DNA of 64,000 bases from a virus: IMG/VR virus record IMGVR_UViG_3300032267_000592, positions 1 to 64,000 of that record; one strand, given 5' to 3'. The notes beneath the pieces are model-generated. The model did no database searches and was not told the origin of the DNA. It worked only from the letters and a program-made list of their open reading frames with translations. Position numbers and translations under genes: made by a program. Each line of letters starts with the position of its first letter. Positions within the stretch are counted from its first letter, which is position 1. Shown in pieces: positions 1 through 64,000 of this stretch.

Positions 1-1
1 A

Positions 2-583
2 ACTTGGAATTATCAAGGTACTGATATTAAAGCATTAACTGCAAATTTTGCAGTTAAAAATGAAGTTATTAAATATTTTCCTTTATCCGGTGGTATTATT
101 ACTGGAAATACTCAAATTAATTCCAATTTAACCGTCTATGGAGATATTTCTGCTACTGGTACATCTTATTTTGCAAACACCATTTATTCTACAACAAGTG
201 CATTAAGTGTTGTTCATGTTGGAAATGATGGACCTGCATTATATATTGGAAATAGAGGAACTGGTGATATTGCTTCATTCTATGACTTGGATCAAAACGT
301 AGAAGTTCTTCATGTTGGTGGAAATAATGGTTCTTTCCCAAATGTCGGGGTAAAAACAAGTTCACCAAATAAAGACTTAACTGTTTTTGGTGATATTAGT
401 GCATCGGGTACAATATATTCTAACAATTTATCATTAGGTAGTACTTTAATTGCAAAACAATTATCTTTAAGCGACGGTAAAATAGTTACAGATAGTGTTG
501 GTAATTTGACTATTGCTGGTAATTTAAATGGATCTAATTTAAACTATTTATATAATTTCATTATAGATGGTGGGCAAGTGTAA
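2..583 (+). CDS. C-terminal part of a tail fibre/virion structural protein (5'-truncated by the window edge)
   Basis: The frame of ORF 287..583 is open back to position 2 (TWNYQGTDIKALTANF...). It has repeated LTVxGDISAxG beta-strand motifs and ends in IIDGGQV, as is typical of phage fibre proteins. Confidence 0.6.
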   Translation, partial: TWNYQGTDIKALTANFAVKNEVIKYFPLSGGIITGNTQINSNLTVYGDISATGTSYFANTIYSTTSALSVVHVGNDGPALYIGNRGTGDIASFYDLDQNVEVLHVGGNNGSFPNVGVKTSSPNKDLTVFGDISASGTIYSNNLSLGSTLIAKQLSLSDGKIVTDSVGNLTIAGNLNGSNLNYLYNFIIDGGQV

Positions 584-608
584 TATCGCTTTATATAAAG
601 CGATATTA
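581..608. terminator. Perfect 28-bp palindrome, probable transcription terminator or processing hairpin
   Basis: taatatcgctttatataaagcgatatta is its own reverse complement. It begins at the stop codon of the upstream gene. Confidence 0.55.
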
Positions 609-623
609 TGATTTTTAACAAAT

Positions 624-633
624 TAAGTAAGTA
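624..633 (+). promoter_or_regulatory. Putative late promoter (tandem TAAGTA)
   Basis: taagtaagta lies 12 nt upstream of ATG 646. The same motif precedes several tail genes. Confidence 0.5.
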
Positions 634-645
634 ATATAAAATAAT

Positions 646-2037
646 ATGCCAAATGTAACGCCATATAACCCAACATATTTAAAAATTAATAATTTATCTG
701 GTGGAGTTGCCGCTATTTATGACCAGTATGGTTTATTGCGTTACTATTTAAATTCTGATACTTTGTTAGAGCTTCCATTTGATTCTGAATATAATTGGAA
801 ATGTAACATTGTAAGGTATGGTGCATCTTTGAGTTCGTTTCCCATTTCAATTGATAAAATTTTAGGAAATACTATTTATGTTGATGTTTCTTATACGATT
901 GATGATTACATTTCAGCAAGTGTTCAATCCGTATCGGCATATTCATCATTTACGACATCACAACAGATATATGATTATATGTCATATTATTTAACGACAA
1001 GTGCTGGTGTAAAAAATGATAATCTAAGAAACATATCACAAAACGCATTAAATATTGGAAATAAAAATTTAATTTTAAACGATTCCATAACCTTACCATT
1101 TCAATACGATTCAAATACAATTATAGTAAAAAGTAATACATTATCAGGTGAAGATATAATAACAACTGGAAATATTACATTATCTGGAAATTCATCTGTT
1201 TCATATATTGGTTTATGTTGTTTAAATGTATATCAAAATAATCCAAAAAGTTTAACTGGTGTTTACATAAGTGGAAATTTAAATTATAATACATCTTCAA
1301 ATAGTTCTGTTACATATAAAGATTCTATTATAAACTATTTGAATAATATTGGTTCTGGTATTATTTCTTTAAGCAGCATAAACTCGAATGTTGTTTATAA
1401 ATTAAATAATAACAATATTTTAGTATATAGCCCAATTTTAAATAAATACGTTTCAAACATTCATGATACTAGAATTTATGGTTATATAAACAATTATAAT
1501 TTAAACAAAACAATAGATTCAAATACATCTTTAACAGAAAATCAAGTGTCTTCCATTTCTACAATTTATAATTTAGATTATTTATATGATGCTGCGAGTT
1601 ATTGGACCATCAAAAATGGAGTAAGTGCAAATTACTTTGATTTCTTTTATGTTAATGATACAGATATTGATTTTATATCAAATAATATTGTAATTGACAA
1701 TACATTAAGCACTGCTTTTTCATACAATAGCTCATTAAGTACAGTAATAATCAAAACTCCATTTTTATCTGCAAATTCAAAATTCAAAGGAATTAAAACT
1801 ACCGGATCTTTATTTTTATCAAATGGAAATATTTCAAATATTAATATATATTGCAATGTTTATAAAGATAAACCGACGGCTTTATCAAGTGTCAATATAA
1901 ATGGAACTATTACATACAATACATCTTCCATAGAATTTATAACATATTATAATTCAAATATAAATTTTGTTAATAATTTAAATGAATCTGGAAATGTTAT
2001 TGTTAGATGTTTAAGTTCAACTGTTAGTTTTTTATAA
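646..2037 (+). CDS. Asn/Ser/Thr-rich putative virion protein with a two-fold internal repeat
   Basis: 463 aa, beta-rich composition. The two halves align by eye (QIYDYMSYY..IITTGNITLSG..CLNVYQNNPKSL..YNTSS versus YLYDAASYW..IKTTGSLFLSN..YCNVYKDKPTAL..YNTSS). A late-type promoter lies upstream. Confidence 0.5.
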   Translation: MPNVTPYNPTYLKINNLSGGVAAIYDQYGLLRYYLNSDTLLELPFDSEYNWKCNIVRYGASLSSFPISIDKILGNTIYVDVSYTIDDYISASVQSVSAYSSFTTSQQIYDYMSYYLTTSAGVKNDNLRNISQNALNIGNKNLILNDSITLPFQYDSNTIIVKSNTLSGEDIITTGNITLSGNSSVSYIGLCCLNVYQNNPKSLTGVYISGNLNYNTSSNSSVTYKDSIINYLNNIGSGIISLSSINSNVVYKLNNNNILVYSPILNKYVSNIHDTRIYGYINNYNLNKTIDSNTSLTENQVSSISTIYNLDYLYDAASYWTIKNGVSANYFDFFYVNDTDIDFISNNIVIDNTLSTAFSYNSSLSTVIIKTPFLSANSKFKGIKTTGSLFLSNGNISNINIYCNVYKDKPTALSSVNINGTITYNTSSIEFITYYNSNINFVNNLNESGNVIVRCLSSTVSFL

Positions 2038-2488
2038 CCCTTATGCCCTTTGTGCATGGTTTTTGATAATTTATTGCTCCGGGATATGAACTAACAAAAG
2101 GAACTAAAGATCCGGTTGATAATTTTTCATATCCTGCTTCATTTTCTATAACAACATCCATATATCCACTTGTTTTTGGTAATTGATTGAGTTTAAATGT
2201 TAAAAAATTTTCAGTGTAATCAAAACAATTAATTTTTATACCGTAAAATGGTATATATTTTGCGGATAAATTTTTAATACTGGAAAATGGAGCAAATAAT
2301 GATATATTGTCAAACATTAATAAGTTTGATGCGCTTAAATATACGTTTCTTAATTCTAAAAACAAATTACCTTTAATTAAAATGTCATATTCTTGACCAG
2401 CTGATAATTCCGGAGTAACAACTATAAATGTGTACTTTCCAACGTCAATCGGTTTTGGTTTTGCATAAAATGTAATATATTCAGTCAT
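2024..2488 (-). CDS. Hypothetical protein, possibly an Ig-like virion protein
   Basis: 154 aa, directly downstream of gp15. It is beta-rich and contains GYMDVVIENEAGY. Confidence 0.4.
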   Translation of the reverse strand: MTEYITFYAKPKPIDVGKYTFIVVTPELSAGQEYDILIKGNLFLELRNVYLSASNLLMFDNISLFAPFSSIKNLSAKYIPFYGIKINCFDYTENFLTFKLNQLPKTSGYMDVVIENEAGYEKLSTGSLVPFVSSYPGAINYQKPCTKGIRVIKN

Positions 2489-2494
2489 TTTTAT

Positions 2495-3250
2495 TTAAAT
2501 TTTTGTTTCTTGTATAAAATCTTCTATATTTTTTAATACGCATATATTGTTTTGATTTGTAAACTCCGTATTAACTGCATCAAACGCATTAAAATCAGAA
2601 TTTATAGTGTATATTCTTTTGATTGGGTCATCCATTTTTTTAAATAACCAGCCTTTTATGGTAAAAGATGTGTCAGCTGTCAATCTAAATGGTTGATTTG
2701 CTGCAATATCACTTGGATATTGTAAGTTTATATTTCCACCCCATAAAACTTCCGATCTTAATTCATAATTTTGTTTAGAATTTTTATTTAAAGGTATTAA
2801 CCAAGATATTATAAAATATGGATCACAATATGGTACAAAATTTGTAATAATTTGATCCATGTCGTTTTGATATTTTGTTATAATTGTAACATTTACTCCA
2901 ATATTAATCGGAACGGGTTGTAATATTTTTTTGATATAATTTTCATTCGCAGTTTTTGGAGTATAACTTATGTTAAATCCATCGTTTTTATTAAAAACTC
3001 TATTATTATCTCTAGCTACGCTAGAAATTGTTATTGCTACTGCGGGTAAACTCAATCCGCCGGGAGCAGGATTTAATAATGATGCAATTACTCTTTGTTT
3101 TGGACTATATACAAAATTAACATAATTTGAAGATAATGATGGTATTTCTGTTTTATCAGAATTAAATTTTTTTATAATAATATCATTTAATGCAGCAGTA
3201 AATTGTTCCAATAAAGTCTGCATTTCCCATCCAAAAGTATAAGATTTCAC
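2495..3250 (-). CDS. gp15: Tail sheath stabilizer/tail terminator (T4 gp15-like)
   Basis: Motifs F..ALNDIII, VYSPKQRV, LPAVAITISSVARDNNRVFNK, QPVPINIGVNVTIITKYQNDMDQIITNFVPY and FTIKGWLF match the gp15 family pattern. Confidence 0.85.
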   Translation of the reverse strand: MKSYTFGWEMQTLLEQFTAALNDIIIKKFNSDKTEIPSLSSNYVNFVYSPKQRVIASLLNPAPGGLSLPAVAITISSVARDNNRVFNKNDGFNISYTPKTANENYIKKILQPVPINIGVNVTIITKYQNDMDQIITNFVPYCDPYFIISWLIPLNKNSKQNYELRSEVLWGGNINLQYPSDIAANQPFRLTADTSFTIKGWLFKKMDDPIKRIYTINSDFNAFDAVNTEFTNQNNICVLKNIEDFIQETKI

Positions 3251-3255
3251 GTTTA

Positions 3256-3263
3256 TACTTATA
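3256..3263 (-). promoter_or_regulatory. Putative late promoter TATAAGTA
   Basis: It lies 5 nt upstream of the gp15 GTG start and differs by one base from the T4 late promoter TATAAATA. Confidence 0.6.
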
Positions 3264-3274
3264 GAAAAGTAAAA

Positions 3275-3523
3275 TTAATTATTATTTTCTGGCAAAAGCG
3301 ATTTTGCGCTATCGAAATCTATATTTTTTCTTATACAATTGCATATCTGATATGCAAAAGTTTTTGTATCTCTGCCCAAATAGCCTCTACTGAAACATTT
3401 AGAACAATTTTTATGTTTATTTTTTAATGGAATTTGTCCTATGTCCAATATCTTAAGATCATTTTCTGGTATTTCATAAAAGGTTCCAGAAAATACACTA
3501 TATATATGTTTTTTTTTATTCAT
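3275..3523 (-). CDS. Small Cys-rich (CxxC...CxC) hypothetical protein, probable zinc binder
   Basis: Contains CSKCFSRGYLG...ICNCIRK. Confidence 0.5.
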   Translation of the reverse strand: MNKKKHIYSVFSGTFYEIPENDLKILDIGQIPLKNKHKNCSKCFSRGYLGRDTKTFAYQICNCIRKNIDFDSAKSLLPENNN

Positions 3524-3872
3524 TTATGCTTATTAATAATATTGTATCCCAAAATTTATTTTTTTTAAGTTTATTTTTATATTGAATCATACATTTTTCC
3601 ATTTCTGGTGCATATTTTGCTAAAGTTTTAATTCTATAATCTAAATAAATTAAATTTTCTTCTTCGTGTAATTCGATATCATATGGAATTGGTATTTCCA
3701 ATTTTTCCTTATCCCTCTTCGTGGTGTTTAAAATAAAAGTGATGTAAAAATTTTTTTGATAATATAATATCAATTTACCTTGTTTAAATTTTTTGTTTTT
3801 TAGTTCAAAATTTAAATTTTTTTGAAGCAAAGAATTAAATATTTTTTCAAAATTTGAATTGTGTATAGTCAT
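3516..3872 (-). CDS. Hypothetical protein
   Basis: 118-aa ORF tightly packed between its operon neighbours. Confidence 0.5.
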   Translation of the reverse strand: MTIHNSNFEKIFNSLLQKNLNFELKNKKFKQGKLILYYQKNFYITFILNTTKRDKEKLEIPIPYDIELHEEENLIYLDYRIKTLAKYAPEMEKCMIQYKNKLKKNKFWDTILLISINE

Positions 3873-3873
3873 T

Positions 3874-4299
3874 TTAATTTTCCATGAAATATTTTTTCTG
3901 ATCGGCGGTCATATCTTTTAATACATTATTAAAATATAATAAAAAGTTTTTTTCAGGTAATCCAAAAAAATTTTTAAAAAAACTTAAAAAATTTTTTTCT
4001 GGTAAAATTTTAGTAACCTTAACAATAACACAAGATTCCACTGGAATATTTCTCCAGTCCTGCATTAAAATATCCCAAACCGTTAACAATCCTCTAGCTT
4101 CTGCGTCGTAAGGTGGGGGGAATCTTGGCGGTTTAAAATTTAATAACTTTCCAGTAACTCTTCCGTTTAAAATTTCACTACACAGTGTACAGAGTATTCT
4201 TCTATTTGGAGGTATTTTATTCTTAGTTCTTCTTACAAATTTTATCTCTACGATATTACTCCTGCATAGTGATTTTAATCCTGTTACTGATAGTGCCAT
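3874..4299 (-). CDS. SH3/Sm-like beta-barrel (WYL_2-type) phage protein
   Basis: The pattern IVEIKFVRR..RRILCTL...LLTVWDILMQDWRNIPVE is typical of this conserved T4-like phage family. Confidence 0.6.
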   Translation of the reverse strand: MALSVTGLKSLCRSNIVEIKFVRRTKNKIPPNRRILCTLCSEILNGRVTGKLLNFKPPRFPPPYDAEARGLLTVWDILMQDWRNIPVESCVIVKVTKILPEKNFLSFFKNFFGLPEKNFLLYFNNVLKDMTADQKKYFMEN

Positions 4300-4304
4300 C
4301 GGTT

Positions 4305-4685
4305 TTACTCTTTACTTTCACATATTCCAAATATTCTACTTTCGTTCAAGAATACGATATGTTTTAAATCATTTAAATTTGCAACTTGAATACCTTTATC
4401 ATTTGGAAAAACTACAATATCTCCTTCTTTTACGGTTCTACAATCTGGTCCAGCCAAAACAACCTTGGCTAATCTCCAAGCAAAGTTTACTGTATTGATT
4501 GGAACCCAAATACTACCTCTTTTAACTTCAGTGCCATCATCATTTACATCAATATATTGACACATTAAAATGTCATCCAATACTTTTGTTAATTTCCAAT
4601 CTTGTAAGTTTAAAGAACTACCAATGTAATGGTCTAATTGTACTTTTCCACCTACGACATCTTCTTGTTTTGGTCTTGCTATCAT
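4305..4685 (-). CDS. groES: Co-chaperonin GroES-like (functional analogue of T4 gp31)
   Basis: Motifs LDDILMC, RGSIWVP, AKVVLAGPDCRTVKEGDIVVFP and FLNESRIFG. Confidence 0.8.
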   Translation of the reverse strand: MIARPKQEDVVGGKVQLDHYIGSSLNLQDWKLTKVLDDILMCQYIDVNDDGTEVKRGSIWVPINTVNFAWRLAKVVLAGPDCRTVKEGDIVVFPNDKGIQVANLNDLKHIVFLNESRIFGICESKE

Positions 4686-4691
4686 ATGTTT

Positions 4692-5069
4692 TTATTTATT
4701 GCCGTTATTCAAATATTCAAGTGTTTCTTCATGTTTCATAATTTCTCTATATGAACATTCCATGTATTTAGAAATATTAAGATATTCCGTTTCTTCGGTT
4801 TTATTTAAATTTTCTTTCTTTTTTATATATGTTATATTTTTATAATTACTTGGAAGTATTTTCCTATAAAATGATACATAATTAAAATCTTTAATTTGTT
4901 TGAGCCATCTATTAGTAGTTGCATTCAAAATAATTGGAATTGAATTATTAACCATCGTAAGCCATCTATTCAATATAAAGGAAGATGGTTGTTCCGATTT
5001 TGGTCTAATGCTATTCTTTTTTAGACAAAAATCTACATAATTTATGATGTCCGAATTATTGTTTTTCAT
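4692..5069 (-). CDS. gp62: Clamp loader small subunit (T4 gp62-like)
   Basis: The pattern SFILNRWLTM...FYRKILP...YIKKK...ISKYMECSYREI fits gp62 homologues. 125 aa. Confidence 0.6.
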   Translation of the reverse strand: MKNNNSDIINYVDFCLKKNSIRPKSEQPSSFILNRWLTMVNNSIPIILNATTNRWLKQIKDFNYVSFYRKILPSNYKNITYIKKKENLNKTEETEYLNISKYMECSYREIMKHEETLEYLNNGNK

Positions 5070-5746
5070 TTATTATATAATTTATTAAATGTTGATGCAC
5101 TATCATTCCACTCTTGGGTATTCATACTATCACCTAAACCATAATGCACAACTCTTAACGGAAAAACGCCTAATTTTAGTTTATTTGAATTTGCATTTAA
5201 ACAAAATGTAATATCATAATGATGGAATTTAAAATTTTCATCAAATTTTAAATTAGAATCCAATAATTTATCAACTTTGACGCCAATAAATAAACCATCT
5301 ATTAACAAGGCTCTTGAATTTGTCGGTCCAAATACAGTAGTCCAGCATATCTTATCTTTAGAATGACCAACTTCGCCAACAAAATCATTTCTATCACTCA
5401 TTAAATGCCATGCTGGGGGTGTTTGCGTATTAATCTTACATTTTTTACTTCCAGCCAGACCGATTATGTCATATTTTTCAAATGCAAGATTTATTTTTTC
5501 AATATAAAACAAATCTTCTATCAAAACATCATCATGTACAAATATAATATTTTTATTTCGATTTTCTTCAGTTATAAATGTATTATAAATTTCACTTAAT
5601 CCTTTTTTATTATTGTAAATAATAGTTGAGTTTTTAATTTCATTCGTTTTATCTAAAAACAAACAAAATTGACTATTTTCTTCGAATTCTTGTTTAGAGA
5701 GTGGTGTTGCAACGACAAAGTGATAATTTTTTGTTAAATTAGACAT
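5066..5746 (-). CDS. GT-A fold (GT2-like) glycosyltransferase
   Basis: Motifs GLSEIYN, IIFVHDDV (DXD-like), DIIGLAG, IDGLFI and FDENFKFHHYDITFCL. The likely start is ATG 5746 (MSNLTK), because the longer ORF overlaps the divergent gene. Confidence 0.75.
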   Translation of the reverse strand: MSNLTKNYHFVVATPLSKQEFEENSQFCLFLDKTNEIKNSTIIYNNKKGLSEIYNTFITEENRNKNIIFVHDDVLIEDLFYIEKINLAFEKYDIIGLAGSKKCKINTQTPPAWHLMSDRNDFVGEVGHSKDKICWTTVFGPTNSRALLIDGLFIGVKVDKLLDSNLKFDENFKFHHYDITFCLNANSNKLKLGVFPLRVVHYGLGDSMNTQEWNDSASTFNKLYNK

Positions 5747-5775
5747 ATTAACGAGTAAATATATCATATATACTG

Positions 5776-6369
5776 ATGAAATCAAACAAAAAGATGAATA
5801 ATAAAAAAGCATTAAAAAAAGAATTAGAAAGAATATTAAATTCTAATAAAGAATCTGTTAATCAAGAAAATTATAATCCTTTTGCAGCTAGAGTTTTATT
5901 TTCTCTTATAAATGAACAAGAAGATGCTGATAATCAAGCGTCACAAGCAAATAATATTAAGACGCCTGATGATTTCACTCCAGAAAAAAACAAAAAAGAC
6001 TTTCAAGATTCAATGGAAAAAACAACCGATCCATCTTCTTTTGATGTAGAGGGAGTTTCTCCGAACCTAACCGCCGATGTTATTAAATCAATTAGAGAAT
6101 GGTCCACTAAACTTGATGAATTTGCTGAGTTTTTAAATGACCCAGCTCAAGCCACCAGTGAAGGAAAACCGTCTTTGCATAAGATTTTATCAGATGGCGA
6201 TAGATCTGGTAGCTTGTTAAGAGGTATTACCAGAAAAGCATCTGATAGTATTACTCGTATTGCTGGTGAAGTTGAAAAATTAAAAGAAATTCTCAATACA
6301 TATATCATTACCGCTCCTAAGAAAATGCGTGATACTGAGGGTCAAACCCCCGGTTGGACACAGTTTTAA
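5776..6369 (+). CDS. Hypothetical acidic/helical protein, probably late-expressed
   Basis: A lone plus-strand 197-aa ORF preceded by GTAAATA at 5755-5761. Confidence 0.55.
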   Translation: MKSNKKMNNKKALKKELERILNSNKESVNQENYNPFAARVLFSLINEQEDADNQASQANNIKTPDDFTPEKNKKDFQDSMEKTTDPSSFDVEGVSPNLTADVIKSIREWSTKLDEFAEFLNDPAQATSEGKPSLHKILSDGDRSGSLLRGITRKASDSITRIAGEVEKLKEILNTYIITAPKKMRDTEGQTPGWTQF

Positions 6370-7328
6370 TATAAGCTGTTGATGATTTTATTGTAATCTA
6401 TTTCATCAAGTTCTTCAAACATTGTCATTTCGTTAAAATCTTTATATGGCATAGAGTCTGTCCATTTGAATACGGTTTCATTATTTAATAACAACTTTTT
6501 AATGTTTTCCTTTGCGGTTTCATCAAAATTTGGATTATCAAGAACCCATATTTTTTTATGAAAAGGAAACTCTAAAAGTTGAGTTGATTGTGTTTTGGTT
6601 AATGTTAACCCCGCAACACCTATTCCATTTTTTACAAAAAATGAATCTATTGGACCTTCAAATATGAATATATAATTAAAATTTTTATCTATTTTATCTA
6701 AACCAAATACCGTTTTTTCCGATCCTTCTTTGCTTAAATATTTTGGAAAAGAATTATCAATCGATCTAGTTTGATAAAAAATTACCTTGTTGTTTCTGTC
6801 ATAAAATGGTATACATAATCTATTTTTATGCACATAATCAGTTAATGATAGATATAAACTGTTTGGTTTATACTTTGCAGTATTCAATCTCCTAGACTTT
6901 ATATATTTTAAAGTGTCATTGAATATTTTATCATCACGATAATAAGAGGTTTGTGTTTGATCAAATAAATTTATAGAATCATGTGGAAGCTCTAGATTCT
7001 TTTTAATATATTTTTTAACATTGGTTTCTAATTTATGTTCAACATTGATAGAATTTACGCTATTTTCTATTTCAAATAAAATTTGATCTTTAGAAAAACC
7101 AGTAACATTACATATCCAATTAAAAGCCGACCATGTTTTTGAACAATTAAAGCAATGAAAAGTATTAGATGCTGGGTAATAAAACAATCTCTTCTTTTTA
7201 CCCAAGCTTCTACCTTCTCTACATATAGGACATCCAGCATTATATGTTGAATCCGTTTTTCTAAACGTAGGTTCTATGGAATACGAATAGAATTTATTTA
7301 AGACGTATGAATCTGGAATTTTTATCAT
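6366..7328 (-). CDS. gp61: DNA primase (T4 gp61-like)
   Basis: Zinc finger CPIC...HCFNC, RLCIPFYD, YQTR, and TOPRIM motifs IFEGPIDS, VLDN and KDFNE. Confidence 0.92.
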   Translation of the reverse strand: MIKIPDSYVLNKFYSYSIEPTFRKTDSTYNAGCPICREGRSLGKKKRLFYYPASNTFHCFNCSKTWSAFNWICNVTGFSKDQILFEIENSVNSINVEHKLETNVKKYIKKNLELPHDSINLFDQTQTSYYRDDKIFNDTLKYIKSRRLNTAKYKPNSLYLSLTDYVHKNRLCIPFYDRNNKVIFYQTRSIDNSFPKYLSKEGSEKTVFGLDKIDKNFNYIFIFEGPIDSFFVKNGIGVAGLTLTKTQSTQLLEFPFHKKIWVLDNPNFDETAKENIKKLLLNNETVFKWTDSMPYKDFNEMTMFEELDEIDYNKIINSLY

Positions 7329-7377
7329 AATAGATAAAAACTATATTCGATCTTTATGGCAATAAAGTCAAGTAAAA

Positions 7378-8025
7378 TTAAATATTTGTCGCTGGCATAA
7401 TGTCAGAGATTAAACTTTCGTCTTCTCCAAACGCTTTACCGTTTTCTGTAATATATAACCCAGTTAATATTATCCGCTGTTCTGGACTTCCGAATATTTC
7501 TATTAGTGCGGGAGAATCTGTTGTTGGGAATACTCTACCGTCTCCTCGATTATACGATTCGCTAAAGACTTTAAAAATTGTATCAATTTCTTCTCTAAAT
7601 GTTGAATCCGTTTCTCTAAAACCATCATTTTCAATTTCAACTGGATTTAATTTTGTTAATGGCATAAAAAATAAAATATCGTATAATTTTAATGTTTCTC
7701 GTATTGTAATTCTTTGCTGATCTAAAAATTTATCGGATACCTTGCCATTTAAATTTAACCAAGTGGAGTATGCAAGAACATCTAATACACACCTATCCAA
7801 AATCACATTGTCTTTTTTGGAGAATTCAATTGCTTGATCGATTAAAAAATTCAAAATTAAAGTTTGAGTTTCTTCATTCGAATCTTTACTATGTTTTAAA
7901 TTTTTATCTTTCAGTAAATCTCTATAACTTTTTTCTGGTGTAGAGTACATTGGCCATTTTTTTAAAAAATCTTTAATGTATGTAGTTTTACCAACGTTTT
8001 GTGTTCCTATGCAGCATATTTTCAT
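7378..8025 (-). CDS. P-loop nucleotide kinase-like ATPase (AAA_28/thymidylate kinase-like)
   Basis: Walker A GTQNVGKTT, plus ILDRCVLDVLAYS, YDILFF and DGFRE. Confidence 0.75.
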   Translation of the reverse strand: MKICCIGTQNVGKTTYIKDFLKKWPMYSTPEKSYRDLLKDKNLKHSKDSNEETQTLILNFLIDQAIEFSKKDNVILDRCVLDVLAYSTWLNLNGKVSDKFLDQQRITIRETLKLYDILFFMPLTKLNPVEIENDGFRETDSTFREEIDTIFKVFSESYNRGDGRVFPTTDSPALIEIFGSPEQRIILTGLYITENGKAFGEDESLISDIMPATNI

Positions 8026-8300
8026 ATATTTTGTTTTTCTAATTCTGGAAAAATTTTTAAGATTTCATTAGAATGTTTACTCTCGTAGCCATTTTCATCT
8101 AAAGGTAACAGATAAATATTTTCTGTTAATATTTCAGGCATTTTAACTCTAATTTTTTTAGTTAAATTGAGCATTGTTTGAATGTTATCTTGATACCAAG
8201 ATGCGCAAACATCGACTGATGATGAAAATAATAAACATTCTAATAATGTCGATATTTCTTTTTTTGATAAATTTTTAATATCATATGATAAATCATTCAT
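8022..8300 (-). CDS. Hypothetical protein
   Basis: The ORF overlaps the kinase start. The likely start is ATG 8300, just after a TTGAAT-16-TATCAT promoter (8309-8336). Confidence 0.5.
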   Translation of the reverse strand: MNDLSYDIKNLSKKEISTLLECLLFSSSVDVCASWYQDNIQTMLNLTKKIRVKMPEILTENIYLLPLDENGYESKHSNEILKIFPELEKQNI

Positions 8301-8340
8301 ATAAAAATATGATACCAAATATATTTAAAAATTCAAATTA

Positions 8341-8730
8341 TTAATTGTTATATGATGAATCTTTTACTGTTTCCGGTTCAGTTTTGATTGAAACTGGGTT
8401 AAAGATATTAGCAAGTGTAGTTATTACCTTTTTAATATCAACATCTTCTTTTGAAGATGTTGGATTTAACTTTTTAATCTCATTAATATTATCTTCTGAT
8501 AATTTTGAATCTTCATTTGAAAAAAAGATCTGCATAGATTTTACCAAATTTGCAATTTCTTCGTTTGAAGCCACCCTTTGTTCTGATTGTGTTTTAGTGT
8601 CAATTGGCTGTTCTACTTGTGGTGGTTCAGTTGGTTGTGGTTGTTGGGTTGCATCTTGCGGCATACCATCTTCCTCTTGTTCATTTAACAAACTATCATA
8701 TTTTTCACATATTTTTAGAAATTTACTCAT
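8341..8730 (-). CDS. Acidic, Gln/Pro-rich hypothetical protein, candidate internal head protein
   Basis: Begins MSKFLKICEKYDSLLNEQEED, with GTAAATA at 8736-8742 just upstream. Confidence 0.5.
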   Translation of the reverse strand: MSKFLKICEKYDSLLNEQEEDGMPQDATQQPQPTEPPQVEQPIDTKTQSEQRVASNEEIANLVKSMQIFFSNEDSKLSEDNINEIKKLNPTSSKEDVDIKKVITTLANIFNPVSIKTEPETVKDSSYNN

Positions 8731-8738
8731 AAGATTAT

Positions 8739-8990
8739 TTACCCCTTTAACATGCTTTGTAATTCTTTTATTGCATCTTCAAATGAAAAAAATTTAACAT
8801 CCATGGATTTTTGCGGGTGTGATATATTTGTATTTTCAACCGGAATTAATGATTTCATTTTACTAAAAACTTCATTTTCCAAGTTTTTAATAGTTGGATC
8901 TCGTTCGATCATGGGAAAATTTGATCCAACTGATAAATTGGTTATTTTATTTCTTGTCACCCTGTCACTATATACTTGTGATAAATCCAT
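8739..8990 (-). CDS. Hypothetical protein
   Basis: 83-aa ORF immediately downstream of the lysin gene. Confidence 0.5.
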   Translation of the reverse strand: MDLSQVYSDRVTRNKITNLSVGSNFPMIERDPTIKNLENEVFSKMKSLIPVENTNISHPQKSMDVKFFSFEDAIKELQSMLKG

Positions 8991-8991
8991 A

Positions 8992-9660
8992 TTATTGATT
9001 AATTTTCACTCCGTTTGCAATAATTGGAAATATGTTTAATTGCCAATTGTTTTTTTCAATTTGTTCAATAAAAAAATCTTGACGATAAACTGTATTGTTT
9101 AATATCTTTCTAGAATTTGTTTTTAGCCATTGTTTTCTAACATTAACGTAGTCAATTATCCATTTTTTTTCATTCCCTTTATTTTTTGGTGTTTTTTCTG
9201 CAAATTTATTAGTTAAAAATGACATCATACTTCCACTATGAAGGTATGAATCTTGTATAACCGCAAGACTTAATGGTAAAACAAAATTATTTTTTTCAAA
9301 CCAATTATATGCTTTATCCCAATATAAAAGATCAAAGATTATATCCTGTGCATTTTTAAAATTTTCATCATTTTTTGCTGTATTTATAATTAAATTTAAA
9401 AATTCTTTATTTTTTGGTAATGATTGATCTCCTTTATATTTTTTATAAGACAATAACTCATCAGCGTTAACGCCTCCTAGTTTTTTATATTCATTAAATA
9501 CATCCCAAAGAGTACCCTGTTCGGTGTAACCTCTACCTAGTGTAACCTGTTTCGTATTATTTGGACCATCGTTATACAAAAATATAGAAACATAATCTGT
9601 TTCACTTTTTCCAGTTTCAAAACAATTTAAAATTTTAATAATAGTGTCTTTTGTATTCAT
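8992..9660 (-). CDS. Chitosanase-family (GH46, lysozyme superfamily) glycoside hydrolase, probable endolysin
   Basis: N-terminal helix ending in FETG (Glu), NDG..QVTLGRGYTE (Asp hairpin) and LAVIQDSYLHSG. It overlaps a two-TM membrane protein gene. Confidence 0.7.
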   Translation of the reverse strand: MNTKDTIIKILNCFETGKSETDYVSIFLYNDGPNNTKQVTLGRGYTEQGTLWDVFNEYKKLGGVNADELLSYKKYKGDQSLPKNKEFLNLIINTAKNDENFKNAQDIIFDLLYWDKAYNWFEKNNFVLPLSLAVIQDSYLHSGSMMSFLTNKFAEKTPKNKGNEKKWIIDYVNVRKQWLKTNSRKILNNTVYRQDFFIEQIEKNNWQLNIFPIIANGVKINQ

Positions 9661-10127
9661 ATATCTCCGTCTTTATACGCTAATGATGAAAATGGTTTAA
9701 CTTTTGGCGCATTTGGATCCCCTTCTTCTATGATGTGAATTGTTTGTGTATTTTGGTTTATGTTATGTTGAGAACTTGACTGTAAAGATACATTTGAATT
9801 GCTACCATATCTTAAATCAACTATTGCTTGTGTTCCCAAATACGACGCAATTATTATAGATAAAACTTCTATAGTTTTTGAAAAAATGGCAACAAATCCA
9901 GTTATATATTCTGGTAAATTTGGTAAAAAAAATAAAATACATACACTTACAAAGTAAAAAACAAACAAAACTAAAAAAGAAGTAAAAACTATAAAAAACT
10001 TTTTTGATGATAAATGATTTTGTTTTTCTAACTCAATTTTTTGAGCTATTGGTGTATTTGGAGGCGCTACACCGTTCTGTAAAAACGAAGTAGCTGTCAT
10101 AAACACATTTTTTAAATTTTCAATCAC
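9657..10127 (-). CDS. Membrane protein with 2 predicted TM helices, probable holin
   Basis: Hydrophobic segments SSKKFFIVFTSFLVLFVFYFVSVCILFFL and IEVLSIIIASYLGTQAIVD. It overlaps the lysin gene by 4 bp and has ATAAGTA upstream at 10133-10139. Confidence 0.6.
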   Translation of the reverse strand: MIENLKNVFMTATSFLQNGVAPPNTPIAQKIELEKQNHLSSKKFFIVFTSFLVLFVFYFVSVCILFFLPNLPEYITGFVAIFSKTIEVLSIIIASYLGTQAIVDLRYGSNSNVSLQSSSQHNINQNTQTIHIIEEGDPNAPKVKPFSSLAYKDGDI

Positions 10128-10248
10128 ATTTGTACTTATCTTTTTGGCACAAATTAATTATAATTACTAAAATATACTATTTATATACTATATTTGTTTT
10201 ATATTTAAATTAAATAAAATAAAAGATAATAAAAGGAATGACATTCCT

Positions 10249-10276
10249 ATTTTACAAATTGCAAATCAAATGTCAA
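10249..10276 (-). promoter_or_regulatory. Sigma70-type promoter TTGACA-16-TAAAAT firing into an AT-rich intergenic region
   Basis: Near-consensus -35 and -10 elements on the minus strand. A palindrome, aggaatg-a-cattcct (10234-10248), covers the predicted start site. Confidence 0.6.
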
Positions 10277-10763
10277 TAGGTTTTTTCATCTTTTTTATTT
10301 TATTTTGTAAAAATTCTTCGTCTTCTCCTGTTGGTATTAAACAAGGTATGTTTAAAAAATAACCACTAATATTTTGAAAAAACGTTTTATTTTCTTTATT
10401 TTCAAAGAAATTAGGAAGTTCTTGTTTGCATATTTTTTTACAAAAATTAATAAATTTTGATGGATTTTCAAAAAATAAACTCCATTCATTTAAAATTTGT
10501 TTTTCTACATAAAACGAAAAAACAAAACAGTTCATTTCTAATGAAATTTTTTTAATTTTGTTTAAATCTTTTTTAATTTTTTCTTTTAAGAATGATTTTA
10601 TTATATTTTTATTAAAAATAACCTTGTCATCTTTAATAATATTCCATTCATACATAAAATCGACAGTTTCTGCTGCTAACTCTTCTATATAGTTAAAAAC
10701 ATCAAATATTAAAACATTCTCTTTTAAATGTAAAATATAATATTCAGTTGTTTTTCTTTTCAT
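10266..10763 (-). CDS. Hypothetical protein
   Basis: 165-aa ORF overlapping the upstream gene. Confidence 0.5.
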   Translation of the reverse strand: MKRKTTEYYILHLKENVLIFDVFNYIEELAAETVDFMYEWNIIKDDKVIFNKNIIKSFLKEKIKKDLNKIKKISLEMNCFVFSFYVEKQILNEWSLFFENPSKFINFCKKICKQELPNFFENKENKTFFQNISGYFLNIPCLIPTGEDEEFLQNKIKKMKKPIDI

Positions 10764-11289
10764 CAGAAGAAATTATAACATCTATTAGCATTTCTTCTAC
10801 TAATTCTTCTGGTAATTGTGTATTTGCTTCTTTCAATATCCCAAATAATTCATTTTTATTCTTTTTAATCTTTTCTTTCAGTTCAAAAACTAAAATATTT
10901 TGTTTTTTTGATAAATTTGTATATGTTGGTTTTGTTTGAATATTAAATGCTTCCAATAATGGTTGACTGGTAGAACTTATTATTTGATACAATCTTTGGT
11001 AAAACCGATTTAAAGGTGTTAAAAACACATTTTCATTTATTTTATTTAATTTTTCATATAAATAAGTTAAAATTAAAGATTTATTACATTGTTCTTTTAC
11101 AGTTAAAAGATATTCTGGTCCTCTTATATGTGTTTTGCCAAAGGGATTCAATAAACACCCTCCACCCAAAACCCTAGAGCCACAATATATACATTTTTCT
11201 GGTGAATCGAAATGCACATGACTTTTGGATGGAGAAAAGAGACAAGGTTTTCCATAAGATGTAGAATTACAATATATACAATGTGCCAT
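10744..11289 (-). CDS. Protein with two tandem CxxC-x8-C-x7/8-H zinc-finger-like repeats
   Basis: Contains CIYCNSTSYGKPCLFSPSKSH and CIYCGSRVLGGGCLLNPFGKTH. Confidence 0.6.
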   Translation of the reverse strand: MAHCIYCNSTSYGKPCLFSPSKSHVHFDSPEKCIYCGSRVLGGGCLLNPFGKTHIRGPEYLLTVKEQCNKSLILTYLYEKLNKINENVFLTPLNRFYQRLYQIISSTSQPLLEAFNIQTKPTYTNLSKKQNILVFELKEKIKKNKNELFGILKEANTQLPEELVEEMLIDVIISSDEKKNN

Positions 11290-11290
11290 A

Positions 11291-11734
11291 TTATATAATT
11301 ACTTGATTGTTAATAAAATTCTCTAATTCTTTTTTAGGTGGTGCATTTATTCTGACGTTTATTATTGAATTATAGTATTCATCTTTGAACAAGACATCTT
11401 TTTCTATCTGTTCCTTTATTTCAAAATAAGCCAATGCCCATTTTGAATCACATGTTCTTATAATTTTAAATGTGAAATTCTCTTTTCCATATTTTTTAAT
11501 ATCTTCGTTCAATTCATTTGATGAACTTGTATAAGTTTTCCAATCAGATTCTTTAAATTCTATTCTATTTCTTGTTTTTCCCTTTAATGGTTTCCTTTTA
11601 ATTTTAGAAATGCATTGTTTTTTTCCTATATATTTTTTTTTATTTATATTGCATTCAATCAAATATATAAAACCAAATGTATCAGGTTCAAATTTAACAT
11701 TTTCACTTAAAACCCAATGACCAAAATCAATCAT
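11291..11734 (-). CDS. GIY-YIG nuclease (Seg/EndoII-like, single domain)
   Basis: Motifs FGFIYLI..NKKKYIGKK, ESDWKTYTSSS, FEIKEQ and YYN. Confidence 0.8.
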   Translation of the reverse strand: MIDFGHWVLSENVKFEPDTFGFIYLIECNINKKKYIGKKQCISKIKRKPLKGKTRNRIEFKESDWKTYTSSSNELNEDIKKYGKENFTFKIIRTCDSKWALAYFEIKEQIEKDVLFKDEYYNSIINVRINAPPKKELENFINNQVII

Positions 11735-11964
11735 AACGTCTTTCTTTGCAGTTTCCTTCTTATCATTTTTGGTTTTTTTCTTTTAGTTGATGTAACGGAC
11801 ATTGCCGCCATTATATTATCAGTATATCCTTTATTCGGATTTATAGATGTTGGATTGCTTATTTCATAACCAGCCTGCGGTGTTCCAAATGCACTTGTAG
11901 TAGAAACATCTTCTTTTAAATTTTCTATTAAATTTGAAAATAAAATTTGAAATTTGTTATTCAT
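11731..11964 (-). CDS. Small hypothetical protein with a basic C-terminus
   Basis: 77 aa ending in KRKKPKMIRRK, with GTAAATA at 11977-11983 upstream. Confidence 0.5.
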   Translation of the reverse strand: MNNKFQILFSNLIENLKEDVSTTSAFGTPQAGYEISNPTSINPNKGYTDNIMAAMSVTSTKRKKPKMIRRKLQRKTL

Positions 11965-11988
11965 ATTATATTATAATATTTACTAACT

Positions 11989-12387
11989 ATGGACTTATTT
12001 CAAAAATATAAAGAAGAAATAATACAAGATACTAAATTTGATCAAATAAACATATTGGAAAAACAATTAATGCTACCAACTTTAAAGCATAAATGGGTTT
12101 CTAGATTAATTGAACAAAAAATACATAAGAATTCCTTAGAAAAGAAAAAAAAAGAATTAAAAAATGATGTGTTAAAAACTTTATCAGAAAAGGGTATTCC
12201 CGCTGGAATACCAAAAGCCGCACTTAATACAAAAGTTGAATCGTCTGAAATTATTAAAAAAATAGATGATGATATTCAAAATTGCAATGTGTTAATAGAT
12301 TATTTAGAGCGTGTCGAAAAAATAATGAGTACAATTAGCTATGATTTGAGTACTGCTACTAAATTAATAACAATGGAAACTGCATAA
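11989..12387 (+). CDS. uvsY: Recombination mediator UvsY-like
   Basis: 132-aa helical protein (LPTLKHKW, DYLERVEK) directly upstream of uvsW, a T4-like arrangement. Confidence 0.7.
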   Translation: MDLFQKYKEEIIQDTKFDQINILEKQLMLPTLKHKWVSRLIEQKIHKNSLEKKKKELKNDVLKTLSEKGIPAGIPKAALNTKVESSEIIKKIDDDIQNCNVLIDYLERVEKIMSTISYDLSTATKLITMETA

Positions 12388-13814
12388 TGGTCGAAATAAA
12401 ATTATTAAACGCTAAACAAGCTCAAATTTTTTCTGATGTTGATGATCTAAATCTAATCAGAGAACATTTTTCTGTACCAAATCCAGCATTTGGTAGGAGA
12501 AACAAGTTTGCACCAAAAAGAATATATGCAATAACACCATCCGGTAAATTTGATTTAGGTTTAACTGAAAATATAATAGATTTTTTAAATGAAAATACTA
12601 TAAAGTTTAAAGTATGGAGTGAATTACAAGATAAAATAAAAATTGGATTTAATAATTTTGAAATAAAACATTATAAAAATTTAACATATCGAGATCATCA
12701 AGAGAAATCCATAAAAACTGCAATGGAGAGGGGTAGGGGGGTAATCGTCATTCCGACAGCAGGGGGCAAAACTTTAATAATGTCTGGTATAATTGAAAGT
12801 TTGCGTAAAAATTTGAACGATCCAAACGCACTTGCTATGGTATTAGTTCCAACCATTCAACTTGTAGAACAAACTGCAAATGATTTCGTCGAATATGGCA
12901 TGGATAATGTCACAAAATGGTCAGGAGACAATAAACCAGACCCAGAAGCAACGACCATAATTGCTGGAAATCAAATTCTTTTAAGCGACAACACTGATTT
13001 ATCAATTTTAAACGATGTAAAAATTTTATTAATAGATGAAGTTCATGTTTTAAAGCGTCAAAATCAAATAAATAAAATTTTTAATTTGATTAATACTGAT
13101 TTTAGATTTGGATTTACGGGTACGATGCCGCCATCATTGATTGATCAGTGGAATATAATCGGTAAAATTGGTCCTTTATTATATGAAAAGAAAACAAATG
13201 ATTTAAAACATAAAAAATACGTTTCAGATTTTAAAATAACAATATTGTCATTAATTCATAAGAATTTACCAAATTTTCCTTACAACCCAAATCAACCCGC
13301 AGAACAATATAACAGAGAAATTGAATATTTAATGAATGATTCAAGAAGAAACGAAATCATATCAAAATTAGCATCAAAATTATCAAACAATAGTATTATA
13401 ATGGTGGATAGAATTGATCACGGAACAAATATTGAAATGTATTTAAAAAAAATCTGTCCTATAGATAAACCTGTTTTTTTTATTCAGGGGTCTACAGAAA
13501 TCGAAGACAGGGAAAAAATAAGGCAACTCATGAATACTAGAAATGATGTAATAGCTATTGCGGTTTCTAAGATATTCAGCACAGGTATAAATATACCAAA
13601 TTTACACAATATTATTTTTGCATCCGCTGGAAAAGCAAAAATTAAAATAATGCAATCAATAGGTAGAGCACTTAGATTGCATCCAACTAAATCAATGGCA
13701 AATATTTTTGATATTTCAGATAATACAAAGTATGGAAAATTGCATTTATCAGAAAGAATAAAACTTTACAACCAAGAACAATATACTTATGAGGAAAAAA
13801 CAATACAAAAATAA
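12387..13814 (+). CDS. uvsW: SF2 DNA helicase UvsW
   Basis: Motifs YRDHQ, IPTAGGKT, LVPTIQLVEQ, DEVH, GFTGT, FSTGINIPNL and QSIGRALR. Confidence 0.93.
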   Translation: MVEIKLLNAKQAQIFSDVDDLNLIREHFSVPNPAFGRRNKFAPKRIYAITPSGKFDLGLTENIIDFLNENTIKFKVWSELQDKIKIGFNNFEIKHYKNLTYRDHQEKSIKTAMERGRGVIVIPTAGGKTLIMSGIIESLRKNLNDPNALAMVLVPTIQLVEQTANDFVEYGMDNVTKWSGDNKPDPEATTIIAGNQILLSDNTDLSILNDVKILLIDEVHVLKRQNQINKIFNLINTDFRFGFTGTMPPSLIDQWNIIGKIGPLLYEKKTNDLKHKKYVSDFKITILSLIHKNLPNFPYNPNQPAEQYNREIEYLMNDSRRNEIISKLASKLSNNSIIMVDRIDHGTNIEMYLKKICPIDKPVFFIQGSTEIEDREKIRQLMNTRNDVIAIAVSKIFSTGINIPNLHNIIFASAGKAKIKIMQSIGRALRLHPTKSMANIFDISDNTKYGKLHLSERIKLYNQEQYTYEEKTIQK

Positions 13815-14448
13815 AAAAGAAGACGATTTTTTAGATTCTTTAACCGAATTTAACGAATTAGAAAATGAAAATTTAAATATGGACAACGATGACACTGATG
13901 ACATATCGGATATACCGTTACTGGATTCATATGAAAAAGAATCAATCGATGATGAAGATGATTTATTATTAGATGAAGAATTGGATGAGGAATTGGATCA
14001 AGATTCGATTAAAAATAAAACCAAACCAAAAATAAATAAAGAAAAATTCTACGTTGATCCTCAAAAATTTGATGAAGAAATATTGAAATTCTACGAATCT
14101 GGTGTAATGTCTAATGAATTGGCAGATATGGTTAACAATATTGCAACCAAACTTAGTTTTGCGGGAAATTTTATCAATTATTCATATAAAAGTGACATGA
14201 TAGGTGATGCAATAGTCAGAATGATTAAAGCGTTGGTGACAAAAAAATATAATAGAAGTAAAGGTACAAATCCCTTTTCTTATTTCACCAGAATTGCTTT
14301 TAATAGTTTTAGAAATAGAATAAAAAGAGAAAAACATACATACGAAACACACGAAAGATATAGAGAAGAGTTGGAATTAATTTCAGAAAATCATAACATG
14401 GTTAATTGTAAAAATAAAAACGGGAATAATAAATTTAAAAACTATTGA
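13789..14448 (+). CDS. gp55: Late-transcription sigma factor (T4 gp55-like) with a long acidic N-terminus
   Basis: Motifs FYVD, NFINYSYKSDMIGDAI and NPFSYFTRIAFNSFRNRIKREK. It lies upstream of gp47. Confidence 0.88.
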   Translation: MRKKQYKNKKEDDFLDSLTEFNELENENLNMDNDDTDDISDIPLLDSYEKESIDDEDDLLLDEELDEELDQDSIKNKTKPKINKEKFYVDPQKFDEEILKFYESGVMSNELADMVNNIATKLSFAGNFINYSYKSDMIGDAIVRMIKALVTKKYNRSKGTNPFSYFTRIAFNSFRNRIKREKHTYETHERYREELELISENHNMVNCKNKNGNNKFKNY

Positions 14449-15494
14449 TGTATAATATAAAAAATAATAAAATAGCTTGTTTTAGTGATATTCATTTGGG
14501 GTTGGGGTTGGATAATGAAATGTGGCATAACATATCATTAGACTTTGCAAAATGGGCATCGGAAACCCTTAAAACTAGAGGAATAGAAGAGATTCTAATT
14601 CCAGGTGATGTATTTCACAATAGAAGTGAAATATCAGTTAAAACTTTATCAATTTCGAAGCAATTTTTTGATTATTTTAATAATTTTACAATATACGTAT
14701 CTACCGGAAATCATGATTGTTTTAGAAAACATGATAGTGAGATTAATTCAATCTCAATGCTTAACAATTGGCAAAACATACACGTTTTTGACAAATCACC
14801 AGTTAATTTAAAATATAAAAACAAAAATATAACCATGATACCATGGGGTACTACATTCGATAATATCCCAAATAGCGATATTATCTTTGGTCATTTTGAG
14901 ATTTCTTCTTTTTATATGAACTCTTTCAAAGTATGCGAAAATGGTATGAAATCTTCTGATCTTTTTAAAAAATCTCCATATATAGTGTCTGGTCATTTTC
15001 ATAAAAAAGACTACAGAAAGTACGAAAACGGCGAAATACTATATTTGGGAAGTCCATTTCAACATAATTTCGGGGATTGCTCAGACGAAAGAGGAATTTA
15101 CATATTTGATATTGATAAAAATGAATTTGAATTCATTAAAAATAATATTTCCCCTAAACATTTTAAAATTTCTGTAAAAAAAATAACAAATCAAGTATAC
15201 TCAGACCAAGAATTAACGGATATTGTATCAAATAACATAATAAGTTTGATATGTGACTGTAAAATCGAACAAGAAGCATTACTATCAATTCAATGCAAAA
15301 TTAATGAATTAAAACCATTAACAATTAGAATTGATTACGAAAACAATGATACTGAAATTGATTTAAAAAATGATTCTGAATATAATTCCGGTTCTCTATT
15401 AACAGATATAGAGACATATATAGACGAAATGGATATTGATTGTAAAAAAGAAGTTGCAGAATACATAAAGGAAGTTTATAATACACTAGTATGA
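14445..15494 (+). CDS. gp47: Recombination endonuclease subunit (gp47, Mre11/SbcD-like)
   Basis: Metallophosphoesterase motifs SDIHLG, GDVFH, GNHD, GHFE, SGHFH and YLGSP. Confidence 0.93.
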   Translation: MMYNIKNNKIACFSDIHLGLGLDNEMWHNISLDFAKWASETLKTRGIEEILIPGDVFHNRSEISVKTLSISKQFFDYFNNFTIYVSTGNHDCFRKHDSEINSISMLNNWQNIHVFDKSPVNLKYKNKNITMIPWGTTFDNIPNSDIIFGHFEISSFYMNSFKVCENGMKSSDLFKKSPYIVSGHFHKKDYRKYENGEILYLGSPFQHNFGDCSDERGIYIFDIDKNEFEFIKNNISPKHFKISVKKITNQVYSDQELTDIVSNNIISLICDCKIEQEALLSIQCKINELKPLTIRIDYENNDTEIDLKNDSEYNSGSLLTDIETYIDEMDIDCKKEVAEYIKEVYNTLV

Positions 15495-16249
15495 ATATAG
15501 ATGAAATAGGAATAGCAATATTAGATGTTTACACGCAAGAAGATTATGAAAATTGTTACAATTCCATACCAAATGAATATAAGAATAATTTAATCGTAAT
15601 ATCAGACACTAATAATAAAATAAAACACACCAATATAAAGAGATACGGCAATGGTGTGCAATTTGCAACACTCAGAAATTTTGCTTTATCGCATTTTAGG
15701 GTTAATGGGTTAAAACATTTCTTTTTGGTTAATTCCAATCAAACGATAAAAGACGTAAATGTATTCGCAAATACAATAAAACTTGCAGAAAATTTTGGAA
15801 TTTGGTTTTTTACCGGACCAAGTGATGTAAAAGTGCCAATAGAAGATGAAGATAAAAAATTAACATTGAATTTATCGACAAATATCAATAGCGACTTCAT
15901 TTATATCTTTAGTGGAATTGTTTCTAATATTGGTTATTTCGATGAAAGATTTTTCAACACTAAAGATCTAGATGTCTTGGATTATATAATAAGAATGAGA
16001 GAAAAAAATATATATCCACCAATAAACTACATTTCAACTATTGATAATCTAGTTCATTCGTCAAATAGTAAAATACAAAAGCAAAATTATAAAGAAATGG
16101 ATAACGCCGATCAAAGCGTAAATCTATCATATGCGTATTTTATGTTTAAACATAAATATATACCATCTCAAGGCGACCCACAACCAGTATCAAATGATGT
16201 TTTAATGAAACAATTAGAAGAAATTCAGACCAAATATGCAAAAAAATAA
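15491..16249 (+). CDS. GT2-like protein with a degenerate catalytic motif
   Basis: It aligns with the next two GT2 ORFs (IGIAI, KHFFLV, IGYFDERF, YPP), but the EDD motif is replaced by NSN. Confidence 0.55.
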   Translation: MNIDEIGIAILDVYTQEDYENCYNSIPNEYKNNLIVISDTNNKIKHTNIKRYGNGVQFATLRNFALSHFRVNGLKHFFLVNSNQTIKDVNVFANTIKLAENFGIWFFTGPSDVKVPIEDEDKKLTLNLSTNINSDFIYIFSGIVSNIGYFDERFFNTKDLDVLDYIIRMREKNIYPPINYISTIDNLVHSSNSKIQKQNYKEMDNADQSVNLSYAYFMFKHKYIPSQGDPQPVSNDVLMKQLEEIQTKYAKK

Positions 16250-17045
16250 AATTGGTTGCGGTTTAATAACTTGCGATAGAGATTTTTTTTATAAAAACTC
16301 AGTCACATCCCTTTCAAGTGCTGCAAAAAATAAAAATATAGAATTTGTAGTAATAAATGATGGTCTGGAAAAACTTTCAGTTTATCCTGATAATTTTATA
16401 GAGACTGGTGGTAAAAAAGGAGTTGCGGTTGCTAAAAACTTAGCATTAAAATTTTTATTAAATTCTGGATGCGAACATATATTTTTAATGGAAGATGACG
16501 TTGAGATAGTGGACGACAATGTATTTGATCATTATATTGATACGGCAAATAAAACAGGTATTTTACATTTAAATTATGGATTACATGGAAATCATAATAA
16601 AAAACAAGATGGTTCTATTAATTTGATAAAAACTGTAAATTATCCAAATAATAGCTCAATAGATTTATATGGAAATCTATTAGGAGCTTTTTCTTATTAT
16701 CATAGAAGTGTTTTGGATAAAATAGGATTGATGCATGAAGAATTTTACAATGCAATGGAACATGTACATCATACATATCTTTCAATTGTGCATAATTTTC
16801 ATCCACCATTTAGATATTTTGCAGATGCACATGATTCATCAAGATATTTGAAAGATATATTACCAGATCATCAACAAAGTAAAATTAGAAATGAAAACTT
16901 TCAAGAAACTTTTAAAAAAGGTCTTGATATTTTTATAAAGAAAACTGGATTTTCGGTTGTATATGGTTATGGACCAGAGGAAAAGATAACCACTGAAAAA
17001 GAATGTTTGAAAAAATTAAAAGAAATTTATAACAATGCAAAATAA
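16236..17045 (+). CDS. GT2-family glycosyltransferase
   Basis: Motifs IGCGLITCDR, VINDG, GVAVAKN, HIFLMEDD, IGLMHEEF and HPPFRYFAD. Confidence 0.85.
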   Translation: MQKNKIGCGLITCDRDFFYKNSVTSLSSAAKNKNIEFVVINDGLEKLSVYPDNFIETGGKKGVAVAKNLALKFLLNSGCEHIFLMEDDVEIVDDNVFDHYIDTANKTGILHLNYGLHGNHNKKQDGSINLIKTVNYPNNSSIDLYGNLLGAFSYYHRSVLDKIGLMHEEFYNAMEHVHHTYLSIVHNFHPPFRYFADAHDSSRYLKDILPDHQQSKIRNENFQETFKKGLDIFIKKTGFSVVYGYGPEEKITTEKECLKKLKEIYNNAK

Positions 17046-17820
17046 TCAAAAAATTGGCGTAGGTGTTGTAACATATAACTCCGAATCTTATTTCAAATCA
17101 TTATATGATAGTTTAAATGGGGCAAATATAGATGAGTTTGTAGTTGTTAATGGTGGAAATAAATATGAAAATAAATACGATTGCGATTGGATTCAACATA
17201 AAAAAAATTATTATCCAGCTGCATGTAGAAATGATTGTATAAATTATTTGTTGAATAGAGATGTTGAATATCTATTCCTAATTGAAGATGATCAAATAAT
17301 AAAAAATGTTAATATTTTTCAAAAATACATAGAAACTTCAAATATAAGTGGTTTGGATTATTTTTCTTTTGTTAGTATGAGTTATAATTCTGGAAGTCCA
17401 AATAACAGAAACCCGAAACTAACAGTTAATTATAGTGATGATATTGCGGTTTCTTTTTATGCAAACATGTGCAATGAATTTGTTTTTTTTAAATCATCGA
17501 TTATTAAAAAAATTGGATTATATGATACATCATTCAGAGATCCATTTGATATAGACATGATGGTGAGATTGGCAAAAGATATCGACACCGTAGCACCGTT
17601 TTGGTATTTTGCCGATATAGAAAAATCAGACGATTACATCATGAATAACCCAAATGCAACCAGTCGATTACAATCACCAGATAGACCAGATGGATCGAGA
17701 GAACAAAGAATACAAGAACAATGGGAGTTTTTTCATCAAAAACATAACTTTCACGTAAATGATATCGCAGATACATCTCCAGAAGAAGTAATTCAACAAT
17801 TAAAAAGAATTAAACCGTGA
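17035..17820 (+). CDS. GT2-family glycosyltransferase
   Basis: Motifs IGVGVVTYNS, AACRN, YLFLIEDD, IGLYDTSF and APFWYFAD. Confidence 0.85.
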   Translation: MQNNQKIGVGVVTYNSESYFKSLYDSLNGANIDEFVVVNGGNKYENKYDCDWIQHKKNYYPAACRNDCINYLLNRDVEYLFLIEDDQIIKNVNIFQKYIETSNISGLDYFSFVSMSYNSGSPNNRNPKLTVNYSDDIAVSFYANMCNEFVFFKSSIIKKIGLYDTSFRDPFDIDMMVRLAKDIDTVAPFWYFADIEKSDDYIMNNPNATSRLQSPDRPDGSREQRIQEQWEFFHQKHNFHVNDIADTSPEEVIQQLKRIKP

Positions 17821-18590
17821 AAATAGCAATAGGTATTAATATATTTGGTTCATATAAAAGACAAGACCAGTGTATAAGCGTTTTGAAAAAAATAAAATCA
17901 AAATACACAGATATTGATTTATATAATATAACATTTGAAAATGAAAATAACACGGATTTAGATTTTACACATTTACCTTTATTAAAGAGAAAAGCTAAAG
18001 ATTTAATAAAAGAATCTACTTCAGATAAACCGTTATCAAAAGACTTTTTTGACATATTATCTCAACAAGAATGTGATTATTTTTTATTTTTAAATAGTGA
18101 TATCCTTTTAACTGAAAAAGTTATTAAATTAATATTAAAAGCCGAACACGAAACGTATTCATTTTCTAGACATGATTGTTATACGATAGAAAGTTTAGAT
18201 AAGATTATACCTTTTCGTATAGAAATCGCAGGATTTGATGCATGGGCGGTTAAAAAAGAGTGGTGGTTAAAAAATAACCATAATTTTTGTGATTATATTT
18301 ACGCAGAACATCTATGGGATGTTTCTTTTGCTTTGGAAATGTATAATAAAAGTAACTCATTTATAGGTAATAAAGAAGTTTATATTTGCCACGAAAAACA
18401 CGAATTAAAATGGAATGAAAAATCACCAGAAGCAATTTATAATTCCATGATTTGGGATAAAACCCCATATGCAATAAATTGGCATGAGTTTATTTTTTCA
18501 AATTTAATTAAAAGAAAACCATATGGACAATTTTTAGAACCATTATATAATGAAGATGAATTAGAGAAAAAATTTTTAAAATGCAATTAA
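17817..18590 (+). CDS. Putative GT-A glycosyltransferase
   Basis: Contains DYFLFLNSDILL (DXD-like), GFDAWA, WD and CHEKH, and lies within the GT operon. Confidence 0.6.
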   Translation: MKIAIGINIFGSYKRQDQCISVLKKIKSKYTDIDLYNITFENENNTDLDFTHLPLLKRKAKDLIKESTSDKPLSKDFFDILSQQECDYFLFLNSDILLTEKVIKLILKAEHETYSFSRHDCYTIESLDKIIPFRIEIAGFDAWAVKKEWWLKNNHNFCDYIYAEHLWDVSFALEMYNKSNSFIGNKEVYICHEKHELKWNEKSPEAIYNSMIWDKTPYAINWHEFIFSNLIKRKPYGQFLEPLYNEDELEKKFLKCN

Positions 18591-19240
18591 GTAGTTTTTA
18601 TAGTAAAATCTATATTATTCATTGGAAACCTTTAAAAGAGCGCAAAGAGTATCTTGTTTCAATGTTCAAAAATTTCGGTATAAATCATTTAATCGAATGG
18701 GTTGATCAGTATGAAACGGAAAAAAATTTAATTGAATTTAAAAACCCCTTTAATATTAATAAAAAAGTTTTAGCTATAAACCATTCTCACATTTATTGTT
18801 ATAAACAACAAATACAAAACAATTACAAAAATGTTCTAATATTAGAAGATGACATTGATTTTGAAACAATCAATTTACCATTATATTTAAATCAATGCGC
18901 AGATGAGTTTGTAGAATTGGATGGCGATATTGCATTTTTAAGTTCTTGTTGCGGTATAAAAGTTGAAAACCCAACACCACCAAAATTATTATATTATAAT
19001 GAATCATATATGACCAGATGTATGGGTGCTTACATAACAAATATAAGATGTGCCGAAAAATTAATATCATTGGTGGGTACAAATTTTCATGCTATTGATA
19101 GAATTTTAAATTATATTTTACCACATGTTGATATAAGAGTTTTGTGGTCATCTGTTATATTGAAACAAGGTTCTGAAACTGGAAAATATAAAAGTAGTCT
19201 TGTGGAAATAAGAGATAAATTTGGTAATTATGTCAATTAA
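18581..19240 (+). CDS. GT25-family glycosyltransferase
   Basis: Motifs IYIIHW..LKERK, SHIYCY, VLILEDD, GAYI and AID. Confidence 0.8.
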   Translation: MQLSSFYSKIYIIHWKPLKERKEYLVSMFKNFGINHLIEWVDQYETEKNLIEFKNPFNINKKVLAINHSHIYCYKQQIQNNYKNVLILEDDIDFETINLPLYLNQCADEFVELDGDIAFLSSCCGIKVENPTPPKLLYYNESYMTRCMGAYITNIRCAEKLISLVGTNFHAIDRILNYILPHVDIRVLWSSVILKQGSETGKYKSSLVEIRDKFGNYVN

Positions 19241-19243
19241 AAT

Positions 19244-19945
19244 ATGAAATTATATACAGTATTTACAGAATCGCATTATGATATGTTTAAAGATTATTTT
19301 ATCAAATCTTTTCCATTTGACGTTGATTTAGAACTTGTAGTAAAATTTAAACCACAGGTATGCCCCACTTCAGAATTTCACAGTCAAGGTTGGCGAGATA
19401 CAATGCAGTATAAGGTTCAATGTTTTATCGATGCTGCTTACGAAACAAAAGACGGAGAATGTTTCATGTTTTCCGATCCTGATATTCAATTTTTTAAAAC
19501 TTTTAGCAGCGATGTGTTAAAATACATTGAAGGTTGTGATGCTGCTTTTCAAAATGATTATGGGGGTGGTGTTAATACTGGGTTTTTTATAATGAGATCT
19601 ACTTCAAAAACTAGAGCTTTTTTAAAAACAGTTCAAGGCAATTTACACAATTTTCCAGAAGAACAAGTTTGTTTTAACGCATTAATGAGAAATTTCAATA
19701 ATCCACAGTATGATAAAATTGCATATAGATGGAGATTTTTACCAAAAGAGTATTGGACATATGGAGAACTTGCATGGCAAAGAATAACACCAAACAATTC
19801 ATCCGGAACTTGGCAAGGACTTGAGGATTTCAATATACCGGAAAATATAATAATTCATCATGCAAATTGGACATCATCGTTTAAGAATAAAATAAAACTA
19901 TTAGATGTAGTTAAACAAAAATATGATAAACTTAAAACAATTTAA
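19244..19945 (+). CDS. Nucleotide-diphospho-sugar transferase (GT77-like)
   Basis: Motifs FMFSDPDIQF, FQND, VNTGFFIMRS, EQVCFN and IHHANW...KIKLL. Confidence 0.75.
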   Translation: MKLYTVFTESHYDMFKDYFIKSFPFDVDLELVVKFKPQVCPTSEFHSQGWRDTMQYKVQCFIDAAYETKDGECFMFSDPDIQFFKTFSSDVLKYIEGCDAAFQNDYGGGVNTGFFIMRSTSKTRAFLKTVQGNLHNFPEEQVCFNALMRNFNNPQYDKIAYRWRFLPKEYWTYGELAWQRITPNNSSGTWQGLEDFNIPENIIIHHANWTSSFKNKIKLLDVVKQKYDKLKTI

Positions 19946-20807
19946 TCAATTCATCTTAGAGGTGGATCAACCCGCATATCCACCATACCACGAAGGAAAA
20001 TATCTCGAAAGATATTTTATTGATTTTTATAAAGAGAAAAGAAGTGAAATAGATCAAACTGGTTATCATTTTTTACCAGTATGTTGGACTGATTTATACC
20101 TTTATAGATATGATCTTTTAAATCAATTACAAAATGTTTTAGATTCATTGGATCCAAATTTAAAGTATTTTACAGTATCACAGCACGATGATGCTCCTTT
20201 TCAAAAATTACCCGAAAATACTTTAAAATTCTCTGCTGGGGGGAATCAACCAAATTGCATACCAATACCTTTAATCTGTAGTGGTATCAAAAACATAGAA
20301 AAAAAAGAAAAAGATATATTTTGTAGTTTTGTTGGTAGCGTTTGCCAAAGTATACCAGGACCCGGTAAAATTGCATATGATTTAAGAATGAATATGTTAG
20401 AATGTTTAGTAAATAAACCCAATTATGTCTTAAAACCAAGACAATGGTCATCAAAAATAGAAAACGATAGACAGGATTTGTTTTTAGATATTACCAGTAG
20501 AAGTAAATTTACATTATGCCCTCGTGGATATGGGGGTACCAGCTTCAGACTTTATGAAACAATGCAATTAGGGTCAATACCAGTTTACATTTATCACGAA
20601 ACCCCATATGTTCCATTTTCGAATCAATTAGATTGGAATAAATTAGCAGTTTTGGTAAACTCTAATGATATGTCAAAGATAGATGATATTTTAAATGATA
20701 TATCTGATGAAAAATATAACGAAATGTTGGATTATACACAATCAATATATTCAAAATATTTTACTTTGGATGGAATGTGTGATAATATATTGAAATATTT
20801 AAAATGA
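19923..20807 (+). CDS. Exostosin-family (GT47-like) glycosyltransferase
   Basis: Motifs KDIFCSFVGS, SKFTLCPRGYGGTSFRLYETMQLGSIPVYI and PFSNQLDW. Confidence 0.85.
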   Translation: MINLKQFNQFILEVDQPAYPPYHEGKYLERYFIDFYKEKRSEIDQTGYHFLPVCWTDLYLYRYDLLNQLQNVLDSLDPNLKYFTVSQHDDAPFQKLPENTLKFSAGGNQPNCIPIPLICSGIKNIEKKEKDIFCSFVGSVCQSIPGPGKIAYDLRMNMLECLVNKPNYVLKPRQWSSKIENDRQDLFLDITSRSKFTLCPRGYGGTSFRLYETMQLGSIPVYIYHETPYVPFSNQLDWNKLAVLVNSNDMSKIDDILNDISDEKYNEMLDYTQSIYSKYFTLDGMCDNILKYLK

Positions 20808-21472
20808 ACGGTTTAAATGTTGATAAAATTTATGTTTGTCATTGGGATAAACTAATAGATAGAAAAGAATACATCATAAACCATTTAAATAAAAAAGGTA
20901 TTCGTGATTTTGAATTTATTGAATCTTATAATAAAGAAAATTGGAATATAGATGATATAAAAAAAGAATATCCTGTAATTTTTAACAGTTTTGCACACAA
21001 TTCTTTTGGATTAACTAATATACCATTAAAATATTCCGAAATATCATTAGTGTTAAAACATTGTCAAATTATAAAAGATATAGTTGATAAAAAATACAAT
21101 TGTTGTTTAATTTTTGAAGACGATGCTCTCTTACATAACGATTTTATCAATCAATTTAATCTATATAAACAACAATTACCACAAGACTGGGACTTAGCAT
21201 GGGTTGGATCATGTTGCGGACTGAATGCGCCATACACCGAAGGAAAGAACGTATATGAAATGGATGGCACCAGATGCACACATGCGTATGCAATCAGTTA
21301 TAGTGGCGCATGTAAAATATATCCAATACTTAATACTACAAATGATGCTGCCGATTGGTTTTTAAACCGAGTAATCAAACAATTATCATTAAAAAATTAT
21401 TGGTTTGAACCTCCATTAGCATTTCCAAATGGTAGATTTGAAACTACAATAGCTAATAATATATTTAACTGA
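20804..21472 (+). CDS. GT25-family glycosyltransferase
   Basis: Motifs IYVCHW..LIDRK, EISLVLKH, LIFEDDA, LPQDWD, CTHAYAIS and AADW. It is a paralogue of 18581..19240. Confidence 0.85.
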   Translation: MNGLNVDKIYVCHWDKLIDRKEYIINHLNKKGIRDFEFIESYNKENWNIDDIKKEYPVIFNSFAHNSFGLTNIPLKYSEISLVLKHCQIIKDIVDKKYNCCLIFEDDALLHNDFINQFNLYKQQLPQDWDLAWVGSCCGLNAPYTEGKNVYEMDGTRCTHAYAISYSGACKIYPILNTTNDAADWFLNRVIKQLSLKNYWFEPPLAFPNGRFETTIANNIFN

Positions 21473-22197
21473 TGAAAATATTTTTTAATTATGCGGATTT
21501 AAACCCCAAACACATAGAAAGTCAAAAATGCAATGCACAAATAGCAAGACAATTCAATATTTTTGATGAGGTATATGAATTAAATAAAAATAAAATAGAT
21601 ATAAATTTTTATAAACAATATTCACATATACTGAACCAACCCAGAGGAGCTGGATTTTGGTTATGGAAACCATATTTTATTAATGAATTTTTAAATCAAT
21701 CTAATGAAAATGACATAATCGTTTATGCGGATTCTTCCATTAGAATTGATAAAGATATAACTCCATTATTTGAAATACTGGAAGAAACTCAAGGTATATT
21801 GACATTTATATCATCTTTGGGGGATGAAAATTTCAATCCCGAAAAAACACATACAAAAAAAGATATATTCGTAAAAATGGGGTGTGATAATGATTATTAT
21901 TATAATGGAAAATATAACTGTCAATTTAATGGAGCATTCATAATAATAAAAAACAATAATTTTAGTAAAAATTTTGTTAAAGAATGGCTTGAACTTTCGT
22001 GTGATGAGCAATTGTTAACAGATTTACCAAGTAATAATAAAAATTATTTAGAATTTAAAGATAATCGACACGATCAATCTATATTATCATTACTTTCAAA
22101 GAAAAACGATTTATACCCTTACCCAGACCCAACACAATGGGGAAATGATTATAGGGGTAATTCTAAAGTTATACAGTTTTTATCACATCTACGATGA
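21472..22197 (+). CDS. Putative GT-A glycosyltransferase (RGAGFWLWKP-type)
   Basis: Motifs RGAGFWLWKPYFI, IVYADS, FVKEWL and RHDQSILSLL. Confidence 0.6.
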   Translation: MKIFFNYADLNPKHIESQKCNAQIARQFNIFDEVYELNKNKIDINFYKQYSHILNQPRGAGFWLWKPYFINEFLNQSNENDIIVYADSSIRIDKDITPLFEILEETQGILTFISSLGDENFNPEKTHTKKDIFVKMGCDNDYYYNGKYNCQFNGAFIIIKNNNFSKNFVKEWLELSCDEQLLTDLPSNNKNYLEFKDNRHDQSILSLLSKKNDLYPYPDPTQWGNDYRGNSKVIQFLSHLR

Positions 22198-23030
22198 ATA
22201 TTGCATTTTTAGATTTTTGGGGATCTTTTGATCCAAATAATAATTTTTTTATTTATTTATTTAGACAAATTAAAGATAATGTTATTATAACAGATGCTTC
22301 TAATGCCGATGTGATCATATTTTCATGTTTTGGTGATTCAAATAAAAGATACAATCACTGTAAAAAGGTTTTTTTTACTGGAGAAAATATAAGACCTGAT
22401 TTTAATTATTGTAATTATTCTTTAACTTTTGATTTTGACGAATATGGTGGGAGAAATATAAGATTACCACTTTGGTTGTTATATATAGATTGGTTCAATG
22501 TCAAAGGTTATGGAGATCCAAAAACTTTAATACCCTTAAGTTTTATAAACAAATACATAAAGAAAGAGAAAACAAAATTCTGCGCTTCGGTTTTCAGTAA
22601 GCCTATAAGTTTAAGATTTGACGCAATAAACAAAATACAATCTTACAAATCAGTTGATTGTTATGGCAAAATACATCAAAACCATTTACCCGATGGCGAA
22701 GATGTAAAACTTGATATTTTATCAAATTATAAATTTAGTATTTGTTTTGAAAATAGCGCATATCCGGGATATTTTACCGAAAAAATACTCCATGCTAAAA
22801 TAGCTGGTAATATCCCATTATATTATTCGGATAAAAGTTTTTCACAAGATTTTAATGAAAATTGTTGTTTAAATTTAATAAATTATAAAAATTTAGATCA
22901 TTTTTTAGATCATATTAAACAAATTGATAACGATGATCAAAAATATCTTAACATTTTAAACGAACCATTGTTTAAAAATGAAATAAATTTAAATGATATA
23001 AAAGACAAAATACAAAATATACTATTTTGA
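22194..23030 (+). CDS. GT10 alpha-1,3/4-fucosyltransferase-like protein
   Basis: Motifs FFTGENIRPDF, RLPLW, and the GT10 signature YKFSICFENS..PGYFTEKI..A..AGNIPLY. Confidence 0.88.
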   Translation: MNIAFLDFWGSFDPNNNFFIYLFRQIKDNVIITDASNADVIIFSCFGDSNKRYNHCKKVFFTGENIRPDFNYCNYSLTFDFDEYGGRNIRLPLWLLYIDWFNVKGYGDPKTLIPLSFINKYIKKEKTKFCASVFSKPISLRFDAINKIQSYKSVDCYGKIHQNHLPDGEDVKLDILSNYKFSICFENSAYPGYFTEKILHAKIAGNIPLYYSDKSFSQDFNENCCLNLINYKNLDHFLDHIKQIDNDDQKYLNILNEPLFKNEINLNDIKDKIQNILF

Positions 23031-23570
23031 TATTTTTATTACAAAAGATTGACATCCATCCATAGCTAATCCAATAAGTTTTTGATTATACTGTTCACAG
23101 AATCTACTAACTGCGGAAGTAACCCCATGACAACTGCCATAATCATGTCCCATTAATAAACCACCATTTTTAATACGGTCTAATGATAAAATTAAATCAG
23201 TATAGACCACTTCTTCGGTGTGATCTCCATCAATATATATAGCATCGAAGTAATCATTATACCAATTTTTTAAAAAATTAGCAGAATCCATTCTTATAAG
23301 GTGTATGTTTGGTTTATCCATTGCTTGTTTATATAAAGAAATATAAACAGATTCCATACTTTCGACTATTAAATGGTTATTGCCATCTTTATCACCGGAA
23401 CCATACTCACCCCGCCATATATCAACAAAAAACAAATTGTTAAATTTTGTTTTTTTAATAATTTCCTTTGAAAAATCACCCTTAAACACCCCAATTTCTA
23501 ATATATTTGAATTTTCTGGAATTAAATTTAATAATTCGCTTCTTGTTTTATAATATTGAATGTCGCTCAT
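23022..23570 (-). CDS. Class I SAM-dependent methyltransferase (Methyltransf_24-like)
   Basis: Motifs ILEIGVFKGDFS, VDIW, FDAIYIDGDH and GGLLMGHDY. Confidence 0.88.
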   Translation of the reverse strand: MSDIQYYKTRSELLNLIPENSNILEIGVFKGDFSKEIIKKTKFNNLFFVDIWRGEYGSGDKDGNNHLIVESMESVYISLYKQAMDKPNIHLIRMDSANFLKNWYNDYFDAIYIDGDHTEEVVYTDLILSLDRIKNGGLLMGHDYGSCHGVTSAVSRFCEQYNQKLIGLAMDGCQSFVIKISK

Positions 23571-23575
23571 ATTGT

Positions 23576-23632
23576 TTATTTAATATTTTTTTTAAAATGT
23601 CAATTGATATGTTGTTTTTATATGGTATATAT
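23576..23632. promoter_or_regulatory. Divergent promoter pair with back-to-back -35 boxes
   Basis: tgtcaa (23598-23603, TTGACA on the minus strand) abuts ttgata (23604-23609, plus strand), which is followed 16 bp later by tatata. The pair lies between divergent genes. Confidence 0.45.
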
Positions 23633-23644
23633 TATTAATATAAA

Positions 23645-24355
23645 ATGATACCTAAAAAAATATATCAAACTTGGGAAACCAAAGATATACCCGATAAAAT
23701 ACAACAAAAAATAAATGAGATGATGGAAGTAAATCCGGAGTATTCTCATGAATTATATGATGATTCGGATAGATTTTTCTTCATTAAAGAAAACTATGGA
23801 AAACAAGTAAGTGATGCTTATGAAAGTTTAAATTTAGGTGTAGCTAAAGCTGATTTGTGGAGGTATGCAATTTTATATAAAAATGGAGGTATATATTTGG
23901 ATTTAGATTCTCAAATATATTCAAATTTAAATTCTCTTATAGATGAAAATGATAAAGCTATCATTTCGAGAGAAGGAAATCCTAATACTTTTGTACAATG
24001 GTGTTTGATGTTTGATAAAAATCATCCAATTTTAGAAAATACTCTTAAAAGATGTATATATAATATTTTAAATAAAACTACCGAAAATATATTTAGATTA
24101 ACTGGTCCAGCTTTATTTTCAGATTCAATTAGAGAGGTATTAGCCCCATTAAACTTAGATATTTATAATACAAGTGATTTAATTATTAATGAAAAGATGA
24201 ATAATGAAAATTTCTCTAAATTTAAAACTAAATTTTATTCGGTAGATTATAAAAATTATTGTAACTTTAAACATGAATATAATGAAGAATTGTACAAATT
24301 TAAACCACATTGGAAAATAGAACAACAGAATACAAGTGTTTTTAAAATAATATGA
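23645..24355 (+). CDS. GT32 (Och1/SUR1-like DXD) glycosyltransferase
   Basis: Motifs MIPKKIYQTW, NPEY, KADLWRYAILYKNGGIYLDLD and TGP. Confidence 0.9.
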   Translation: MIPKKIYQTWETKDIPDKIQQKINEMMEVNPEYSHELYDDSDRFFFIKENYGKQVSDAYESLNLGVAKADLWRYAILYKNGGIYLDLDSQIYSNLNSLIDENDKAIISREGNPNTFVQWCLMFDKNHPILENTLKRCIYNILNKTTENIFRLTGPALFSDSIREVLAPLNLDIYNTSDLIINEKMNNENFSKFKTKFYSVDYKNYCNFKHEYNEELYKFKPHWKIEQQNTSVFKII

Positions 24356-25305
24356 AAATAGCATATCATGACAACATCTTATCATTAAGAGGAACTACAG
24401 TTGCATTATATGATTATGCATATTATTGTAAAAAATTTCTAAACATAGAAGGTGTTATTTTATATAATAAAACATACAATGAAAATAATATCGACGTATA
24501 TAATAAATTTAAAAATAATGGATTTAATTTATTTTCATATGAAAATAAATCTGAAATAGATAAAATTTTAGAATCTGAAAAATGTGATTCTTTATTTGCT
24601 ATAAAAGCTGGATCATATGATGGTGTAATATCTAAAAATTATAAAAATTTAATTATGGGAGTCGGGATATGCAATCATCATCATATACACGGAGATAAAT
24701 TTGCAGTATGCTCAGAGTGGCTTTCTAAAATGTCTAACAATCAAATACCATGCGTTCCCCATATGATATCTTTACCAGAAAATAACGAAGATCTTAGAAG
24801 TGAATTAAACATACCAAAAGATGATTTTGTTTATGGTAGAAATGGTGGTAGAGATACTTTTGATATATCTTTTGTAAAAGAAGAAATAATAGATCTTATT
24901 AATAAAAATAAAAATGTATGGTTTTTATTTCAAAATACAGATGTATTTTATAATCACGAAAGAATAATATATCTAAACCCATCAGCTGATTTAGAATATA
25001 AAGTTAAATTTATTAACACTTGTGATGCTATGTTACATGCTAGATATACCGGAGAGTCTTTTGGTATTTCATGTGGAGAATTTTCAAGTAAAAATAAACC
25101 AGTTATAACTTTTATGCATTCTCCGGAACAAAGTCACGTAGAAATATTAAAAGATAAAGGAATTTACTATTCAAATAAAGAAAATATAAGAGATATATTT
25201 AATAATTTAGATAAAAATTTTATTAATTCAAAAAATTGGAATGCTTATGAGGATTATACCCCAGATAAAGTAATATCTCGCTTTGAAAACTTTTACTTAA
25301 AATGA
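24352..25305 (+). CDS. GT-B fold (GT4-like) glycosyltransferase
   Basis: Motifs RGTTVALYDYA, LRSELNIP, YGRNGG and CDAMLHAR..GESFGISCGEFS..NKPVIT. Confidence 0.8.
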   Translation: MKIAYHDNILSLRGTTVALYDYAYYCKKFLNIEGVILYNKTYNENNIDVYNKFKNNGFNLFSYENKSEIDKILESEKCDSLFAIKAGSYDGVISKNYKNLIMGVGICNHHHIHGDKFAVCSEWLSKMSNNQIPCVPHMISLPENNEDLRSELNIPKDDFVYGRNGGRDTFDISFVKEEIIDLINKNKNVWFLFQNTDVFYNHERIIYLNPSADLEYKVKFINTCDAMLHARYTGESFGISCGEFSSKNKPVITFMHSPEQSHVEILKDKGIYYSNKENIRDIFNNLDKNFINSKNWNAYEDYTPDKVISRFENFYLK

Positions 25306-25979
25306 AAATAGCAGTTTGTTTATCTGGACAACCAAGACATTTAGATTTAGGTATAAAAAATATATTAGATGTATTTTCACAATATAATGTAGATTATTTT
25401 GTTCATACGTGGTGGGATGACAATTTTAAAAACCAAAAAAGTAATATTAATGGCGGTAGAAGTTTTGTTTGGAAGGAAAATTCTTTAGAAAAAATAATGA
25501 ATAAACTATCTCCTAAATTATTATATCATGAAGTTCCAAAAATATTTGAAACGTATGGTGGCGTTAATTACGAAACATTAACACCAAATTCGGTGCATAG
25601 TATGTTTTATTCTATAAAAATAGCAAACGAATTAAAAAAAACACATGAAAAATTTAACAATTTTGTTTATGATATTGTTATTAGATGTAGATTTGATATT
25701 GAATTTCATTCTTTTAATTTAAATTTAAAAGAATTAGATTATAGTAAAATATATACATATCACACCGGAATAGAACAATTACCAAACGATCAATTTGCAA
25801 TATCTAATTCTAGTAATATGGATTATTATTCTCAGTTATATGATAATTTAAAATGTTATTATGACGAAGGATTTACTGGATTTATAGGGGAAAGATTATT
25901 AAATTATCATTTAAGAAAAAAAAATTTAACTAAGTTTACAAACGATAACGAGCTAATAAATAATATTATAAAAATATGA
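25302..25979 (+). CDS. Putative glycosyl/phosphotransferase of the MK(I/V)AxCxxGxPR family, paralogue 1
   Basis: Motifs MKIAVCLSGQPR, DYFVHTW, SMFYS, YDIVIRCRFD, NDQFA and GERLL. Confidence 0.6.
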   Translation: MKIAVCLSGQPRHLDLGIKNILDVFSQYNVDYFVHTWWDDNFKNQKSNINGGRSFVWKENSLEKIMNKLSPKLLYHEVPKIFETYGGVNYETLTPNSVHSMFYSIKIANELKKTHEKFNNFVYDIVIRCRFDIEFHSFNLNLKELDYSKIYTYHTGIEQLPNDQFAISNSSNMDYYSQLYDNLKCYYDEGFTGFIGERLLNYHLRKKNLTKFTNDNELINNIIKI

Positions 25980-26536
25980 ATATGATAGATTATAAAACAT
26001 TAATACCAAAAGAAGAAATTGTAATAGTTCAAATAGGATCACATGATGGAATTGTAGGAGAAGAATATGGACTACAAGAAATATTAGATAATCATTCAAA
26101 TTTTAAATTATTTTTAATTGAACCTATTCCTCAATTTTTTAATAATCTTACTAATGTATATGGTAAATATGGTGAAAAAATTACATATTGCAATTTTGCA
26201 ATAACAGATATTAACGGTAAAACCAGAATGGTCGAACAGGGGGGAATGTCAAGAATAGATCATAATTATGGAAGTTTAGAAGTTAATTCTTTAGATTGGG
26301 ATACTTTTTTAAATTTATATAACATAAAAAATATCGATTTACTATTAATCGACTGTGAAGGATATGAATTTAATATATTACAACAGATTAATTATGATAA
26401 ATGCAGACCAAAAGTAATACGTTATGAGTATATGCATATTGGTGATAAAGAAGGATGTGATAATTTTATCACGTCCAAAAACTATAATATAGATTATTGT
26501 ATACACGATCATACGTATAATAAAATAGCATATTAG
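25976..26536 (+). CDS. FkbM-family methyltransferase
   Basis: Motifs VQIGSHDG, LIEP, NFAI, IDLLLIDCEGYE and RPKVIRYE. Confidence 0.85.
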   Translation: MNMIDYKTLIPKEEIVIVQIGSHDGIVGEEYGLQEILDNHSNFKLFLIEPIPQFFNNLTNVYGKYGEKITYCNFAITDINGKTRMVEQGGMSRIDHNYGSLEVNSLDWDTFLNLYNIKNIDLLLIDCEGYEFNILQQINYDKCRPKVIRYEYMHIGDKEGCDNFITSKNYNIDYCIHDHTYNKIAY

Positions 26537-26539
26537 TTC

Positions 26540-27262
26540 ATGAAAGTTGCTCTTTGTTTTTATGGTCAACCTAGATTTATAAATAACTTAAATTCTTATA
26601 AATCATATAAAGAATATATATACGGGCAAAGCGACGTAGACGTATTTTCACATTATTGGTTCGATCAAAATGATAATAAGTTTTCAACTTCCGATTGGAG
26701 CAGCATTCACGAAAATTATGTATATGAAGATACTGAAAATTTAATTAAATCTTTATATAACCCAGTAAAGTATATCGCAGACTCAAGAAATTTTTTAAAA
26801 TACGAAGATGTAAAAGATATAGTTAAAAATTTAAATTATTTTAGTGTAAATAATTTTTATAATTTACAATCTCATTTATATTCTTACGAACAAAATTTTA
26901 AATTATTATCACAACACATAGAAAATACTAAACAAAAATATGATTTTGTAATAATAAGTAGATATGATTTAAAAATAACAGACTTTCCAAATCTTAATAC
27001 ATTATCTAAAAATAAAGTATATGTAAATGGGTTTGGTGGAAATAATTTCACCGACGCTATTCTTATTTTAGATCCCATTTTTATAAACAGTTTTAATGCA
27101 TATTCTAAATTTAGAGAGATATCTAATATAACTCCAATTTTTACGTCTGAAGAATACAAAAAACAATGTTTTTTATTAACTAATTCTATTGAGGATTTTT
27201 CTTTTATAAAATTAAGAGGAGGATTACTACGAAATCAAACTGATACCGTTGGACAATTTTAA
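26540..27262 (+). CDS. MK(I/V)AxCxxGxPR family putative transferase, paralogue 2
   Basis: Motifs MKVALCFYGQPR, DVFSHYW, LYNP, SHLYS and YDFVIISRYD. Confidence 0.6.
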   Translation: MKVALCFYGQPRFINNLNSYKSYKEYIYGQSDVDVFSHYWFDQNDNKFSTSDWSSIHENYVYEDTENLIKSLYNPVKYIADSRNFLKYEDVKDIVKNLNYFSVNNFYNLQSHLYSYEQNFKLLSQHIENTKQKYDFVIISRYDLKITDFPNLNTLSKNKVYVNGFGGNNFTDAILILDPIFINSFNAYSKFREISNITPIFTSEEYKKQCFLLTNSIEDFSFIKLRGGLLRNQTDTVGQF

Positions 27263-27265
27263 AAT

Positions 27266-28336
27266 ATGAGTTTATTCAGTTTAAATAAAATACCAGTATT
27301 GTTATCAAGCACATTTGATTGTAAAGATAACGATATATACTACGATTTTGATTTAGATATAGATGAAAATACGGGTGTTATCTTCCAAAAAAATATACCA
27401 CCACAAAATATTTTGTATAAAAATGCTAGAAATTCAGGAATGGGTAAAGTTTGGGATGAACATTATAATTGTTTTTATAATTTTATTATAAAAAATATAA
27501 ATTTAAAAAATAAAAACATATGCGAAATAGGTTCGGGGAATGGAGTTTTAGCAAAAAAAATATCTAATCATTATAAAATAACTTGTTATGAACCATCTCC
27601 ATGTTTTGAATTTAATAATAATTTAATTTTAAAAAAACAATTTTTTAATAAAAATATTACAGAAAAGTATGATATTATAATTTCTTCTCATACATTAGAA
27701 CATATGGAAAATGTAAATCAATTTTTAATAGATATACATAACAATTTAAATGAAAATGGTTTTATTATTATGTCATTTCCTAATTTTGAAATTGGGTTAA
27801 TTAAAAATTTTATAAACATTTTTAATACGGAACATATTTCTTATTTTACACCAGATTCAGCTAAGAGAATTTTTAATAAAAATTATTATCAAAATTGCAT
27901 TCTTGAAGAATATAAAGATCATAGTTTATTCATAATAGGCCAAAAAAATAATAAAAATAATTTTGAAATTAATGAAATTGATATTAAAAAAATTAAAAAT
28001 TTAATTCAAAATTATGAATTTAATATTTTTAATAAAGTTAATAAAGCAATTCAAATTATTAATCAAAGAGATAAAAATTTGCCATTATATATTTTTGGAT
28101 GTCACGCCATGACATCTATATTTCTACATATATCAAAAATTAATCATTCGACATTTAATTGTATATTGGATAATGATCCATTAAAAACTAATTCTAGATT
28201 ATACGGAACCGATTTAAAATGCAAATTACCTAAAGATGTACCTATTGGATATGTTTTATTGAATGGTGCAGCATATCACGATGAAATTAAAAATAAACTA
28301 ATTAACGATGGATTTAAAATTTTAGAATGGATTTAA
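27266..28336 (+). CDS. Class I SAM methyltransferase resembling NDP-hexose C-methyltransferases
   Basis: Motifs ICEIGSGNG, YEPS, YDIIISSHTLEH, FPN and EHISYF, plus a C-terminal domain with YIFG..LDNDP.K...LYG. Confidence 0.75.
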   Translation: MSLFSLNKIPVLLSSTFDCKDNDIYYDFDLDIDENTGVIFQKNIPPQNILYKNARNSGMGKVWDEHYNCFYNFIIKNINLKNKNICEIGSGNGVLAKKISNHYKITCYEPSPCFEFNNNLILKKQFFNKNITEKYDIIISSHTLEHMENVNQFLIDIHNNLNENGFIIMSFPNFEIGLIKNFINIFNTEHISYFTPDSAKRIFNKNYYQNCILEEYKDHSLFIIGQKNNKNNFEINEIDIKKIKNLIQNYEFNIFNKVNKAIQIINQRDKNLPLYIFGCHAMTSIFLHISKINHSTFNCILDNDPLKTNSRLYGTDLKCKLPKDVPIGYVLLNGAAYHDEIKNKLINDGFKILEWI

Positions 28337-28340
28337 AACA

Positions 28341-29705
28341 ATGGTAAAATTAATAGCATTTGATTTAGATGGAGTATTAGTTGAAGCTAAACATATACAT
28401 TTTGAAGCTTTAAATATAGCTTTATCTGAAGTTGGAAACGAGTACGTTATAACAGAACAAGAACATTTAGGATTGTTTGATGGACTTAAAACTAATCAAA
28501 AATTAAATATATTATCAAGTAATAAAAAACTACCAAGAGAAAAACATACTCAAATATGGAATAGAAAACAACAAATAACTTTAGAAAAAATTTTAAATTT
28601 AAAAATAAATGAAGAATTAGTTTATTTGTTTAAAAAATTAAAAGAAAAAAATTTTTTAATAGCTTGCTGTTCAAATTCAATTAGAAAATCTGTTTTTGTA
28701 ATGCTTTCAAAAATAGGAATAATTGAGTATTTTGATTTGATATTATCAAATGAAGATGTTAAAAATTCCAAACCACATCCAGAAATATATTGGAGAGCAA
28801 TGTCGGAATTATCAGTTTTACCGGAAGAGACATTAATAGTTGAAGATTCACCTCACGGTCTTTTATCTGCTTATAGATCAAAAGCTAATATATTAAGAAT
28901 TAAAAATCCAAAAGATCTAACATTTGACAAAATAATTAAAATGACTTATAATAATGAAAATTTAAATATGAATATAAAATGGCAAGATGATAAATTAAAT
29001 GTATTAATACCTATGGCTGGAGCTGGTAGTAGGTTTGAAAAAGCAGGATATACATTCCCCAAACCTTTAATTGAAGTTAGAGGTAAACCTATGATTCAAG
29101 TTGTAACGGATTGTTTGAGTATCGATGCTAATTATATATACATAGTACAAAAATCTCATAGAGAAAAATATAATTTAGATGCATTACTTAATTTAATAAC
29201 TCCAAATTGTAAAATTGTAGAAGTTAATGAATTAACGGAGGGAGCAGCATGTACTACACTTTTAGCGAAAGAATTTATAAATAATGATCAACCTCTTATC
29301 ATTGCTAATTCCGATCAATATTTAGATTGGAATTCTAGCGAATTTATGTATAAAATGCAAGAACAAGATGTTGACGCGGGAATTCTTACATTTGAATCTA
29401 CGCATCCTAAATGGTCTTACGCAAAAGTGAATGAAAATGGATACGTAACAGAAGTAGCAGAAAAAAATCCAATTTCTAATATAGCTACAGTAGGTGTTTA
29501 TTATTGGAAATGTGGAGAAGATTATGTTAAGTATGCAGAAAAAATGATAAATGAAAATATAAGAGTTAATAATGAATTTTATGTCTGTCCGGTATTCAAT
29601 CAAGCAATACAAGATAATAAAAAAATTAAAACATTTAATATAGAAAAAATGTGGGGGATTGGTACACCAGAAGATCTTGATTATTTTTTAAAAAATCATA
29701 AATGA
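28341..29705 (+). CDS. Fusion of a HAD-family phosphatase and a sugar-phosphate nucleotidyltransferase (BcbE-like)
   Basis: N-terminal HAD motifs FDLDGVL, CSNS, KPHPEIY and VEDSPHG. C-terminal motifs LIPMAGAGSRF..AGY..PKPLI, TEGAACT, IANSDQ, EKNPIS, NNEFYVCPVFN and GIGTPEDL. Confidence 0.88.
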   Translation: MVKLIAFDLDGVLVEAKHIHFEALNIALSEVGNEYVITEQEHLGLFDGLKTNQKLNILSSNKKLPREKHTQIWNRKQQITLEKILNLKINEELVYLFKKLKEKNFLIACCSNSIRKSVFVMLSKIGIIEYFDLILSNEDVKNSKPHPEIYWRAMSELSVLPEETLIVEDSPHGLLSAYRSKANILRIKNPKDLTFDKIIKMTYNNENLNMNIKWQDDKLNVLIPMAGAGSRFEKAGYTFPKPLIEVRGKPMIQVVTDCLSIDANYIYIVQKSHREKYNLDALLNLITPNCKIVEVNELTEGAACTTLLAKEFINNDQPLIIANSDQYLDWNSSEFMYKMQEQDVDAGILTFESTHPKWSYAKVNENGYVTEVAEKNPISNIATVGVYYWKCGEDYVKYAEKMINENIRVNNEFYVCPVFNQAIQDNKKIKTFNIEKMWGIGTPEDLDYFLKNHK

Positions 29706-30118
29706 TTATTATTTCTCATAGAGGAAACACTAAAGGATCAGATATTTCTATCGAAAACAATCCCAATCACATTAAAAATTTAATATATTCTAATATTTAT
29801 ACTGAAGTTGATGTTTGGTTTATTGATGAAAAATTTTATTTGGGACATGACGCCCCACAATACGAGATCGATTTAAATTTTTTAAAAAATAATTTACTTT
29901 GGTGTCATGCAAAAAATTTAAACGCACTTAAACAACTACTAGAACAAAGAATTGTTTGTTTTTGGCATCAGAACGATGATTTTACTTTAACTTCTAATAA
30001 TTACATTTGGACTTATCCAGATAAACCCATCAACTACTCATCAATTATAGTAGACACTACTCCAAGCTGGCGTAATAAAAATTACAATTGTTATGGTGTG
30101 TGTGTTGATTATTTGTAA
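29702..30118 (+). CDS. Small PLC/glycerophosphodiester phosphodiesterase-like protein
   Basis: Motifs IISHRGN, EN, EVDVW, LGHD, WCHAKN, FWHQ.DD.TLTS and GVCVDY. It overlaps the nucleotidyltransferase gene (ATGA). Confidence 0.7.
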   Translation: MIIISHRGNTKGSDISIENNPNHIKNLIYSNIYTEVDVWFIDEKFYLGHDAPQYEIDLNFLKNNLLWCHAKNLNALKQLLEQRIVCFWHQNDDFTLTSNNYIWTYPDKPINYSSIIVDTTPSWRNKNYNCYGVCVDYL

Positions 30119-30140
30119 AATTATATCATAATCGTAAAAC

Positions 30141-30890
30141 ATGAAAGTAGCTGTGTGTTTATTTGGTTATCCGAGGCATTATGAATTGGGTTTTAAATGT
30201 CATAAAAATTTTTTAGAATCAATTGATTATGATTTTTTTATACATTCATGGTGTGAAGAAAGTTCAACGCAAAATCACATTGAAAAATTGTACAATAATA
30301 TAAACGATTTATATCGTCCTAAAAAACTAGAAATAGAAAAACAAAAAAATTTTTCAAATTTTTTTGAAAATGATTCAAATTTTAATAAAAAAAATAATAT
30401 AGATACAGAGTCCATTCATCGATATATTTCTCCAATATACTCGATGTATAAAGTTGGAAATTTACTCGAAGAATATTTATGTGAATATGATGTTGTAATT
30501 GTCACAAGAACTGATGTTTTTTGTAATGAAAAATTAAAAAATTTTAATATATACGATTTAAACTGTATATATTCATCATATTGTGAAGGGCACAGGTGGG
30601 ATATGAGTTTAAATGATGGAATCATTGATGTTAAAATGTTGCTTTCAAATCCAAAAAATATATTGTTTTTAACTAAATTATATGAAAATTTAAAAGAATA
30701 TAATATTAATAATGAAGTACGATTGTGCCACCATGAGGTATTTGCACATCATCTTAAAAAATTAAATTGTAGTTTTGATATGATTTTTAATGGTGTATCG
30801 AATGTGTGGTGGATATTAAGGAACAACAATGTATTATATGGAAATTTAGGAAACTCAAATATGTGCCATTATCCACACATTTTTCAATAA
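30141..30890 (+). CDS. MK(I/V)AxCxxGxPR family putative transferase, paralogue 3
   Basis: Motifs MKVAVCLFGYPR, DFFIHSW, LYRP, SPIYS and YDVVIVTRTD. Confidence 0.6.
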   Translation: MKVAVCLFGYPRHYELGFKCHKNFLESIDYDFFIHSWCEESSTQNHIEKLYNNINDLYRPKKLEIEKQKNFSNFFENDSNFNKKNNIDTESIHRYISPIYSMYKVGNLLEEYLCEYDVVIVTRTDVFCNEKLKNFNIYDLNCIYSSYCEGHRWDMSLNDGIIDVKMLLSNPKNILFLTKLYENLKEYNINNEVRLCHHEVFAHHLKKLNCSFDMIFNGVSNVWWILRNNNVLYGNLGNSNMCHYPHIFQ

Positions 30891-30906
30891 TTTTGCAGCA
30901 TTTAAC

Positions 30907-30934
30907 TTGTTTTATCACTAATATACTATATCAT
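30907..30934 (+). promoter_or_regulatory. Sigma70-type promoter TTGTTT-16-TATCAT for gp46
   Basis: It ends 7 nt before ATG 30942. Confidence 0.45.
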
Positions 30935-30941
30935 TTCTAAT

Positions 30942-32738
30942 ATGAAAAAAGTAAATTTTATTTCAGTAAAAATCAAAAATTTTTTATCAATTGGAAAAGA
31001 TCCTATTGAACTTTTTTTTCAAAAAGGAATTACGTTAATTACAGGAGAAAATAAAGATAAAGGGGGTAAGAACGGAATAGGTAAAAGTGCCATAAATGAT
31101 GCAATCTATTGGTGTTTATTTGGAAATACTTTGCGAGAATTAAAAAAAGACAAAATAATTCACAATAAAAGCAAGTCTGATTGTGTTGTAGAGTTAAATT
31201 TTTCAGTTGAAACGCAAAATGAAATTAAAAACTATAATTTAATTCGTCATTTAGACCCAGCTAAGATAATTTTAACATGTAATGGTGAAGATATTACACT
31301 ATCCACAATTCCAAATACGGATGATCTCATAAAACAGATAATAAGTGCAAATGAAGAAGTATTTCAAAATGTGATTATAATGTCTGCCAACAACACCGTG
31401 CCATTTATGGCGCAGAAAAAGATTGATAAAAGAAAATTTATCGAGGGTATTCTACAACTTAACATTTTTAGTGAAATGTTAATGAAAATACGAGCAGATT
31501 ATAACGAAACAAAAAAAGAAAACGATTTAAAAAGTGTTAATTTTATTAATGAACAAAAGATTTTAAGCATTTTACAAGATAATAAGAACAATTTTAATGA
31601 GAGTAAGGAAAATAGAATAAATTTAATTAAAAATAAAATTGAATTAAATTTAAAAGAAATACAAACGCTTAAAGACAAAGATATCGCTGATACTAAAACT
31701 GCCAAATCCGAATTAGAGTGTTATAGAAATAAAGAAAACGATTTAAACAAATTACAGTCGGAAATAAACCAAGAAATAGTGGATTTGACATCGAGTAAAA
31801 AAGAATTTGAAATGAACGCAAGACAAAAAGATTACGAAAAAGATATTCTTTTAAAAAAAGGTACGAAATGTCCAACATGTAATAGAAGTTATTGCACCGA
31901 CGACCTTGAGCATTTAACAAAGAAAATTGAAATTCTTAAAGATGAAATTAAAATACAAAATACAAATCTTTGGAATACTGAACAAAAAATAAAGCAGAAA
32001 AAGGAATTAATTTCAAAACTGTGTAAAAATAAACTCAAAATCCAAAAACTAATAGATGAAACGATTGCTTCAATTCGTGAATCATCATTACATGAAGAAA
32101 AAATAATAAATTTTTTAAATAAAAATAAAGATTGCGAGAAAGATATTGAGAATATTAATTCTGAAATTTTTAAAGACGACAAAAAAATAAAAGACATTCA
32201 AGATAATATAGAAAAATTAAATAAAGATTTAGAACAAATAAAAATTGAATTAAAAGTTTTAGAAACATCAAAATTGATTGTTTCAGAAGACGGAGTTAAA
32301 ACCTTTATTGTTAAAAAAATTATAAATGTTTTAAATAACCGTTTAAGTTATTATTTAAATCGTTTAGATGCGCCGTGTAAATGCGTTTTTGATGAAACAT
32401 TTGAAGAAACTATGTATAACGAACAAGGACAAGAATGTTCGTATCATAATTTCTCCAATGGCGAAAAGAGAAGAATAGATATTGCAATACTCTTTACATT
32501 TCAAGACGTTTTACGCTTACATTCTGGAAATCGTTTTTCTTTTAGTTTCTTTGATGAAACTTTAGATGGTTGTTTAGATAAAAAAGGAACCGATAAAATT
32601 ATTGAGATTTTAAAGGAGAAAGTAGATTCATATGATGAATCCATATATGTCATTTCTCATAAAACAGATACAACTTCTCAAATTGAAAATGTTATATTGT
32701 TAGAAAAAACAAATGGAGCAACTAAAATTGTTACTTAA
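30942..32738 (+). CDS. gp46: Recombination ATPase subunit (gp46, Rad50/SbcC-like)
   Basis: Motifs KNFLSIG, Walker A GKNGIGKS, zinc hook CPTC, signature FSNGEKRR, FFDETLD and ISH. Confidence 0.93.
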   Translation: MKKVNFISVKIKNFLSIGKDPIELFFQKGITLITGENKDKGGKNGIGKSAINDAIYWCLFGNTLRELKKDKIIHNKSKSDCVVELNFSVETQNEIKNYNLIRHLDPAKIILTCNGEDITLSTIPNTDDLIKQIISANEEVFQNVIIMSANNTVPFMAQKKIDKRKFIEGILQLNIFSEMLMKIRADYNETKKENDLKSVNFINEQKILSILQDNKNNFNESKENRINLIKNKIELNLKEIQTLKDKDIADTKTAKSELECYRNKENDLNKLQSEINQEIVDLTSSKKEFEMNARQKDYEKDILLKKGTKCPTCNRSYCTDDLEHLTKKIEILKDEIKIQNTNLWNTEQKIKQKKELISKLCKNKLKIQKLIDETIASIRESSLHEEKIINFLNKNKDCEKDIENINSEIFKDDKKIKDIQDNIEKLNKDLEQIKIELKVLETSKLIVSEDGVKTFIVKKIINVLNNRLSYYLNRLDAPCKCVFDETFEETMYNEQGQECSYHNFSNGEKRRIDIAILFTFQDVLRLHSGNRFSFSFFDETLDGCLDKKGTDKIIEILKEKVDSYDESIYVISHKTDTTSQIENVILLEKTNGATKIVT

Positions 32739-32783
32739 ATTTGATTTTTTTAATAATGATGTTAAATTATATGTGTAATATAT

Positions 32784-34085
32784 ATGGCATTAAAAATTAA
32801 AGAAAATCATGACAATAAAAATCGTATAGTTTTTGAATACAAACCAGTAAAAACGGGGATACCCAATCCACCGCAAGGTATGCCGATAGGTGTACCAACA
32901 TTTAATTATGTTTCTTTAAATGCTGTACATATACCAAGTCCACCACCAATAGAAATGCCAGAAGCGAATCTACCAAGGGCTATAAATTACTTAGCAGATT
33001 ACGGTGGATGTGGATACTGGAGAATGTTGTGGCCCGAATACCTTTTAAACGTTCAACAAAAAGCGTGTATCAGTAGTTTAACTTGTATGGTTCTTGACGG
33101 TAGATTTTATCAAAATATAAAATGTATTAGAATGCAAAGACAAGCAACTCCAACCCAAAATATGTTTATTAAGGAGTTGAGAAAACTTAGTAGTGAATTT
33201 AAATTTAAACTATTGTACGAGGTCGATGATATCGTTTTTAAGAACGATATTCCAGACTATAATAGATGCAAAGATGCATTTGTTTCTCAAGAAATTATAG
33301 ATAGTATTATGGAAATTATGGGTATGATGGATGAAATAACAGTTACTTGTAATTTCATGAAAGAATATTATCAAAATAAAACTGGAAACAAAAAAATAAC
33401 GGTTATTCCAAACTATGCTCCAAAATTTTGGATCGATAGATTCTATAATAGAGCAAAAATCGAAGAATTATATGACAAAAACAAAAAAAGACCAAGAATT
33501 TTATATTCCGGTTCTGGAACACATGTCGATGTTCTAAATAGAACTGGTCTTAATGATGATTTTAAACATATAACCGATGAAATAATCAAGGCTCGTAAAA
33601 AATTCAAATTTGTATGGAAAGGATGCTATCCTTTAGTGTTAAAACCATATATTGATAACGGAGAAATGGAACATCTCGGATGGTCATCATTACAAGACTA
33701 CCCTCAAGATTTATTTAACACAAATTGTAATGCTGTTTTTGCATCATTACAGGATAATACATTTAATAAATCAAAATCTAACATCAAAATGATTGAATCT
33801 GGTGCATTGGGTATACCGGGAGCATTCCAAGATATGTGTACATATGAAAGTGCAGATGTTAAATTTAAATCTGGAAATGATTTAATAAATCAACTGGAAC
33901 ATATAACATCAGACTTTGATAGATATATGGATTATTCGGATAAGTCTAGAAAATACGTCGAAACTATGTGGTTAGAGGATCATTTACAAGAGTATGAAGC
34001 TCTTTACACAACCGATTGGGGTTCTAAAGAAAGAAATGAGATGTGTCCGGAAATCATTAGGTTGAATCCAGATCAAAAAATTTAA
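32784..34085 (+). CDS. GT-B fold glycosyltransferase-like protein upstream of the DNA polymerase
   Basis: Motifs ADYGGCGYWRM, MQRQ, YEVDD, ITVT, VIPN, YSGSGTH and FNKSKSNIKMIESGALGIP. It has its own promoter, TTGATT-16-TAAATT, at 32741-32768. Confidence 0.75.
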   Translation: MALKIKENHDNKNRIVFEYKPVKTGIPNPPQGMPIGVPTFNYVSLNAVHIPSPPPIEMPEANLPRAINYLADYGGCGYWRMLWPEYLLNVQQKACISSLTCMVLDGRFYQNIKCIRMQRQATPTQNMFIKELRKLSSEFKFKLLYEVDDIVFKNDIPDYNRCKDAFVSQEIIDSIMEIMGMMDEITVTCNFMKEYYQNKTGNKKITVIPNYAPKFWIDRFYNRAKIEELYDKNKKRPRILYSGSGTHVDVLNRTGLNDDFKHITDEIIKARKKFKFVWKGCYPLVLKPYIDNGEMEHLGWSSLQDYPQDLFNTNCNAVFASLQDNTFNKSKSNIKMIESGALGIPGAFQDMCTYESADVKFKSGNDLINQLEHITSDFDRYMDYSDKSRKYVETMWLEDHLQEYEALYTTDWGSKERNEMCPEIIRLNPDQKI

Positions 34086-34090
34086 AATAA

Positions 34091-34119
34091 TTGACCAATA
34101 TGGAATATTGTGATAATAT
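34091..34119 (+). promoter_or_regulatory. Sigma70-type promoter TTGACC-17-TAATAT for the DNA polymerase
   Basis: The -10 element ends 6 nt before ATG 34126. Confidence 0.55.
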
Positions 34120-34125
34120 TTCAAT

Positions 34126-36702
34126 ATGGCATATCGCAATATTTTTTATGATTATAAAAACTCTACAATCCATTTATGGACGTGGGATCAATTTGGTCAA
34201 AGACTTAAACTAGAAACATCGTTTGAGCCTTTTCTTTATGTGGAAGAAAATAAAGCAACCGATGCTGTATCTATTTTCAATACATCTCTTAAAAAATTAA
34301 AGTTTAATAATAATTTTGATCGGATGCGTTTCGTAAAAGATACGCCGTTAAAGCGTTTATTTTATAATTTAAACGTAGAACAGCAATTTTTATTGGAGAC
34401 ATATAAAAATGAGGTGGACAAACCAGATTTTGGTACACAAAATCTTAAAATATTTTACTTGGATATTGAAACATATGCAACTGATAAGTTTTCTACACCA
34501 GAAGAGGCATCAGATCCAATTAATCTCATAACTATATATGATTCTTTGTCCGAACGATTCTATACATGGGGCTGTGGTAATTATTCCACATTAGATGAAA
34601 GCGTTACATATATAAAATGCAAAAACGAAGAAGATTTGCTTAAAAGTTTTGTAAAATTCTGGAGAAAAGATCCACCAGATCTCGTCACTGGTTGGAATAT
34701 ACATGGATACGATATTCCATATATAATGAACAGATTAACCGTTGTTTTTGATGATCAATATCAAAAAAAACTTTCACCGATTGATAAAATCGAATTTAGA
34801 GAAAAATTTTCTGTAAATAAACTGGGTCGTCAGATTGATAGATGGTTTATCAAGGGAGTTAGCATTATTGATTATATGGAATTATATGAATCTCTTTGCG
34901 GTGGTAAAAGAGAGTCAATGTCTTTGAATTATATTGCGGAATATGAGCTTGAAGAATCAAAAATAGCAATTACCACAACATCATTATCAAAATTAGCAGA
35001 TACAGACTGGTTTACGTTTGTAGATTACAACATCCAAGACGTTAGACTGTTGGTTAATCTCGAAAACAAGTTAAAATATTTAAAATTAGTCAGAAATCTT
35101 GCGTATCGTGGATTTATTCCTCTTGAAAAGTCTATGGGAAAGGTTGCAATGATCACTGGTGCAGTTGCAAGACAAGCATTGATTGAAAATAAGATCATTC
35201 CGACATTTAATAGTGAAAAAATAAAACAAAATTTTGAAGGTGGTTTTGTTTATGAGCCAATAAAGGGATTATATGAAGATGTGGTCACTTATGACGCAAA
35301 CAGTCTATATCCAAACACAATAATTACATTAAACATTTCACCGGAAACAAAAATAGGAAAGATTTTAAAAAGAGATGAAACGAATGTGTTAGTTCAATTG
35401 ACAACAAACAAAGAAATAACATTAACAAGAGAGAATTTTGAAAAAATAATTCAATCTGAGAAGTTATGTATTACAAAATCTAATGTCTTGTACACTCAAA
35501 AGTTTAAAGGCATAGTTCCAACATTAATTGACAAGTTATACGCAGAAAGAGTCGCCGCTAAGAATAGAACGCTCGACTGTAAAAAGAAATTACAAAAAAC
35601 CAATGATCCCGAAGAAGTAAAACAGTTAACGGAACAAGCAAACGACAATAATACACTGTCTGATGTGTATAAAGTGTTTTTAAATTCTATTTATGGTGCA
35701 TTTTCTAATATATATTCTCCGTTATTTGATATAGATCATGCCGAAAGTGTAACACTATCTGGTCAATCTGTAGTTAAAAAGGCTGCTGATTTGTTTTATG
35801 ACAATGCCATATCCGATGGATTCACTGGAAAATTGGAAGATATCTTAATATATCAAGATACAGATTCTTGTTTCTTTTCTTTCAAGAATATTCTAATTAA
35901 TAAGAACATTAAACTTGTTGAAGATTCTAAAATAACAAAAGACGCTCATAATATCATTGATGAATATGGAAAAATTTTAAATAAAAGAATAAATGAATGG
36001 GCAACTTCCGAGTTTAGATCGATAGATCCTAGATACGTCTTCAAAAGAGAAAAAATATGTGATGTAGCTCTGCTGCAAGCTAAAAAAATGTATATATTAC
36101 ATATTTTAGACAAAGAAGGAACACCATCAAATGATTTTGAATATAAAGGAATGGAAGTAGCCAAAGCTACGCTCTCAAAACAAGTTAAATTGTTGATTAG
36201 AGACGTAATTGAATCCGCTTTAATGTCTAAAGAAAGGAAAATGGCAACAACTATATTCCAAGACGGATATGAAAAATATTGTAAAATGAGTGTTGAAGAA
36301 ATTTCAACAAGAAAAAAAGTAAACAATTACGAAAAATATGAAGATATGATTGACGTGGATGGTAACTTCGGCAAAGCCACTCCGATTCATGTTAAAAGTT
36401 CTATAAATTTTAATGAAGCATTAAAAAAAGTAAAAATAGATAGTAAATATCCAATAATTACGAGTGGTACAAAAATAAAATTCTTTTATTGTCAAAAAAA
36501 TATATTTGATTATAAGACCATTGGGTTTATTGATTACTATCCAACGGAATTATTGGAGATTGTCAAACCAGATTATCGATTTATGTTTGAAAAGAATGTA
36601 ATTCCCGTCATTTCTTCAATATTTCAAATTGTCGGGTGGCCAATACCAGCAATTGGTTGTGAAGAAGTTACAGATTTAATCAAATTATTTTCAAAAAAAT
36701 AA
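34126..36702 (+). CDS. gp43: Family B DNA polymerase (T4 gp43-like)
   Basis: Exonuclease motifs LDIET, GWNIHGYDIPY and YNIQD. Polymerase motifs DANSLYP, KVFLNSIYG, YQDTDS and KKMY. No intein is present. Confidence 0.95.
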   Translation: MAYRNIFYDYKNSTIHLWTWDQFGQRLKLETSFEPFLYVEENKATDAVSIFNTSLKKLKFNNNFDRMRFVKDTPLKRLFYNLNVEQQFLLETYKNEVDKPDFGTQNLKIFYLDIETYATDKFSTPEEASDPINLITIYDSLSERFYTWGCGNYSTLDESVTYIKCKNEEDLLKSFVKFWRKDPPDLVTGWNIHGYDIPYIMNRLTVVFDDQYQKKLSPIDKIEFREKFSVNKLGRQIDRWFIKGVSIIDYMELYESLCGGKRESMSLNYIAEYELEESKIAITTTSLSKLADTDWFTFVDYNIQDVRLLVNLENKLKYLKLVRNLAYRGFIPLEKSMGKVAMITGAVARQALIENKIIPTFNSEKIKQNFEGGFVYEPIKGLYEDVVTYDANSLYPNTIITLNISPETKIGKILKRDETNVLVQLTTNKEITLTRENFEKIIQSEKLCITKSNVLYTQKFKGIVPTLIDKLYAERVAAKNRTLDCKKKLQKTNDPEEVKQLTEQANDNNTLSDVYKVFLNSIYGAFSNIYSPLFDIDHAESVTLSGQSVVKKAADLFYDNAISDGFTGKLEDILIYQDTDSCFFSFKNILINKNIKLVEDSKITKDAHNIIDEYGKILNKRINEWATSEFRSIDPRYVFKREKICDVALLQAKKMYILHILDKEGTPSNDFEYKGMEVAKATLSKQVKLLIRDVIESALMSKERKMATTIFQDGYEKYCKMSVEEISTRKKVNNYEKYEDMIDVDGNFGKATPIHVKSSINFNEALKKVKIDSKYPIITSGTKIKFFYCQKNIFDYKTIGFIDYYPTELLEIVKPDYRFMFEKNVIPVISSIFQIVGWPIPAIGCEEVTDLIKLFSKK

Positions 36703-36747
36703 AAAAACATATTGAAAATAAAATATTTTATATTAAATTAATAATGT

Positions 36748-37146
36748 ATGAGTGATACAACAACAACAACAACAAAAACAACAAAATTAATAACATTCCT
36801 AGATACAATCGGTAGAACTATCTTAGGCGAAGTAACAACATCAAGCGATGAAACTGAATTGGGTGTAAAAAATCCAGTCATTTTACAAGTAATACAAACG
36901 GATCAGTCTGGTCGTATGTCAGTTCAACTATTACCAATCTTTTTCAGAGAGTTTTTATCCGATAAAACGGGTGATTATGTTTTTCATTTTAAGAAAAATA
37001 ACATAACAACTTCGCATATTGATGCATTGGACTTTAGATTGCAAGCCCAATACGAGCAAATGTTCAATAAGAACAATGCATTTGTAGCCCCACAGCCGCA
37101 ACAACCGGATAACTCGCAATCTGTGATTAACCTATTCGACGAATAG
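36748..37146 (+). CDS. Conserved hypothetical protein (Sm-like fold suspected)
   Basis: Pattern GRTILGEV...VKNPVIL...LQAQYEQMF. It has a promoter, TTGAAA-16-TAAATT, at 36712-36739. Confidence 0.55.
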   Translation: MSDTTTTTTKTTKLITFLDTIGRTILGEVTTSSDETELGVKNPVILQVIQTDQSGRMSVQLLPIFFREFLSDKTGDYVFHFKKNNITTSHIDALDFRLQAQYEQMFNKNNAFVAPQPQQPDNSQSVINLFDE

Positions 37147-37171
37147 AATAATTGCTAAAAAAACAAACATT

Positions 37172-37202
37172 AAAACCCACACTTAAAGTGTGGGTTTTTT
37201 TT
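37172..37202 (+). terminator. Intrinsic terminator (A tract on the left suggests it is bidirectional)
   Basis: A 12-bp stem, aaaacccacact-taa-agtgtgggtttt, followed by a T run. Confidence 0.85.
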
Positions 37203-37228
37203 GACATTGTAATAATTTTTGATAATAT
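37201..37228 (+). promoter_or_regulatory. Sigma70-type promoter TTGACA-16-TAATAT for uvsX
   Basis: The perfect -35 element overlaps the terminator T tract, and the -10 element ends 6 nt before ATG 37235. Confidence 0.65.
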
Positions 37229-37234
37229 ATTGTC

Positions 37235-38332
37235 ATGGCTAAAAACAAAAAAGAAAACGAAGAAGTTGAAGAAATTGGAACAATTGATGACGCATTTAAA
37301 GTTTTGGAAGATTTAAATCCAAACGCTGCGTTTTTGGATGAAAGTACATTATCAAACGTAAAAGAATGGGTTGATACTGGATCATATGCTTTAAATGCAA
37401 TTATCTCCGGATCTCTTTATGGGGGAGTTCCTGTCGGTAGAATTACTGGATTCGTGGGTCCATCTGCTACCGGAAAAACTCTTATGATGAATAAGATCAT
37501 GGCAAATGCGCAAAAGAAGGGAATGCATACGGTTTATTTTGATTCAGAATCAGCACTAGATCATAGAACTGCTGAAAATCTAGGATGTGATCCTAAAAAA
37601 ATAAAACATTGCCCAATTGAAATTATCGAAGATTGTAGAAATCAAATTGTAAAATTTTTGGATACTGTAGTAGAAAAAAAACTACAAGGAAAGGTTATGA
37701 TAGTAATAGACTCTCTTGGAAATCTTATATCTTCAAGAGAAGCCAAGGTAATTCAAGATGGTAAAGATTCAGCAGATATGGGTGCAAAAGCGGTTGCAGT
37801 AAAATCTATGCTTAGAGCAGTAACACACTCAGCAGCAAAGGCAAATTGCTTAGTGTTATTCAGCAATCACGTATATGATAACCCAGGAGCATTGTATCCA
37901 ACTTTGATTAAAAGCCAAGCTGGTGGTTCTGGACCATTATATATGTCCAGTGTCATTGTCCAACTATCAACAAAACAAGAAAGGGTTGGCAGTTCTGATA
38001 ATAAAAATGCAACAGATGACGTAACTCCGATTTCAAAAAATGTAAATGGACTGTCATTGAGAGCAGTTACTACCAAAAATAGATTCATCCCATCATTTTT
38101 AGAAACTGAATTATATTTGAACTTCAAAACAGGATTAAATCGCTATTCTGGTTTGCTTGAAATGGCAGAAGGATATAAAGTAATCACAAAACAAGGACAT
38201 AGATATGTCTTGGGTGAAGAAGTTCTTGGGTTTTATAAAGACTGGAGAGATAAACAAGATGTTTGGGATAAAATTCTTCCAAAATTAGAGGAAATTTTAC
38301 AACAAGAATTAAAATTTGGAAAAGAATCTTAA
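37235..38332 (+). CDS. uvsX: RecA-family recombinase UvsX
   Basis: Motifs DTGSYALNAIISG, GPSATGKT, YFDSE, VIDSLG, NHVY, GGSG and KNRF. Confidence 0.93.
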   Translation: MAKNKKENEEVEEIGTIDDAFKVLEDLNPNAAFLDESTLSNVKEWVDTGSYALNAIISGSLYGGVPVGRITGFVGPSATGKTLMMNKIMANAQKKGMHTVYFDSESALDHRTAENLGCDPKKIKHCPIEIIEDCRNQIVKFLDTVVEKKLQGKVMIVIDSLGNLISSREAKVIQDGKDSADMGAKAVAVKSMLRAVTHSAAKANCLVLFSNHVYDNPGALYPTLIKSQAGGSGPLYMSSVIVQLSTKQERVGSSDNKNATDDVTPISKNVNGLSLRAVTTKNRFIPSFLETELYLNFKTGLNRYSGLLEMAEGYKVITKQGHRYVLGEEVLGFYKDWRDKQDVWDKILPKLEEILQQELKFGKES

Positions 38333-38377
38333 TTTTTACCTTGTAGTTTTATCGAAAACGCGTAAAATCTCTTTTAG

Positions 38378-39781
38378 ATGACAAAAAAAGATACACTTTC
38401 TCTTGATTTGGATTATTTCGAAAGAATAATCATATATAATGCGCTAACAGATCAATATTATCTGGAAACTATATTAGAATTTGTTGATCCGGATTTCTTC
38501 AAGGATAAAAGAATACAAATAATTTTTAAAATATTAAAAAATTTTTACAATCAGCATAAAGTAATACCGAATACAACAGAATTAAAAGCATATTTAATCA
38601 CTCCCGAACAAAAAGAAGCATTAAAAGAACTTGCAATATCATTCAACGCTATTGATAAATCATATAATAAAGATCTTTTAATAAAAAATACTGAAAAATT
38701 TTTAAGAGAAAAGTCAGTAATTTCTACTGTGATGGAAACAACCATCGATGCACAATCTGGAAATATGGATAGTGCATCAATTCTTAAAAAATTCGAAAGA
38801 GCTTGTAGTATATCATTAATAGATGATATTGGTTTTGATTATTTGGAGGAAATTGATAAACACTGTGAAGACTTGAATAAAGTATTTAATACACTTTCAA
38901 CTGGGTGGAAATGGTTAGATACCCAAATTGGCGGTGGATTCATGTCAGAAGGTAGAGCTTTATATGTTTTCTTCGGCGTTACCAATGTCGGCAAGTCTAT
39001 ATTTTTAGGGAACATTGGAACTAATATTTTAAATCAAGACAAAACAGTTGTATTAATTTCTTTGGAAATGCCAGAACAAGTTTATGCAAAACGCATATCC
39101 GCTCAGTTATCAAAGATACCATGTGATGATTTGAAATTACAGACAAGTTCTCTTAGAAAATTTGTAAACGAATATAAAGTTAAAAATAAAAATTCTAAAT
39201 TAATTGTTAAAGAATTTCCACCAAAATCAGTAACAGTATTAAATATCAAATCATATATAAACAAACTGATAAAAAATGGAATTAAACCGGATGCTATAAT
39301 TATTGATTATATAAATCTCATAGCACCATCAGAAAACGGTTTGAGTTCATATGAATCAATTAAACAGATAACAGAAAATCTTAGAGCATTATCTTACGAT
39401 TTTTCATGTCCAATAATTTCCGCGACTCAAAGTAACAGGTCTGGATATGGTGATAGTGCGCCAAAATTGGAAGCAACGAGTGAATCTATGGGACTAAGCC
39501 ATACCGTTGACGTTCAAATGTCCATATGGACCGAGGAAGGAGATTCGGATTTGGGCATAATCCATTTAGGAGTTGAAAAAAATAGATTTGGTCCAAGAGA
39601 AGTTTATACACATTTAAATATCGATTATCCAACACTATCATTAACAGAACCGGACGATTTAGATCCAACATTACCAACTAAAAAATCTCCGCAAAAATTA
39701 ACACCTGATGTTCAGGATAATACTCAAGAATATTCAAATGTTGTAGATACTTTTAGTATGTTTGAAACATTAAAAAGCTAG
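38378..39781 (+). CDS. gp41: Replicative DnaB-like helicase (T4 gp41-like)
   Basis: Motifs STGWKWLD, GVTNVGKS, ISLEM, IIIDYINL, SATQSNR and KNRFG. It has a promoter, TTGTAG-16-TAAAAT, at 38341-38368. Confidence 0.93.
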   Translation: MTKKDTLSLDLDYFERIIIYNALTDQYYLETILEFVDPDFFKDKRIQIIFKILKNFYNQHKVIPNTTELKAYLITPEQKEALKELAISFNAIDKSYNKDLLIKNTEKFLREKSVISTVMETTIDAQSGNMDSASILKKFERACSISLIDDIGFDYLEEIDKHCEDLNKVFNTLSTGWKWLDTQIGGGFMSEGRALYVFFGVTNVGKSIFLGNIGTNILNQDKTVVLISLEMPEQVYAKRISAQLSKIPCDDLKLQTSSLRKFVNEYKVKNKNSKLIVKEFPPKSVTVLNIKSYINKLIKNGIKPDAIIIDYINLIAPSENGLSSYESIKQITENLRALSYDFSCPIISATQSNRSGYGDSAPKLEATSESMGLSHTVDVQMSIWTEEGDSDLGIIHLGVEKNRFGPREVYTHLNIDYPTLSLTEPDDLDPTLPTKKSPQKLTPDVQDNTQEYSNVVDTFSMFETLKS

Positions 39782-39814
39782 TTGTATTTTTAAAGGTTTT
39801 GCATAAATATCAAT

Positions 39815-40705
39815 ATGCAAAATAAAGTTTACCAAGTTTTTACGCATAAAGATTTGGATGGTGCTGGTAGTTTACTCGCGTTTTTGTGGGCAAATCCAGA
39901 TGCACAAATAACATATAAAGAAGTTACAAATTTACAAACAGATAAAATAAAAGAGTTTGTAAAAAACACATTTAATTTGCCAAGTACTTTAATTTTTGAT
40001 TTGGGATTAAGAGATGATTTTTTGCCAGATCTAGATCACGAAAAAATAACATTTATAGATCACCATATAAAAACTGAAAATTTCTTAAAAAAATTTAAGA
40101 AATCAAAAATTATATATGAAAATTTAAAATCTAATGTTTTGTTGGTTAGAAAATTGTTTAAGAAAGATGAATACCCATTAACGGAAGAACAAAAAAAATT
40201 AATATTATATATTAATGATTTTGAATCAGACGAAAACGTTTTTGAAAAATCATATAACTTAAACATTTTATTTTGGACATATTTTAAAAATAATTTCAAC
40301 GGGTTTATTAATTTTTATAAAAATGGATTTGTGGAATTTAGCGATTCGCAATTAAAAATGATAAAATCTGCAAAAAATAATGCAAATGAACAAGCCAACA
40401 AATTAAAATGTTTTAAAGGGGAAATTATAATAGAGGGTAATCTTAAAAATATATTGGCGGTTACTACCGAATCTTTCAATAATTTGGTAGATGATATTTT
40501 GATAAAAAGATACAATCCAGATATTTATTTTAATATAAATATTTTATCCGAAAAAATAGCAATGAAACAACTTAAAAATAAACAAGAAATAAATTTATTA
40601 TCATTTTGTAAGAAATATTGCGATGGTGATGGTAATAATAAAACCTGCAAAGGAAGAATGACGCCATTATTTATGGAGTTGACAAAAAACTTTAAACCAT
40701 TATGA
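39815..40705 (+). CDS. DHH-family phosphoesterase
   Basis: Motifs THKDLDG, FDLG and IDHH. Confidence 0.75.
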   Translation: MQNKVYQVFTHKDLDGAGSLLAFLWANPDAQITYKEVTNLQTDKIKEFVKNTFNLPSTLIFDLGLRDDFLPDLDHEKITFIDHHIKTENFLKKFKKSKIIYENLKSNVLLVRKLFKKDEYPLTEEQKKLILYINDFESDENVFEKSYNLNILFWTYFKNNFNGFINFYKNGFVEFSDSQLKMIKSAKNNANEQANKLKCFKGEIIIEGNLKNILAVTTESFNNLVDDILIKRYNPDIYFNINILSEKIAMKQLKNKQEINLLSFCKKYCDGDGNNKTCKGRMTPLFMELTKNFKPL

Positions 40706-40995
40706 TAATAACATCTTCACAACAACTAGAAGACATAACAAACCCGTCAAATGCCATAAATGTGGACGAATTTGAACAGATAACATTAAAATTTGCATCA
40801 TTTATTTGTATTTCAACTGGTAAAAAGATGAATTATTTAAATTTTTTAAAATTTTTGATTGAAGATAAAAACGCACAAGCAATTTATTTTGCTTTACTTG
40901 GAGATAATAATTTACAAAACATAATCAAAGTATATTTAACATGTACACCTAATATTTATAAAAAAATGTTTAGGGCAAAACACTATCAAAAATGA
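40702..40995 (+). CDS. Hypothetical protein
   Basis: 97 aa, with ATGA overlaps at both ends. Confidence 0.55.
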   Translation: MIITSSQQLEDITNPSNAINVDEFEQITLKFASFICISTGKKMNYLNFLKFLIEDKNAQAIYFALLGDNNLQNIIKVYLTCTPNIYKKMFRAKHYQK

Positions 40996-41648
40996 TACAA
41001 TTATCAGATTCAGAAAAAATAATATACAATTTATATTTAAAACATTCTAGAAAAGGACAAGGATACAGATTAAGGAAGGATTTTTCAGATCTAGACCAAG
41101 ATATTTGCACGTCTGTTGCAAAAATAACAAAGTTCTTAAACTCATATAGCCACATAGATTGGAATGAGTTTTTTGAATCATATGGGGAATTACACCCAAA
41201 TGAAAAATATCCAAATATAAATTTTTTTACATCAAGACTTGCTATTAAAAATTATTCTTTATATAAAAAACAAAAAGAATCAAGAGATCCAGAAAAACAA
41301 TTTGATGAGATTAAATCTAGTATGCGTTTTATTGGTTTATTTTGCATAGAAAATAAAATAGAACTGAAAAAATATTTATTCCATAAAACAGGATATATGT
41401 ATTCTTGGATGAATCATTATAGAGAACACCGAATAAATCCATATGCATTGATGGAACTTGGTGACATTGTATCAATTTTAGACAATATCGAAAGCGATGT
41501 TAAAATGTTATTTGCTTCAAATTTGGATAAAAATTTAATTGCATTCAAAACAAGATATCAAAATTCCGATAAAACTAAAAATTACGTCAAACAATTGACA
41601 GCAACAATAGAAAATTTTGTTAAAAAAGAATTGACTAATTCAAAATAA
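40992..41648 (+). CDS. Hypothetical protein, possible helicase loader (T4 gp59-like)
   Basis: A 218-aa basic, aromatic-rich helical protein immediately upstream of gp32, matching the size and position of T4 gp59. No diagnostic motif was confirmed. Confidence 0.4.
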   Translation: MIQLSDSEKIIYNLYLKHSRKGQGYRLRKDFSDLDQDICTSVAKITKFLNSYSHIDWNEFFESYGELHPNEKYPNINFFTSRLAIKNYSLYKKQKESRDPEKQFDEIKSSMRFIGLFCIENKIELKKYLFHKTGYMYSWMNHYREHRINPYALMELGDIVSILDNIESDVKMLFASNLDKNLIAFKTRYQNSDKTKNYVKQLTATIENFVKKELTNSK

Positions 41649-41670
41649 TTGATATTCTTTTATAGAAACT

Positions 41671-42525
41671 ATGAGTAATAAATACAACGAAAGTCTCTTT
41701 GATTCGCTCAAAGACGCATTAACAACAAAAACAACAACAGAATCATCATTTAAGGATTTCCTTAAATGTGAACCTGATAAGACATACGTGGTACGTCTCT
41801 TGCCAAATCTTGAAGATGGTAAGAAGATTAGATTCCATTACTGGCAGCATATTTTTGATAGCTGTGTAACTGGTAAAAAGATTTCAGTTCTATGTCCGAA
41901 TACATATGGGGAAAAATGCCCAATCGATGAATATAGATCAAAAGTTTGGGCTTCCAAGAACGAAGCTTTGATCAATCAATCAAAGCCTCTAAAGAAGACT
42001 GAAAAGTGGCTTTATAATGTTTACGTTATCAAGGATCCATCCAACCCTTCAAATGAAGGTCAGGTTAAAATTCTTAATGCTGGAACTCAGCTACAAAAGG
42101 TCATCCAGTCGGCAATCGACGGGGATGATTCACAAGAATTCGGTTTTAGAATTTTTGATCTATCCGAAAAGGGATGCAATCTTAGGATTAAAGTTGAGAA
42201 GAATGACGGTGGTTATCCACAATATACAAGTTCAAAATTTTTATCACCTTCAAAAATCGAAGGACTAGTAGACGCTGATGATGTATACGAGTCGATCAAG
42301 CCACTTGATACAATTTTTCAAAGAAAAACATACAATGAAATTAAAGAGTTGCTGGATGTACACTTCTTTGGAAAAGAAACCGAACCAACTAATCAAATTG
42401 AAGATTCGGATGATGATTATGTAATTGAAAACGTAGTCGAAAATAATACAGATGTCACCAAAAGCGATGATGACGCCCTAACAGATCAGGAAAAGAGAAT
42501 GCAGGATATATTAAAGGATCTTTAA
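41671..42525 (+). CDS. gp32: Single-stranded DNA-binding protein (T4 gp32-like)
   Basis: Motifs VVRLLP, CPNTYGEKCPIDE, NVYVIKDPSNPSNEGQVKI, FDL..GCNLRIK and Y..SKF, plus an acidic tail. It has a promoter, TTGACT-16-TATTCT, at 41631-41658. Confidence 0.92.
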   Translation: MSNKYNESLFDSLKDALTTKTTTESSFKDFLKCEPDKTYVVRLLPNLEDGKKIRFHYWQHIFDSCVTGKKISVLCPNTYGEKCPIDEYRSKVWASKNEALINQSKPLKKTEKWLYNVYVIKDPSNPSNEGQVKILNAGTQLQKVIQSAIDGDDSQEFGFRIFDLSEKGCNLRIKVEKNDGGYPQYTSSKFLSPSKIEGLVDADDVYESIKPLDTIFQRKTYNEIKELLDVHFFGKETEPTNQIEDSDDDYVIENVVENNTDVTKSDDDALTDQEKRMQDILKDL

Positions 42526-42528
42526 TAT

Positions 42529-43044
42529 ATGATGAATCCAGCTATAGAAAATCTAGAAGCTGCAAAATTGGCATCAATGATCGGTTCACAGCTAAAAGCT
42601 GTGGACCGATTAGCAATAGATAGACCAAACATACCAGCAAATAGAATAAATATTAACCAATTTGTTGCATCGGTTACAAATCCAAATATTTTACCATCCA
42701 ATAAATTCGATAATACTCCTTTCGGCTATGCAAAACCATTACCGGAAGAAATAATTCAACAAATGGTTCCGGATGCAGTTCCTGCGTATAAACCACCGGA
42801 AAACCTTCAATCTATTGGATCGATTAGAATTGAGCCAATTCAAGAAAACACAAATACCGTTCAGAATAATGTAAGCGTACAACAACCGCAAAAACACCAA
42901 AAAGAAAAACCAGTACATACTACACAGTATAGTAATCTTGAAAATGATATAGGTAGTATTAAAAATTCGTTAAAAAATATTAGCAAAACTCTTTCCGATA
43001 TGTTAGTCTTGTTTAGACAACAGATAAAAGAAGATAATGAGTAA
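42529..43044 (+). CDS. Hypothetical protein (Pro/Gln-rich linker, C-terminal coiled coil)
   Basis: 171-aa ORF between gp32 and the clamp gene. Confidence 0.55.
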   Translation: MMNPAIENLEAAKLASMIGSQLKAVDRLAIDRPNIPANRININQFVASVTNPNILPSNKFDNTPFGYAKPLPEEIIQQMVPDAVPAYKPPENLQSIGSIRIEPIQENTNTVQNNVSVQQPQKHQKEKPVHTTQYSNLENDIGSIKNSLKNISKTLSDMLVLFRQQIKEDNE

Positions 43045-43789
43045 AACGATTAAAATACAAAAAAATTCCTTACATAAATTATTAAAACCAGTAAACAGAA
43101 TAACCGAAAGCTGTGTAATTAGATCAGGTTTAAATAATATCTATACTGTTTGCTCATCCAGCGACAATAGTGTTATTTTATATGCTAAGACTGATACATC
43201 TGATCAGTTAGACAATGTAAAATTTAATTTAATTAACATTAAAAAATTTTTAAATGGGCTGGACTGCTTGGGTGATCTTGGTGAATTTAGCATGGTTTAT
43301 GACACAAACAGCATCACTTGTAATAGTATCGATGACTCTAATGGAGAAAATACATATTTTAAATATCATTTAGTGGATGACAATATCATTAAAGAGTCTC
43401 CGATTGATGTAGAATATATTGCTACGTTAAAATTTGATACAATTTTTGAAATACCATCTTCAAAAATAAAACAAATCATGTCTGCATATTCTTATGTTGA
43501 TAACGTAAATAAAATTTACTTTTATACGAAGGATGGAAAAGTACATGCGGAAATAAATGATAAAACTATGCAAAACATTGATAATGTATCATTAACCGTT
43601 TCGTCTAATTACGATGGAGATGAAATATTGATACCACTATCATTGAAAATAGAAATATTTAAAAGTTTATCTTTAACGAAAAATTCTATAAAGGTTAAAT
43701 TGAATAATGAACATAAAGTTTTCATATTTCAAACTCAAGAAGATGAGAATACCGAATTAAAATATATAATTTCAGCACTTGTTAAATAA
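43037..43789 (+). CDS. gp45: DNA sliding clamp (gp45/PCNA-like)
   Basis: 250 aa with a two-domain alpha/beta pattern (FNLINIKKFLNGL, FKYHLVD, LKYIISALV), located in the replication cluster. Confidence 0.65.
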   Translation: MSKTIKIQKNSLHKLLKPVNRITESCVIRSGLNNIYTVCSSSDNSVILYAKTDTSDQLDNVKFNLINIKKFLNGLDCLGDLGEFSMVYDTNSITCNSIDDSNGENTYFKYHLVDDNIIKESPIDVEYIATLKFDTIFEIPSSKIKQIMSAYSYVDNVNKIYFYTKDGKVHAEINDKTMQNIDNVSLTVSSNYDGDEILIPLSLKIEIFKSLSLTKNSIKVKLNNEHKVFIFQTQEDENTELKYIISALVK

Positions 43790-43813
43790 AAAAAAATAAT
43801 AAATTATATATAT

Positions 43814-44131
43814 ATGGCTAAAAATAAATTAACAACATGTAGTTACTTCATAAAAAGACTTAGAGATTGTGGTTATGTAACTAATAAAGTATATTCAGAT
43901 TTCTCAGATTCGGATGCAAGGTCTTGGATGGTTGTGGTTGATCCAAAAGAAACGTCTGTATTTATAACATGCTATAATAATTTAAGTTTTTTTGGTGAAG
44001 AATTTTTTGAATTACATGATGGAGGTCAATTTATACCTGATCGCTTTAAATTAAAGACAAGTTCTATTGAAATTGTCATCGAATATCTATCAAAGTATAA
44101 CATTAATAACAAGTATTCACGGAATAAATAA
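43814..44131 (+). CDS. Hypothetical protein
   Basis: 105-aa ORF in the operon. Confidence 0.55.
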   Translation: MAKNKLTTCSYFIKRLRDCGYVTNKVYSDFSDSDARSWMVVVDPKETSVFITCYNNLSFFGEEFFELHDGGQFIPDRFKLKTSSIEIVIEYLSKYNINNKYSRNK

Positions 44132-44536
44132 ATGAAAAACAATAAAAAGAGTAAATCATTTAATTGTGATACAAAGACAAATAATTTATCTACTGCAAAT
44201 TTAGAAGTTCCCATAAAGTGTAAACTCACTAAAAAAGAAATAGAAGAAACAAATGAAAAAGTTTACGAGGCAATAAATAAAATTGAATTGAAAAAAGCAT
44301 TAGAAACTTATTTAAAACAGCAAAATCAATATAAACAAACCGAAATGAGAGACTTTGGTATTTTAAAATCTATTATTTCAGAATATCTTGATTCTTTTAT
44401 TGTTTTTGGGTATAATCTACATGGTGAAAGGGTTATAATTCAAAATTACCCAAGATCAAAAGATCGAGATGCTATAATGGAGTTTTTAAAAATAATTTTC
44501 TTTAAACAACAACAAGACAATTTTTTAGACGATTAA
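44132..44536 (+). CDS. Hypothetical protein
   Basis: 134-aa ORF abutting the upstream stop codon. Confidence 0.55.
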   Translation: MKNNKKSKSFNCDTKTNNLSTANLEVPIKCKLTKKEIEETNEKVYEAINKIELKKALETYLKQQNQYKQTEMRDFGILKSIISEYLDSFIVFGYNLHGERVIIQNYPRSKDRDAIMEFLKIIFFKQQQDNFLDD

Positions 44537-44539
44537 AAT

Positions 44540-45553
44540 ATGACAGACGAAGAATTTTATTGTAAAAGTCCATTATTAAATTCCAGTTTATTTCCAGTTG
44601 GAACTGGAAGACTCTTGAATTCCACTTATAGTATATTGCCATTTCTATGTGATTTGTTAAAGGTTGCAAACGACGAAACCGTAAGTCCCGTTTTAGTCGA
44701 ACCTCCAGAGTTCGATATTTCTCCATTCGTAGATTTTTCTGGATTAAATGGCGTTGGAGATCCAAGAGTTTCGCTGGGAGTCACCACAACCGAGACATTA
44801 AAACGTTTTTTACCTAGAATTATAACACAGACAGAAGTCCTACAGTCTGGCGGTTCGAGATTAATAGATACATATATATGCGATCAAGATGGAAATCCAA
44901 TAAAACAATCAACAACTGTTAATGCGTTAAATTCCACGTCTTACAAATATGGAAATATGAACATCCCCTTAAATAATCAATCATCGGAAGATTTGATGAA
45001 ACAATTAACAGGAGAAGAAATTGATAATTTTGTAAACAATTTCATTTTAAATGAAAAACTAAAAGACGCCGAAGCTTTTGTTAAATTTATAAAGGCGTAT
45101 TATCCAAATTGGAGTCCAGAGATAGTAAGTTATGATCAATTGGGAGTATGTGTAGTCAAATTACAAGATGTAAGCAAAACTAAACAACGATATTTAAAAT
45201 ATTACGATGATGTTAAAAAAAATGTTGCATGTTTACTTGGTAAAAATGAAATAACTATTAATTCAAATATAACTACAGTAGATAATAATGGTTTATTGTC
45301 TGCATTTTCCGATATAATACCAAATTACATAAATGTAATGTCAGAGAAAGCTTTGCAAGATAAATTATACGCTAAGTTAGAAAATCAAAATTCCGCAACC
45401 AACACATCATCATATAACCAGATATTTCAACAGTTTAATGATCCGGAATTTAGGAAAAATAATACCCCTGAAAGTATTAATAAAATAATATCAGATATAA
45501 CTACCCCCAAAACGACACAAAAAACTTCAACTATAAAAGTTGAAAGTTGTTAA
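44540..45553 (+). CDS. Hypothetical protein
   Basis: 337-aa ORF converging on the tail module. Confidence 0.6.
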   Translation: MTDEEFYCKSPLLNSSLFPVGTGRLLNSTYSILPFLCDLLKVANDETVSPVLVEPPEFDISPFVDFSGLNGVGDPRVSLGVTTTETLKRFLPRIITQTEVLQSGGSRLIDTYICDQDGNPIKQSTTVNALNSTSYKYGNMNIPLNNQSSEDLMKQLTGEEIDNFVNNFILNEKLKDAEAFVKFIKAYYPNWSPEIVSYDQLGVCVVKLQDVSKTKQRYLKYYDDVKKNVACLLGKNEITINSNITTVDNNGLLSAFSDIIPNYINVMSEKALQDKLYAKLENQNSATNTSSYNQIFQQFNDPEFRKNNTPESINKIISDITTPKTTQKTSTIKVESC

Positions 45554-47607
45554 TCACAATCAACCGGATTGAATGTTGGTGGTGGATTCAACGTTCCATC
45601 CTCATTAAATTTATAATTTCCAGTTTCTGGTGTTAGATTTACATAGTTTTCACCGTTATATGGATCGCCTGTAATGTTATAATTTTTATTTCTTTTATTT
45701 TTGTAATTAGCAACCCTAGACGAAACAAATGCTGCCCCGCCGCCGCCACAGGATGACAAATCTCCTAATGATTTAGGTCCGGGTGCCACCCCCATACCCT
45801 TTGCTTTTGCGGGAGTTGGTACATGACTTGGGCTTGGTCGAGTTCCCTTAGATGCCGCCGCATTATCATGACCATCAAACGCTGGAACTGTATGTTCATG
45901 TGAGTGATTATCACCGGGATTTCCATGATTGTGTGGAAAATTATATATCGGTAAACACTCAGGCACAACAATTCCGGTCATCGTTCCCGTTGGACCTCCT
46001 ACAATTACTTTTAATGGAGTATTAGTAAAATAACCCCATGCAAATCCATATCCAGTGGGTAAACCACAATTATCAACTGGAACTTTTAACATTGCACTGG
46101 AATATGTATTTTTTACTTTTCTTATAACTTCTCGAACATCCAACCATTGAAAAGACAATGTATTATATAATTCATGCCCTATTGCTTTAATCGCAGTATC
46201 ATATGTATCCAATAATGTCGCCTGTTGGGTTGTTGGATTATTCCAAGTTGCATTAGAATGAACTTGATTTGAACTTCCACAGGTCGTTGTATCTAATCTT
46301 TCGGATGGACAGTGTAAATGCGTACAATATAATGAACCATCCATCACTATAGACCCTTTTAGTGCTAAATCTCCCGCAACGCTTAATTTACCACTCACCA
46401 TTGTATCATCAGAATCAATTCTAACGCCACTATCACCGGAACGATCTTTTGCGTCGATTATTACATTTTTACCCTTTAATGTTGTTTTATTATTAGAACA
46501 TAATGTAAGTTCCCCCTCATTGGCATGAATAGAGGTAACGGAAGAATTTATTTGTGTCTTTCCAGATGTATGAATATCTATTCCGGGAGATCCCGCAGTA
46601 ACAGTTAATTTGTTTGAAACATCAATCATTAAACTTCCGGGGTTTATCAATGGATCAGAATGTATAGCTTGTTTACAATTTCCTTTAGTTGATAATCTCA
46701 AACCATGACTTGCATTTGTAGCACTCACAAACCCAAAAGGTACCGTCGTATGATCTTTTAAAACAACAGTAGGTGAATCATTTTTTGCAGTTCCAACTCT
46801 CCATACAACATCACCCATGTCAGAATTAACTTTAGACCCACCACTTTCTAATGCCTTTTGATGTTTAGCCAATTCATCTTTTTTTTCATTTAATTTTTGA
46901 GCAGCCTTTTCATTTCCAGCTTGTATTGATGTAATTGGTGATTTAACATTTCCTTTTACACATCCGGGGCTACCGCAACCTTGACCACCATTTAATGATG
47001 CATTAGACGATGTTGATAAAAACGGAACAATCAACATATTAACATATTTTTGTATTTTCCTTAATGGAAATGGAAAATTTGGAATATGAACTTCCACATA
47101 ATTAAAAATCTTATCAGATAATTGTTGCGCCCTAGCGGTTAAAAATTTTTGTTTACACGTTGGACATGGAATTGGAGTACCTTCTGTTTCTTTTATAGTA
47201 TCTAATTTAGCTTTATCTATTTCTTTTGTTGTTTGTTGTAATTGTTTAGCTGCTTCGGTGTGTTTTTTTGACTGTTTACCGTTTTGGACTGTATGATTTC
47301 CTTGTATATATTCATGTTTATCGCCACCATAAACATATTGCATATCACCTTTAACCGAAAAAAACATATTCTGACCAGCAACTAAACATAAATCAGATGC
47401 AGCTTTAATTGTGATGGTGCCACCTATAAATTGAATTAGACTTTTGAATTTATCTTGTAACAAAACATAAGACCTATCATCTGGTATCAATGAACCATGT
47501 TCATCAACCTTAATATTCGTTATCATTGATAACACACCAGCTTCGGTTGCAATCGTATTTGATTGTTGTGATCCATTTTTATCATATTGTGGATGTTTTT
47601 GTGGCAT
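45550..47607 (-). CDS. Central tail spike protein, C-terminal/beta-helix part (gp5C/VgrG-like)
   Basis: Beta-helix-like repeats (SVKGDMQYVYGGDKHEYIQGNHTVQNG; VSGKLSVAGDLALKGSIVMDG) and a His-rich HNHG..DNHSHEH cluster. It follows the gp5 OB-fold gene. Confidence 0.6.
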   Translation of the reverse strand: MPQKHPQYDKNGSQQSNTIATEAGVLSMITNIKVDEHGSLIPDDRSYVLLQDKFKSLIQFIGGTITIKAASDLCLVAGQNMFFSVKGDMQYVYGGDKHEYIQGNHTVQNGKQSKKHTEAAKQLQQTTKEIDKAKLDTIKETEGTPIPCPTCKQKFLTARAQQLSDKIFNYVEVHIPNFPFPLRKIQKYVNMLIVPFLSTSSNASLNGGQGCGSPGCVKGNVKSPITSIQAGNEKAAQKLNEKKDELAKHQKALESGGSKVNSDMGDVVWRVGTAKNDSPTVVLKDHTTVPFGFVSATNASHGLRLSTKGNCKQAIHSDPLINPGSLMIDVSNKLTVTAGSPGIDIHTSGKTQINSSVTSIHANEGELTLCSNNKTTLKGKNVIIDAKDRSGDSGVRIDSDDTMVSGKLSVAGDLALKGSIVMDGSLYCTHLHCPSERLDTTTCGSSNQVHSNATWNNPTTQQATLLDTYDTAIKAIGHELYNTLSFQWLDVREVIRKVKNTYSSAMLKVPVDNCGLPTGYGFAWGYFTNTPLKVIVGGPTGTMTGIVVPECLPIYNFPHNHGNPGDNHSHEHTVPAFDGHDNAAASKGTRPSPSHVPTPAKAKGMGVAPGPKSLGDLSSCGGGGAAFVSSRVANYKNKRNKNYNITGDPYNGENYVNLTPETGNYKFNEDGTLNPPPTFNPVDCD

Positions 47608-47646
47608 AATATTATATATAATTATTAAAATTTAAAATAAATCAAA

Positions 47647-49263
47647 TTAAGAAACTGCTAATGTGTTTGATGGTTCATATGCATTTGCAAAATAAACTGG
47701 ATTTTGTGGATTTTCCGCTTGAAAAAATACCCAAACTTTAGAACCAATTGCTGGTGTTGAAAAAAAACCCATGGGTCCACCCACTCTTCCGGAATTGATA
47801 GAACCCGTTGCGGTTATACCCAAAGACGAAATTCTCATTACATTTTGACCACCTCCAGTATCTTGTTGTGTTAAATTTGTTAAATCCGTTCCAGAAAAAA
47901 CAGACGCAGCATTTATAGCTGCTACTTTTCTCCATTCATAATTTGCAGTAGCAGCAGTTGCAGTTGGTAATAAATATCCTTTAGTAAAAGATTCAGCAGC
48001 AGTTTCTATGTTTGGTAAATTTTTTAAAGTTTCGAAACCACCGCGTCTTTGACTAGATCCGACAAAATATTCTTCTTGGAATAAAGCTTCAACTTGTGTT
48101 TGTATTGAAATACCGCCAGATTCTATTGTTTCGGGTGGATTTTTAGATGCGGCATATGATTTCATTCTATCTAAAATGTCTCGATTTTCTCCAAGTAAAC
48201 CATAACCAATTCCACCGTCATGAACTGTATTACTATTAAACGATGATTCTTGTGCCATATTACCAACTAATGCAGAAGCAACTATATTAGCTTGAACATC
48301 GTTAGCTCCTCTTTTTTTTGATTCGGCAAACGCAGTCCTGTATGCAACACCAGCATTTTGTGCTTGTGCAGAGTTTAATCCTAATGCGGTTTTAATTTTA
48401 TCAATATTGTTGGCATCAACTGAATTTGGATATATGGGTGCAGTTGAGCCATCATTTATTGCATCTTTATTATTAATACCATCTGTCAATTGGCGAGTGG
48501 GTTGCGTTTGTGCTACATCAACTGCTTCATTTGTGTTATTAGGTGTTGATGAATTTGAAGCCAATGCGCCACCCTTCCACTGCGAACTAAATGAGTTAAA
48601 CCAATCCGGTGAACCAGCTAAACCAGAACGCTCAGGACCAAATGTAGTTTTTCCGTTTTTATTGATCCCAATGTGTATATGATCACCCTCCCAACCTATT
48701 TCAGAAGCAGCACCAGTAGTCGCCCACCATTCTACTATTTTTTGCTGCTCGGTTGGATCTTTGGGCATTCTTATATCAATTGCATTACCGGAATAATGTA
48801 AACTATTTTGACTATGTTGACCATCGGTTGTACTCGTTATGATCGCATTCGGAAAATAAGAAGCAAATGCACCAATTCGATCTTTCATTCCACTAGAAAG
48901 ACCCTCTGGGTTTACACCACTCTTAAAATTTGCCTTTCCAGTTGCTCCCGAATATGAAAACGCTTGATCTGTTGGTATCGGAACCGCTGATCCGGTTGAT
49001 TCATTTACTGGCGCACCAGTTCCACCACCCCAACATGGAACAGCCGCTTCCGCCCAAGGTAAAACTGATAATAATCTTTCTTTAACGTCTCCACTAAATA
49101 CACTATCAGTAAAACTTCTAAATGATATATCTTCTGCCTTTTCGTTCCAGTTTTTATATAGAGTTGTAGATATGTGGGGTATAAATACTTGAACTCTACC
49201 TCTATTTTCAGGATCTTGTGTATTAACAACAATCCCTAAATGATTACCGGATACCTTGTGCAT
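47647..49263 (-). CDS. gp5: gp5-like baseplate hub N-terminal OB-fold protein with inserted M15-type peptidase and tail-lysozyme domains
   Basis: OB-fold motifs GIVVNTQDPENRGRVQVFIP..LPWA (N-terminus) and P.IGSKVWVFF..ENPQNPVYF (C-terminus) flank ITS..DGQH..NSLHYSGNAIDIR..HIHIG and ALVGNMAQESSFN..GYGL. Confidence 0.75.
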   Translation of the reverse strand: MHKVSGNHLGIVVNTQDPENRGRVQVFIPHISTTLYKNWNEKAEDISFRSFTDSVFSGDVKERLLSVLPWAEAAVPCWGGGTGAPVNESTGSAVPIPTDQAFSYSGATGKANFKSGVNPEGLSSGMKDRIGAFASYFPNAIITSTTDGQHSQNSLHYSGNAIDIRMPKDPTEQQKIVEWWATTGAASEIGWEGDHIHIGINKNGKTTFGPERSGLAGSPDWFNSFSSQWKGGALASNSSTPNNTNEAVDVAQTQPTRQLTDGINNKDAINDGSTAPIYPNSVDANNIDKIKTALGLNSAQAQNAGVAYRTAFAESKKRGANDVQANIVASALVGNMAQESSFNSNTVHDGGIGYGLLGENRDILDRMKSYAASKNPPETIESGGISIQTQVEALFQEEYFVGSSQRRGGFETLKNLPNIETAAESFTKGYLLPTATAATANYEWRKVAAINAASVFSGTDLTNLTQQDTGGGQNVMRISSLGITATGSINSGRVGGPMGFFSTPAIGSKVWVFFQAENPQNPVYFANAYEPSNTLAVS

Positions 49264-49265
49264 AA

Positions 49266-51020
49266 TTAATCTTCTTCGGCTTGAACTTCTGGTTTATTTC
49301 CATTAAATATTTTACCGACACTTGTTTTAACACTTCCAACGAACTTACCAACGCCATCTGATATTTCAGATGCAGCTAAAGACGCTTCTTTCGTTTGTTC
49401 TCCCAATATTTTAAAATCTTCTTTTAAATTTGCTCCAATATTTCCAGGGGAAATTGGATTACCATAAACATCTTCTCTATTACTATTATATACATTTGGT
49501 CCCAAGGAAGCCTGTGTTTGTGGAAAGAATGAAGCACCCTTTCCATATCTATCATAAATAGCACTTGCCTTTGTCAATATATTCCCAAGTGGGGTAACAC
49601 TTGCATACTGTGGTCCAAATTTATCAACTAATGCACCCATTAAATTACCTTGTAATGCTGTTGCAACATATGCGTAACCAAAATTTGATAATTGATCGGA
49701 TAAATAACCGCCCGGATCTTGACCAATTTGATTTACAGTGTCAATAATCTTATTAACTTCTGGTGGAAAATAAGCAGACACGGTACTAAATGGATTAGAA
49801 ACTAAAGTAGAAGCACTATTAACAAAATTTTGAGTTATATTTAAATAATTCATTAAAGGTCCGGACATATTGAACAACGATGTAAAAAAGTTTACATCAT
49901 CCAAAATACACTGCATGGTATCTAATATTAAACATATTAAATCCAATGGTATTATTTTATTTATTGCATATAAAACCGTCTGTTGTATTTCATTCATTAT
50001 TCCATTTACATATGCATAAACCTGTTGAACATAAAATATAATACCATTATAAATGTCATTTATTATAGCCTGAAAGGTTTCTACTACACCATTTATCGCA
50101 GCTACCAATCTACCAACAGAACTAAATGAACCTTTTGGCATTGATAAATACGAACGAGTTCTTATCATATTGCAGAATTTTTCTAAATTTTCTACTGCAT
50201 CTGGATGGATTTTATTCAATAGATTTTCGACTAAACTTGGTGTGTTTTTAGTTGGTCCAGTAATTGGATTATTCGACATATTATCTGCATTGACTTCGGT
50301 TGCTCCCAATTTTCCAACTTCTTCAAAACAACCTTTTTGCCATGCCGGTGTTTTTTTCAATGCTTCATGTAATAATGGTTGTTTAGCCATTTTATAAAAA
50401 TCATTTATAAATGCTTGATCTATTACATATCTTTCATGTCCTTGCGAACTGGAAGATAATGTTTTATTATCAAATCCATATACAAGTAAACATAATAACA
50501 AGTAATATTTGTTTATGTTCATATCACTAAATTGGTGTTTAATTCTTGCAAGTTCCCCATTAAATAAATACGGATAAAGGGTTAAATTTGTTTGTTTTTC
50601 TAAATCTTTTATTGAAGCTTTTTCTATTTTTTTATCCTTATCTACAACTGGGGTTGCTTTTCTAACTTCTGGATTTTCTGCTAATTTCTGTTGTCCGGTT
50701 GTTTGGGGGTTTGTTGCAGCATTTGTCGTTGGGTTTACAGTAATTGTTAAATCCGTATTATTAAATCCCTTCAATGCTAAATTATTTGCAGCTTCAATGC
50801 TATTAAGAGAATTAACTTGTGTCATCACATTAGCAACATTATCAGTCATGCGATTTACTGTAATTTGTGATGATTCTACAAATAATGGCGTTGAATTATT
50901 ATTACTAATAACTGCTGTCTGTATTGCTGAACTTTGTAATTTACTTTGTCCAACAAACCCACTAGAACCGCTATTCTTTGCTGTCTGTTGATTTAAAAAA
51001 ATATCTACTTCATTAGCCAT
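49266..51020 (-). CDS. Large hypothetical virion-associated protein
   Basis: The likely start is ATG 51020 (MANEVD), preceded by TATAAGTT at 51034-51041. It is co-oriented with the gp5-like gene and has long amphipathic helical stretches. Confidence 0.55.
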   Translation of the reverse strand: MANEVDIFLNQQTAKNSGSSGFVGQSKLQSSAIQTAVISNNNSTPLFVESSQITVNRMTDNVANVMTQVNSLNSIEAANNLALKGFNNTDLTITVNPTTNAATNPQTTGQQKLAENPEVRKATPVVDKDKKIEKASIKDLEKQTNLTLYPYLFNGELARIKHQFSDMNINKYYLLLCLLVYGFDNKTLSSSSQGHERYVIDQAFINDFYKMAKQPLLHEALKKTPAWQKGCFEEVGKLGATEVNADNMSNNPITGPTKNTPSLVENLLNKIHPDAVENLEKFCNMIRTRSYLSMPKGSFSSVGRLVAAINGVVETFQAIINDIYNGIIFYVQQVYAYVNGIMNEIQQTVLYAINKIIPLDLICLILDTMQCILDDVNFFTSLFNMSGPLMNYLNITQNFVNSASTLVSNPFSTVSAYFPPEVNKIIDTVNQIGQDPGGYLSDQLSNFGYAYVATALQGNLMGALVDKFGPQYASVTPLGNILTKASAIYDRYGKGASFFPQTQASLGPNVYNSNREDVYGNPISPGNIGANLKEDFKILGEQTKEASLAASEISDGVGKFVGSVKTSVGKIFNGNKPEVQAEED

Positions 51021-51078
51021 ATGTTTATATAAAAACTTATACTTGAATGTCATTTTACCATATGATATAATTGAATTT

Positions 51079-51666
51079 ATGACTTTAATGATAGGCATTT
51101 CTGGGGCTGCAAGATCAGGAAAAGATACTTTATGTAGATCTTTAATAAGAGAATTTCAAAAAATTAATAAACAAGCAGTTAGAAAATCTTTAGCGGGAGA
51201 TATAATTAAAAATGATTTAAATATTTTAACTCAATCAAAGTTAAGCTTAAATTGTTTTACAGAAAATACAAAAGAAAAAGAGTTATTAAGACCATTAATG
51301 GTTGAATATGGTAAACTTATGAGAAATAAAACAGAAGGTCGTTATTTTACAAATAATTTTTTACCAGAATCAAATAAAATAAATATCATACCCGATATAA
51401 GATATGCTGAATACGAAAACGACGAAATATATTGGTTAAAAAATGAAATGAATGGGTTTTTAATTTTCCTCGAAAGAGAAGGAATCGATTCAGCGAATGA
51501 AACAGAAGAAGAAAATAATAAAAAAATTAAAATAAAATCGCATCTATATTTAAAATGGGATTCTCTAGATGAAAACGATCCAGATCAATTGAAAATTATT
51601 GATGGTTATGCAAAGCGTGTAATTAAATCATTTACCACTTTCCAAGAGGGCAACCGGATGCTTTAA
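51079..51666 (+). CDS. Deoxynucleoside monophosphate kinase (T4 gp1-like)
   Basis: Motifs MIGISGAARSGKDT, SLA..IK, R..MVEYG and IIPDIRY..E. A promoter, TTGAAT-17-TATAAT, at 51043-51071 supports the 51079 start. Confidence 0.8.
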   Translation: MTLMIGISGAARSGKDTLCRSLIREFQKINKQAVRKSLAGDIIKNDLNILTQSKLSLNCFTENTKEKELLRPLMVEYGKLMRNKTEGRYFTNNFLPESNKINIIPDIRYAEYENDEIYWLKNEMNGFLIFLEREGIDSANETEEENNKKIKIKSHLYLKWDSLDENDPDQLKIIDGYAKRVIKSFTTFQEGNRML

Positions 51667-51943
51667 CATATACTTTAACTGCAATATAACAACCACATTG
51701 CGTACATCTTTCTTGCGCCGAATTAAAAAATTCACAAGAATTACATATAGATTTTCTACGATTTATTTCAACATCATCCGATTTTATCTGTTCACCGGAT
51801 GCCATATTCTGTACAGTTTTTACAATATCCCCTCCAACGTTTTTAGCCATTTGTGTAAATGATGGATATACACCTCTATTCGAAGATGCCAATTTTTGAA
51901 TCTGTGCATCTTGTATTGTTTTTTTTAAATAATCACTGTTCAT
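51632..51943 (-). CDS. Small Cys-rich protein (CxxC...CxxCGC...CPLGKW)
   Basis: Contains RRKSICNSCEFF...RCTQCGCYI..K.....GCPLGKW. Confidence 0.65.
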   Translation of the reverse strand: MNSDYLKKTIQDAQIQKLASSNRGVYPSFTQMAKNVGGDIVKTVQNMASGEQIKSDDVEINRRKSICNSCEFFNSAQERCTQCGCYIAVKVYVKASGCPLGKW

Positions 51944-51947
51944 ATTT

Positions 51948-53564
51948 TTAATATTTTATATCTTCTTCTGGCCATAATTTACCAAAACTATCAATTTTAA
52001 CTGCAACAACTTCTGTTACATAGTTTTGCGCAGTAAAAAGATGTGATACTTTTGTAATAAACCACTGACCCAAAAAACGATCATCAAACGGATTACTATC
52101 GCTACTTTTTAATCTGTCGATATGAATAAATCTACCGGGTGCTCTGATGGTTAATCCTAAAACTTGAAATGTTATCGATTGATTTAAAAATATAGCATCC
52201 AAAATCATTTGGTTTCTACATACATATTCGGTAGTAAAAGAACCTGATTTAGAAAATTCATTTTTAAACATCAATCCAGTTGTTTTTGTTTTATTTAAAT
52301 TTAAAATTATTTGAGGTTTTGTTCCATTTTTGAATGAATATAACCCCTTATTGGCAAGTTCTTTTAATTTTTCCAACACACTTTTAATGGAATTTTGTTT
52401 AATTTTTATATTAAATTCTCCTTTTGAAAAATCATAATAATGCAATGCTGTGTTTGTAATACGATTATCATCGGTTGCTACCATCGGTGAAAATTTATAT
52501 TTTTGAATTCTCGATGCAATAGAAGACATAAAATTTCGTGTATTGCTACTATCTGAATAAGATGCTCTATCTACCTTTGGTGGTGATTTATCATCATCCA
52601 AAGCATCGGAATCCTCTATCATCATTATTTCAACTTGATCGGGTTCTGAATTTTGAAAAAATTTTGATATTGGAATAAGTTGCCATTTTTTGTTATCTGT
52701 GGTTCTACCTAAATCAAGAACAACGGGATCTTTTGTACTTGATGTACAATGAGACAATATATAATTTAAATCTTCAAATGCAGTGGATCTAGCTGGTGAA
52801 AAATATTTTATTTTATTCTCTTTGTCTCCTGCATCCCAATTGGTTTCATCTATATTGTCAAACGGTATGGTTGGATTATCTATTGTTCCATTTTCATCAT
52901 AACCAATTTTTAATTTATCGGTTTTATTTGTCAAAGACATAGAATTTGATGCGGTCAAACTTAAAAGTTCTTTCAATATATCATTTGGATTTAATGAAAG
53001 TTCGGAATCTTTTAATTTATATGCGGGTTTATTTAATTTTTTGGCAGCAAGTTGAGCGGTAGACCATTCTAAATTTCTTTCTTTTAAAATCTGATACCTT
53101 TCTTCTACGAATTTATACACCCTTTTCTTTATTTGTGCATTATCGGTTGGTAAGTCTTGTACATCAGTAACGATAAAATCGAAAGATAATTCCCATTTAT
53201 CTTTTGGAAAAACTGATTCATCTTCTATGTTGTCATTACTAACTGGATATATTCTAATTGAAATTTTATTTCTACCATCGGTCCTATCGATATATGGTGC
53301 TTTTATAGATGGTATTGTTTGATTTGAGTAATTTACAGGAGCAACAGTTCCTCGATTAAAACCTTCAAAAACTATATTCAATGCAAGTTGACCGCTTGTA
53401 ACAAAATTGTGCAAAGACTCATTTATTATCAAAGAATCAACAAGAAAAAACGGAATAGCAACAGGCGTTTCGTTTTCTATTTGATTGTAAAATACAATTT
53501 CAATATAATAATATTGATCTCTTATTTGTTGATAACTTCCAATTTTAGTTTTCATCCAGAACAA
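51948..53564 (-). CDS. Baseplate hub protein (T4 gp27/GPD-like)
   Basis: N-terminal LIINESLH..TSGQL and C-terminal G.TIRAPGRFIHI..FLGQWFITKVSHLF..YVTEVVAVK. Confidence 0.65.
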   Translation of the reverse strand: MFWMKTKIGSYQQIRDQYYYIEIVFYNQIENETPVAIPFFLVDSLIINESLHNFVTSGQLALNIVFEGFNRGTVAPVNYSNQTIPSIKAPYIDRTDGRNKISIRIYPVSNDNIEDESVFPKDKWELSFDFIVTDVQDLPTDNAQIKKRVYKFVEERYQILKERNLEWSTAQLAAKKLNKPAYKLKDSELSLNPNDILKELLSLTASNSMSLTNKTDKLKIGYDENGTIDNPTIPFDNIDETNWDAGDKENKIKYFSPARSTAFEDLNYILSHCTSSTKDPVVLDLGRTTDNKKWQLIPISKFFQNSEPDQVEIMMIEDSDALDDDKSPPKVDRASYSDSSNTRNFMSSIASRIQKYKFSPMVATDDNRITNTALHYYDFSKGEFNIKIKQNSIKSVLEKLKELANKGLYSFKNGTKPQIILNLNKTKTTGLMFKNEFSKSGSFTTEYVCRNQMILDAIFLNQSITFQVLGLTIRAPGRFIHIDRLKSSDSNPFDDRFLGQWFITKVSHLFTAQNYVTEVVAVKIDSFGKLWPEEDIKY

Positions 53565-54166
53565 TCACTATCATTTACATTTTTAACTAATTCAACTTCA
53601 AGTTGATTGAAAACAAAACTAACAGTACAATTTATTTCACTTGGATCTTGATTAGAATAATTCAATTCACTTAAAGTTGTTGGAAATGCACCAGTATATT
53701 TAAAGGAAATTATTTTATTATTATACTCATCCAAACCAAATATGTAAAGATTAGTGGTATAATCTTTCATTGGATTTATTAAAGCAGGATCTTCGTTTTG
53801 AACTGGATAAAAATCAATTGTTTTTGTTAAATCGGTATATGATTTTTTCGAGTCATTGAATAAATTTAACCAATTCCATAAAACCCAATAATTACTATAA
53901 CCATTATCAACTAAAAATTTTATAGTTAATGGTGTATATTCCGGTCTTGATGTAGACGATGCTTTATAAACCTGACCACCAAATGGAACGTTTATAGCTG
54001 GTACATTTATAGATGGAACCGGAGAACCATAAATTGAAAATTGAATTGTATCTGCTTTAAAATTGTTATGTGAAACAACATCAAATTTATTTTTTAATGC
54101 TTTTGGAACATCCAAAATCAAAATAAATTTATCATTTCTTGCTTTATTTAAAATTGATTGAAACAT
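53552..54166 (-). CDS. Tail tube-fold protein, tail completion/terminator (T4 gp3-like)
   Basis: Motifs DKFILI, VPSINVP, Y.PLTIKFLVD..YSNY..LWNW, F.Y.GAFPTTLSEL.Y and VSFVF. Confidence 0.7.
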   Translation of the reverse strand: MFQSILNKARNDKFILILDVPKALKNKFDVVSHNNFKADTIQFSIYGSPVPSINVPAINVPFGGQVYKASSTSRPEYTPLTIKFLVDNGYSNYWVLWNWLNLFNDSKKSYTDLTKTIDFYPVQNEDPALINPMKDYTTNLYIFGLDEYNNKIISFKYTGAFPTTLSELNYSNQDPSEINCTVSFVFNQLEVELVKNVNDSDCSG

Positions 54167-54168
54167 AT

Positions 54169-56034
54169 TTAAAATAAAAATATTGGTCTATATTCTTCTT
54201 TATTATATAACTTATCACTTTCTTCCGTTTCTTTATCTTTATTTGTTGAAACATTCCCCCAAGTCATAAGCCAACCCTTTAACAAAGAAGATTCTTCGTC
54301 ATATGTAATTTCCTTTTTCGGATCAAATTTTCCAACATAAGAAAATCCACTGTTTATAACTCCTTGTCTTTTAAATGTAGATGTTTGACCACTAAACAAT
54401 GGACTTTTTTTAATTAATTCTGAATTATCTACTAAAGGTGTTAGTTTTAAAGGTCTTCCTTGATCATCTATATCTACAATGTTATAATATTTTCCAGCTA
54501 TCGATGGTTCTAATATAAAAAGACCCCAAACTAATGACAATACCCTGTCATCCAAATCACTATCATTTCTTTTACTAAATGTAAAATTTGGATGTCTAAC
54601 AAAATTATTTAATTCAAGTAAAGTATCAATATCAAATAATTTTACAGCATTTAAACTATTAACCCAATATCTAAAATTTGTAATACCTTTATACCGAGTA
54701 TTCGTATGATTATGTACCCCAAAACGATTTTCTGTATTGTAATGCTTACTGAAACCTTCAAAATGGTACGAAACCACAGATTCATAATTGTGCGTGTGAC
54801 ACAAAACATCCAAAACCTGTTGTCCATTATTGTTATTTTCTACTAAAATAGGAGGTCTTCCCCAGTCTTCAAGTATACCCATTAAACGTGTGCCGAAATG
54901 AAACGGACTCATTTGATTTGTAGCATATATAGCTACTTGTTTTATATTAGTTAAATCCGATACGTCTAAAATCTGAGCAACGGTATTAGTTCTACCTATA
55001 CCCTCTCCAACGTCCACACCTATAACATAAAAACTTTCTGGATTTGGTTGATTAAAAACTTTATAAGCACCATTATCCATTACCAAAATAGGTTCTATGC
55101 ATTGAGCCTTTAAGCTTTCTAATAACTCAGGATCAATAGCAGTCTTTCCTTCCATGTGAAACTTATTACAATACTCCTGTTCAAAGTCATCCTTGGAACC
55201 CATTAGTGCTAAAGTTTTTTTAGCCCATTCTTCATCTCTACCCGGAATATCCCACCAGTTTACAACCTCCAAATGCCATTCACTTCCTTCCTTTTGGGAA
55301 TCTTGATAGAGTTCATAAAACTTATTATCAGTTCCATTTGGAGTACTGATAACAACAATTTGAGACTTTTTCATTGAAGAAATAATAGGAATTGCAGATT
55401 TCCACAACTCTCTCATTAATTCATTTGGACAGTGTGCCATTTCGTCAATAATCAATAGATTACTAGTACTACCGCGAGGACCAGAACTGGAAGTTGTACT
55501 AATCGTTATTGCTGAATCATTTGATAAAACAAAACCATCTTTCCTCCAAGATTTAACACTTGGTTTCATCCAAACCGGCAGTTGTTCAAATGACATTTTT
55601 ATTCTGGAAAAAATCTCTTTTGCAGTTGATTCTTTATTTGCAACTATTGTTATTCTTTTATCCGCTTGAAAACAAACAATCCATAATGCATAAATTGTTA
55701 TAGTTGTGGTTTTTCCACTTTGACGACTAGATAACACAGTAGTAAATCTTTTTGATTTAAAAGCTTTTAAAAGATTTTTTTGATATTTGTATAATTTAAT
55801 TCGCTCTTTACCATCTTCGGTTATTATATAAAAATAGTTTTCTGCAAAATGAAATACACTTTTAACACAGATTTTCATTTCTTCTTCCATTTCTGGAGTC
55901 CATTTTATCTGTGGATTATTTTTTAATAGGTTTTCATTACCTTTATAAAAAGAAGCATCAACCAAGACATCATCTGGTTCTATATCTTGTAAATTTATTT
56001 TACTTTCGGTTATATTTTTTTTATGTCTACCCAT
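54169..56034 (-). CDS. gp17: Terminase large subunit (T4 gp17-like)
   Basis: Motifs LYKYQ, SRQSGKTT, ANK...AKE, LIIDEMAH, STPNG, FEQEY, IGVDVGEG, VENN and DDRV. Confidence 0.95.
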   Translation of the reverse strand: MGRHKKNITESKINLQDIEPDDVLVDASFYKGNENLLKNNPQIKWTPEMEEEMKICVKSVFHFAENYFYIITEDGKERIKLYKYQKNLLKAFKSKRFTTVLSSRQSGKTTTITIYALWIVCFQADKRITIVANKESTAKEIFSRIKMSFEQLPVWMKPSVKSWRKDGFVLSNDSAITISTTSSSGPRGSTSNLLIIDEMAHCPNELMRELWKSAIPIISSMKKSQIVVISTPNGTDNKFYELYQDSQKEGSEWHLEVVNWWDIPGRDEEWAKKTLALMGSKDDFEQEYCNKFHMEGKTAIDPELLESLKAQCIEPILVMDNGAYKVFNQPNPESFYVIGVDVGEGIGRTNTVAQILDVSDLTNIKQVAIYATNQMSPFHFGTRLMGILEDWGRPPILVENNNNGQQVLDVLCHTHNYESVVSYHFEGFSKHYNTENRFGVHNHTNTRYKGITNFRYWVNSLNAVKLFDIDTLLELNNFVRHPNFTFSKRNDSDLDDRVLSLVWGLFILEPSIAGKYYNIVDIDDQGRPLKLTPLVDNSELIKKSPLFSGQTSTFKRQGVINSGFSYVGKFDPKKEITYDEESSLLKGWLMTWGNVSTNKDKETEESDKLYNKEEYRPIFLF

Positions 56035-56038
56035 TAGA

Positions 56039-56051
56039 TATAAGTATTTAC
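56039..56051. promoter_or_regulatory. Overlapping divergent late-type promoters
   Basis: TATAAGTA (+, 56039-56046) faces ORF 56078, and GTAAATA (-, 56045-56051) faces gp17. Confidence 0.5.
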
Positions 56052-56077
56052 TGTAATAATATAAAAAATCACTGACT

Positions 56078-56437
56078 ATGAATCAAGACATCATATTGGG
56101 TAAACATGATAAAGAATTTGGATATTTCTCAAAATGGCCAATATATGTTGTTGATACAGTAGATAAAAAAGGAATTTATAATATTCTACAAAATAAATTA
56201 AAATATTTTGAGGATAATAAAATAACAAAACTTATATCAGAAGATGATATTATGAATTATTTTTTAAATTTCCCAGAAATTGATTTTGAATGTATTTATT
56301 TTAAAGATATGATGCCAAAGCATTATGTTTTTAAAATAAATGAAGTTTTATATTCATATACAATCGGTCTAAAAAGTAAAAGAAAATTATATATGAGATG
56401 TTATTTTGATTATAATAAAATAATAACTATAAATTAA
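56078..56437 (+). CDS. Hypothetical protein
   Basis: A lone plus-strand 119-aa ORF within the tail module. Confidence 0.5.
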   Translation: MNQDIILGKHDKEFGYFSKWPIYVVDTVDKKGIYNILQNKLKYFEDNKITKLISEDDIMNYFLNFPEIDFECIYFKDMMPKHYVFKINEVLYSYTIGLKSKRKLYMRCYFDYNKIITIN

Positions 56438-56786
56438 TTTGTTTTTTAAGTTCAGAAATTACAGTCCAAACTAATTCTTTTTTTAATAGTTTTAATATAG
56501 TTCCGGGTTCTGGTATTTTTGTTGCATCTTTTATTTGATTATATTCACAAACCAACCACCACAAATCCATTGTACCATAATGTTTATATGAAATATATAC
56601 CCAAGTATCATTCGGAATTACATAATATTCATCTTCTGCGGAGCTATCATTTGCGGCAAAAACGTTTATAGATCTTAATATATTATAAAATTTTGTTTTA
56701 TCTGGATCTTCATAGATATTAAAAAAATTTTCATATCTATATAAAGACAGTTTTGGTAAATCATTAAAATCTTGTTGCTTGCTCAT
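56427..56786 (-). CDS. Baseplate wedge protein with a LysM-like domain (gp53-like)
   Basis: Contains YYV..NDTW..ISYKHYGTMDLWWLVCEYNQI.D....PEPG..LK. Confidence 0.8.
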   Translation of the reverse strand: MSKQQDFNDLPKLSLYRYENFFNIYEDPDKTKFYNILRSINVFAANDSSAEDEYYVIPNDTWVYISYKHYGTMDLWWLVCEYNQIKDATKIPEPGTILKLLKKELVWTVISELKKQINL

Positions 56787-56792
56787 ATATTA

Positions 56793-57950
56793 TTAAGGTA
56801 ACGGTTCACGCGCTTCTGTTTTAGAAAGATTTGGCTGAAAGGATTCGGCTACATTAAAACTAGCATCAGATATAGCATCGTATGCTTTACCATAAAGATT
56901 TGCTGCTGTTTCCAAAGTCTTTCCTGTAATTGCCGCCCCCTTATCATACTTTTCTTGAAGCGTTTTATTAATTGAAATTACATCTACCTTTTTAGCACCC
57001 ATTGTAGCTGCAAATACATTTGAACTCTGAGAAACTAAATCAGTAAATGTTATAGTTATTTTATAAGCCTCTGGTATTAATACTTCCCTAGAACCAAAAT
57101 CTTTAAAAATATCCATCTTTCTCGTAGTACCAATACTTTCTATCGATAAATCACTAATATATGCAGCTGCCATATATATACCACCCAAAGAAAAACTATC
57201 AACGGTATATATTTTTGGGGGAATATAAGACATCATAGTTGTTCTAGTTTTTAAATTTTGAAATGTTAATAAATTTACAAATGAATAATGATCAAATGCA
57301 CTGTCAATATCTATAGTATTATATAATGGAAAACTTATGGTTAATGACTGTTGAGATGTACCTTGAAACGATTGAACTTCCTCAAAACCAAATTTTGGAG
57401 TAAAAAAACTAGTAGCTGCACCAGCAACAGAAGCCACCATATCCAACTTTGAACCAGCAGAAGATTCTCCCCCGCTACCAATAGATTCCAATAAAGATTT
57501 TTCAGCACCCCAATTGTTTGTTACTTTTTTTAATCCTGCATTTGTATTTAAATATGGAAAATTATAAGCAAATCCGGTTCTATTTGATGCATACATTGTT
57601 AAAAAAGTATCAAGAGATGCATTTGGATTATCGCCCGTAAGAAATTTATTTTTTAAAACTTGATATACATTTTTTCCCTGCGTCAACAATTGAACTAAAT
57701 TTGTAGCAGTAGTACCAAATTTTAATTCAAATTCAGTCGCCCATATACTAGGAACTTCATCATTGCTTCCGTTATTTTTCCACTTCATCGTGTTCAAAAC
57801 ATCAACAATACCAACCTCTCCACCTTTTGGCTTTAACACAACATATCCATTACCCAAGCTAATACCACCGGGACTTGTTGTCTTTTCTTCTGCTCTAAAA
57901 AATTTATTAGATGCAAACGCAGCATTAACACCAGCAGCATTACTTGTCAT
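56793..57950 (-). CDS. Baseplate tube-associated protein (gp48-like/contractile tube cap)
   Basis: Motifs LTISFPLYNT, PPKIYTV, AYISDLSI and IPEAYKITITF. It lies next to the gp53-like gene. Confidence 0.55.
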   Translation of the reverse strand: MTSNAAGVNAAFASNKFFRAEEKTTSPGGISLGNGYVVLKPKGGEVGIVDVLNTMKWKNNGSNDEVPSIWATEFELKFGTTATNLVQLLTQGKNVYQVLKNKFLTGDNPNASLDTFLTMYASNRTGFAYNFPYLNTNAGLKKVTNNWGAEKSLLESIGSGGESSAGSKLDMVASVAGAATSFFTPKFGFEEVQSFQGTSQQSLTISFPLYNTIDIDSAFDHYSFVNLLTFQNLKTRTTMMSYIPPKIYTVDSFSLGGIYMAAAYISDLSIESIGTTRKMDIFKDFGSREVLIPEAYKITITFTDLVSQSSNVFAATMGAKKVDVISINKTLQEKYDKGAAITGKTLETAANLYGKAYDAISDASFNVAESFQPNLSKTEAREPLP

Positions 57951-57952
57951 AA

Positions 57953-60043
57953 TTATACAGTAGCTCTAATCCTTTCCGATTGCGCCCACCAAGACAATCT
58001 ATTATCCGATATAACATCTCGCACATCTCCCATAAGATATTCTTTACTATTAGACGATGCATTTGTACTGTTATTATTTGTAATATTAATATTTTTATTA
58101 TTTAAATTGCTCGTTTCAATCAAATTTTTATTCAAATTTAAAATTGAACTATGAACATCTTTCATTATTATTTTTAAATCAAGTAAAGATCTATCCAAAA
58201 ATCCCCCAGATTTAAATGTTAATATATTATCATCTGGGGCAGTTTCAAAATTTTGTTTACCCAATGACATTTTAATTGGAACACCCGTACTTTCTAAAAG
58301 CCCATCGTTCATTGGAACTGCTTTTTGATTATTATTTTTGTTGGGTGCTTCTGTATCCGATGAATCCGGTTTTATTGCAAGACTCTTTGCATCTGGTGTA
58401 TTTTTTAATTTGAATGATTCAGCAACCGCTTTTCCTGCGCCAGCACCCAAACTACCCTTACCTTGATATAATGATTTTTCCATCCATTCAGACACAGCAT
58501 TATCAGTTTTAAAGCCTTTTCCAGTTATAAAATTCCATATACCAGTAACACCTTTAGACAACAAATCAATCAAAAATGTAAAAATATCACCAAATCCAAC
58601 AACAAAAGAAGTTAAAACGGATATACCTTTTTGCAAAGGAGTGAGATTGTCATCACTCCAAACATCAAATAAAGTAGAGAATGCATCAACAACTGGATCT
58701 ATTAAAATAGCAATCGGTCCCAAAAATTTATCTAAAAATTTAAAAAATCCCATAATTGGTTTTACGAATGGAAATATTAATTCAAAACTAGTTTTCAACG
58801 GTGTAATCAATCCTCTTAAAAAAGAAAATGTACCTTCTATTGTTTTAGATATTAATGATATACCATCACTACCTTTAAAAAACCCCATAACATATTCAAA
58901 AATACCACTAATTACCTTACTTGATGATTTTAAAAATTCTAATCCAGAATTAATAGGAGATATTATATATTTTTCCATTTTAATTGAAATGGCGGTCGAT
59001 AATTCTTCAAATTTTGTAAAGTTTTTAGCCTTTTCTATAAACTCCGTCCATTTTAAATTTATAGAATTTGTAATTTCATCAAATTTTGTAATTTCTTTAA
59101 TTTTATCTATTAATTTTGTCCATTTATTATTAATGGATTCCATAAAACTTTCAAATCCCGGTATTTTTTTAAGTGGTTCTGTTACATATTTTTCCCACTT
59201 TAATTCAAACCATGCTTTATAATCTGCAAATTTATAAAGACCCTCTTCTTTTAAAGCTTGCATTATTTTAGAAGGTATTGTTAATATTGTTTTAATCGAT
59301 GTATATAATTCTTTTCCAAGATTTATTATACTACCAACCGTTCCAGCTAAAATTGTTCCAATTAAAACTAATGTAGACAGACCACCGAAGGAAGAATCTC
59401 GTTGTTGTGCTTCTTCACTTTTATTGCTGCTCTCTATTTTCAAAGATTGTAATTTACTTAAAAAATCTTTTAATAATAAATCTCTTAAAAATTTTTTAGT
59501 TTCATCTGAAAAATCAATTTTATTTATTTTTTCTCCAATATTTTCCTGTTCACCATCATCTTGTTTTTGATTTAAAATTTTAAAATTATCAAACAAACTT
59601 TTAAAATTTACTTGTAATGAATTTTTTAAATTTTGAAAAAAAGATTCATTTCCATTTTCATTGGGTTTTTTTATATTTTCAGGTATTAATGATGAAACTT
59701 GCGCATCTTTAATAACGCTCTCTGGCTGTTTTTTAAAATCGTTTGCATCCGGAAGTTTTACATTTAAAAAATCTTCAACCTTTTTTTTATAAGATTTTAA
59801 TTTATCTTTAAAATCATTTGATGATATATCGGTTACACCCAAAGGATCAAATATCCTTTTTATATCATCTTCTCGTATGGATTTTATTTTTTTTGAAAAC
59901 GGCTCAACGAATTTAGTTTTAAAATCGGTTCTCAATTCATTTAAATATGAATTATCACCGGAAAATAGGAACGCATTTATAAATTCTTTTGCTTCTATTG
60001 TACCGTCAATTTTAACTTGTGATAATAAATCATCTAAATTCAT
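57953..60043 (-). CDS. Tape-measure/hub-like helical protein (gp29-like)
   Basis: 696 aa with periodic W/F-rich amphipathic helices and hydrophobic segments. It follows gp26-like genes and has TATAAGTA upstream at 60050-60057. Confidence 0.55.
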   Translation of the reverse strand: MNLDDLLSQVKIDGTIEAKEFINAFLFSGDNSYLNELRTDFKTKFVEPFSKKIKSIREDDIKRIFDPLGVTDISSNDFKDKLKSYKKKVEDFLNVKLPDANDFKKQPESVIKDAQVSSLIPENIKKPNENGNESFFQNLKNSLQVNFKSLFDNFKILNQKQDDGEQENIGEKINKIDFSDETKKFLRDLLLKDFLSKLQSLKIESSNKSEEAQQRDSSFGGLSTLVLIGTILAGTVGSIINLGKELYTSIKTILTIPSKIMQALKEEGLYKFADYKAWFELKWEKYVTEPLKKIPGFESFMESINNKWTKLIDKIKEITKFDEITNSINLKWTEFIEKAKNFTKFEELSTAISIKMEKYIISPINSGLEFLKSSSKVISGIFEYVMGFFKGSDGISLISKTIEGTFSFLRGLITPLKTSFELIFPFVKPIMGFFKFLDKFLGPIAILIDPVVDAFSTLFDVWSDDNLTPLQKGISVLTSFVVGFGDIFTFLIDLLSKGVTGIWNFITGKGFKTDNAVSEWMEKSLYQGKGSLGAGAGKAVAESFKLKNTPDAKSLAIKPDSSDTEAPNKNNNQKAVPMNDGLLESTGVPIKMSLGKQNFETAPDDNILTFKSGGFLDRSLLDLKIIMKDVHSSILNLNKNLIETSNLNNKNINITNNNSTNASSNSKEYLMGDVRDVISDNRLSWWAQSERIRATV

Positions 60044-60070
60044 TTAGAATACTTATATTTGTATTCTGTT

Positions 60071-60883
60071 TTAATTTAAGAATAAAACACTATCAATAGA
60101 TATTACCTTTGTATAATCATTAAAAGATACAGTCAAAATCGAGTCTAAATCTTTTTTCCACAAATTTATATTCTCCATTATTTTTTGGATTAAACCACTT
60201 GGTAATTTTTCCACTAATTTGTTTTTATCTTCTATTTTTAAAGAAGATAAATTAATTTCTGTTTCATTTATCCAAATTTTATTTATATATTTTGAAATTT
60301 CCATTATAAATGCATCAGATATAACAATTTTTATATCATCTTGTGTTTTAATATCACTGCCTTTTTTTTGTTTTTTTGAAATTTCTTTATCATATTCTAC
60401 TTCGGTTTTAATCGTGGGTAATGTTATTTCGGCTTTTAAAAATACTGATTGATTTTTTAATTCAACTATTTCAGAATTTGGATTTTTATAAGATTTAAAG
60501 TTTTCAACAATATTATCAATTTTTATTTTACTTGTAATGTTTTTACTATCATCAAATACAACTGTCAATTCGTTTGAAATTTGTTGCTTTAAGTTAATTG
60601 CAATACATGCTTTATCTGATATTTTCAAATCATCTATAATAGATTTATCTTCATCTAAAATATTATCACGTAAAATATTATAAAACGTATTAATAAAACT
60701 TGTATTATAAACCGAATCATCTATCGCAGCACTTAATAGTTCTTTTTGTTGTTTTGCATTAATTTCTTTAAATGATAGTGTTTTTTGTAATGTTGGTATC
60801 CAAATATCAGTTTTAAATGTTTTTGATGCTTCATCTAAAAAATTTAATGCGCTTTTAAAATCTAAAATATCATTTTCTTGCAT
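60071..60883 (-). CDS. Baseplate hub assembly protein (gp26-like), copy 2
   Basis: Motifs IWIPTLQK.LSFKEINAKQQKELL, L...DK..I.I.L, LPT and LVEKLP. Confidence 0.6.
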   Translation of the reverse strand: MQENDILDFKSALNFLDEASKTFKTDIWIPTLQKTLSFKEINAKQQKELLSAAIDDSVYNTSFINTFYNILRDNILDEDKSIIDDLKISDKACIAINLKQQISNELTVVFDDSKNITSKIKIDNIVENFKSYKNPNSEIVELKNQSVFLKAEITLPTIKTEVEYDKEISKKQKKGSDIKTQDDIKIVISDAFIMEISKYINKIWINETEINLSSLKIEDKNKLVEKLPSGLIQKIMENINLWKKDLDSILTVSFNDYTKVISIDSVLFLN

Positions 60884-60892
60884 AATATTAAC

Positions 60893-61861
60893 TTATGGCA
60901 TATCATCCCCAAATTCAAGTGCTAAATCTTGTAAAGATTTATTATTATCTTGTTGCATATTTTCAGGTGATGAAGATTTAGATTGTTCCCTTTTATGGTC
61001 CTGTATTATAGAAAAATATAATTTTCTTTCATTCGGAGAAACTTTCATTATATAATCTGGTGATAACCCACAATTTGATAAAAAATATAATTCTTGATGT
61101 ATGGATTTTATATCATACGAAAAAAACAACTTTATATGTTCAATAAAACTTAAATTATAAAAATTAAATTTTTGATCACTAAACATTTGAATATCAAATA
61201 ATTGAAATTCAAATAATTTTTTTAAAAATTCAATTAGTTTTTCTGATGTTTTTTTACGAATAGAACATGGTAATTTATTAAAACACTCAGTTTTTTCAGT
61301 AAAATTAAAACGTTTCATCAGTATTTTATTTTTGTTTATTGATATATAATCTATAAATTCAACAATACTATCTTCTATAAAATTATTATAATCTTTTTCT
61401 TTTAATAAAAAATTATAAAATACTGAAATTGCACTTAAATATGGCCAATTTATTTTTATTTCTATTTTATCTTCTTTAATTATATTAGTCTCATCATATA
61501 AAAAAGAAGATGCGTTGTATAAATTATTTAAATATGACTTAAGATCTAATTTAATTTTTGTTTTTGTTTTATTTTCTGAATTAAGGAAAAATTCAATTTG
61601 ATTTCCACTACTTACTATTTTCAATTTTACCAAAAACAAAACATATTCTATTATATTAATGTCCAATAAATCATTTTTATTTTTAACACAATTAGATATG
61701 ATTTCTAAAACAAATTCATGATAATCATACAATGATGTTTTATCGGAACCAAATGACAAATTGGCTTTTGATAAAGCTAGTTGTTCACTAGTAGTTAATT
61801 CTCTAAAAAATATTTTTTTATTAGAAAATGGAAGTTCTACTGTATAGTTAAAATAATTCAC
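60893..61861 (-). CDS. Baseplate hub assembly protein (gp26-like, with a gp51-like C-terminal extension)
   Basis: Motifs YTVELPFSNKKIFFRELTTSEQ, EY..FL.KLK..S.G, WP and FNKLP. The C-terminus reads QELYFL....S.DYIMKVSP.ERKLY. Confidence 0.65.
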   Translation of the reverse strand: MNYFNYTVELPFSNKKIFFRELTTSEQLALSKANLSFGSDKTSLYDYHEFVLEIISNCVKNKNDLLDINIIEYVLFLVKLKIVSSGNQIEFFLNSENKTKTKIKLDLKSYLNNLYNASSFLYDETNIIKEDKIEIKINWPYLSAISVFYNFLLKEKDYNNFIEDSIVEFIDYISINKNKILMKRFNFTEKTECFNKLPCSIRKKTSEKLIEFLKKLFEFQLFDIQMFSDQKFNFYNLSFIEHIKLFFSYDIKSIHQELYFLSNCGLSPDYIMKVSPNERKLYFSIIQDHKREQSKSSSPENMQQDNNKSLQDLALEFGDDMP

Positions 61862-61865
61862 AATT

Positions 61866-62576
61866 TTATAAATTTTCTATAAATTCTGAACCATTGGGAT
61901 CTAATACGGCATATTTGTCATAAACAAATTTAATTTCACTATAACGCAAACCCTCTTCTTGGTGTGAATATGTTTCACCTTGAATTGATACCGGAGCCAC
62001 GTTGTAAAATCTTATTATTTTTCTAACAACCATTGGATTGTAAGAACCAGCTTTTGCATACATTACAACATCCGCAAAATTTGATTTTACATATCTATTA
62101 GAACTTTTGGGTCTTGCTATTAATCCATTATAACCAACTGAAATTATCCATGGTCTGATAATATTATCCAAAAATGAAGAATTTGTTTCCAAAAAAGTAA
62201 CATTAAATGATTGATATTTTTCTCTACCGGATGATGTTGCTGGTGCTTGAAAACCACCATAACTCAATCCCACATTACCCGCGTCTATACTTTCACTGGG
62301 TAAAACAACTTGCCTAGCGAAAACACACCCAACCATATTGCTTACGCTGGCTTGTAATTTTCCATCTAACAAGTATTTTGTCACATTTGAATTATAAGTC
62401 CATTCAGAACCAGATTCTCTAAATTTTAAATTCGCTTCAAATGTATCGGTTAACGCTTTTACGGAATTAAAATCAAAATAAACCAACCACTGACTTGCAA
62501 GTGCTATGCCAGTAGGCCATTCACCTAAAAGGTCTAAATAATAAGAATAAGGACTAGCTTTTCGATTATATGGCAT
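61866..62576 (-). CDS. Tail tube-fold baseplate protein (gp54-like tube initiator)
   Basis: Motifs ARQVVLPSE, FNVTFLET, IRPW, RFYNVAPVSI and F.YD.Y. It is adjacent to gp19 and has ATAAGTA upstream at 62582-62588. Confidence 0.6.
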   Translation of the reverse strand: MPYNRKASPYSYYLDLLGEWPTGIALASQWLVYFDFNSVKALTDTFEANLKFRESGSEWTYNSNVTKYLLDGKLQASVSNMVGCVFARQVVLPSESIDAGNVGLSYGGFQAPATSSGREKYQSFNVTFLETNSSFLDNIIRPWIISVGYNGLIARPKSSNRYVKSNFADVVMYAKAGSYNPMVVRKIIRFYNVAPVSIQGETYSHQEEGLRYSEIKFVYDKYAVLDPNGSEFIENL

Positions 62577-62603
62577 ATATTTACTTATGCCTATGATTAG
62601 AGA

Positions 62604-63146
62604 TTATCTAACTATTCTCCAATATTGATATGCCAAAGTAGCTTGCTGTTCGATTATTTCGCCAGCATTTGTTATATCCAATGACAAATCACCGATAGAA
62701 ACGCAGTATGCACCAAATAGAGTATAGGTTCTGATCGGATCGCCCATTTTATTAATTAAAGATATTGTAACTTGGTTGGATGCATCTTTACTAGGTATTG
62801 TATATGATCCTGTGCTATTTGCATCATCAAATACCTGCTTGGTCCAATCTTCAAATTTCCTTCTAATTGAAAGATTTTGAGGGATTCTAAAAGTTACCTG
62901 CCAAGCATTACTATTTGGATATGTTGCAGTTCCGGGCACATTAAAAGCTAATCCCATAAATGGTACGGGTACGTTTGTAATAGAACGTCCGGGTAATGAA
63001 GTAGTTGTGATATACATTAGTTCATTTTGGGTAAATCTACTACCACCTAATGCAATAACTCTAAATAAATTTTTACGAGCGAAATCGTTTACGATTGCAG
63101 AATCGTAAAAATTTTCTATTCCTTGTGTTTCTAGTAATCCAGCCAT
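62604..63146 (-). CDS. gp19: Tail tube protein (T4 gp19-like)
   Basis: Motifs FARKNLFRV, SLPGR, VPFMG...VPG, W.VTF, RRKFEDW and TLAYQYW. It lies downstream of the sheath gene and has TATAAGTA upstream at 63156-63163. Confidence 0.88.
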   Translation of the reverse strand: MAGLLETQGIENFYDSAIVNDFARKNLFRVIALGGSRFTQNELMYITTTSLPGRSITNVPVPFMGLAFNVPGTATYPNSNAWQVTFRIPQNLSIRRKFEDWTKQVFDDANSTGSYTIPSKDASNQVTISLINKMGDPIRTYTLFGAYCVSIGDLSLDITNAGEIIEQQATLAYQYWRIVR

Positions 63147-63189
63147 AATTTTAAATACTTATACTAATGTGTTTCGTTTTGATAATTTT

Positions 63190-63999
63190 TTAACCGTTAA
63201 GTTCAGAAAAATCAATTCCGGTTCTAGTTGCAACGAAATCTGCTAATATAAATTCAGCAGCCCTAACGGGTTTGATATAAATTGATATTTTCAATTCATT
63301 ATTATCAATTACATCAGGTGTGTTATTACGTTCATCGCATATTAACTGATAGTCATATAATCCATCATTTAATTTTGCCTGTTCAAAAATAGGAAGTAAT
63401 GCACCTTTTAATCTATTTCTAGTTGCAAACGTATTTGGTTCAAAAACAAAATACTTCAATAATGCTTTTGTTTCTTTTTCTAAAGTCAAGAACAAACGAC
63501 GAACATTTACACGATCAAATGCAGATGGCTTTTTGAACATTGTTTTTTGACCATAGATTACAAACCCATCATTATTAAAGAATGCAATTGGATTCATGTT
63601 AATTTTATATAACAAGTCTCTTTGTTTTTGTGTTGGATTGATAGCAACATCATAAACATTTACAAGAGTTCCTCTATTGAATCCAGCTGGTGCAATCCAA
63701 GGGAATGATTGCTGAGATGTTGATGCATAAATAGCCGCTGCAAATCCGGATGAAGGTGCCCAAATTTGACGATTTGAAGTTGTATCATTTATTTTTAACC
63801 AGTTTGCATACACAGAAACATAACTACTTTGTATTGCTGCAAATTGATTTTTTAATGTCCAATAAATTTTATCAGAGAAGACATACTCTTTTCTAGAAGA
63901 TGTTTTTGTGTTTTGACCATTTATAAATATATTTCTAATTGGATCTGCAATAAAAACATGATCTTTTCTGGTTTTATCTGCCAAAGCTACAAAAGGTCC
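63190..63999 (-). CDS. gp18: Tail sheath protein, C-terminal part (T4 gp18-like; runs off the window)
   Basis: Motifs PWIAPAGFNRG, QRDLLYK..MNPI, YGQKT, SAFDRVNVRRLF, FEPN, CDERNNT and IKPVRAAEFI. The frame is open to the window end. Confidence 0.95.
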   Translation of the reverse strand, partial: GPFVALADKTRKDHVFIADPIRNIFINGQNTKTSSRKEYVFSDKIYWTLKNQFAAIQSSYVSVYANWLKINDTTSNRQIWAPSSGFAAAIYASTSQQSFPWIAPAGFNRGTLVNVYDVAINPTQKQRDLLYKINMNPIAFFNNDGFVIYGQKTMFKKPSAFDRVNVRRLFLTLEKETKALLKYFVFEPNTFATRNRLKGALLPIFEQAKLNDGLYDYQLICDERNNTPDVIDNNELKISIYIKPVRAAEFILADFVATRTGIDFSELNG

Positions 64000-64000
64000 A

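Follow-up and report, generated by a model that had tools for sequence, protein, structure and literature searches.

What is a 15.4 kb block of sugar-handling genes doing between the genes for two recombination-nuclease subunits, and onto what would its enzymes assemble their product? The question is raised by an 85.7 kb IMG/VR fragment of an uncultured, distantly T4-like freshwater phage, of which a stretch of 64,000 nucleotides (the window) was analysed. As the sequence-only reading had described it, the island (positions 15491-30890) is wedged between gp47 and gp46, and the ORF list together with the PHROG matches of the flanks bears this out: it consists of exactly 20 intact ORFs of 138-454 aa, 19 on the plus strand and one, O11, on the minus strand (Table 1). 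The ORFs overlap by 1-23 nt or are separated by 3-4 nt, with exceptions of 74 nt (23571-23644), 22 nt and 51 nt, and the stop codon of gp47 overlaps the start of O1. Since homologues were retrieved for all 20 from related phage contigs, PHROGs or cultured cyanophages, these are not chance ORFs. The island is a genuine and hypervariable glycan-assembly cassette.

Table 1. Features of the island, its borders and its mosaic patches (window positions)
Feature	Position	Strand	Evidence
gp47 (SbcD/Mre11-like), left border	14445..15494	+	phrog_100 6.5e-60; Metallophos_2
O1, GT2-like paralogue of O2/O3 (probable), conserved first island gene	15491..16249	+	hhalign 97-99% to O2/O3 families
O2, GT-A (GT2-like), conserved base gene	16236..17045	+	phrog_1579 1.2e-21; phrog_2456 6.4e-20
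O3, GT-A (GT2-like)	17035..17820	+	phrog_2456 9.2e-17
O4, conserved phage protein, no family	17817..18590	+	95 homologues, Pfam domain in 0
O5, GT25	18581..19240	+	PF01755 27.7 bits (cut-off 24)
O6, nucleotide-diphospho-sugar transferase, GT77-like	19244..19945	+	PF03407 46.6 bits (cut-off 22)
O7, exostosin/GT47-like	19923..20807	+	PF03016 62.4 bits (cut-off 33.4); RXYLT1_C
O8, GT25, paralogue of O5	20804..21472	+	PF01755 40.8 bits
O9, family without Pfam model, phages and some bacteria	21472..22197	+	151 homologues, none with Pfam domain
O10, alpha-1,3-fucosyltransferase-like (GT10)	22194..23030	+	FucT_N 2.9e-25; Glyco_transf_10 7e-16
O11, SAM methyltransferase	23022..23570	-	Methyltransf_24 1.6e-14
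O12, GT32-like (DXD sugar-binding region; Gly_transf_sug)	23645..24355	+	PF04488 7.3e-17
O13, probable GT-B (GT4-like)	24352..25305	+	Glycos_transf_1 7e-4, 19.6 bits (cut-off 26.4)
O14, DUF7796 paralogue 1	25302..25979	+	phrog_13607 7.5e-32
O15, FkbM-type methyltransferase	25976..26536	+	PF05050 2.1e-13
O16, DUF7796 paralogue 2	26540..27262	+	phrog_13607 1.5e-30
O17, SAM methyltransferase	27266..28336	+	Methyltransf_23 5e-14
O18, beta-phosphoglucomutase-like HAD + sugar-1-phosphate nucleotidyltransferase fusion	28341..29705	+	HAD_2 2.8e-29; NTP_transferase 3.2e-13
O19, small conserved protein	29702..30118	+	phrog_34507 1.5e-20
O20, DUF7796 paralogue 3	30141..30890	+	phrog_13607 1e-27
gp46 (SbcC/Rad50-like), right border	30942..32738	+	phrog_77 7.8e-98
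Core GT-like gene between gp46 and gp43	32784..34085	+	phrog_7162 'glycosyltransferase' 2.8e-18
Mosaic patch 1	21472..24314		blastn, 92.0% DNA identity to G006
Mosaic patch 2	30138..30997		blastn, 93.4% DNA identity to G006

Pfam family calls were accepted above Pfam's own cut-off, and at this level two GT25 proteins, the PF03407 (GT77-like) protein, GT47, GT10 and GT32, three methyltransferases and the HAD_2 and NTP_transferase fusion were recovered, all of them as first recognized from the bare sequence. The initial count of about 15 glycosyltransferases (GTs) was too high; our tally of predicted enzymes comprises eight firm and two probable ones (O1 and O13). Among the three proteins regarded as GT2-like, O2 and O3 stand (phrog_2456/1579, 1e-17 to 1e-21), with the EDD motif present in 19 of 20 O2 family members, whereas O1, although homologous (phrog_2456, 2.5e-4), carries x-S-N in place of the acidic E-D-D, which is missing in all 17 members of its family, and is hence rated as probable. 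The same grade applies to the GT4-like O13, which stays below the Glycos_transf_1 cut-off and has homologues in 10 relatives; its top match among PDB profiles, the chlorovirus GT B736L, is not significant (E 0.4). Profile searches did not provide a demonstrable GT link for O4 and O9, previously taken for unclassified GT-A enzymes, or for the three MK(I/V)AxCxxGxPR paralogues (O14, O16 and O20), which belong to DUF7796/phrog_13607 (34 of 35 aligned members) and showed no detectable tie to any GT profile in hhalign. O4 has no significant family (Glycos_transf_2 in just 2 of 23 members, E≥0.014; nothing in a PDB search) and is suspected to be a GT-A protein on motifs only, and O9 likewise has none (PF03407 faint at E 0.067, below cut-off; hhalign to O6 2%). 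Pfam and PDB searches with O19 were without match and gave nothing in support of a phosphodiesterase-like protein. For O18, in which matches to TIGR02009 and rmlA_long both remain below cut-off, a role in donor activation is predicted. As a whole, the cassette is shown to encode at least 8-10 GTs of at least seven families, three SAM methyltransferases and a sugar-activating HAD-nucleotidyltransferase fusion.

How the cassette varies became apparent from comparison with related phages. In 44 related loci the genes are arranged as hel-x219-gp47-[island]-gp46-GT-gp43. The pattern set beforehand as a test, a conserved position with variable content, was found in 19 of 23 related contigs, where the gp47-gp46 slot holds inserts of 5.7-12.3 kb, while it is empty (8-35 nt) in the other four; among islands with both borders present, none in these contigs reaches the size of the one described here. 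Clustering at 50% identity sorted the 218 island ORFs of the 19 relatives into 115 groups, and a Pfam census of the representatives yielded FkbM (15), GT2 (10), epimerases/dehydratases (7, GDP_Man_Dehyd 6), GT7C (5), RMNT_CmcI (4), GT47, GT10, GT32 and GT25 (3 each) and GT11 (2). Base genes are far more constant: O1-like genes occur in 16, O2-like genes in 14 and O3-like genes, fused to GT7 (beta4GalT-like; Glyco_transf_7N/7C), in 12 of the 19 relatives. Relative G006, in which O11 is inverted as well, shares two patches with the present phage that are 92-93% identical at the DNA level, whereas the gp46 and gp43 proteins are just 53% and 59% identical, which indicates that cassettes have been exchanged recently between divergent phages. 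O20 is 93.6% identical to its G006 counterpart. The comparison shows that the clade keeps the slot and the first three genes, O1-O3, and that the remaining genes are swapped among divergent phages. The core GT-like gene downstream of gp46, beyond the interval covered by the sequence-only reading, is present in 43 of the 44 loci (42-73% identity), including the four without island, and the 44th (L028) ends inside gp46; its atlas neighbours carry the name GT group 1.

GT-rich clusters are already published for cultured cyanomyoviruses, so that the novelty is smaller than first stated: S-SCSM2R is reported to encode 13 GTs of at least seven families (PMC12801897). S-CAM9 has the O18-O20 sub-module in common with the present island (O16 and gp062, 31% identity; O18 and gp067, 56% over the full length; O19, 41%), as does S-SM2 for O18-O19-DUF7796 (O19, 36%), but in the regions inspected neither has homologues of O1-O3.

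The early impression of a soluble machinery held. A crude hydropathy scan over 19 residues indicated no transmembrane helix in the island ORFs, which peak at 1.64 (HAD domain of O18), and no more than one of the 218 ORFs of the relatives, with one doubtful N-terminal segment, reached 1.9, as opposed to seven ORFs elsewhere in the present genome. Priming enzymes and Wzx (PF00953, PF02397, PF01943) were found in none of six records, including relatives of 100% and 92% completeness, and controls responded. These results support a phage-borne, soluble, multi-enzyme pathway for glycan assembly and methylation.

As acceptor we tentatively favour one or more phage particle proteins. The pathway would then resemble chlorovirus capsid glycosylation, which is soluble and virus-encoded and combines a conserved core with strain-specific decorations and a GT-GT-methyltransferase fusion; a 709-aa GT2+GT7+FkbM fusion in one relative has the same build as A064R of PBCV-1, a virus described with at least eight GTs without signal peptides (PMC7019647). 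Furthermore, 542 of the 575 cultured-phage records matching O2 are mycobacteriophages, including Drago, whose gp100 lies at the GT locus of a genus in which Che8 and Rita are reported to have glycosylated capsids (PMC11256854). The weight of this is reduced, as mycobacteriophage GTs, although the nearest cultured relatives of O2, are only about 31% identical to it (for Drago gp100, the 31% refers to some 165 residues within a generic GT-A domain). The glycan coat proposed at the outset may still be the best guess, but a search at E≤1e-3 linked none of the window ORFs to Che8 genes 108-110, and neither the capsid proteins (488-494 aa) nor the tail-tube proteins of relatives end in a Ser/Thr-rich tail. 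The position of the island, translationally coupled to gp47 in the replication/recombination block and not among structural genes, also counts against a particle acceptor.

Remodelling of the host envelope is a somewhat less likely alternative. In this scenario, soluble phage GTs working at the cytoplasmic face would add sugars to a lipid-linked acceptor of the host, be it lipid A-core, an O-unit on undecaprenyl or the precursor of a wall glycopolymer, and host flippases and exporters would display the altered, methylated glycan. GT25, GT10 and GT32 here, and GT11, GT7, GDP-mannose dehydratase and rhamnosyl O-methyltransferase in relatives, are typical of lipooligosaccharide (LOS) and O-antigen synthesis, and the coupling to early/middle-type replication genes agrees with such a role. 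In addition, the sole relative of O10 found in 185,579 species genomes belongs to a mixed-orientation glycan gene cluster in a single-cell genome of Ca. Actinomarina, and its neighbours weakly resemble other island genes of the related phages. The lack of membrane components, priming enzymes and flippases argues against host-envelope remodelling without excluding it, because GTs for core and LOS-type structures work as soluble enzymes with host carriers and exporters. O1-O3 are conserved across phages with gp46 just 42-53% identical, a pattern more in keeping with a phage-encoded acceptor than with the greatly varying host O-antigens, and O4, O9 and O14 had no close named bacterial homologue among 5.8 billion sequences (best named match for O9, 33-38%). 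The literature on cyanophage and pelagiphage clusters nevertheless leans to host-surface modification, the standard reading there (PMC7029224, PMC12801897).

We consider it unlikely that the product is destined for non-structural phage or host proteins, a soluble oligosaccharide, a glycolipid or several acceptors, one per sub-module, with the target of the O18/O19/DUF7796 module, for example, differing from that of O1-O13. That this sub-module travels independently (S-CAM9, S-SM2) and that the core GT persists in relatives without island would agree with such a division, but no positive pointer to any of these acceptors emerged and the tight operon packing suggests a single pathway.

Glycosylation of phage DNA bases against restriction, by the island enzymes or by O1-O3 together with the core GT, has precedents in T4 a-gt/b-gt, RB69 arabinosylation and methyltransferase-TET-GT clusters, and the position mirrors that in T4, where a-gt directly precedes gene 47 and b-gt neighbours genes 42 and 43. 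It is nonetheless highly improbable. ThyA-family hydroxylase/hydroxymethylase genes (PF00303) were found in none of six records and C5-cytosine methyltransferase genes (PF00145) in none of five, each including the 100%- and 92%-complete relatives and run with positive controls; Tet_JBP gave zero matches, which carries no weight because its positive control was equally silent. Searched at E≤5, neither the core GT nor any of O1-O3 returned a Pfam match to T4 AGT or BGT, and the match of O2 to a TET-associated GT is faint and non-significant (E 0.059). At least 10 GTs and three methyltransferases go far beyond any known DNA glycan, for which up to three sugars have been described (bioRxiv 10.1101/2023.12.21.572611; PMC13326640). 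Finally, an assembly artefact fusing a bacterial LPS locus to phage DNA is effectively refuted: independent assemblies of many samples show the same gp47-O1-O2-O3 and island-gp46 junctions, a run of another study holds 0.91 of the words sampled from 14400-24300, G+C is uniformly low (island 0.22-0.28, flanks 0.23-0.30), the O10 scan yielded no close bacterial relative (one match, 43% identity), and a protein identical to O14 is on record from four contigs, the longest of 166,574 bp.

With particle proteins as the favoured target, O1-O3 would lay a conserved inner glycan onto a conserved acceptor in the cytoplasm, and the variable enzymes would extend it to a strain-specific, branched, partly methylated oligosaccharide, which probably contains fucose because GT10 is encoded here and GT11, GT7 and GDP-mannose dehydratase occur in relatives. 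O18, the DUF7796 proteins and O19 may constitute an older sub-module in its own right, responsible for activating one special substituent and transferring it. If it is instead the host envelope that is altered, the effect would be to block superinfection, or to keep progeny from adsorbing to infected cells and debris.

A scan of IMG/VR with gp46 yielded 44 related loci (34-56% identity) that share the gene order helicase, small ORF, gp47, island, gp46, glycosyltransferase (GT)-like gene and gp43. Both borders of the island could be placed in 23 of these loci: the interval between gp47 and gp46 measures 5.7-12.3 kb in 19 of them, and in the other four (L038, L039, L040 and L045) the slot is empty, with 8-35 nt, near-duplicate records (G001/G004 and L008/L010) making the number of independent cases somewhat smaller. 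The 19 filled slots contain 218 ORFs that fall into 115 clusters at 50% identity or into 74 looser families, and the conserved position with variable content that the sequence-only reading had proposed to look for in relatives is thus what was found. The slot pattern further shows a conserved base of three genes, O1-O3. The first island gene is O1-like in 16 of the 19 relatives; after it come an O2-like gene (14 of 19), an O3-like gene with a GT7 (beta4GalT-like) domain joined to it (12) and another pair of GT2 genes (12 each); an O13-like gene is present in ten. In a Pfam census of the 115 representatives, in which overlapping models count the same protein more than once, FkbM was found 15 times, GT2 10, NAD-dependent epimerase/dehydratase 7 (GDP-mannose dehydratase model 6), GT7C 5, Methyltransf_24 5, rhamnosyl O-methyltransferase 4, GT47, GT10, GT32 and GT25 3 each, and GT11 twice. 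One relative encodes a 709-aa GT2+GT7+FkbM fusion. The window's island is, at 15.4 kb, the largest that is bounded on both sides, and that of the relative G006, cut by the end of the contig, has a length of 16.2 kb or more.

Features of the island, its surroundings and counterparts in related records
Record	Feature	Coordinates	Strand	Assignment or observation
Window	gp47/SbcD, left flank			phrog_100, 6.5e-60
Window	Island, exactly 20 ORFs (138-454 aa)	15491-30890	19 +, 1 - (23022-23570)	
Window	O1	15491-16249		Overlaps gp47 stop; kept at 42-53% identity in 16 relatives
Window	O5, O8			GT25, above Pfam cut-off
Window	O6			PF03407 (GT77-like), above Pfam cut-off
Window	O7			Exostosin GT47, above Pfam cut-off
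Window	O10			FucT_N + GT10, above Pfam cut-off
Window	O12			Gly_transf_sug (GT32), above Pfam cut-off
Window	O11, O15, O17			Methyltransferases (Methyltransf_24, FkbM and Methyltransf_23, respectively), above Pfam cut-off
Window	O18			HAD_2 + NTP_transferase, above Pfam cut-off
Window	O9 to most of O12, with inverted O11	21472-24314		92.0% DNA identity to G006
Window	O12-O17, second half of island	24001-28000		G+C 0.22-0.23 (first half 0.27-0.28)
Window	O20	30138-30997		93.4% DNA identity to G006
Window	gp46/SbcC, right flank			phrog_77, 7.8e-98
Window	Core GT, between gp46 and gp43	32784-34085	+	433 aa, phrog_7162; atlas neighbours named GT group 1
Window	DNA polymerase gp43, UvsX, DnaB-like (gp41-like) helicase, 3' of gp46 and core GT			PHROGs; large terminase (TerL) farther on
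Window	Poly-Thr protein, between gp43 and UvsX	36748-37146		132 aa, starting with six T, one K and two T; Gln/Pro-rich tail
L042	Extra DNA between gp46 and core GT	11812-13597		Holds a GT47-like gene
L018	Extra DNA beside core GT	11803-13346		
L008	Extra DNA beside core GT	13156-14017		
L018	gp43 match	16144-19714		Interrupted by 1.0-1.4 kb unmatched sequence
L036	gp43 match	13102-16969		Interrupted by 1.0-1.4 kb unmatched sequence
L035 (G014)	gp46 and core GT	8206-11133		gp46 in two pieces, core GT in three
L071 (Ca. Actinomarina SAG AG-447-I21, contig of 312,580 bp)	Glycan cluster	12134-24976	Mixed	G+C 0.27; also weak relatives of several pan-island genes of the phage clade
S-CAM9 (NC_031922)	O19 homologue	6318-6761		Begins ~170 nt upstream of annotated gp064 (6489-6776)
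G002, 92%-complete relative	bS21	G002:C1:21101-21226		PF01165, 6.2e-11

All loci but L028, which is cut off inside gp46, retain the GT-like gene between gp46 and gp43, here called the core GT (43 of 44 loci, 42-73% identity); it is better conserved than gp46 and present in all four loci without an island. No Pfam, NCBIfam or PDB-sequence match was obtained for it. In three relatives extra DNA adjoins the core GT, either on its gp46 side or on its gp43 side; GT genes thus gather right beside the main slot as well. The interruptions of gp43 in L018 and L036 may represent an intein, an intron or a homing-endonuclease insertion, and the breaks in L035 are frameshifts or assembly errors in a short contig.

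Exchange of cassettes is documented by the comparison with G006. Two patches of the island, one reaching from O9 into O12 and one covering O20, are 92.0-93.4% identical at the DNA level despite a diverged backbone (protein identity 53% for gp46, 68% for the core GT and 59% for gp43), which is direct evidence for recent transfer of modules between divergent phages. Identity in gp46 amounts to 72% over the first 200 residues, is low in mid-gene and returns to about 61% at the end; the patch border was therefore placed near the start of gp46 and not within the gene.

The window forms the first 64 kb of a linear IMG/VR record of 85,666 bp with a CheckV completeness of about 40%. The ORF listing and the PHROG matches of the flanks agree with the sequence-only reading in that exactly 20 tightly packed ORFs separate gp47 from gp46: neighbours share 1-23 nt or are separated by 3-4 nt, with gaps of 74, 22 and 51 nt as exceptions. 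G+C ranges from 0.22 to 0.36 in the window and from 0.22 to 0.28 in the island, the two halves of which differ in a way consistent with separate origins. Tail tube protein PF06841 is present in the window; a profile search for Gp23 capsid protein PF07068 was positive in four relatives and gave no match in the window's own 85.7-kb record. Among 50,697 phage records the best matches of gp46 and gp43 are T4-like cyanophages at merely 27-31% identity, and the phage is therefore assigned to a deep, uncultured T4-like lineage. The stretch is present in runs labelled freshwater or lake metagenome. An assembly artefact is a practically negligible explanation for the island, 0.91 of the sampled words having been recovered in one run from a different study.

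Pfam matches above cut-off confirmed several of the families that had been proposed from the sequence, namely two GT25, GT77-like, GT47, GT10 and GT32 enzymes as well as three methyltransferases and the HAD-nucleotidyltransferase fusion. The proposed GT2-like group stands for O2 and O3, which match the phage GT families phrog_2456 and phrog_1579 at 1e-17 to 1e-21. O1 is a homologue of both (hhalign 97-99%), but it lacks their acidic, metal-binding motif: E-D-D is found in 19 of 20 members of the O2 family and in four of four of the O3 family, x-S-N occupies the same place in O1, and the acidic pair is missing from all 17 O1-family members. O1 may be either a pseudo-enzyme that has been conserved or a variant independent of metal. 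When 11 family profiles were compared all against all with hhalign, the sole links were those among O1, O2 and O3. For O13, read as GT4-like, the Glycos_transf_1 signal stays below cut-off (19.6 versus 26.4 bits) and the protein is graded as a probable GT. None of the island ORFs matched GT8. As judged from the sequences, the tally is eight firm and two probable GTs plus five unresolved cases, fewer than the approximately 15 claimed earlier; for O4, O9, O14, O16 and O20 no link to GTs could be demonstrated.

Profile searches against PDB sequences, with O4, O9, O13, O19 and the core GT among the queries, returned no significant match. O4 has 95 homologues without a Pfam domain (Glycos_transf_2 in two of 23 members, E>=0.014), and O9 has 151, with PF03407 at just E 0.067; a resemblance of O9 to the phosphodiesterase MJ0936 (E 0.0025 over 60 residues) was read as chance. 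The sole match of O19 is phrog_34507, and the label 'phosphodiesterase-like' given to it earlier found no support in Pfam, PHROGs, NCBIfam or PDB sequences.

O14, O16 and O20 belong to DUF7796/phrog_13607 and showed no tie to any GT profile. In the protein atlas this family is almost purely viral, its structural neighbours including a cluster named 'capsular polysaccharide biosynthesis protein', Campylobacterota DUF8374, and sulfotransferase or PRK fusions. Among cultured phages the family is found in 20 records, all but one of which (19) come from Synechococcus T4-like phages. In one of these, S-CAM9, a block consists of an epimerase, two GTs, one DUF7796 gene, an 'NDP-sugar pyrophosphorylase' of 461 aa (56% full-length identity to O18), another DUF7796 gene, a HAD hydrolase, a homologue of O19 (41%), a further DUF7796 gene and two additional GTs, and in S-SM2 a DUF7796 gene and an O19 homologue are linked with heptose-pathway genes. 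This marks O14-O20 as an old and portable unit of the island, one that cultured phages already possess. The nearest NCBIfam models of the two halves of O18, both below cut-off, are beta-phosphoglucomutase-family hydrolases and glucose-1-phosphate thymidylyltransferase. Going by gene context, O18 would activate a sugar or another phospho-compound and the DUF7796 proteins would transfer it. The deposited start of gp064 in S-CAM9 may lie too far downstream.

Solubility was judged solely by hydropathy scans with a 19-residue window. The maximum within the island is 1.64, in a segment of the O18 HAD domain that includes charged residues, in line with the earlier statement that transmembrane helices are not apparent. 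One of the 218 ORFs of the 19 relatives reaches 1.9 and three reach 1.6; the N-terminal hydrophobic segment of the former may stem from a mis-called start. The same scan detected seven such strongly hydrophobic ORFs elsewhere in the window's genome. Six records, among them two relatives of 100% (202,880 bp, with terminal repeats) and 92% completeness, contained neither polyprenyl-phosphate priming transferases (PF00953, PF02397) nor flippases of the Wzx type (PF01943), and positive controls responded; the reported absence of a flippase and an undecaprenyl-phosphate priming enzyme therefore holds for these records.

As acceptor of the glycan we favour proteins of the phage particle, an assignment that falls somewhat short of probable. 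The O1-O3 base spans phages whose gp46 proteins are 42-53% identical, a breadth that points to an acceptor conserved likewise, in the simplest case a protein of the phage. O2 matches 575 cultured-phage records, of which 538 belong to Mycobacterium and four to Mycolicibacterium phages (542 together; about 31% identity over residues 6-170), and one of the matches is Drago gp100 in the right-end GT locus of Cheoctovirus. Che8 and Rita of the same genus are reported with glycosylated capsids in the available text of PMC11256854, and Freeman et al. (2023), as cited in parts of PMC11256854 and PMC12619734, describe how soluble GTs of these mycobacteriophages decorate capsid and tail-tube proteins. 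That system comprises just two to three GT genes, located at one end of the genome. The island has no similarity to Che8 gp108-110: tblastn of Che8 50.0-59.5 kb gave no match to window ORFs at E<=1e-3, which counts against the particle. The absence of Ser/Thr-rich C-terminal tails from three capsid and four tube proteins of relatives may do so as well. Ser/Thr-rich segments or Gly-X-Y repeats were detected in the genome only in the poly-Thr protein between gp43 and UvsX and in one doubtful ORF.

Soluble enzymes, a GT-GT-methyltransferase fusion, donor genes of the fucose/rhamnose type and methylation would, by analogy, parallel chlorovirus PBCV-1 (excerpts of PMC7019647), for which at least eight soluble GTs without signal peptides, a GDP-mannose dehydratase, methylated sugars and the A064R GT+GT+methyltransferase fusion are described (Van Etten et al. 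2019, PMC7019647, in part). The likeness lies in the GT2+GT7+FkbM fusion of the relative and in GTs that are soluble by hydropathy. PBCV-1 is a eukaryotic giant virus whose glycan has been demonstrated on the particle, whereas a particle glycan is a prediction here. No significant sequence relationship to chloroviruses emerged, the best being that of a ten-member O13 profile to chlorovirus GT B736L (E 0.4). The fuller reading, possible rather than probable, is that this widespread clade of tailed lake phages possesses an autonomous cytoplasmic protein-glycosylation pathway in the style of giant viruses. The conserved three-enzyme base O1-O3, one of its members a conserved pseudo-enzyme, would prime a particle protein, freely exchanged outer enzymes would build a methylated, fucosylated coat acting as a lineage-specific 'serotype', and cassettes would recombine at the locus that encodes the phage's own recombination nuclease.

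Attachment to the host envelope we consider somewhat unlikely. A mix of GT25, GT10, GT11, GT7, GT32 and GDP-mannose dehydratase is typical of LOS/O-antigen synthesis, and GTs of this type act at the cytoplasmic face on host carriers; missing phage flippases are therefore no argument against the envelope. Families of this kind are present in the island (two GT25, GT10, GT32 and GT2-like), which is also coupled to replication genes, and the only O10 relative in 185,579 species genomes (43% identity) resides in a glycan cluster of Ca. Actinomarina. Bacterial O-antigen and capsule loci of the Wzx/Wzy or ABC type resemble the island in their GT families but not in priming transferase and flippase, both missing here. 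The gtrABC serotype-converting cassettes of temperate phages are likewise phage-encoded glycan modification systems; their products are membrane proteins acting on bactoprenol-linked glucose in the periplasm, in contrast to the island, for none of whose proteins a membrane segment is predicted. The host envelope is also the reading favoured in print for clusters of cyanophages and pelagiphages (PMC12801897, PMC7029224), whereas the O1-O3 base speaks for a phage protein. Some other acceptor, or a mixture, is less likely still.

Clusters labelled 'Cell-wall synthesis and modification' or LPS-type occur in the cultured T4-like cyanomyoviruses S-SCSM2R, S-SCSM1, P-SSM2, S-CAM9 and S-SM2; like the island, they sit in a T4-like genome and combine numerous soluble GTs from different families. 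S-SCSM2R possesses 13 GTs from at least seven families, including GT10, GT11, GT25, GT2 and GT1, plus sugar-nucleotide enzymes, and its GT number has been described as possibly the largest of any marine phage (PMC12801897). The cyanomyovirus clusters are situated elsewhere in the genome and in part scattered, whereas one operon-like block here splits gp47 from gp46, and homologues of O1-O3 were absent from the cyanophage regions examined. GT-rich clusters of aquatic T4-like phages share the T4-like core, the company of GTs with sugar-nucleotide and methylation enzymes and the variable content. The hypervariable, GT-enriched host recognition cluster of pelagimyophages has been read as modifying the O-chain against co-infection (Zaragoza-Solas et al. 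2020, PMC7029224, accessible part); it is GT8-dominated and located with tail fibres in the structural region VrlC-gp14 (same part), whereas the island is placed in the replication/recombination block, without structural genes and without a GT8 match.

Glycosylation of DNA is very improbable. Phages known to glycosylate DNA include T4, RB69/DLP3 with polyarabinosyl-5hoC (PMC13326640) and those with MT-TET-GT clusters. GT genes beside 47, 46 and 43 recall the a-gt gene of T4 upstream of 47 and b-gt beside 42 and 43, a real but weak parallel in position. Known routes begin with a thymidylate-synthase homologue that leads to hydroxymethyl- or hydroxy-pyrimidine nucleotides (T4 gene 42; extracts of PMC13326640) or with a C5-methyltransferase and TET (bioRxiv 10.1101/2023.12.21.572611, in extract). 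ThyA-family PF00303 was found in none of six records and C5-methyltransferase PF00145 in none of five, the 100%- and 92%-complete relatives being included in both cases, with responsive positive controls; Tet_JBP had no match in five records, its positive control being equally silent. The similarity of O2 to TAGT (E 0.059) is below cut-off, and AGT or BGT relatives were not reported. Phage DNA glycans reach three sugars in the available text of PMC13326640 and bioRxiv 10.1101/2023.12.21.572611; the island has far more enzymes, and at least ten GTs with three methyltransferases are therefore a misfit to DNA.

Matches to the late-promoter motif of T4, TATAAATA, show no enrichment (17 versus 23.9 +/- 5.2 expected), sigma-70-like sites are near background (192 versus 170 +/- 13) and tRNA genes are absent from the window. 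SD-like motifs precede three of 109 non-overlapping ORFs of the 85,666-bp record, less than the 6% random background, so that translation initiation appears to be SD-independent, which would fit an SD-independent host. A bS21 gene was found in one of five records searched, and the four without it include the complete one. The bS21 phages of PMC9723584, with genomes of 293-331 kb, are a different group, as are, by the available text of PMC12619734, the 'Moraphages', a different lineage. The single 43% match is too weak to name Ca. Actinomarina as host.

GT-rich variable clusters in aquatic T4-like phages are already in print. A glycan island between gp47 and gp46 in this clade, its O1-O3 base, and any mention of DUF7796 were not encountered in the literature searched, supplementary tables aside. 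O4, O9 and the three DUF7796 proteins add five conserved proteins without family-level function, which genome context connects with sugar activation, here and in cultured cyanophages. Interest is moderate as things stand and would be high if the particle proves to be the acceptor: complex virus-built coats would then extend beyond giant viruses and a few actinobacteriophages to abundant aquatic T4-like phages and would bear on recognition by hosts, grazers, particles and lectin-type defences. A glycan on the host would instead amount to a lytic-phage version of serotype conversion on a scale not yet described. Either way the locus provides a natural experiment, with one slot, a fixed three-gene base, at least 115 interchangeable gene types and four empty-slot controls.
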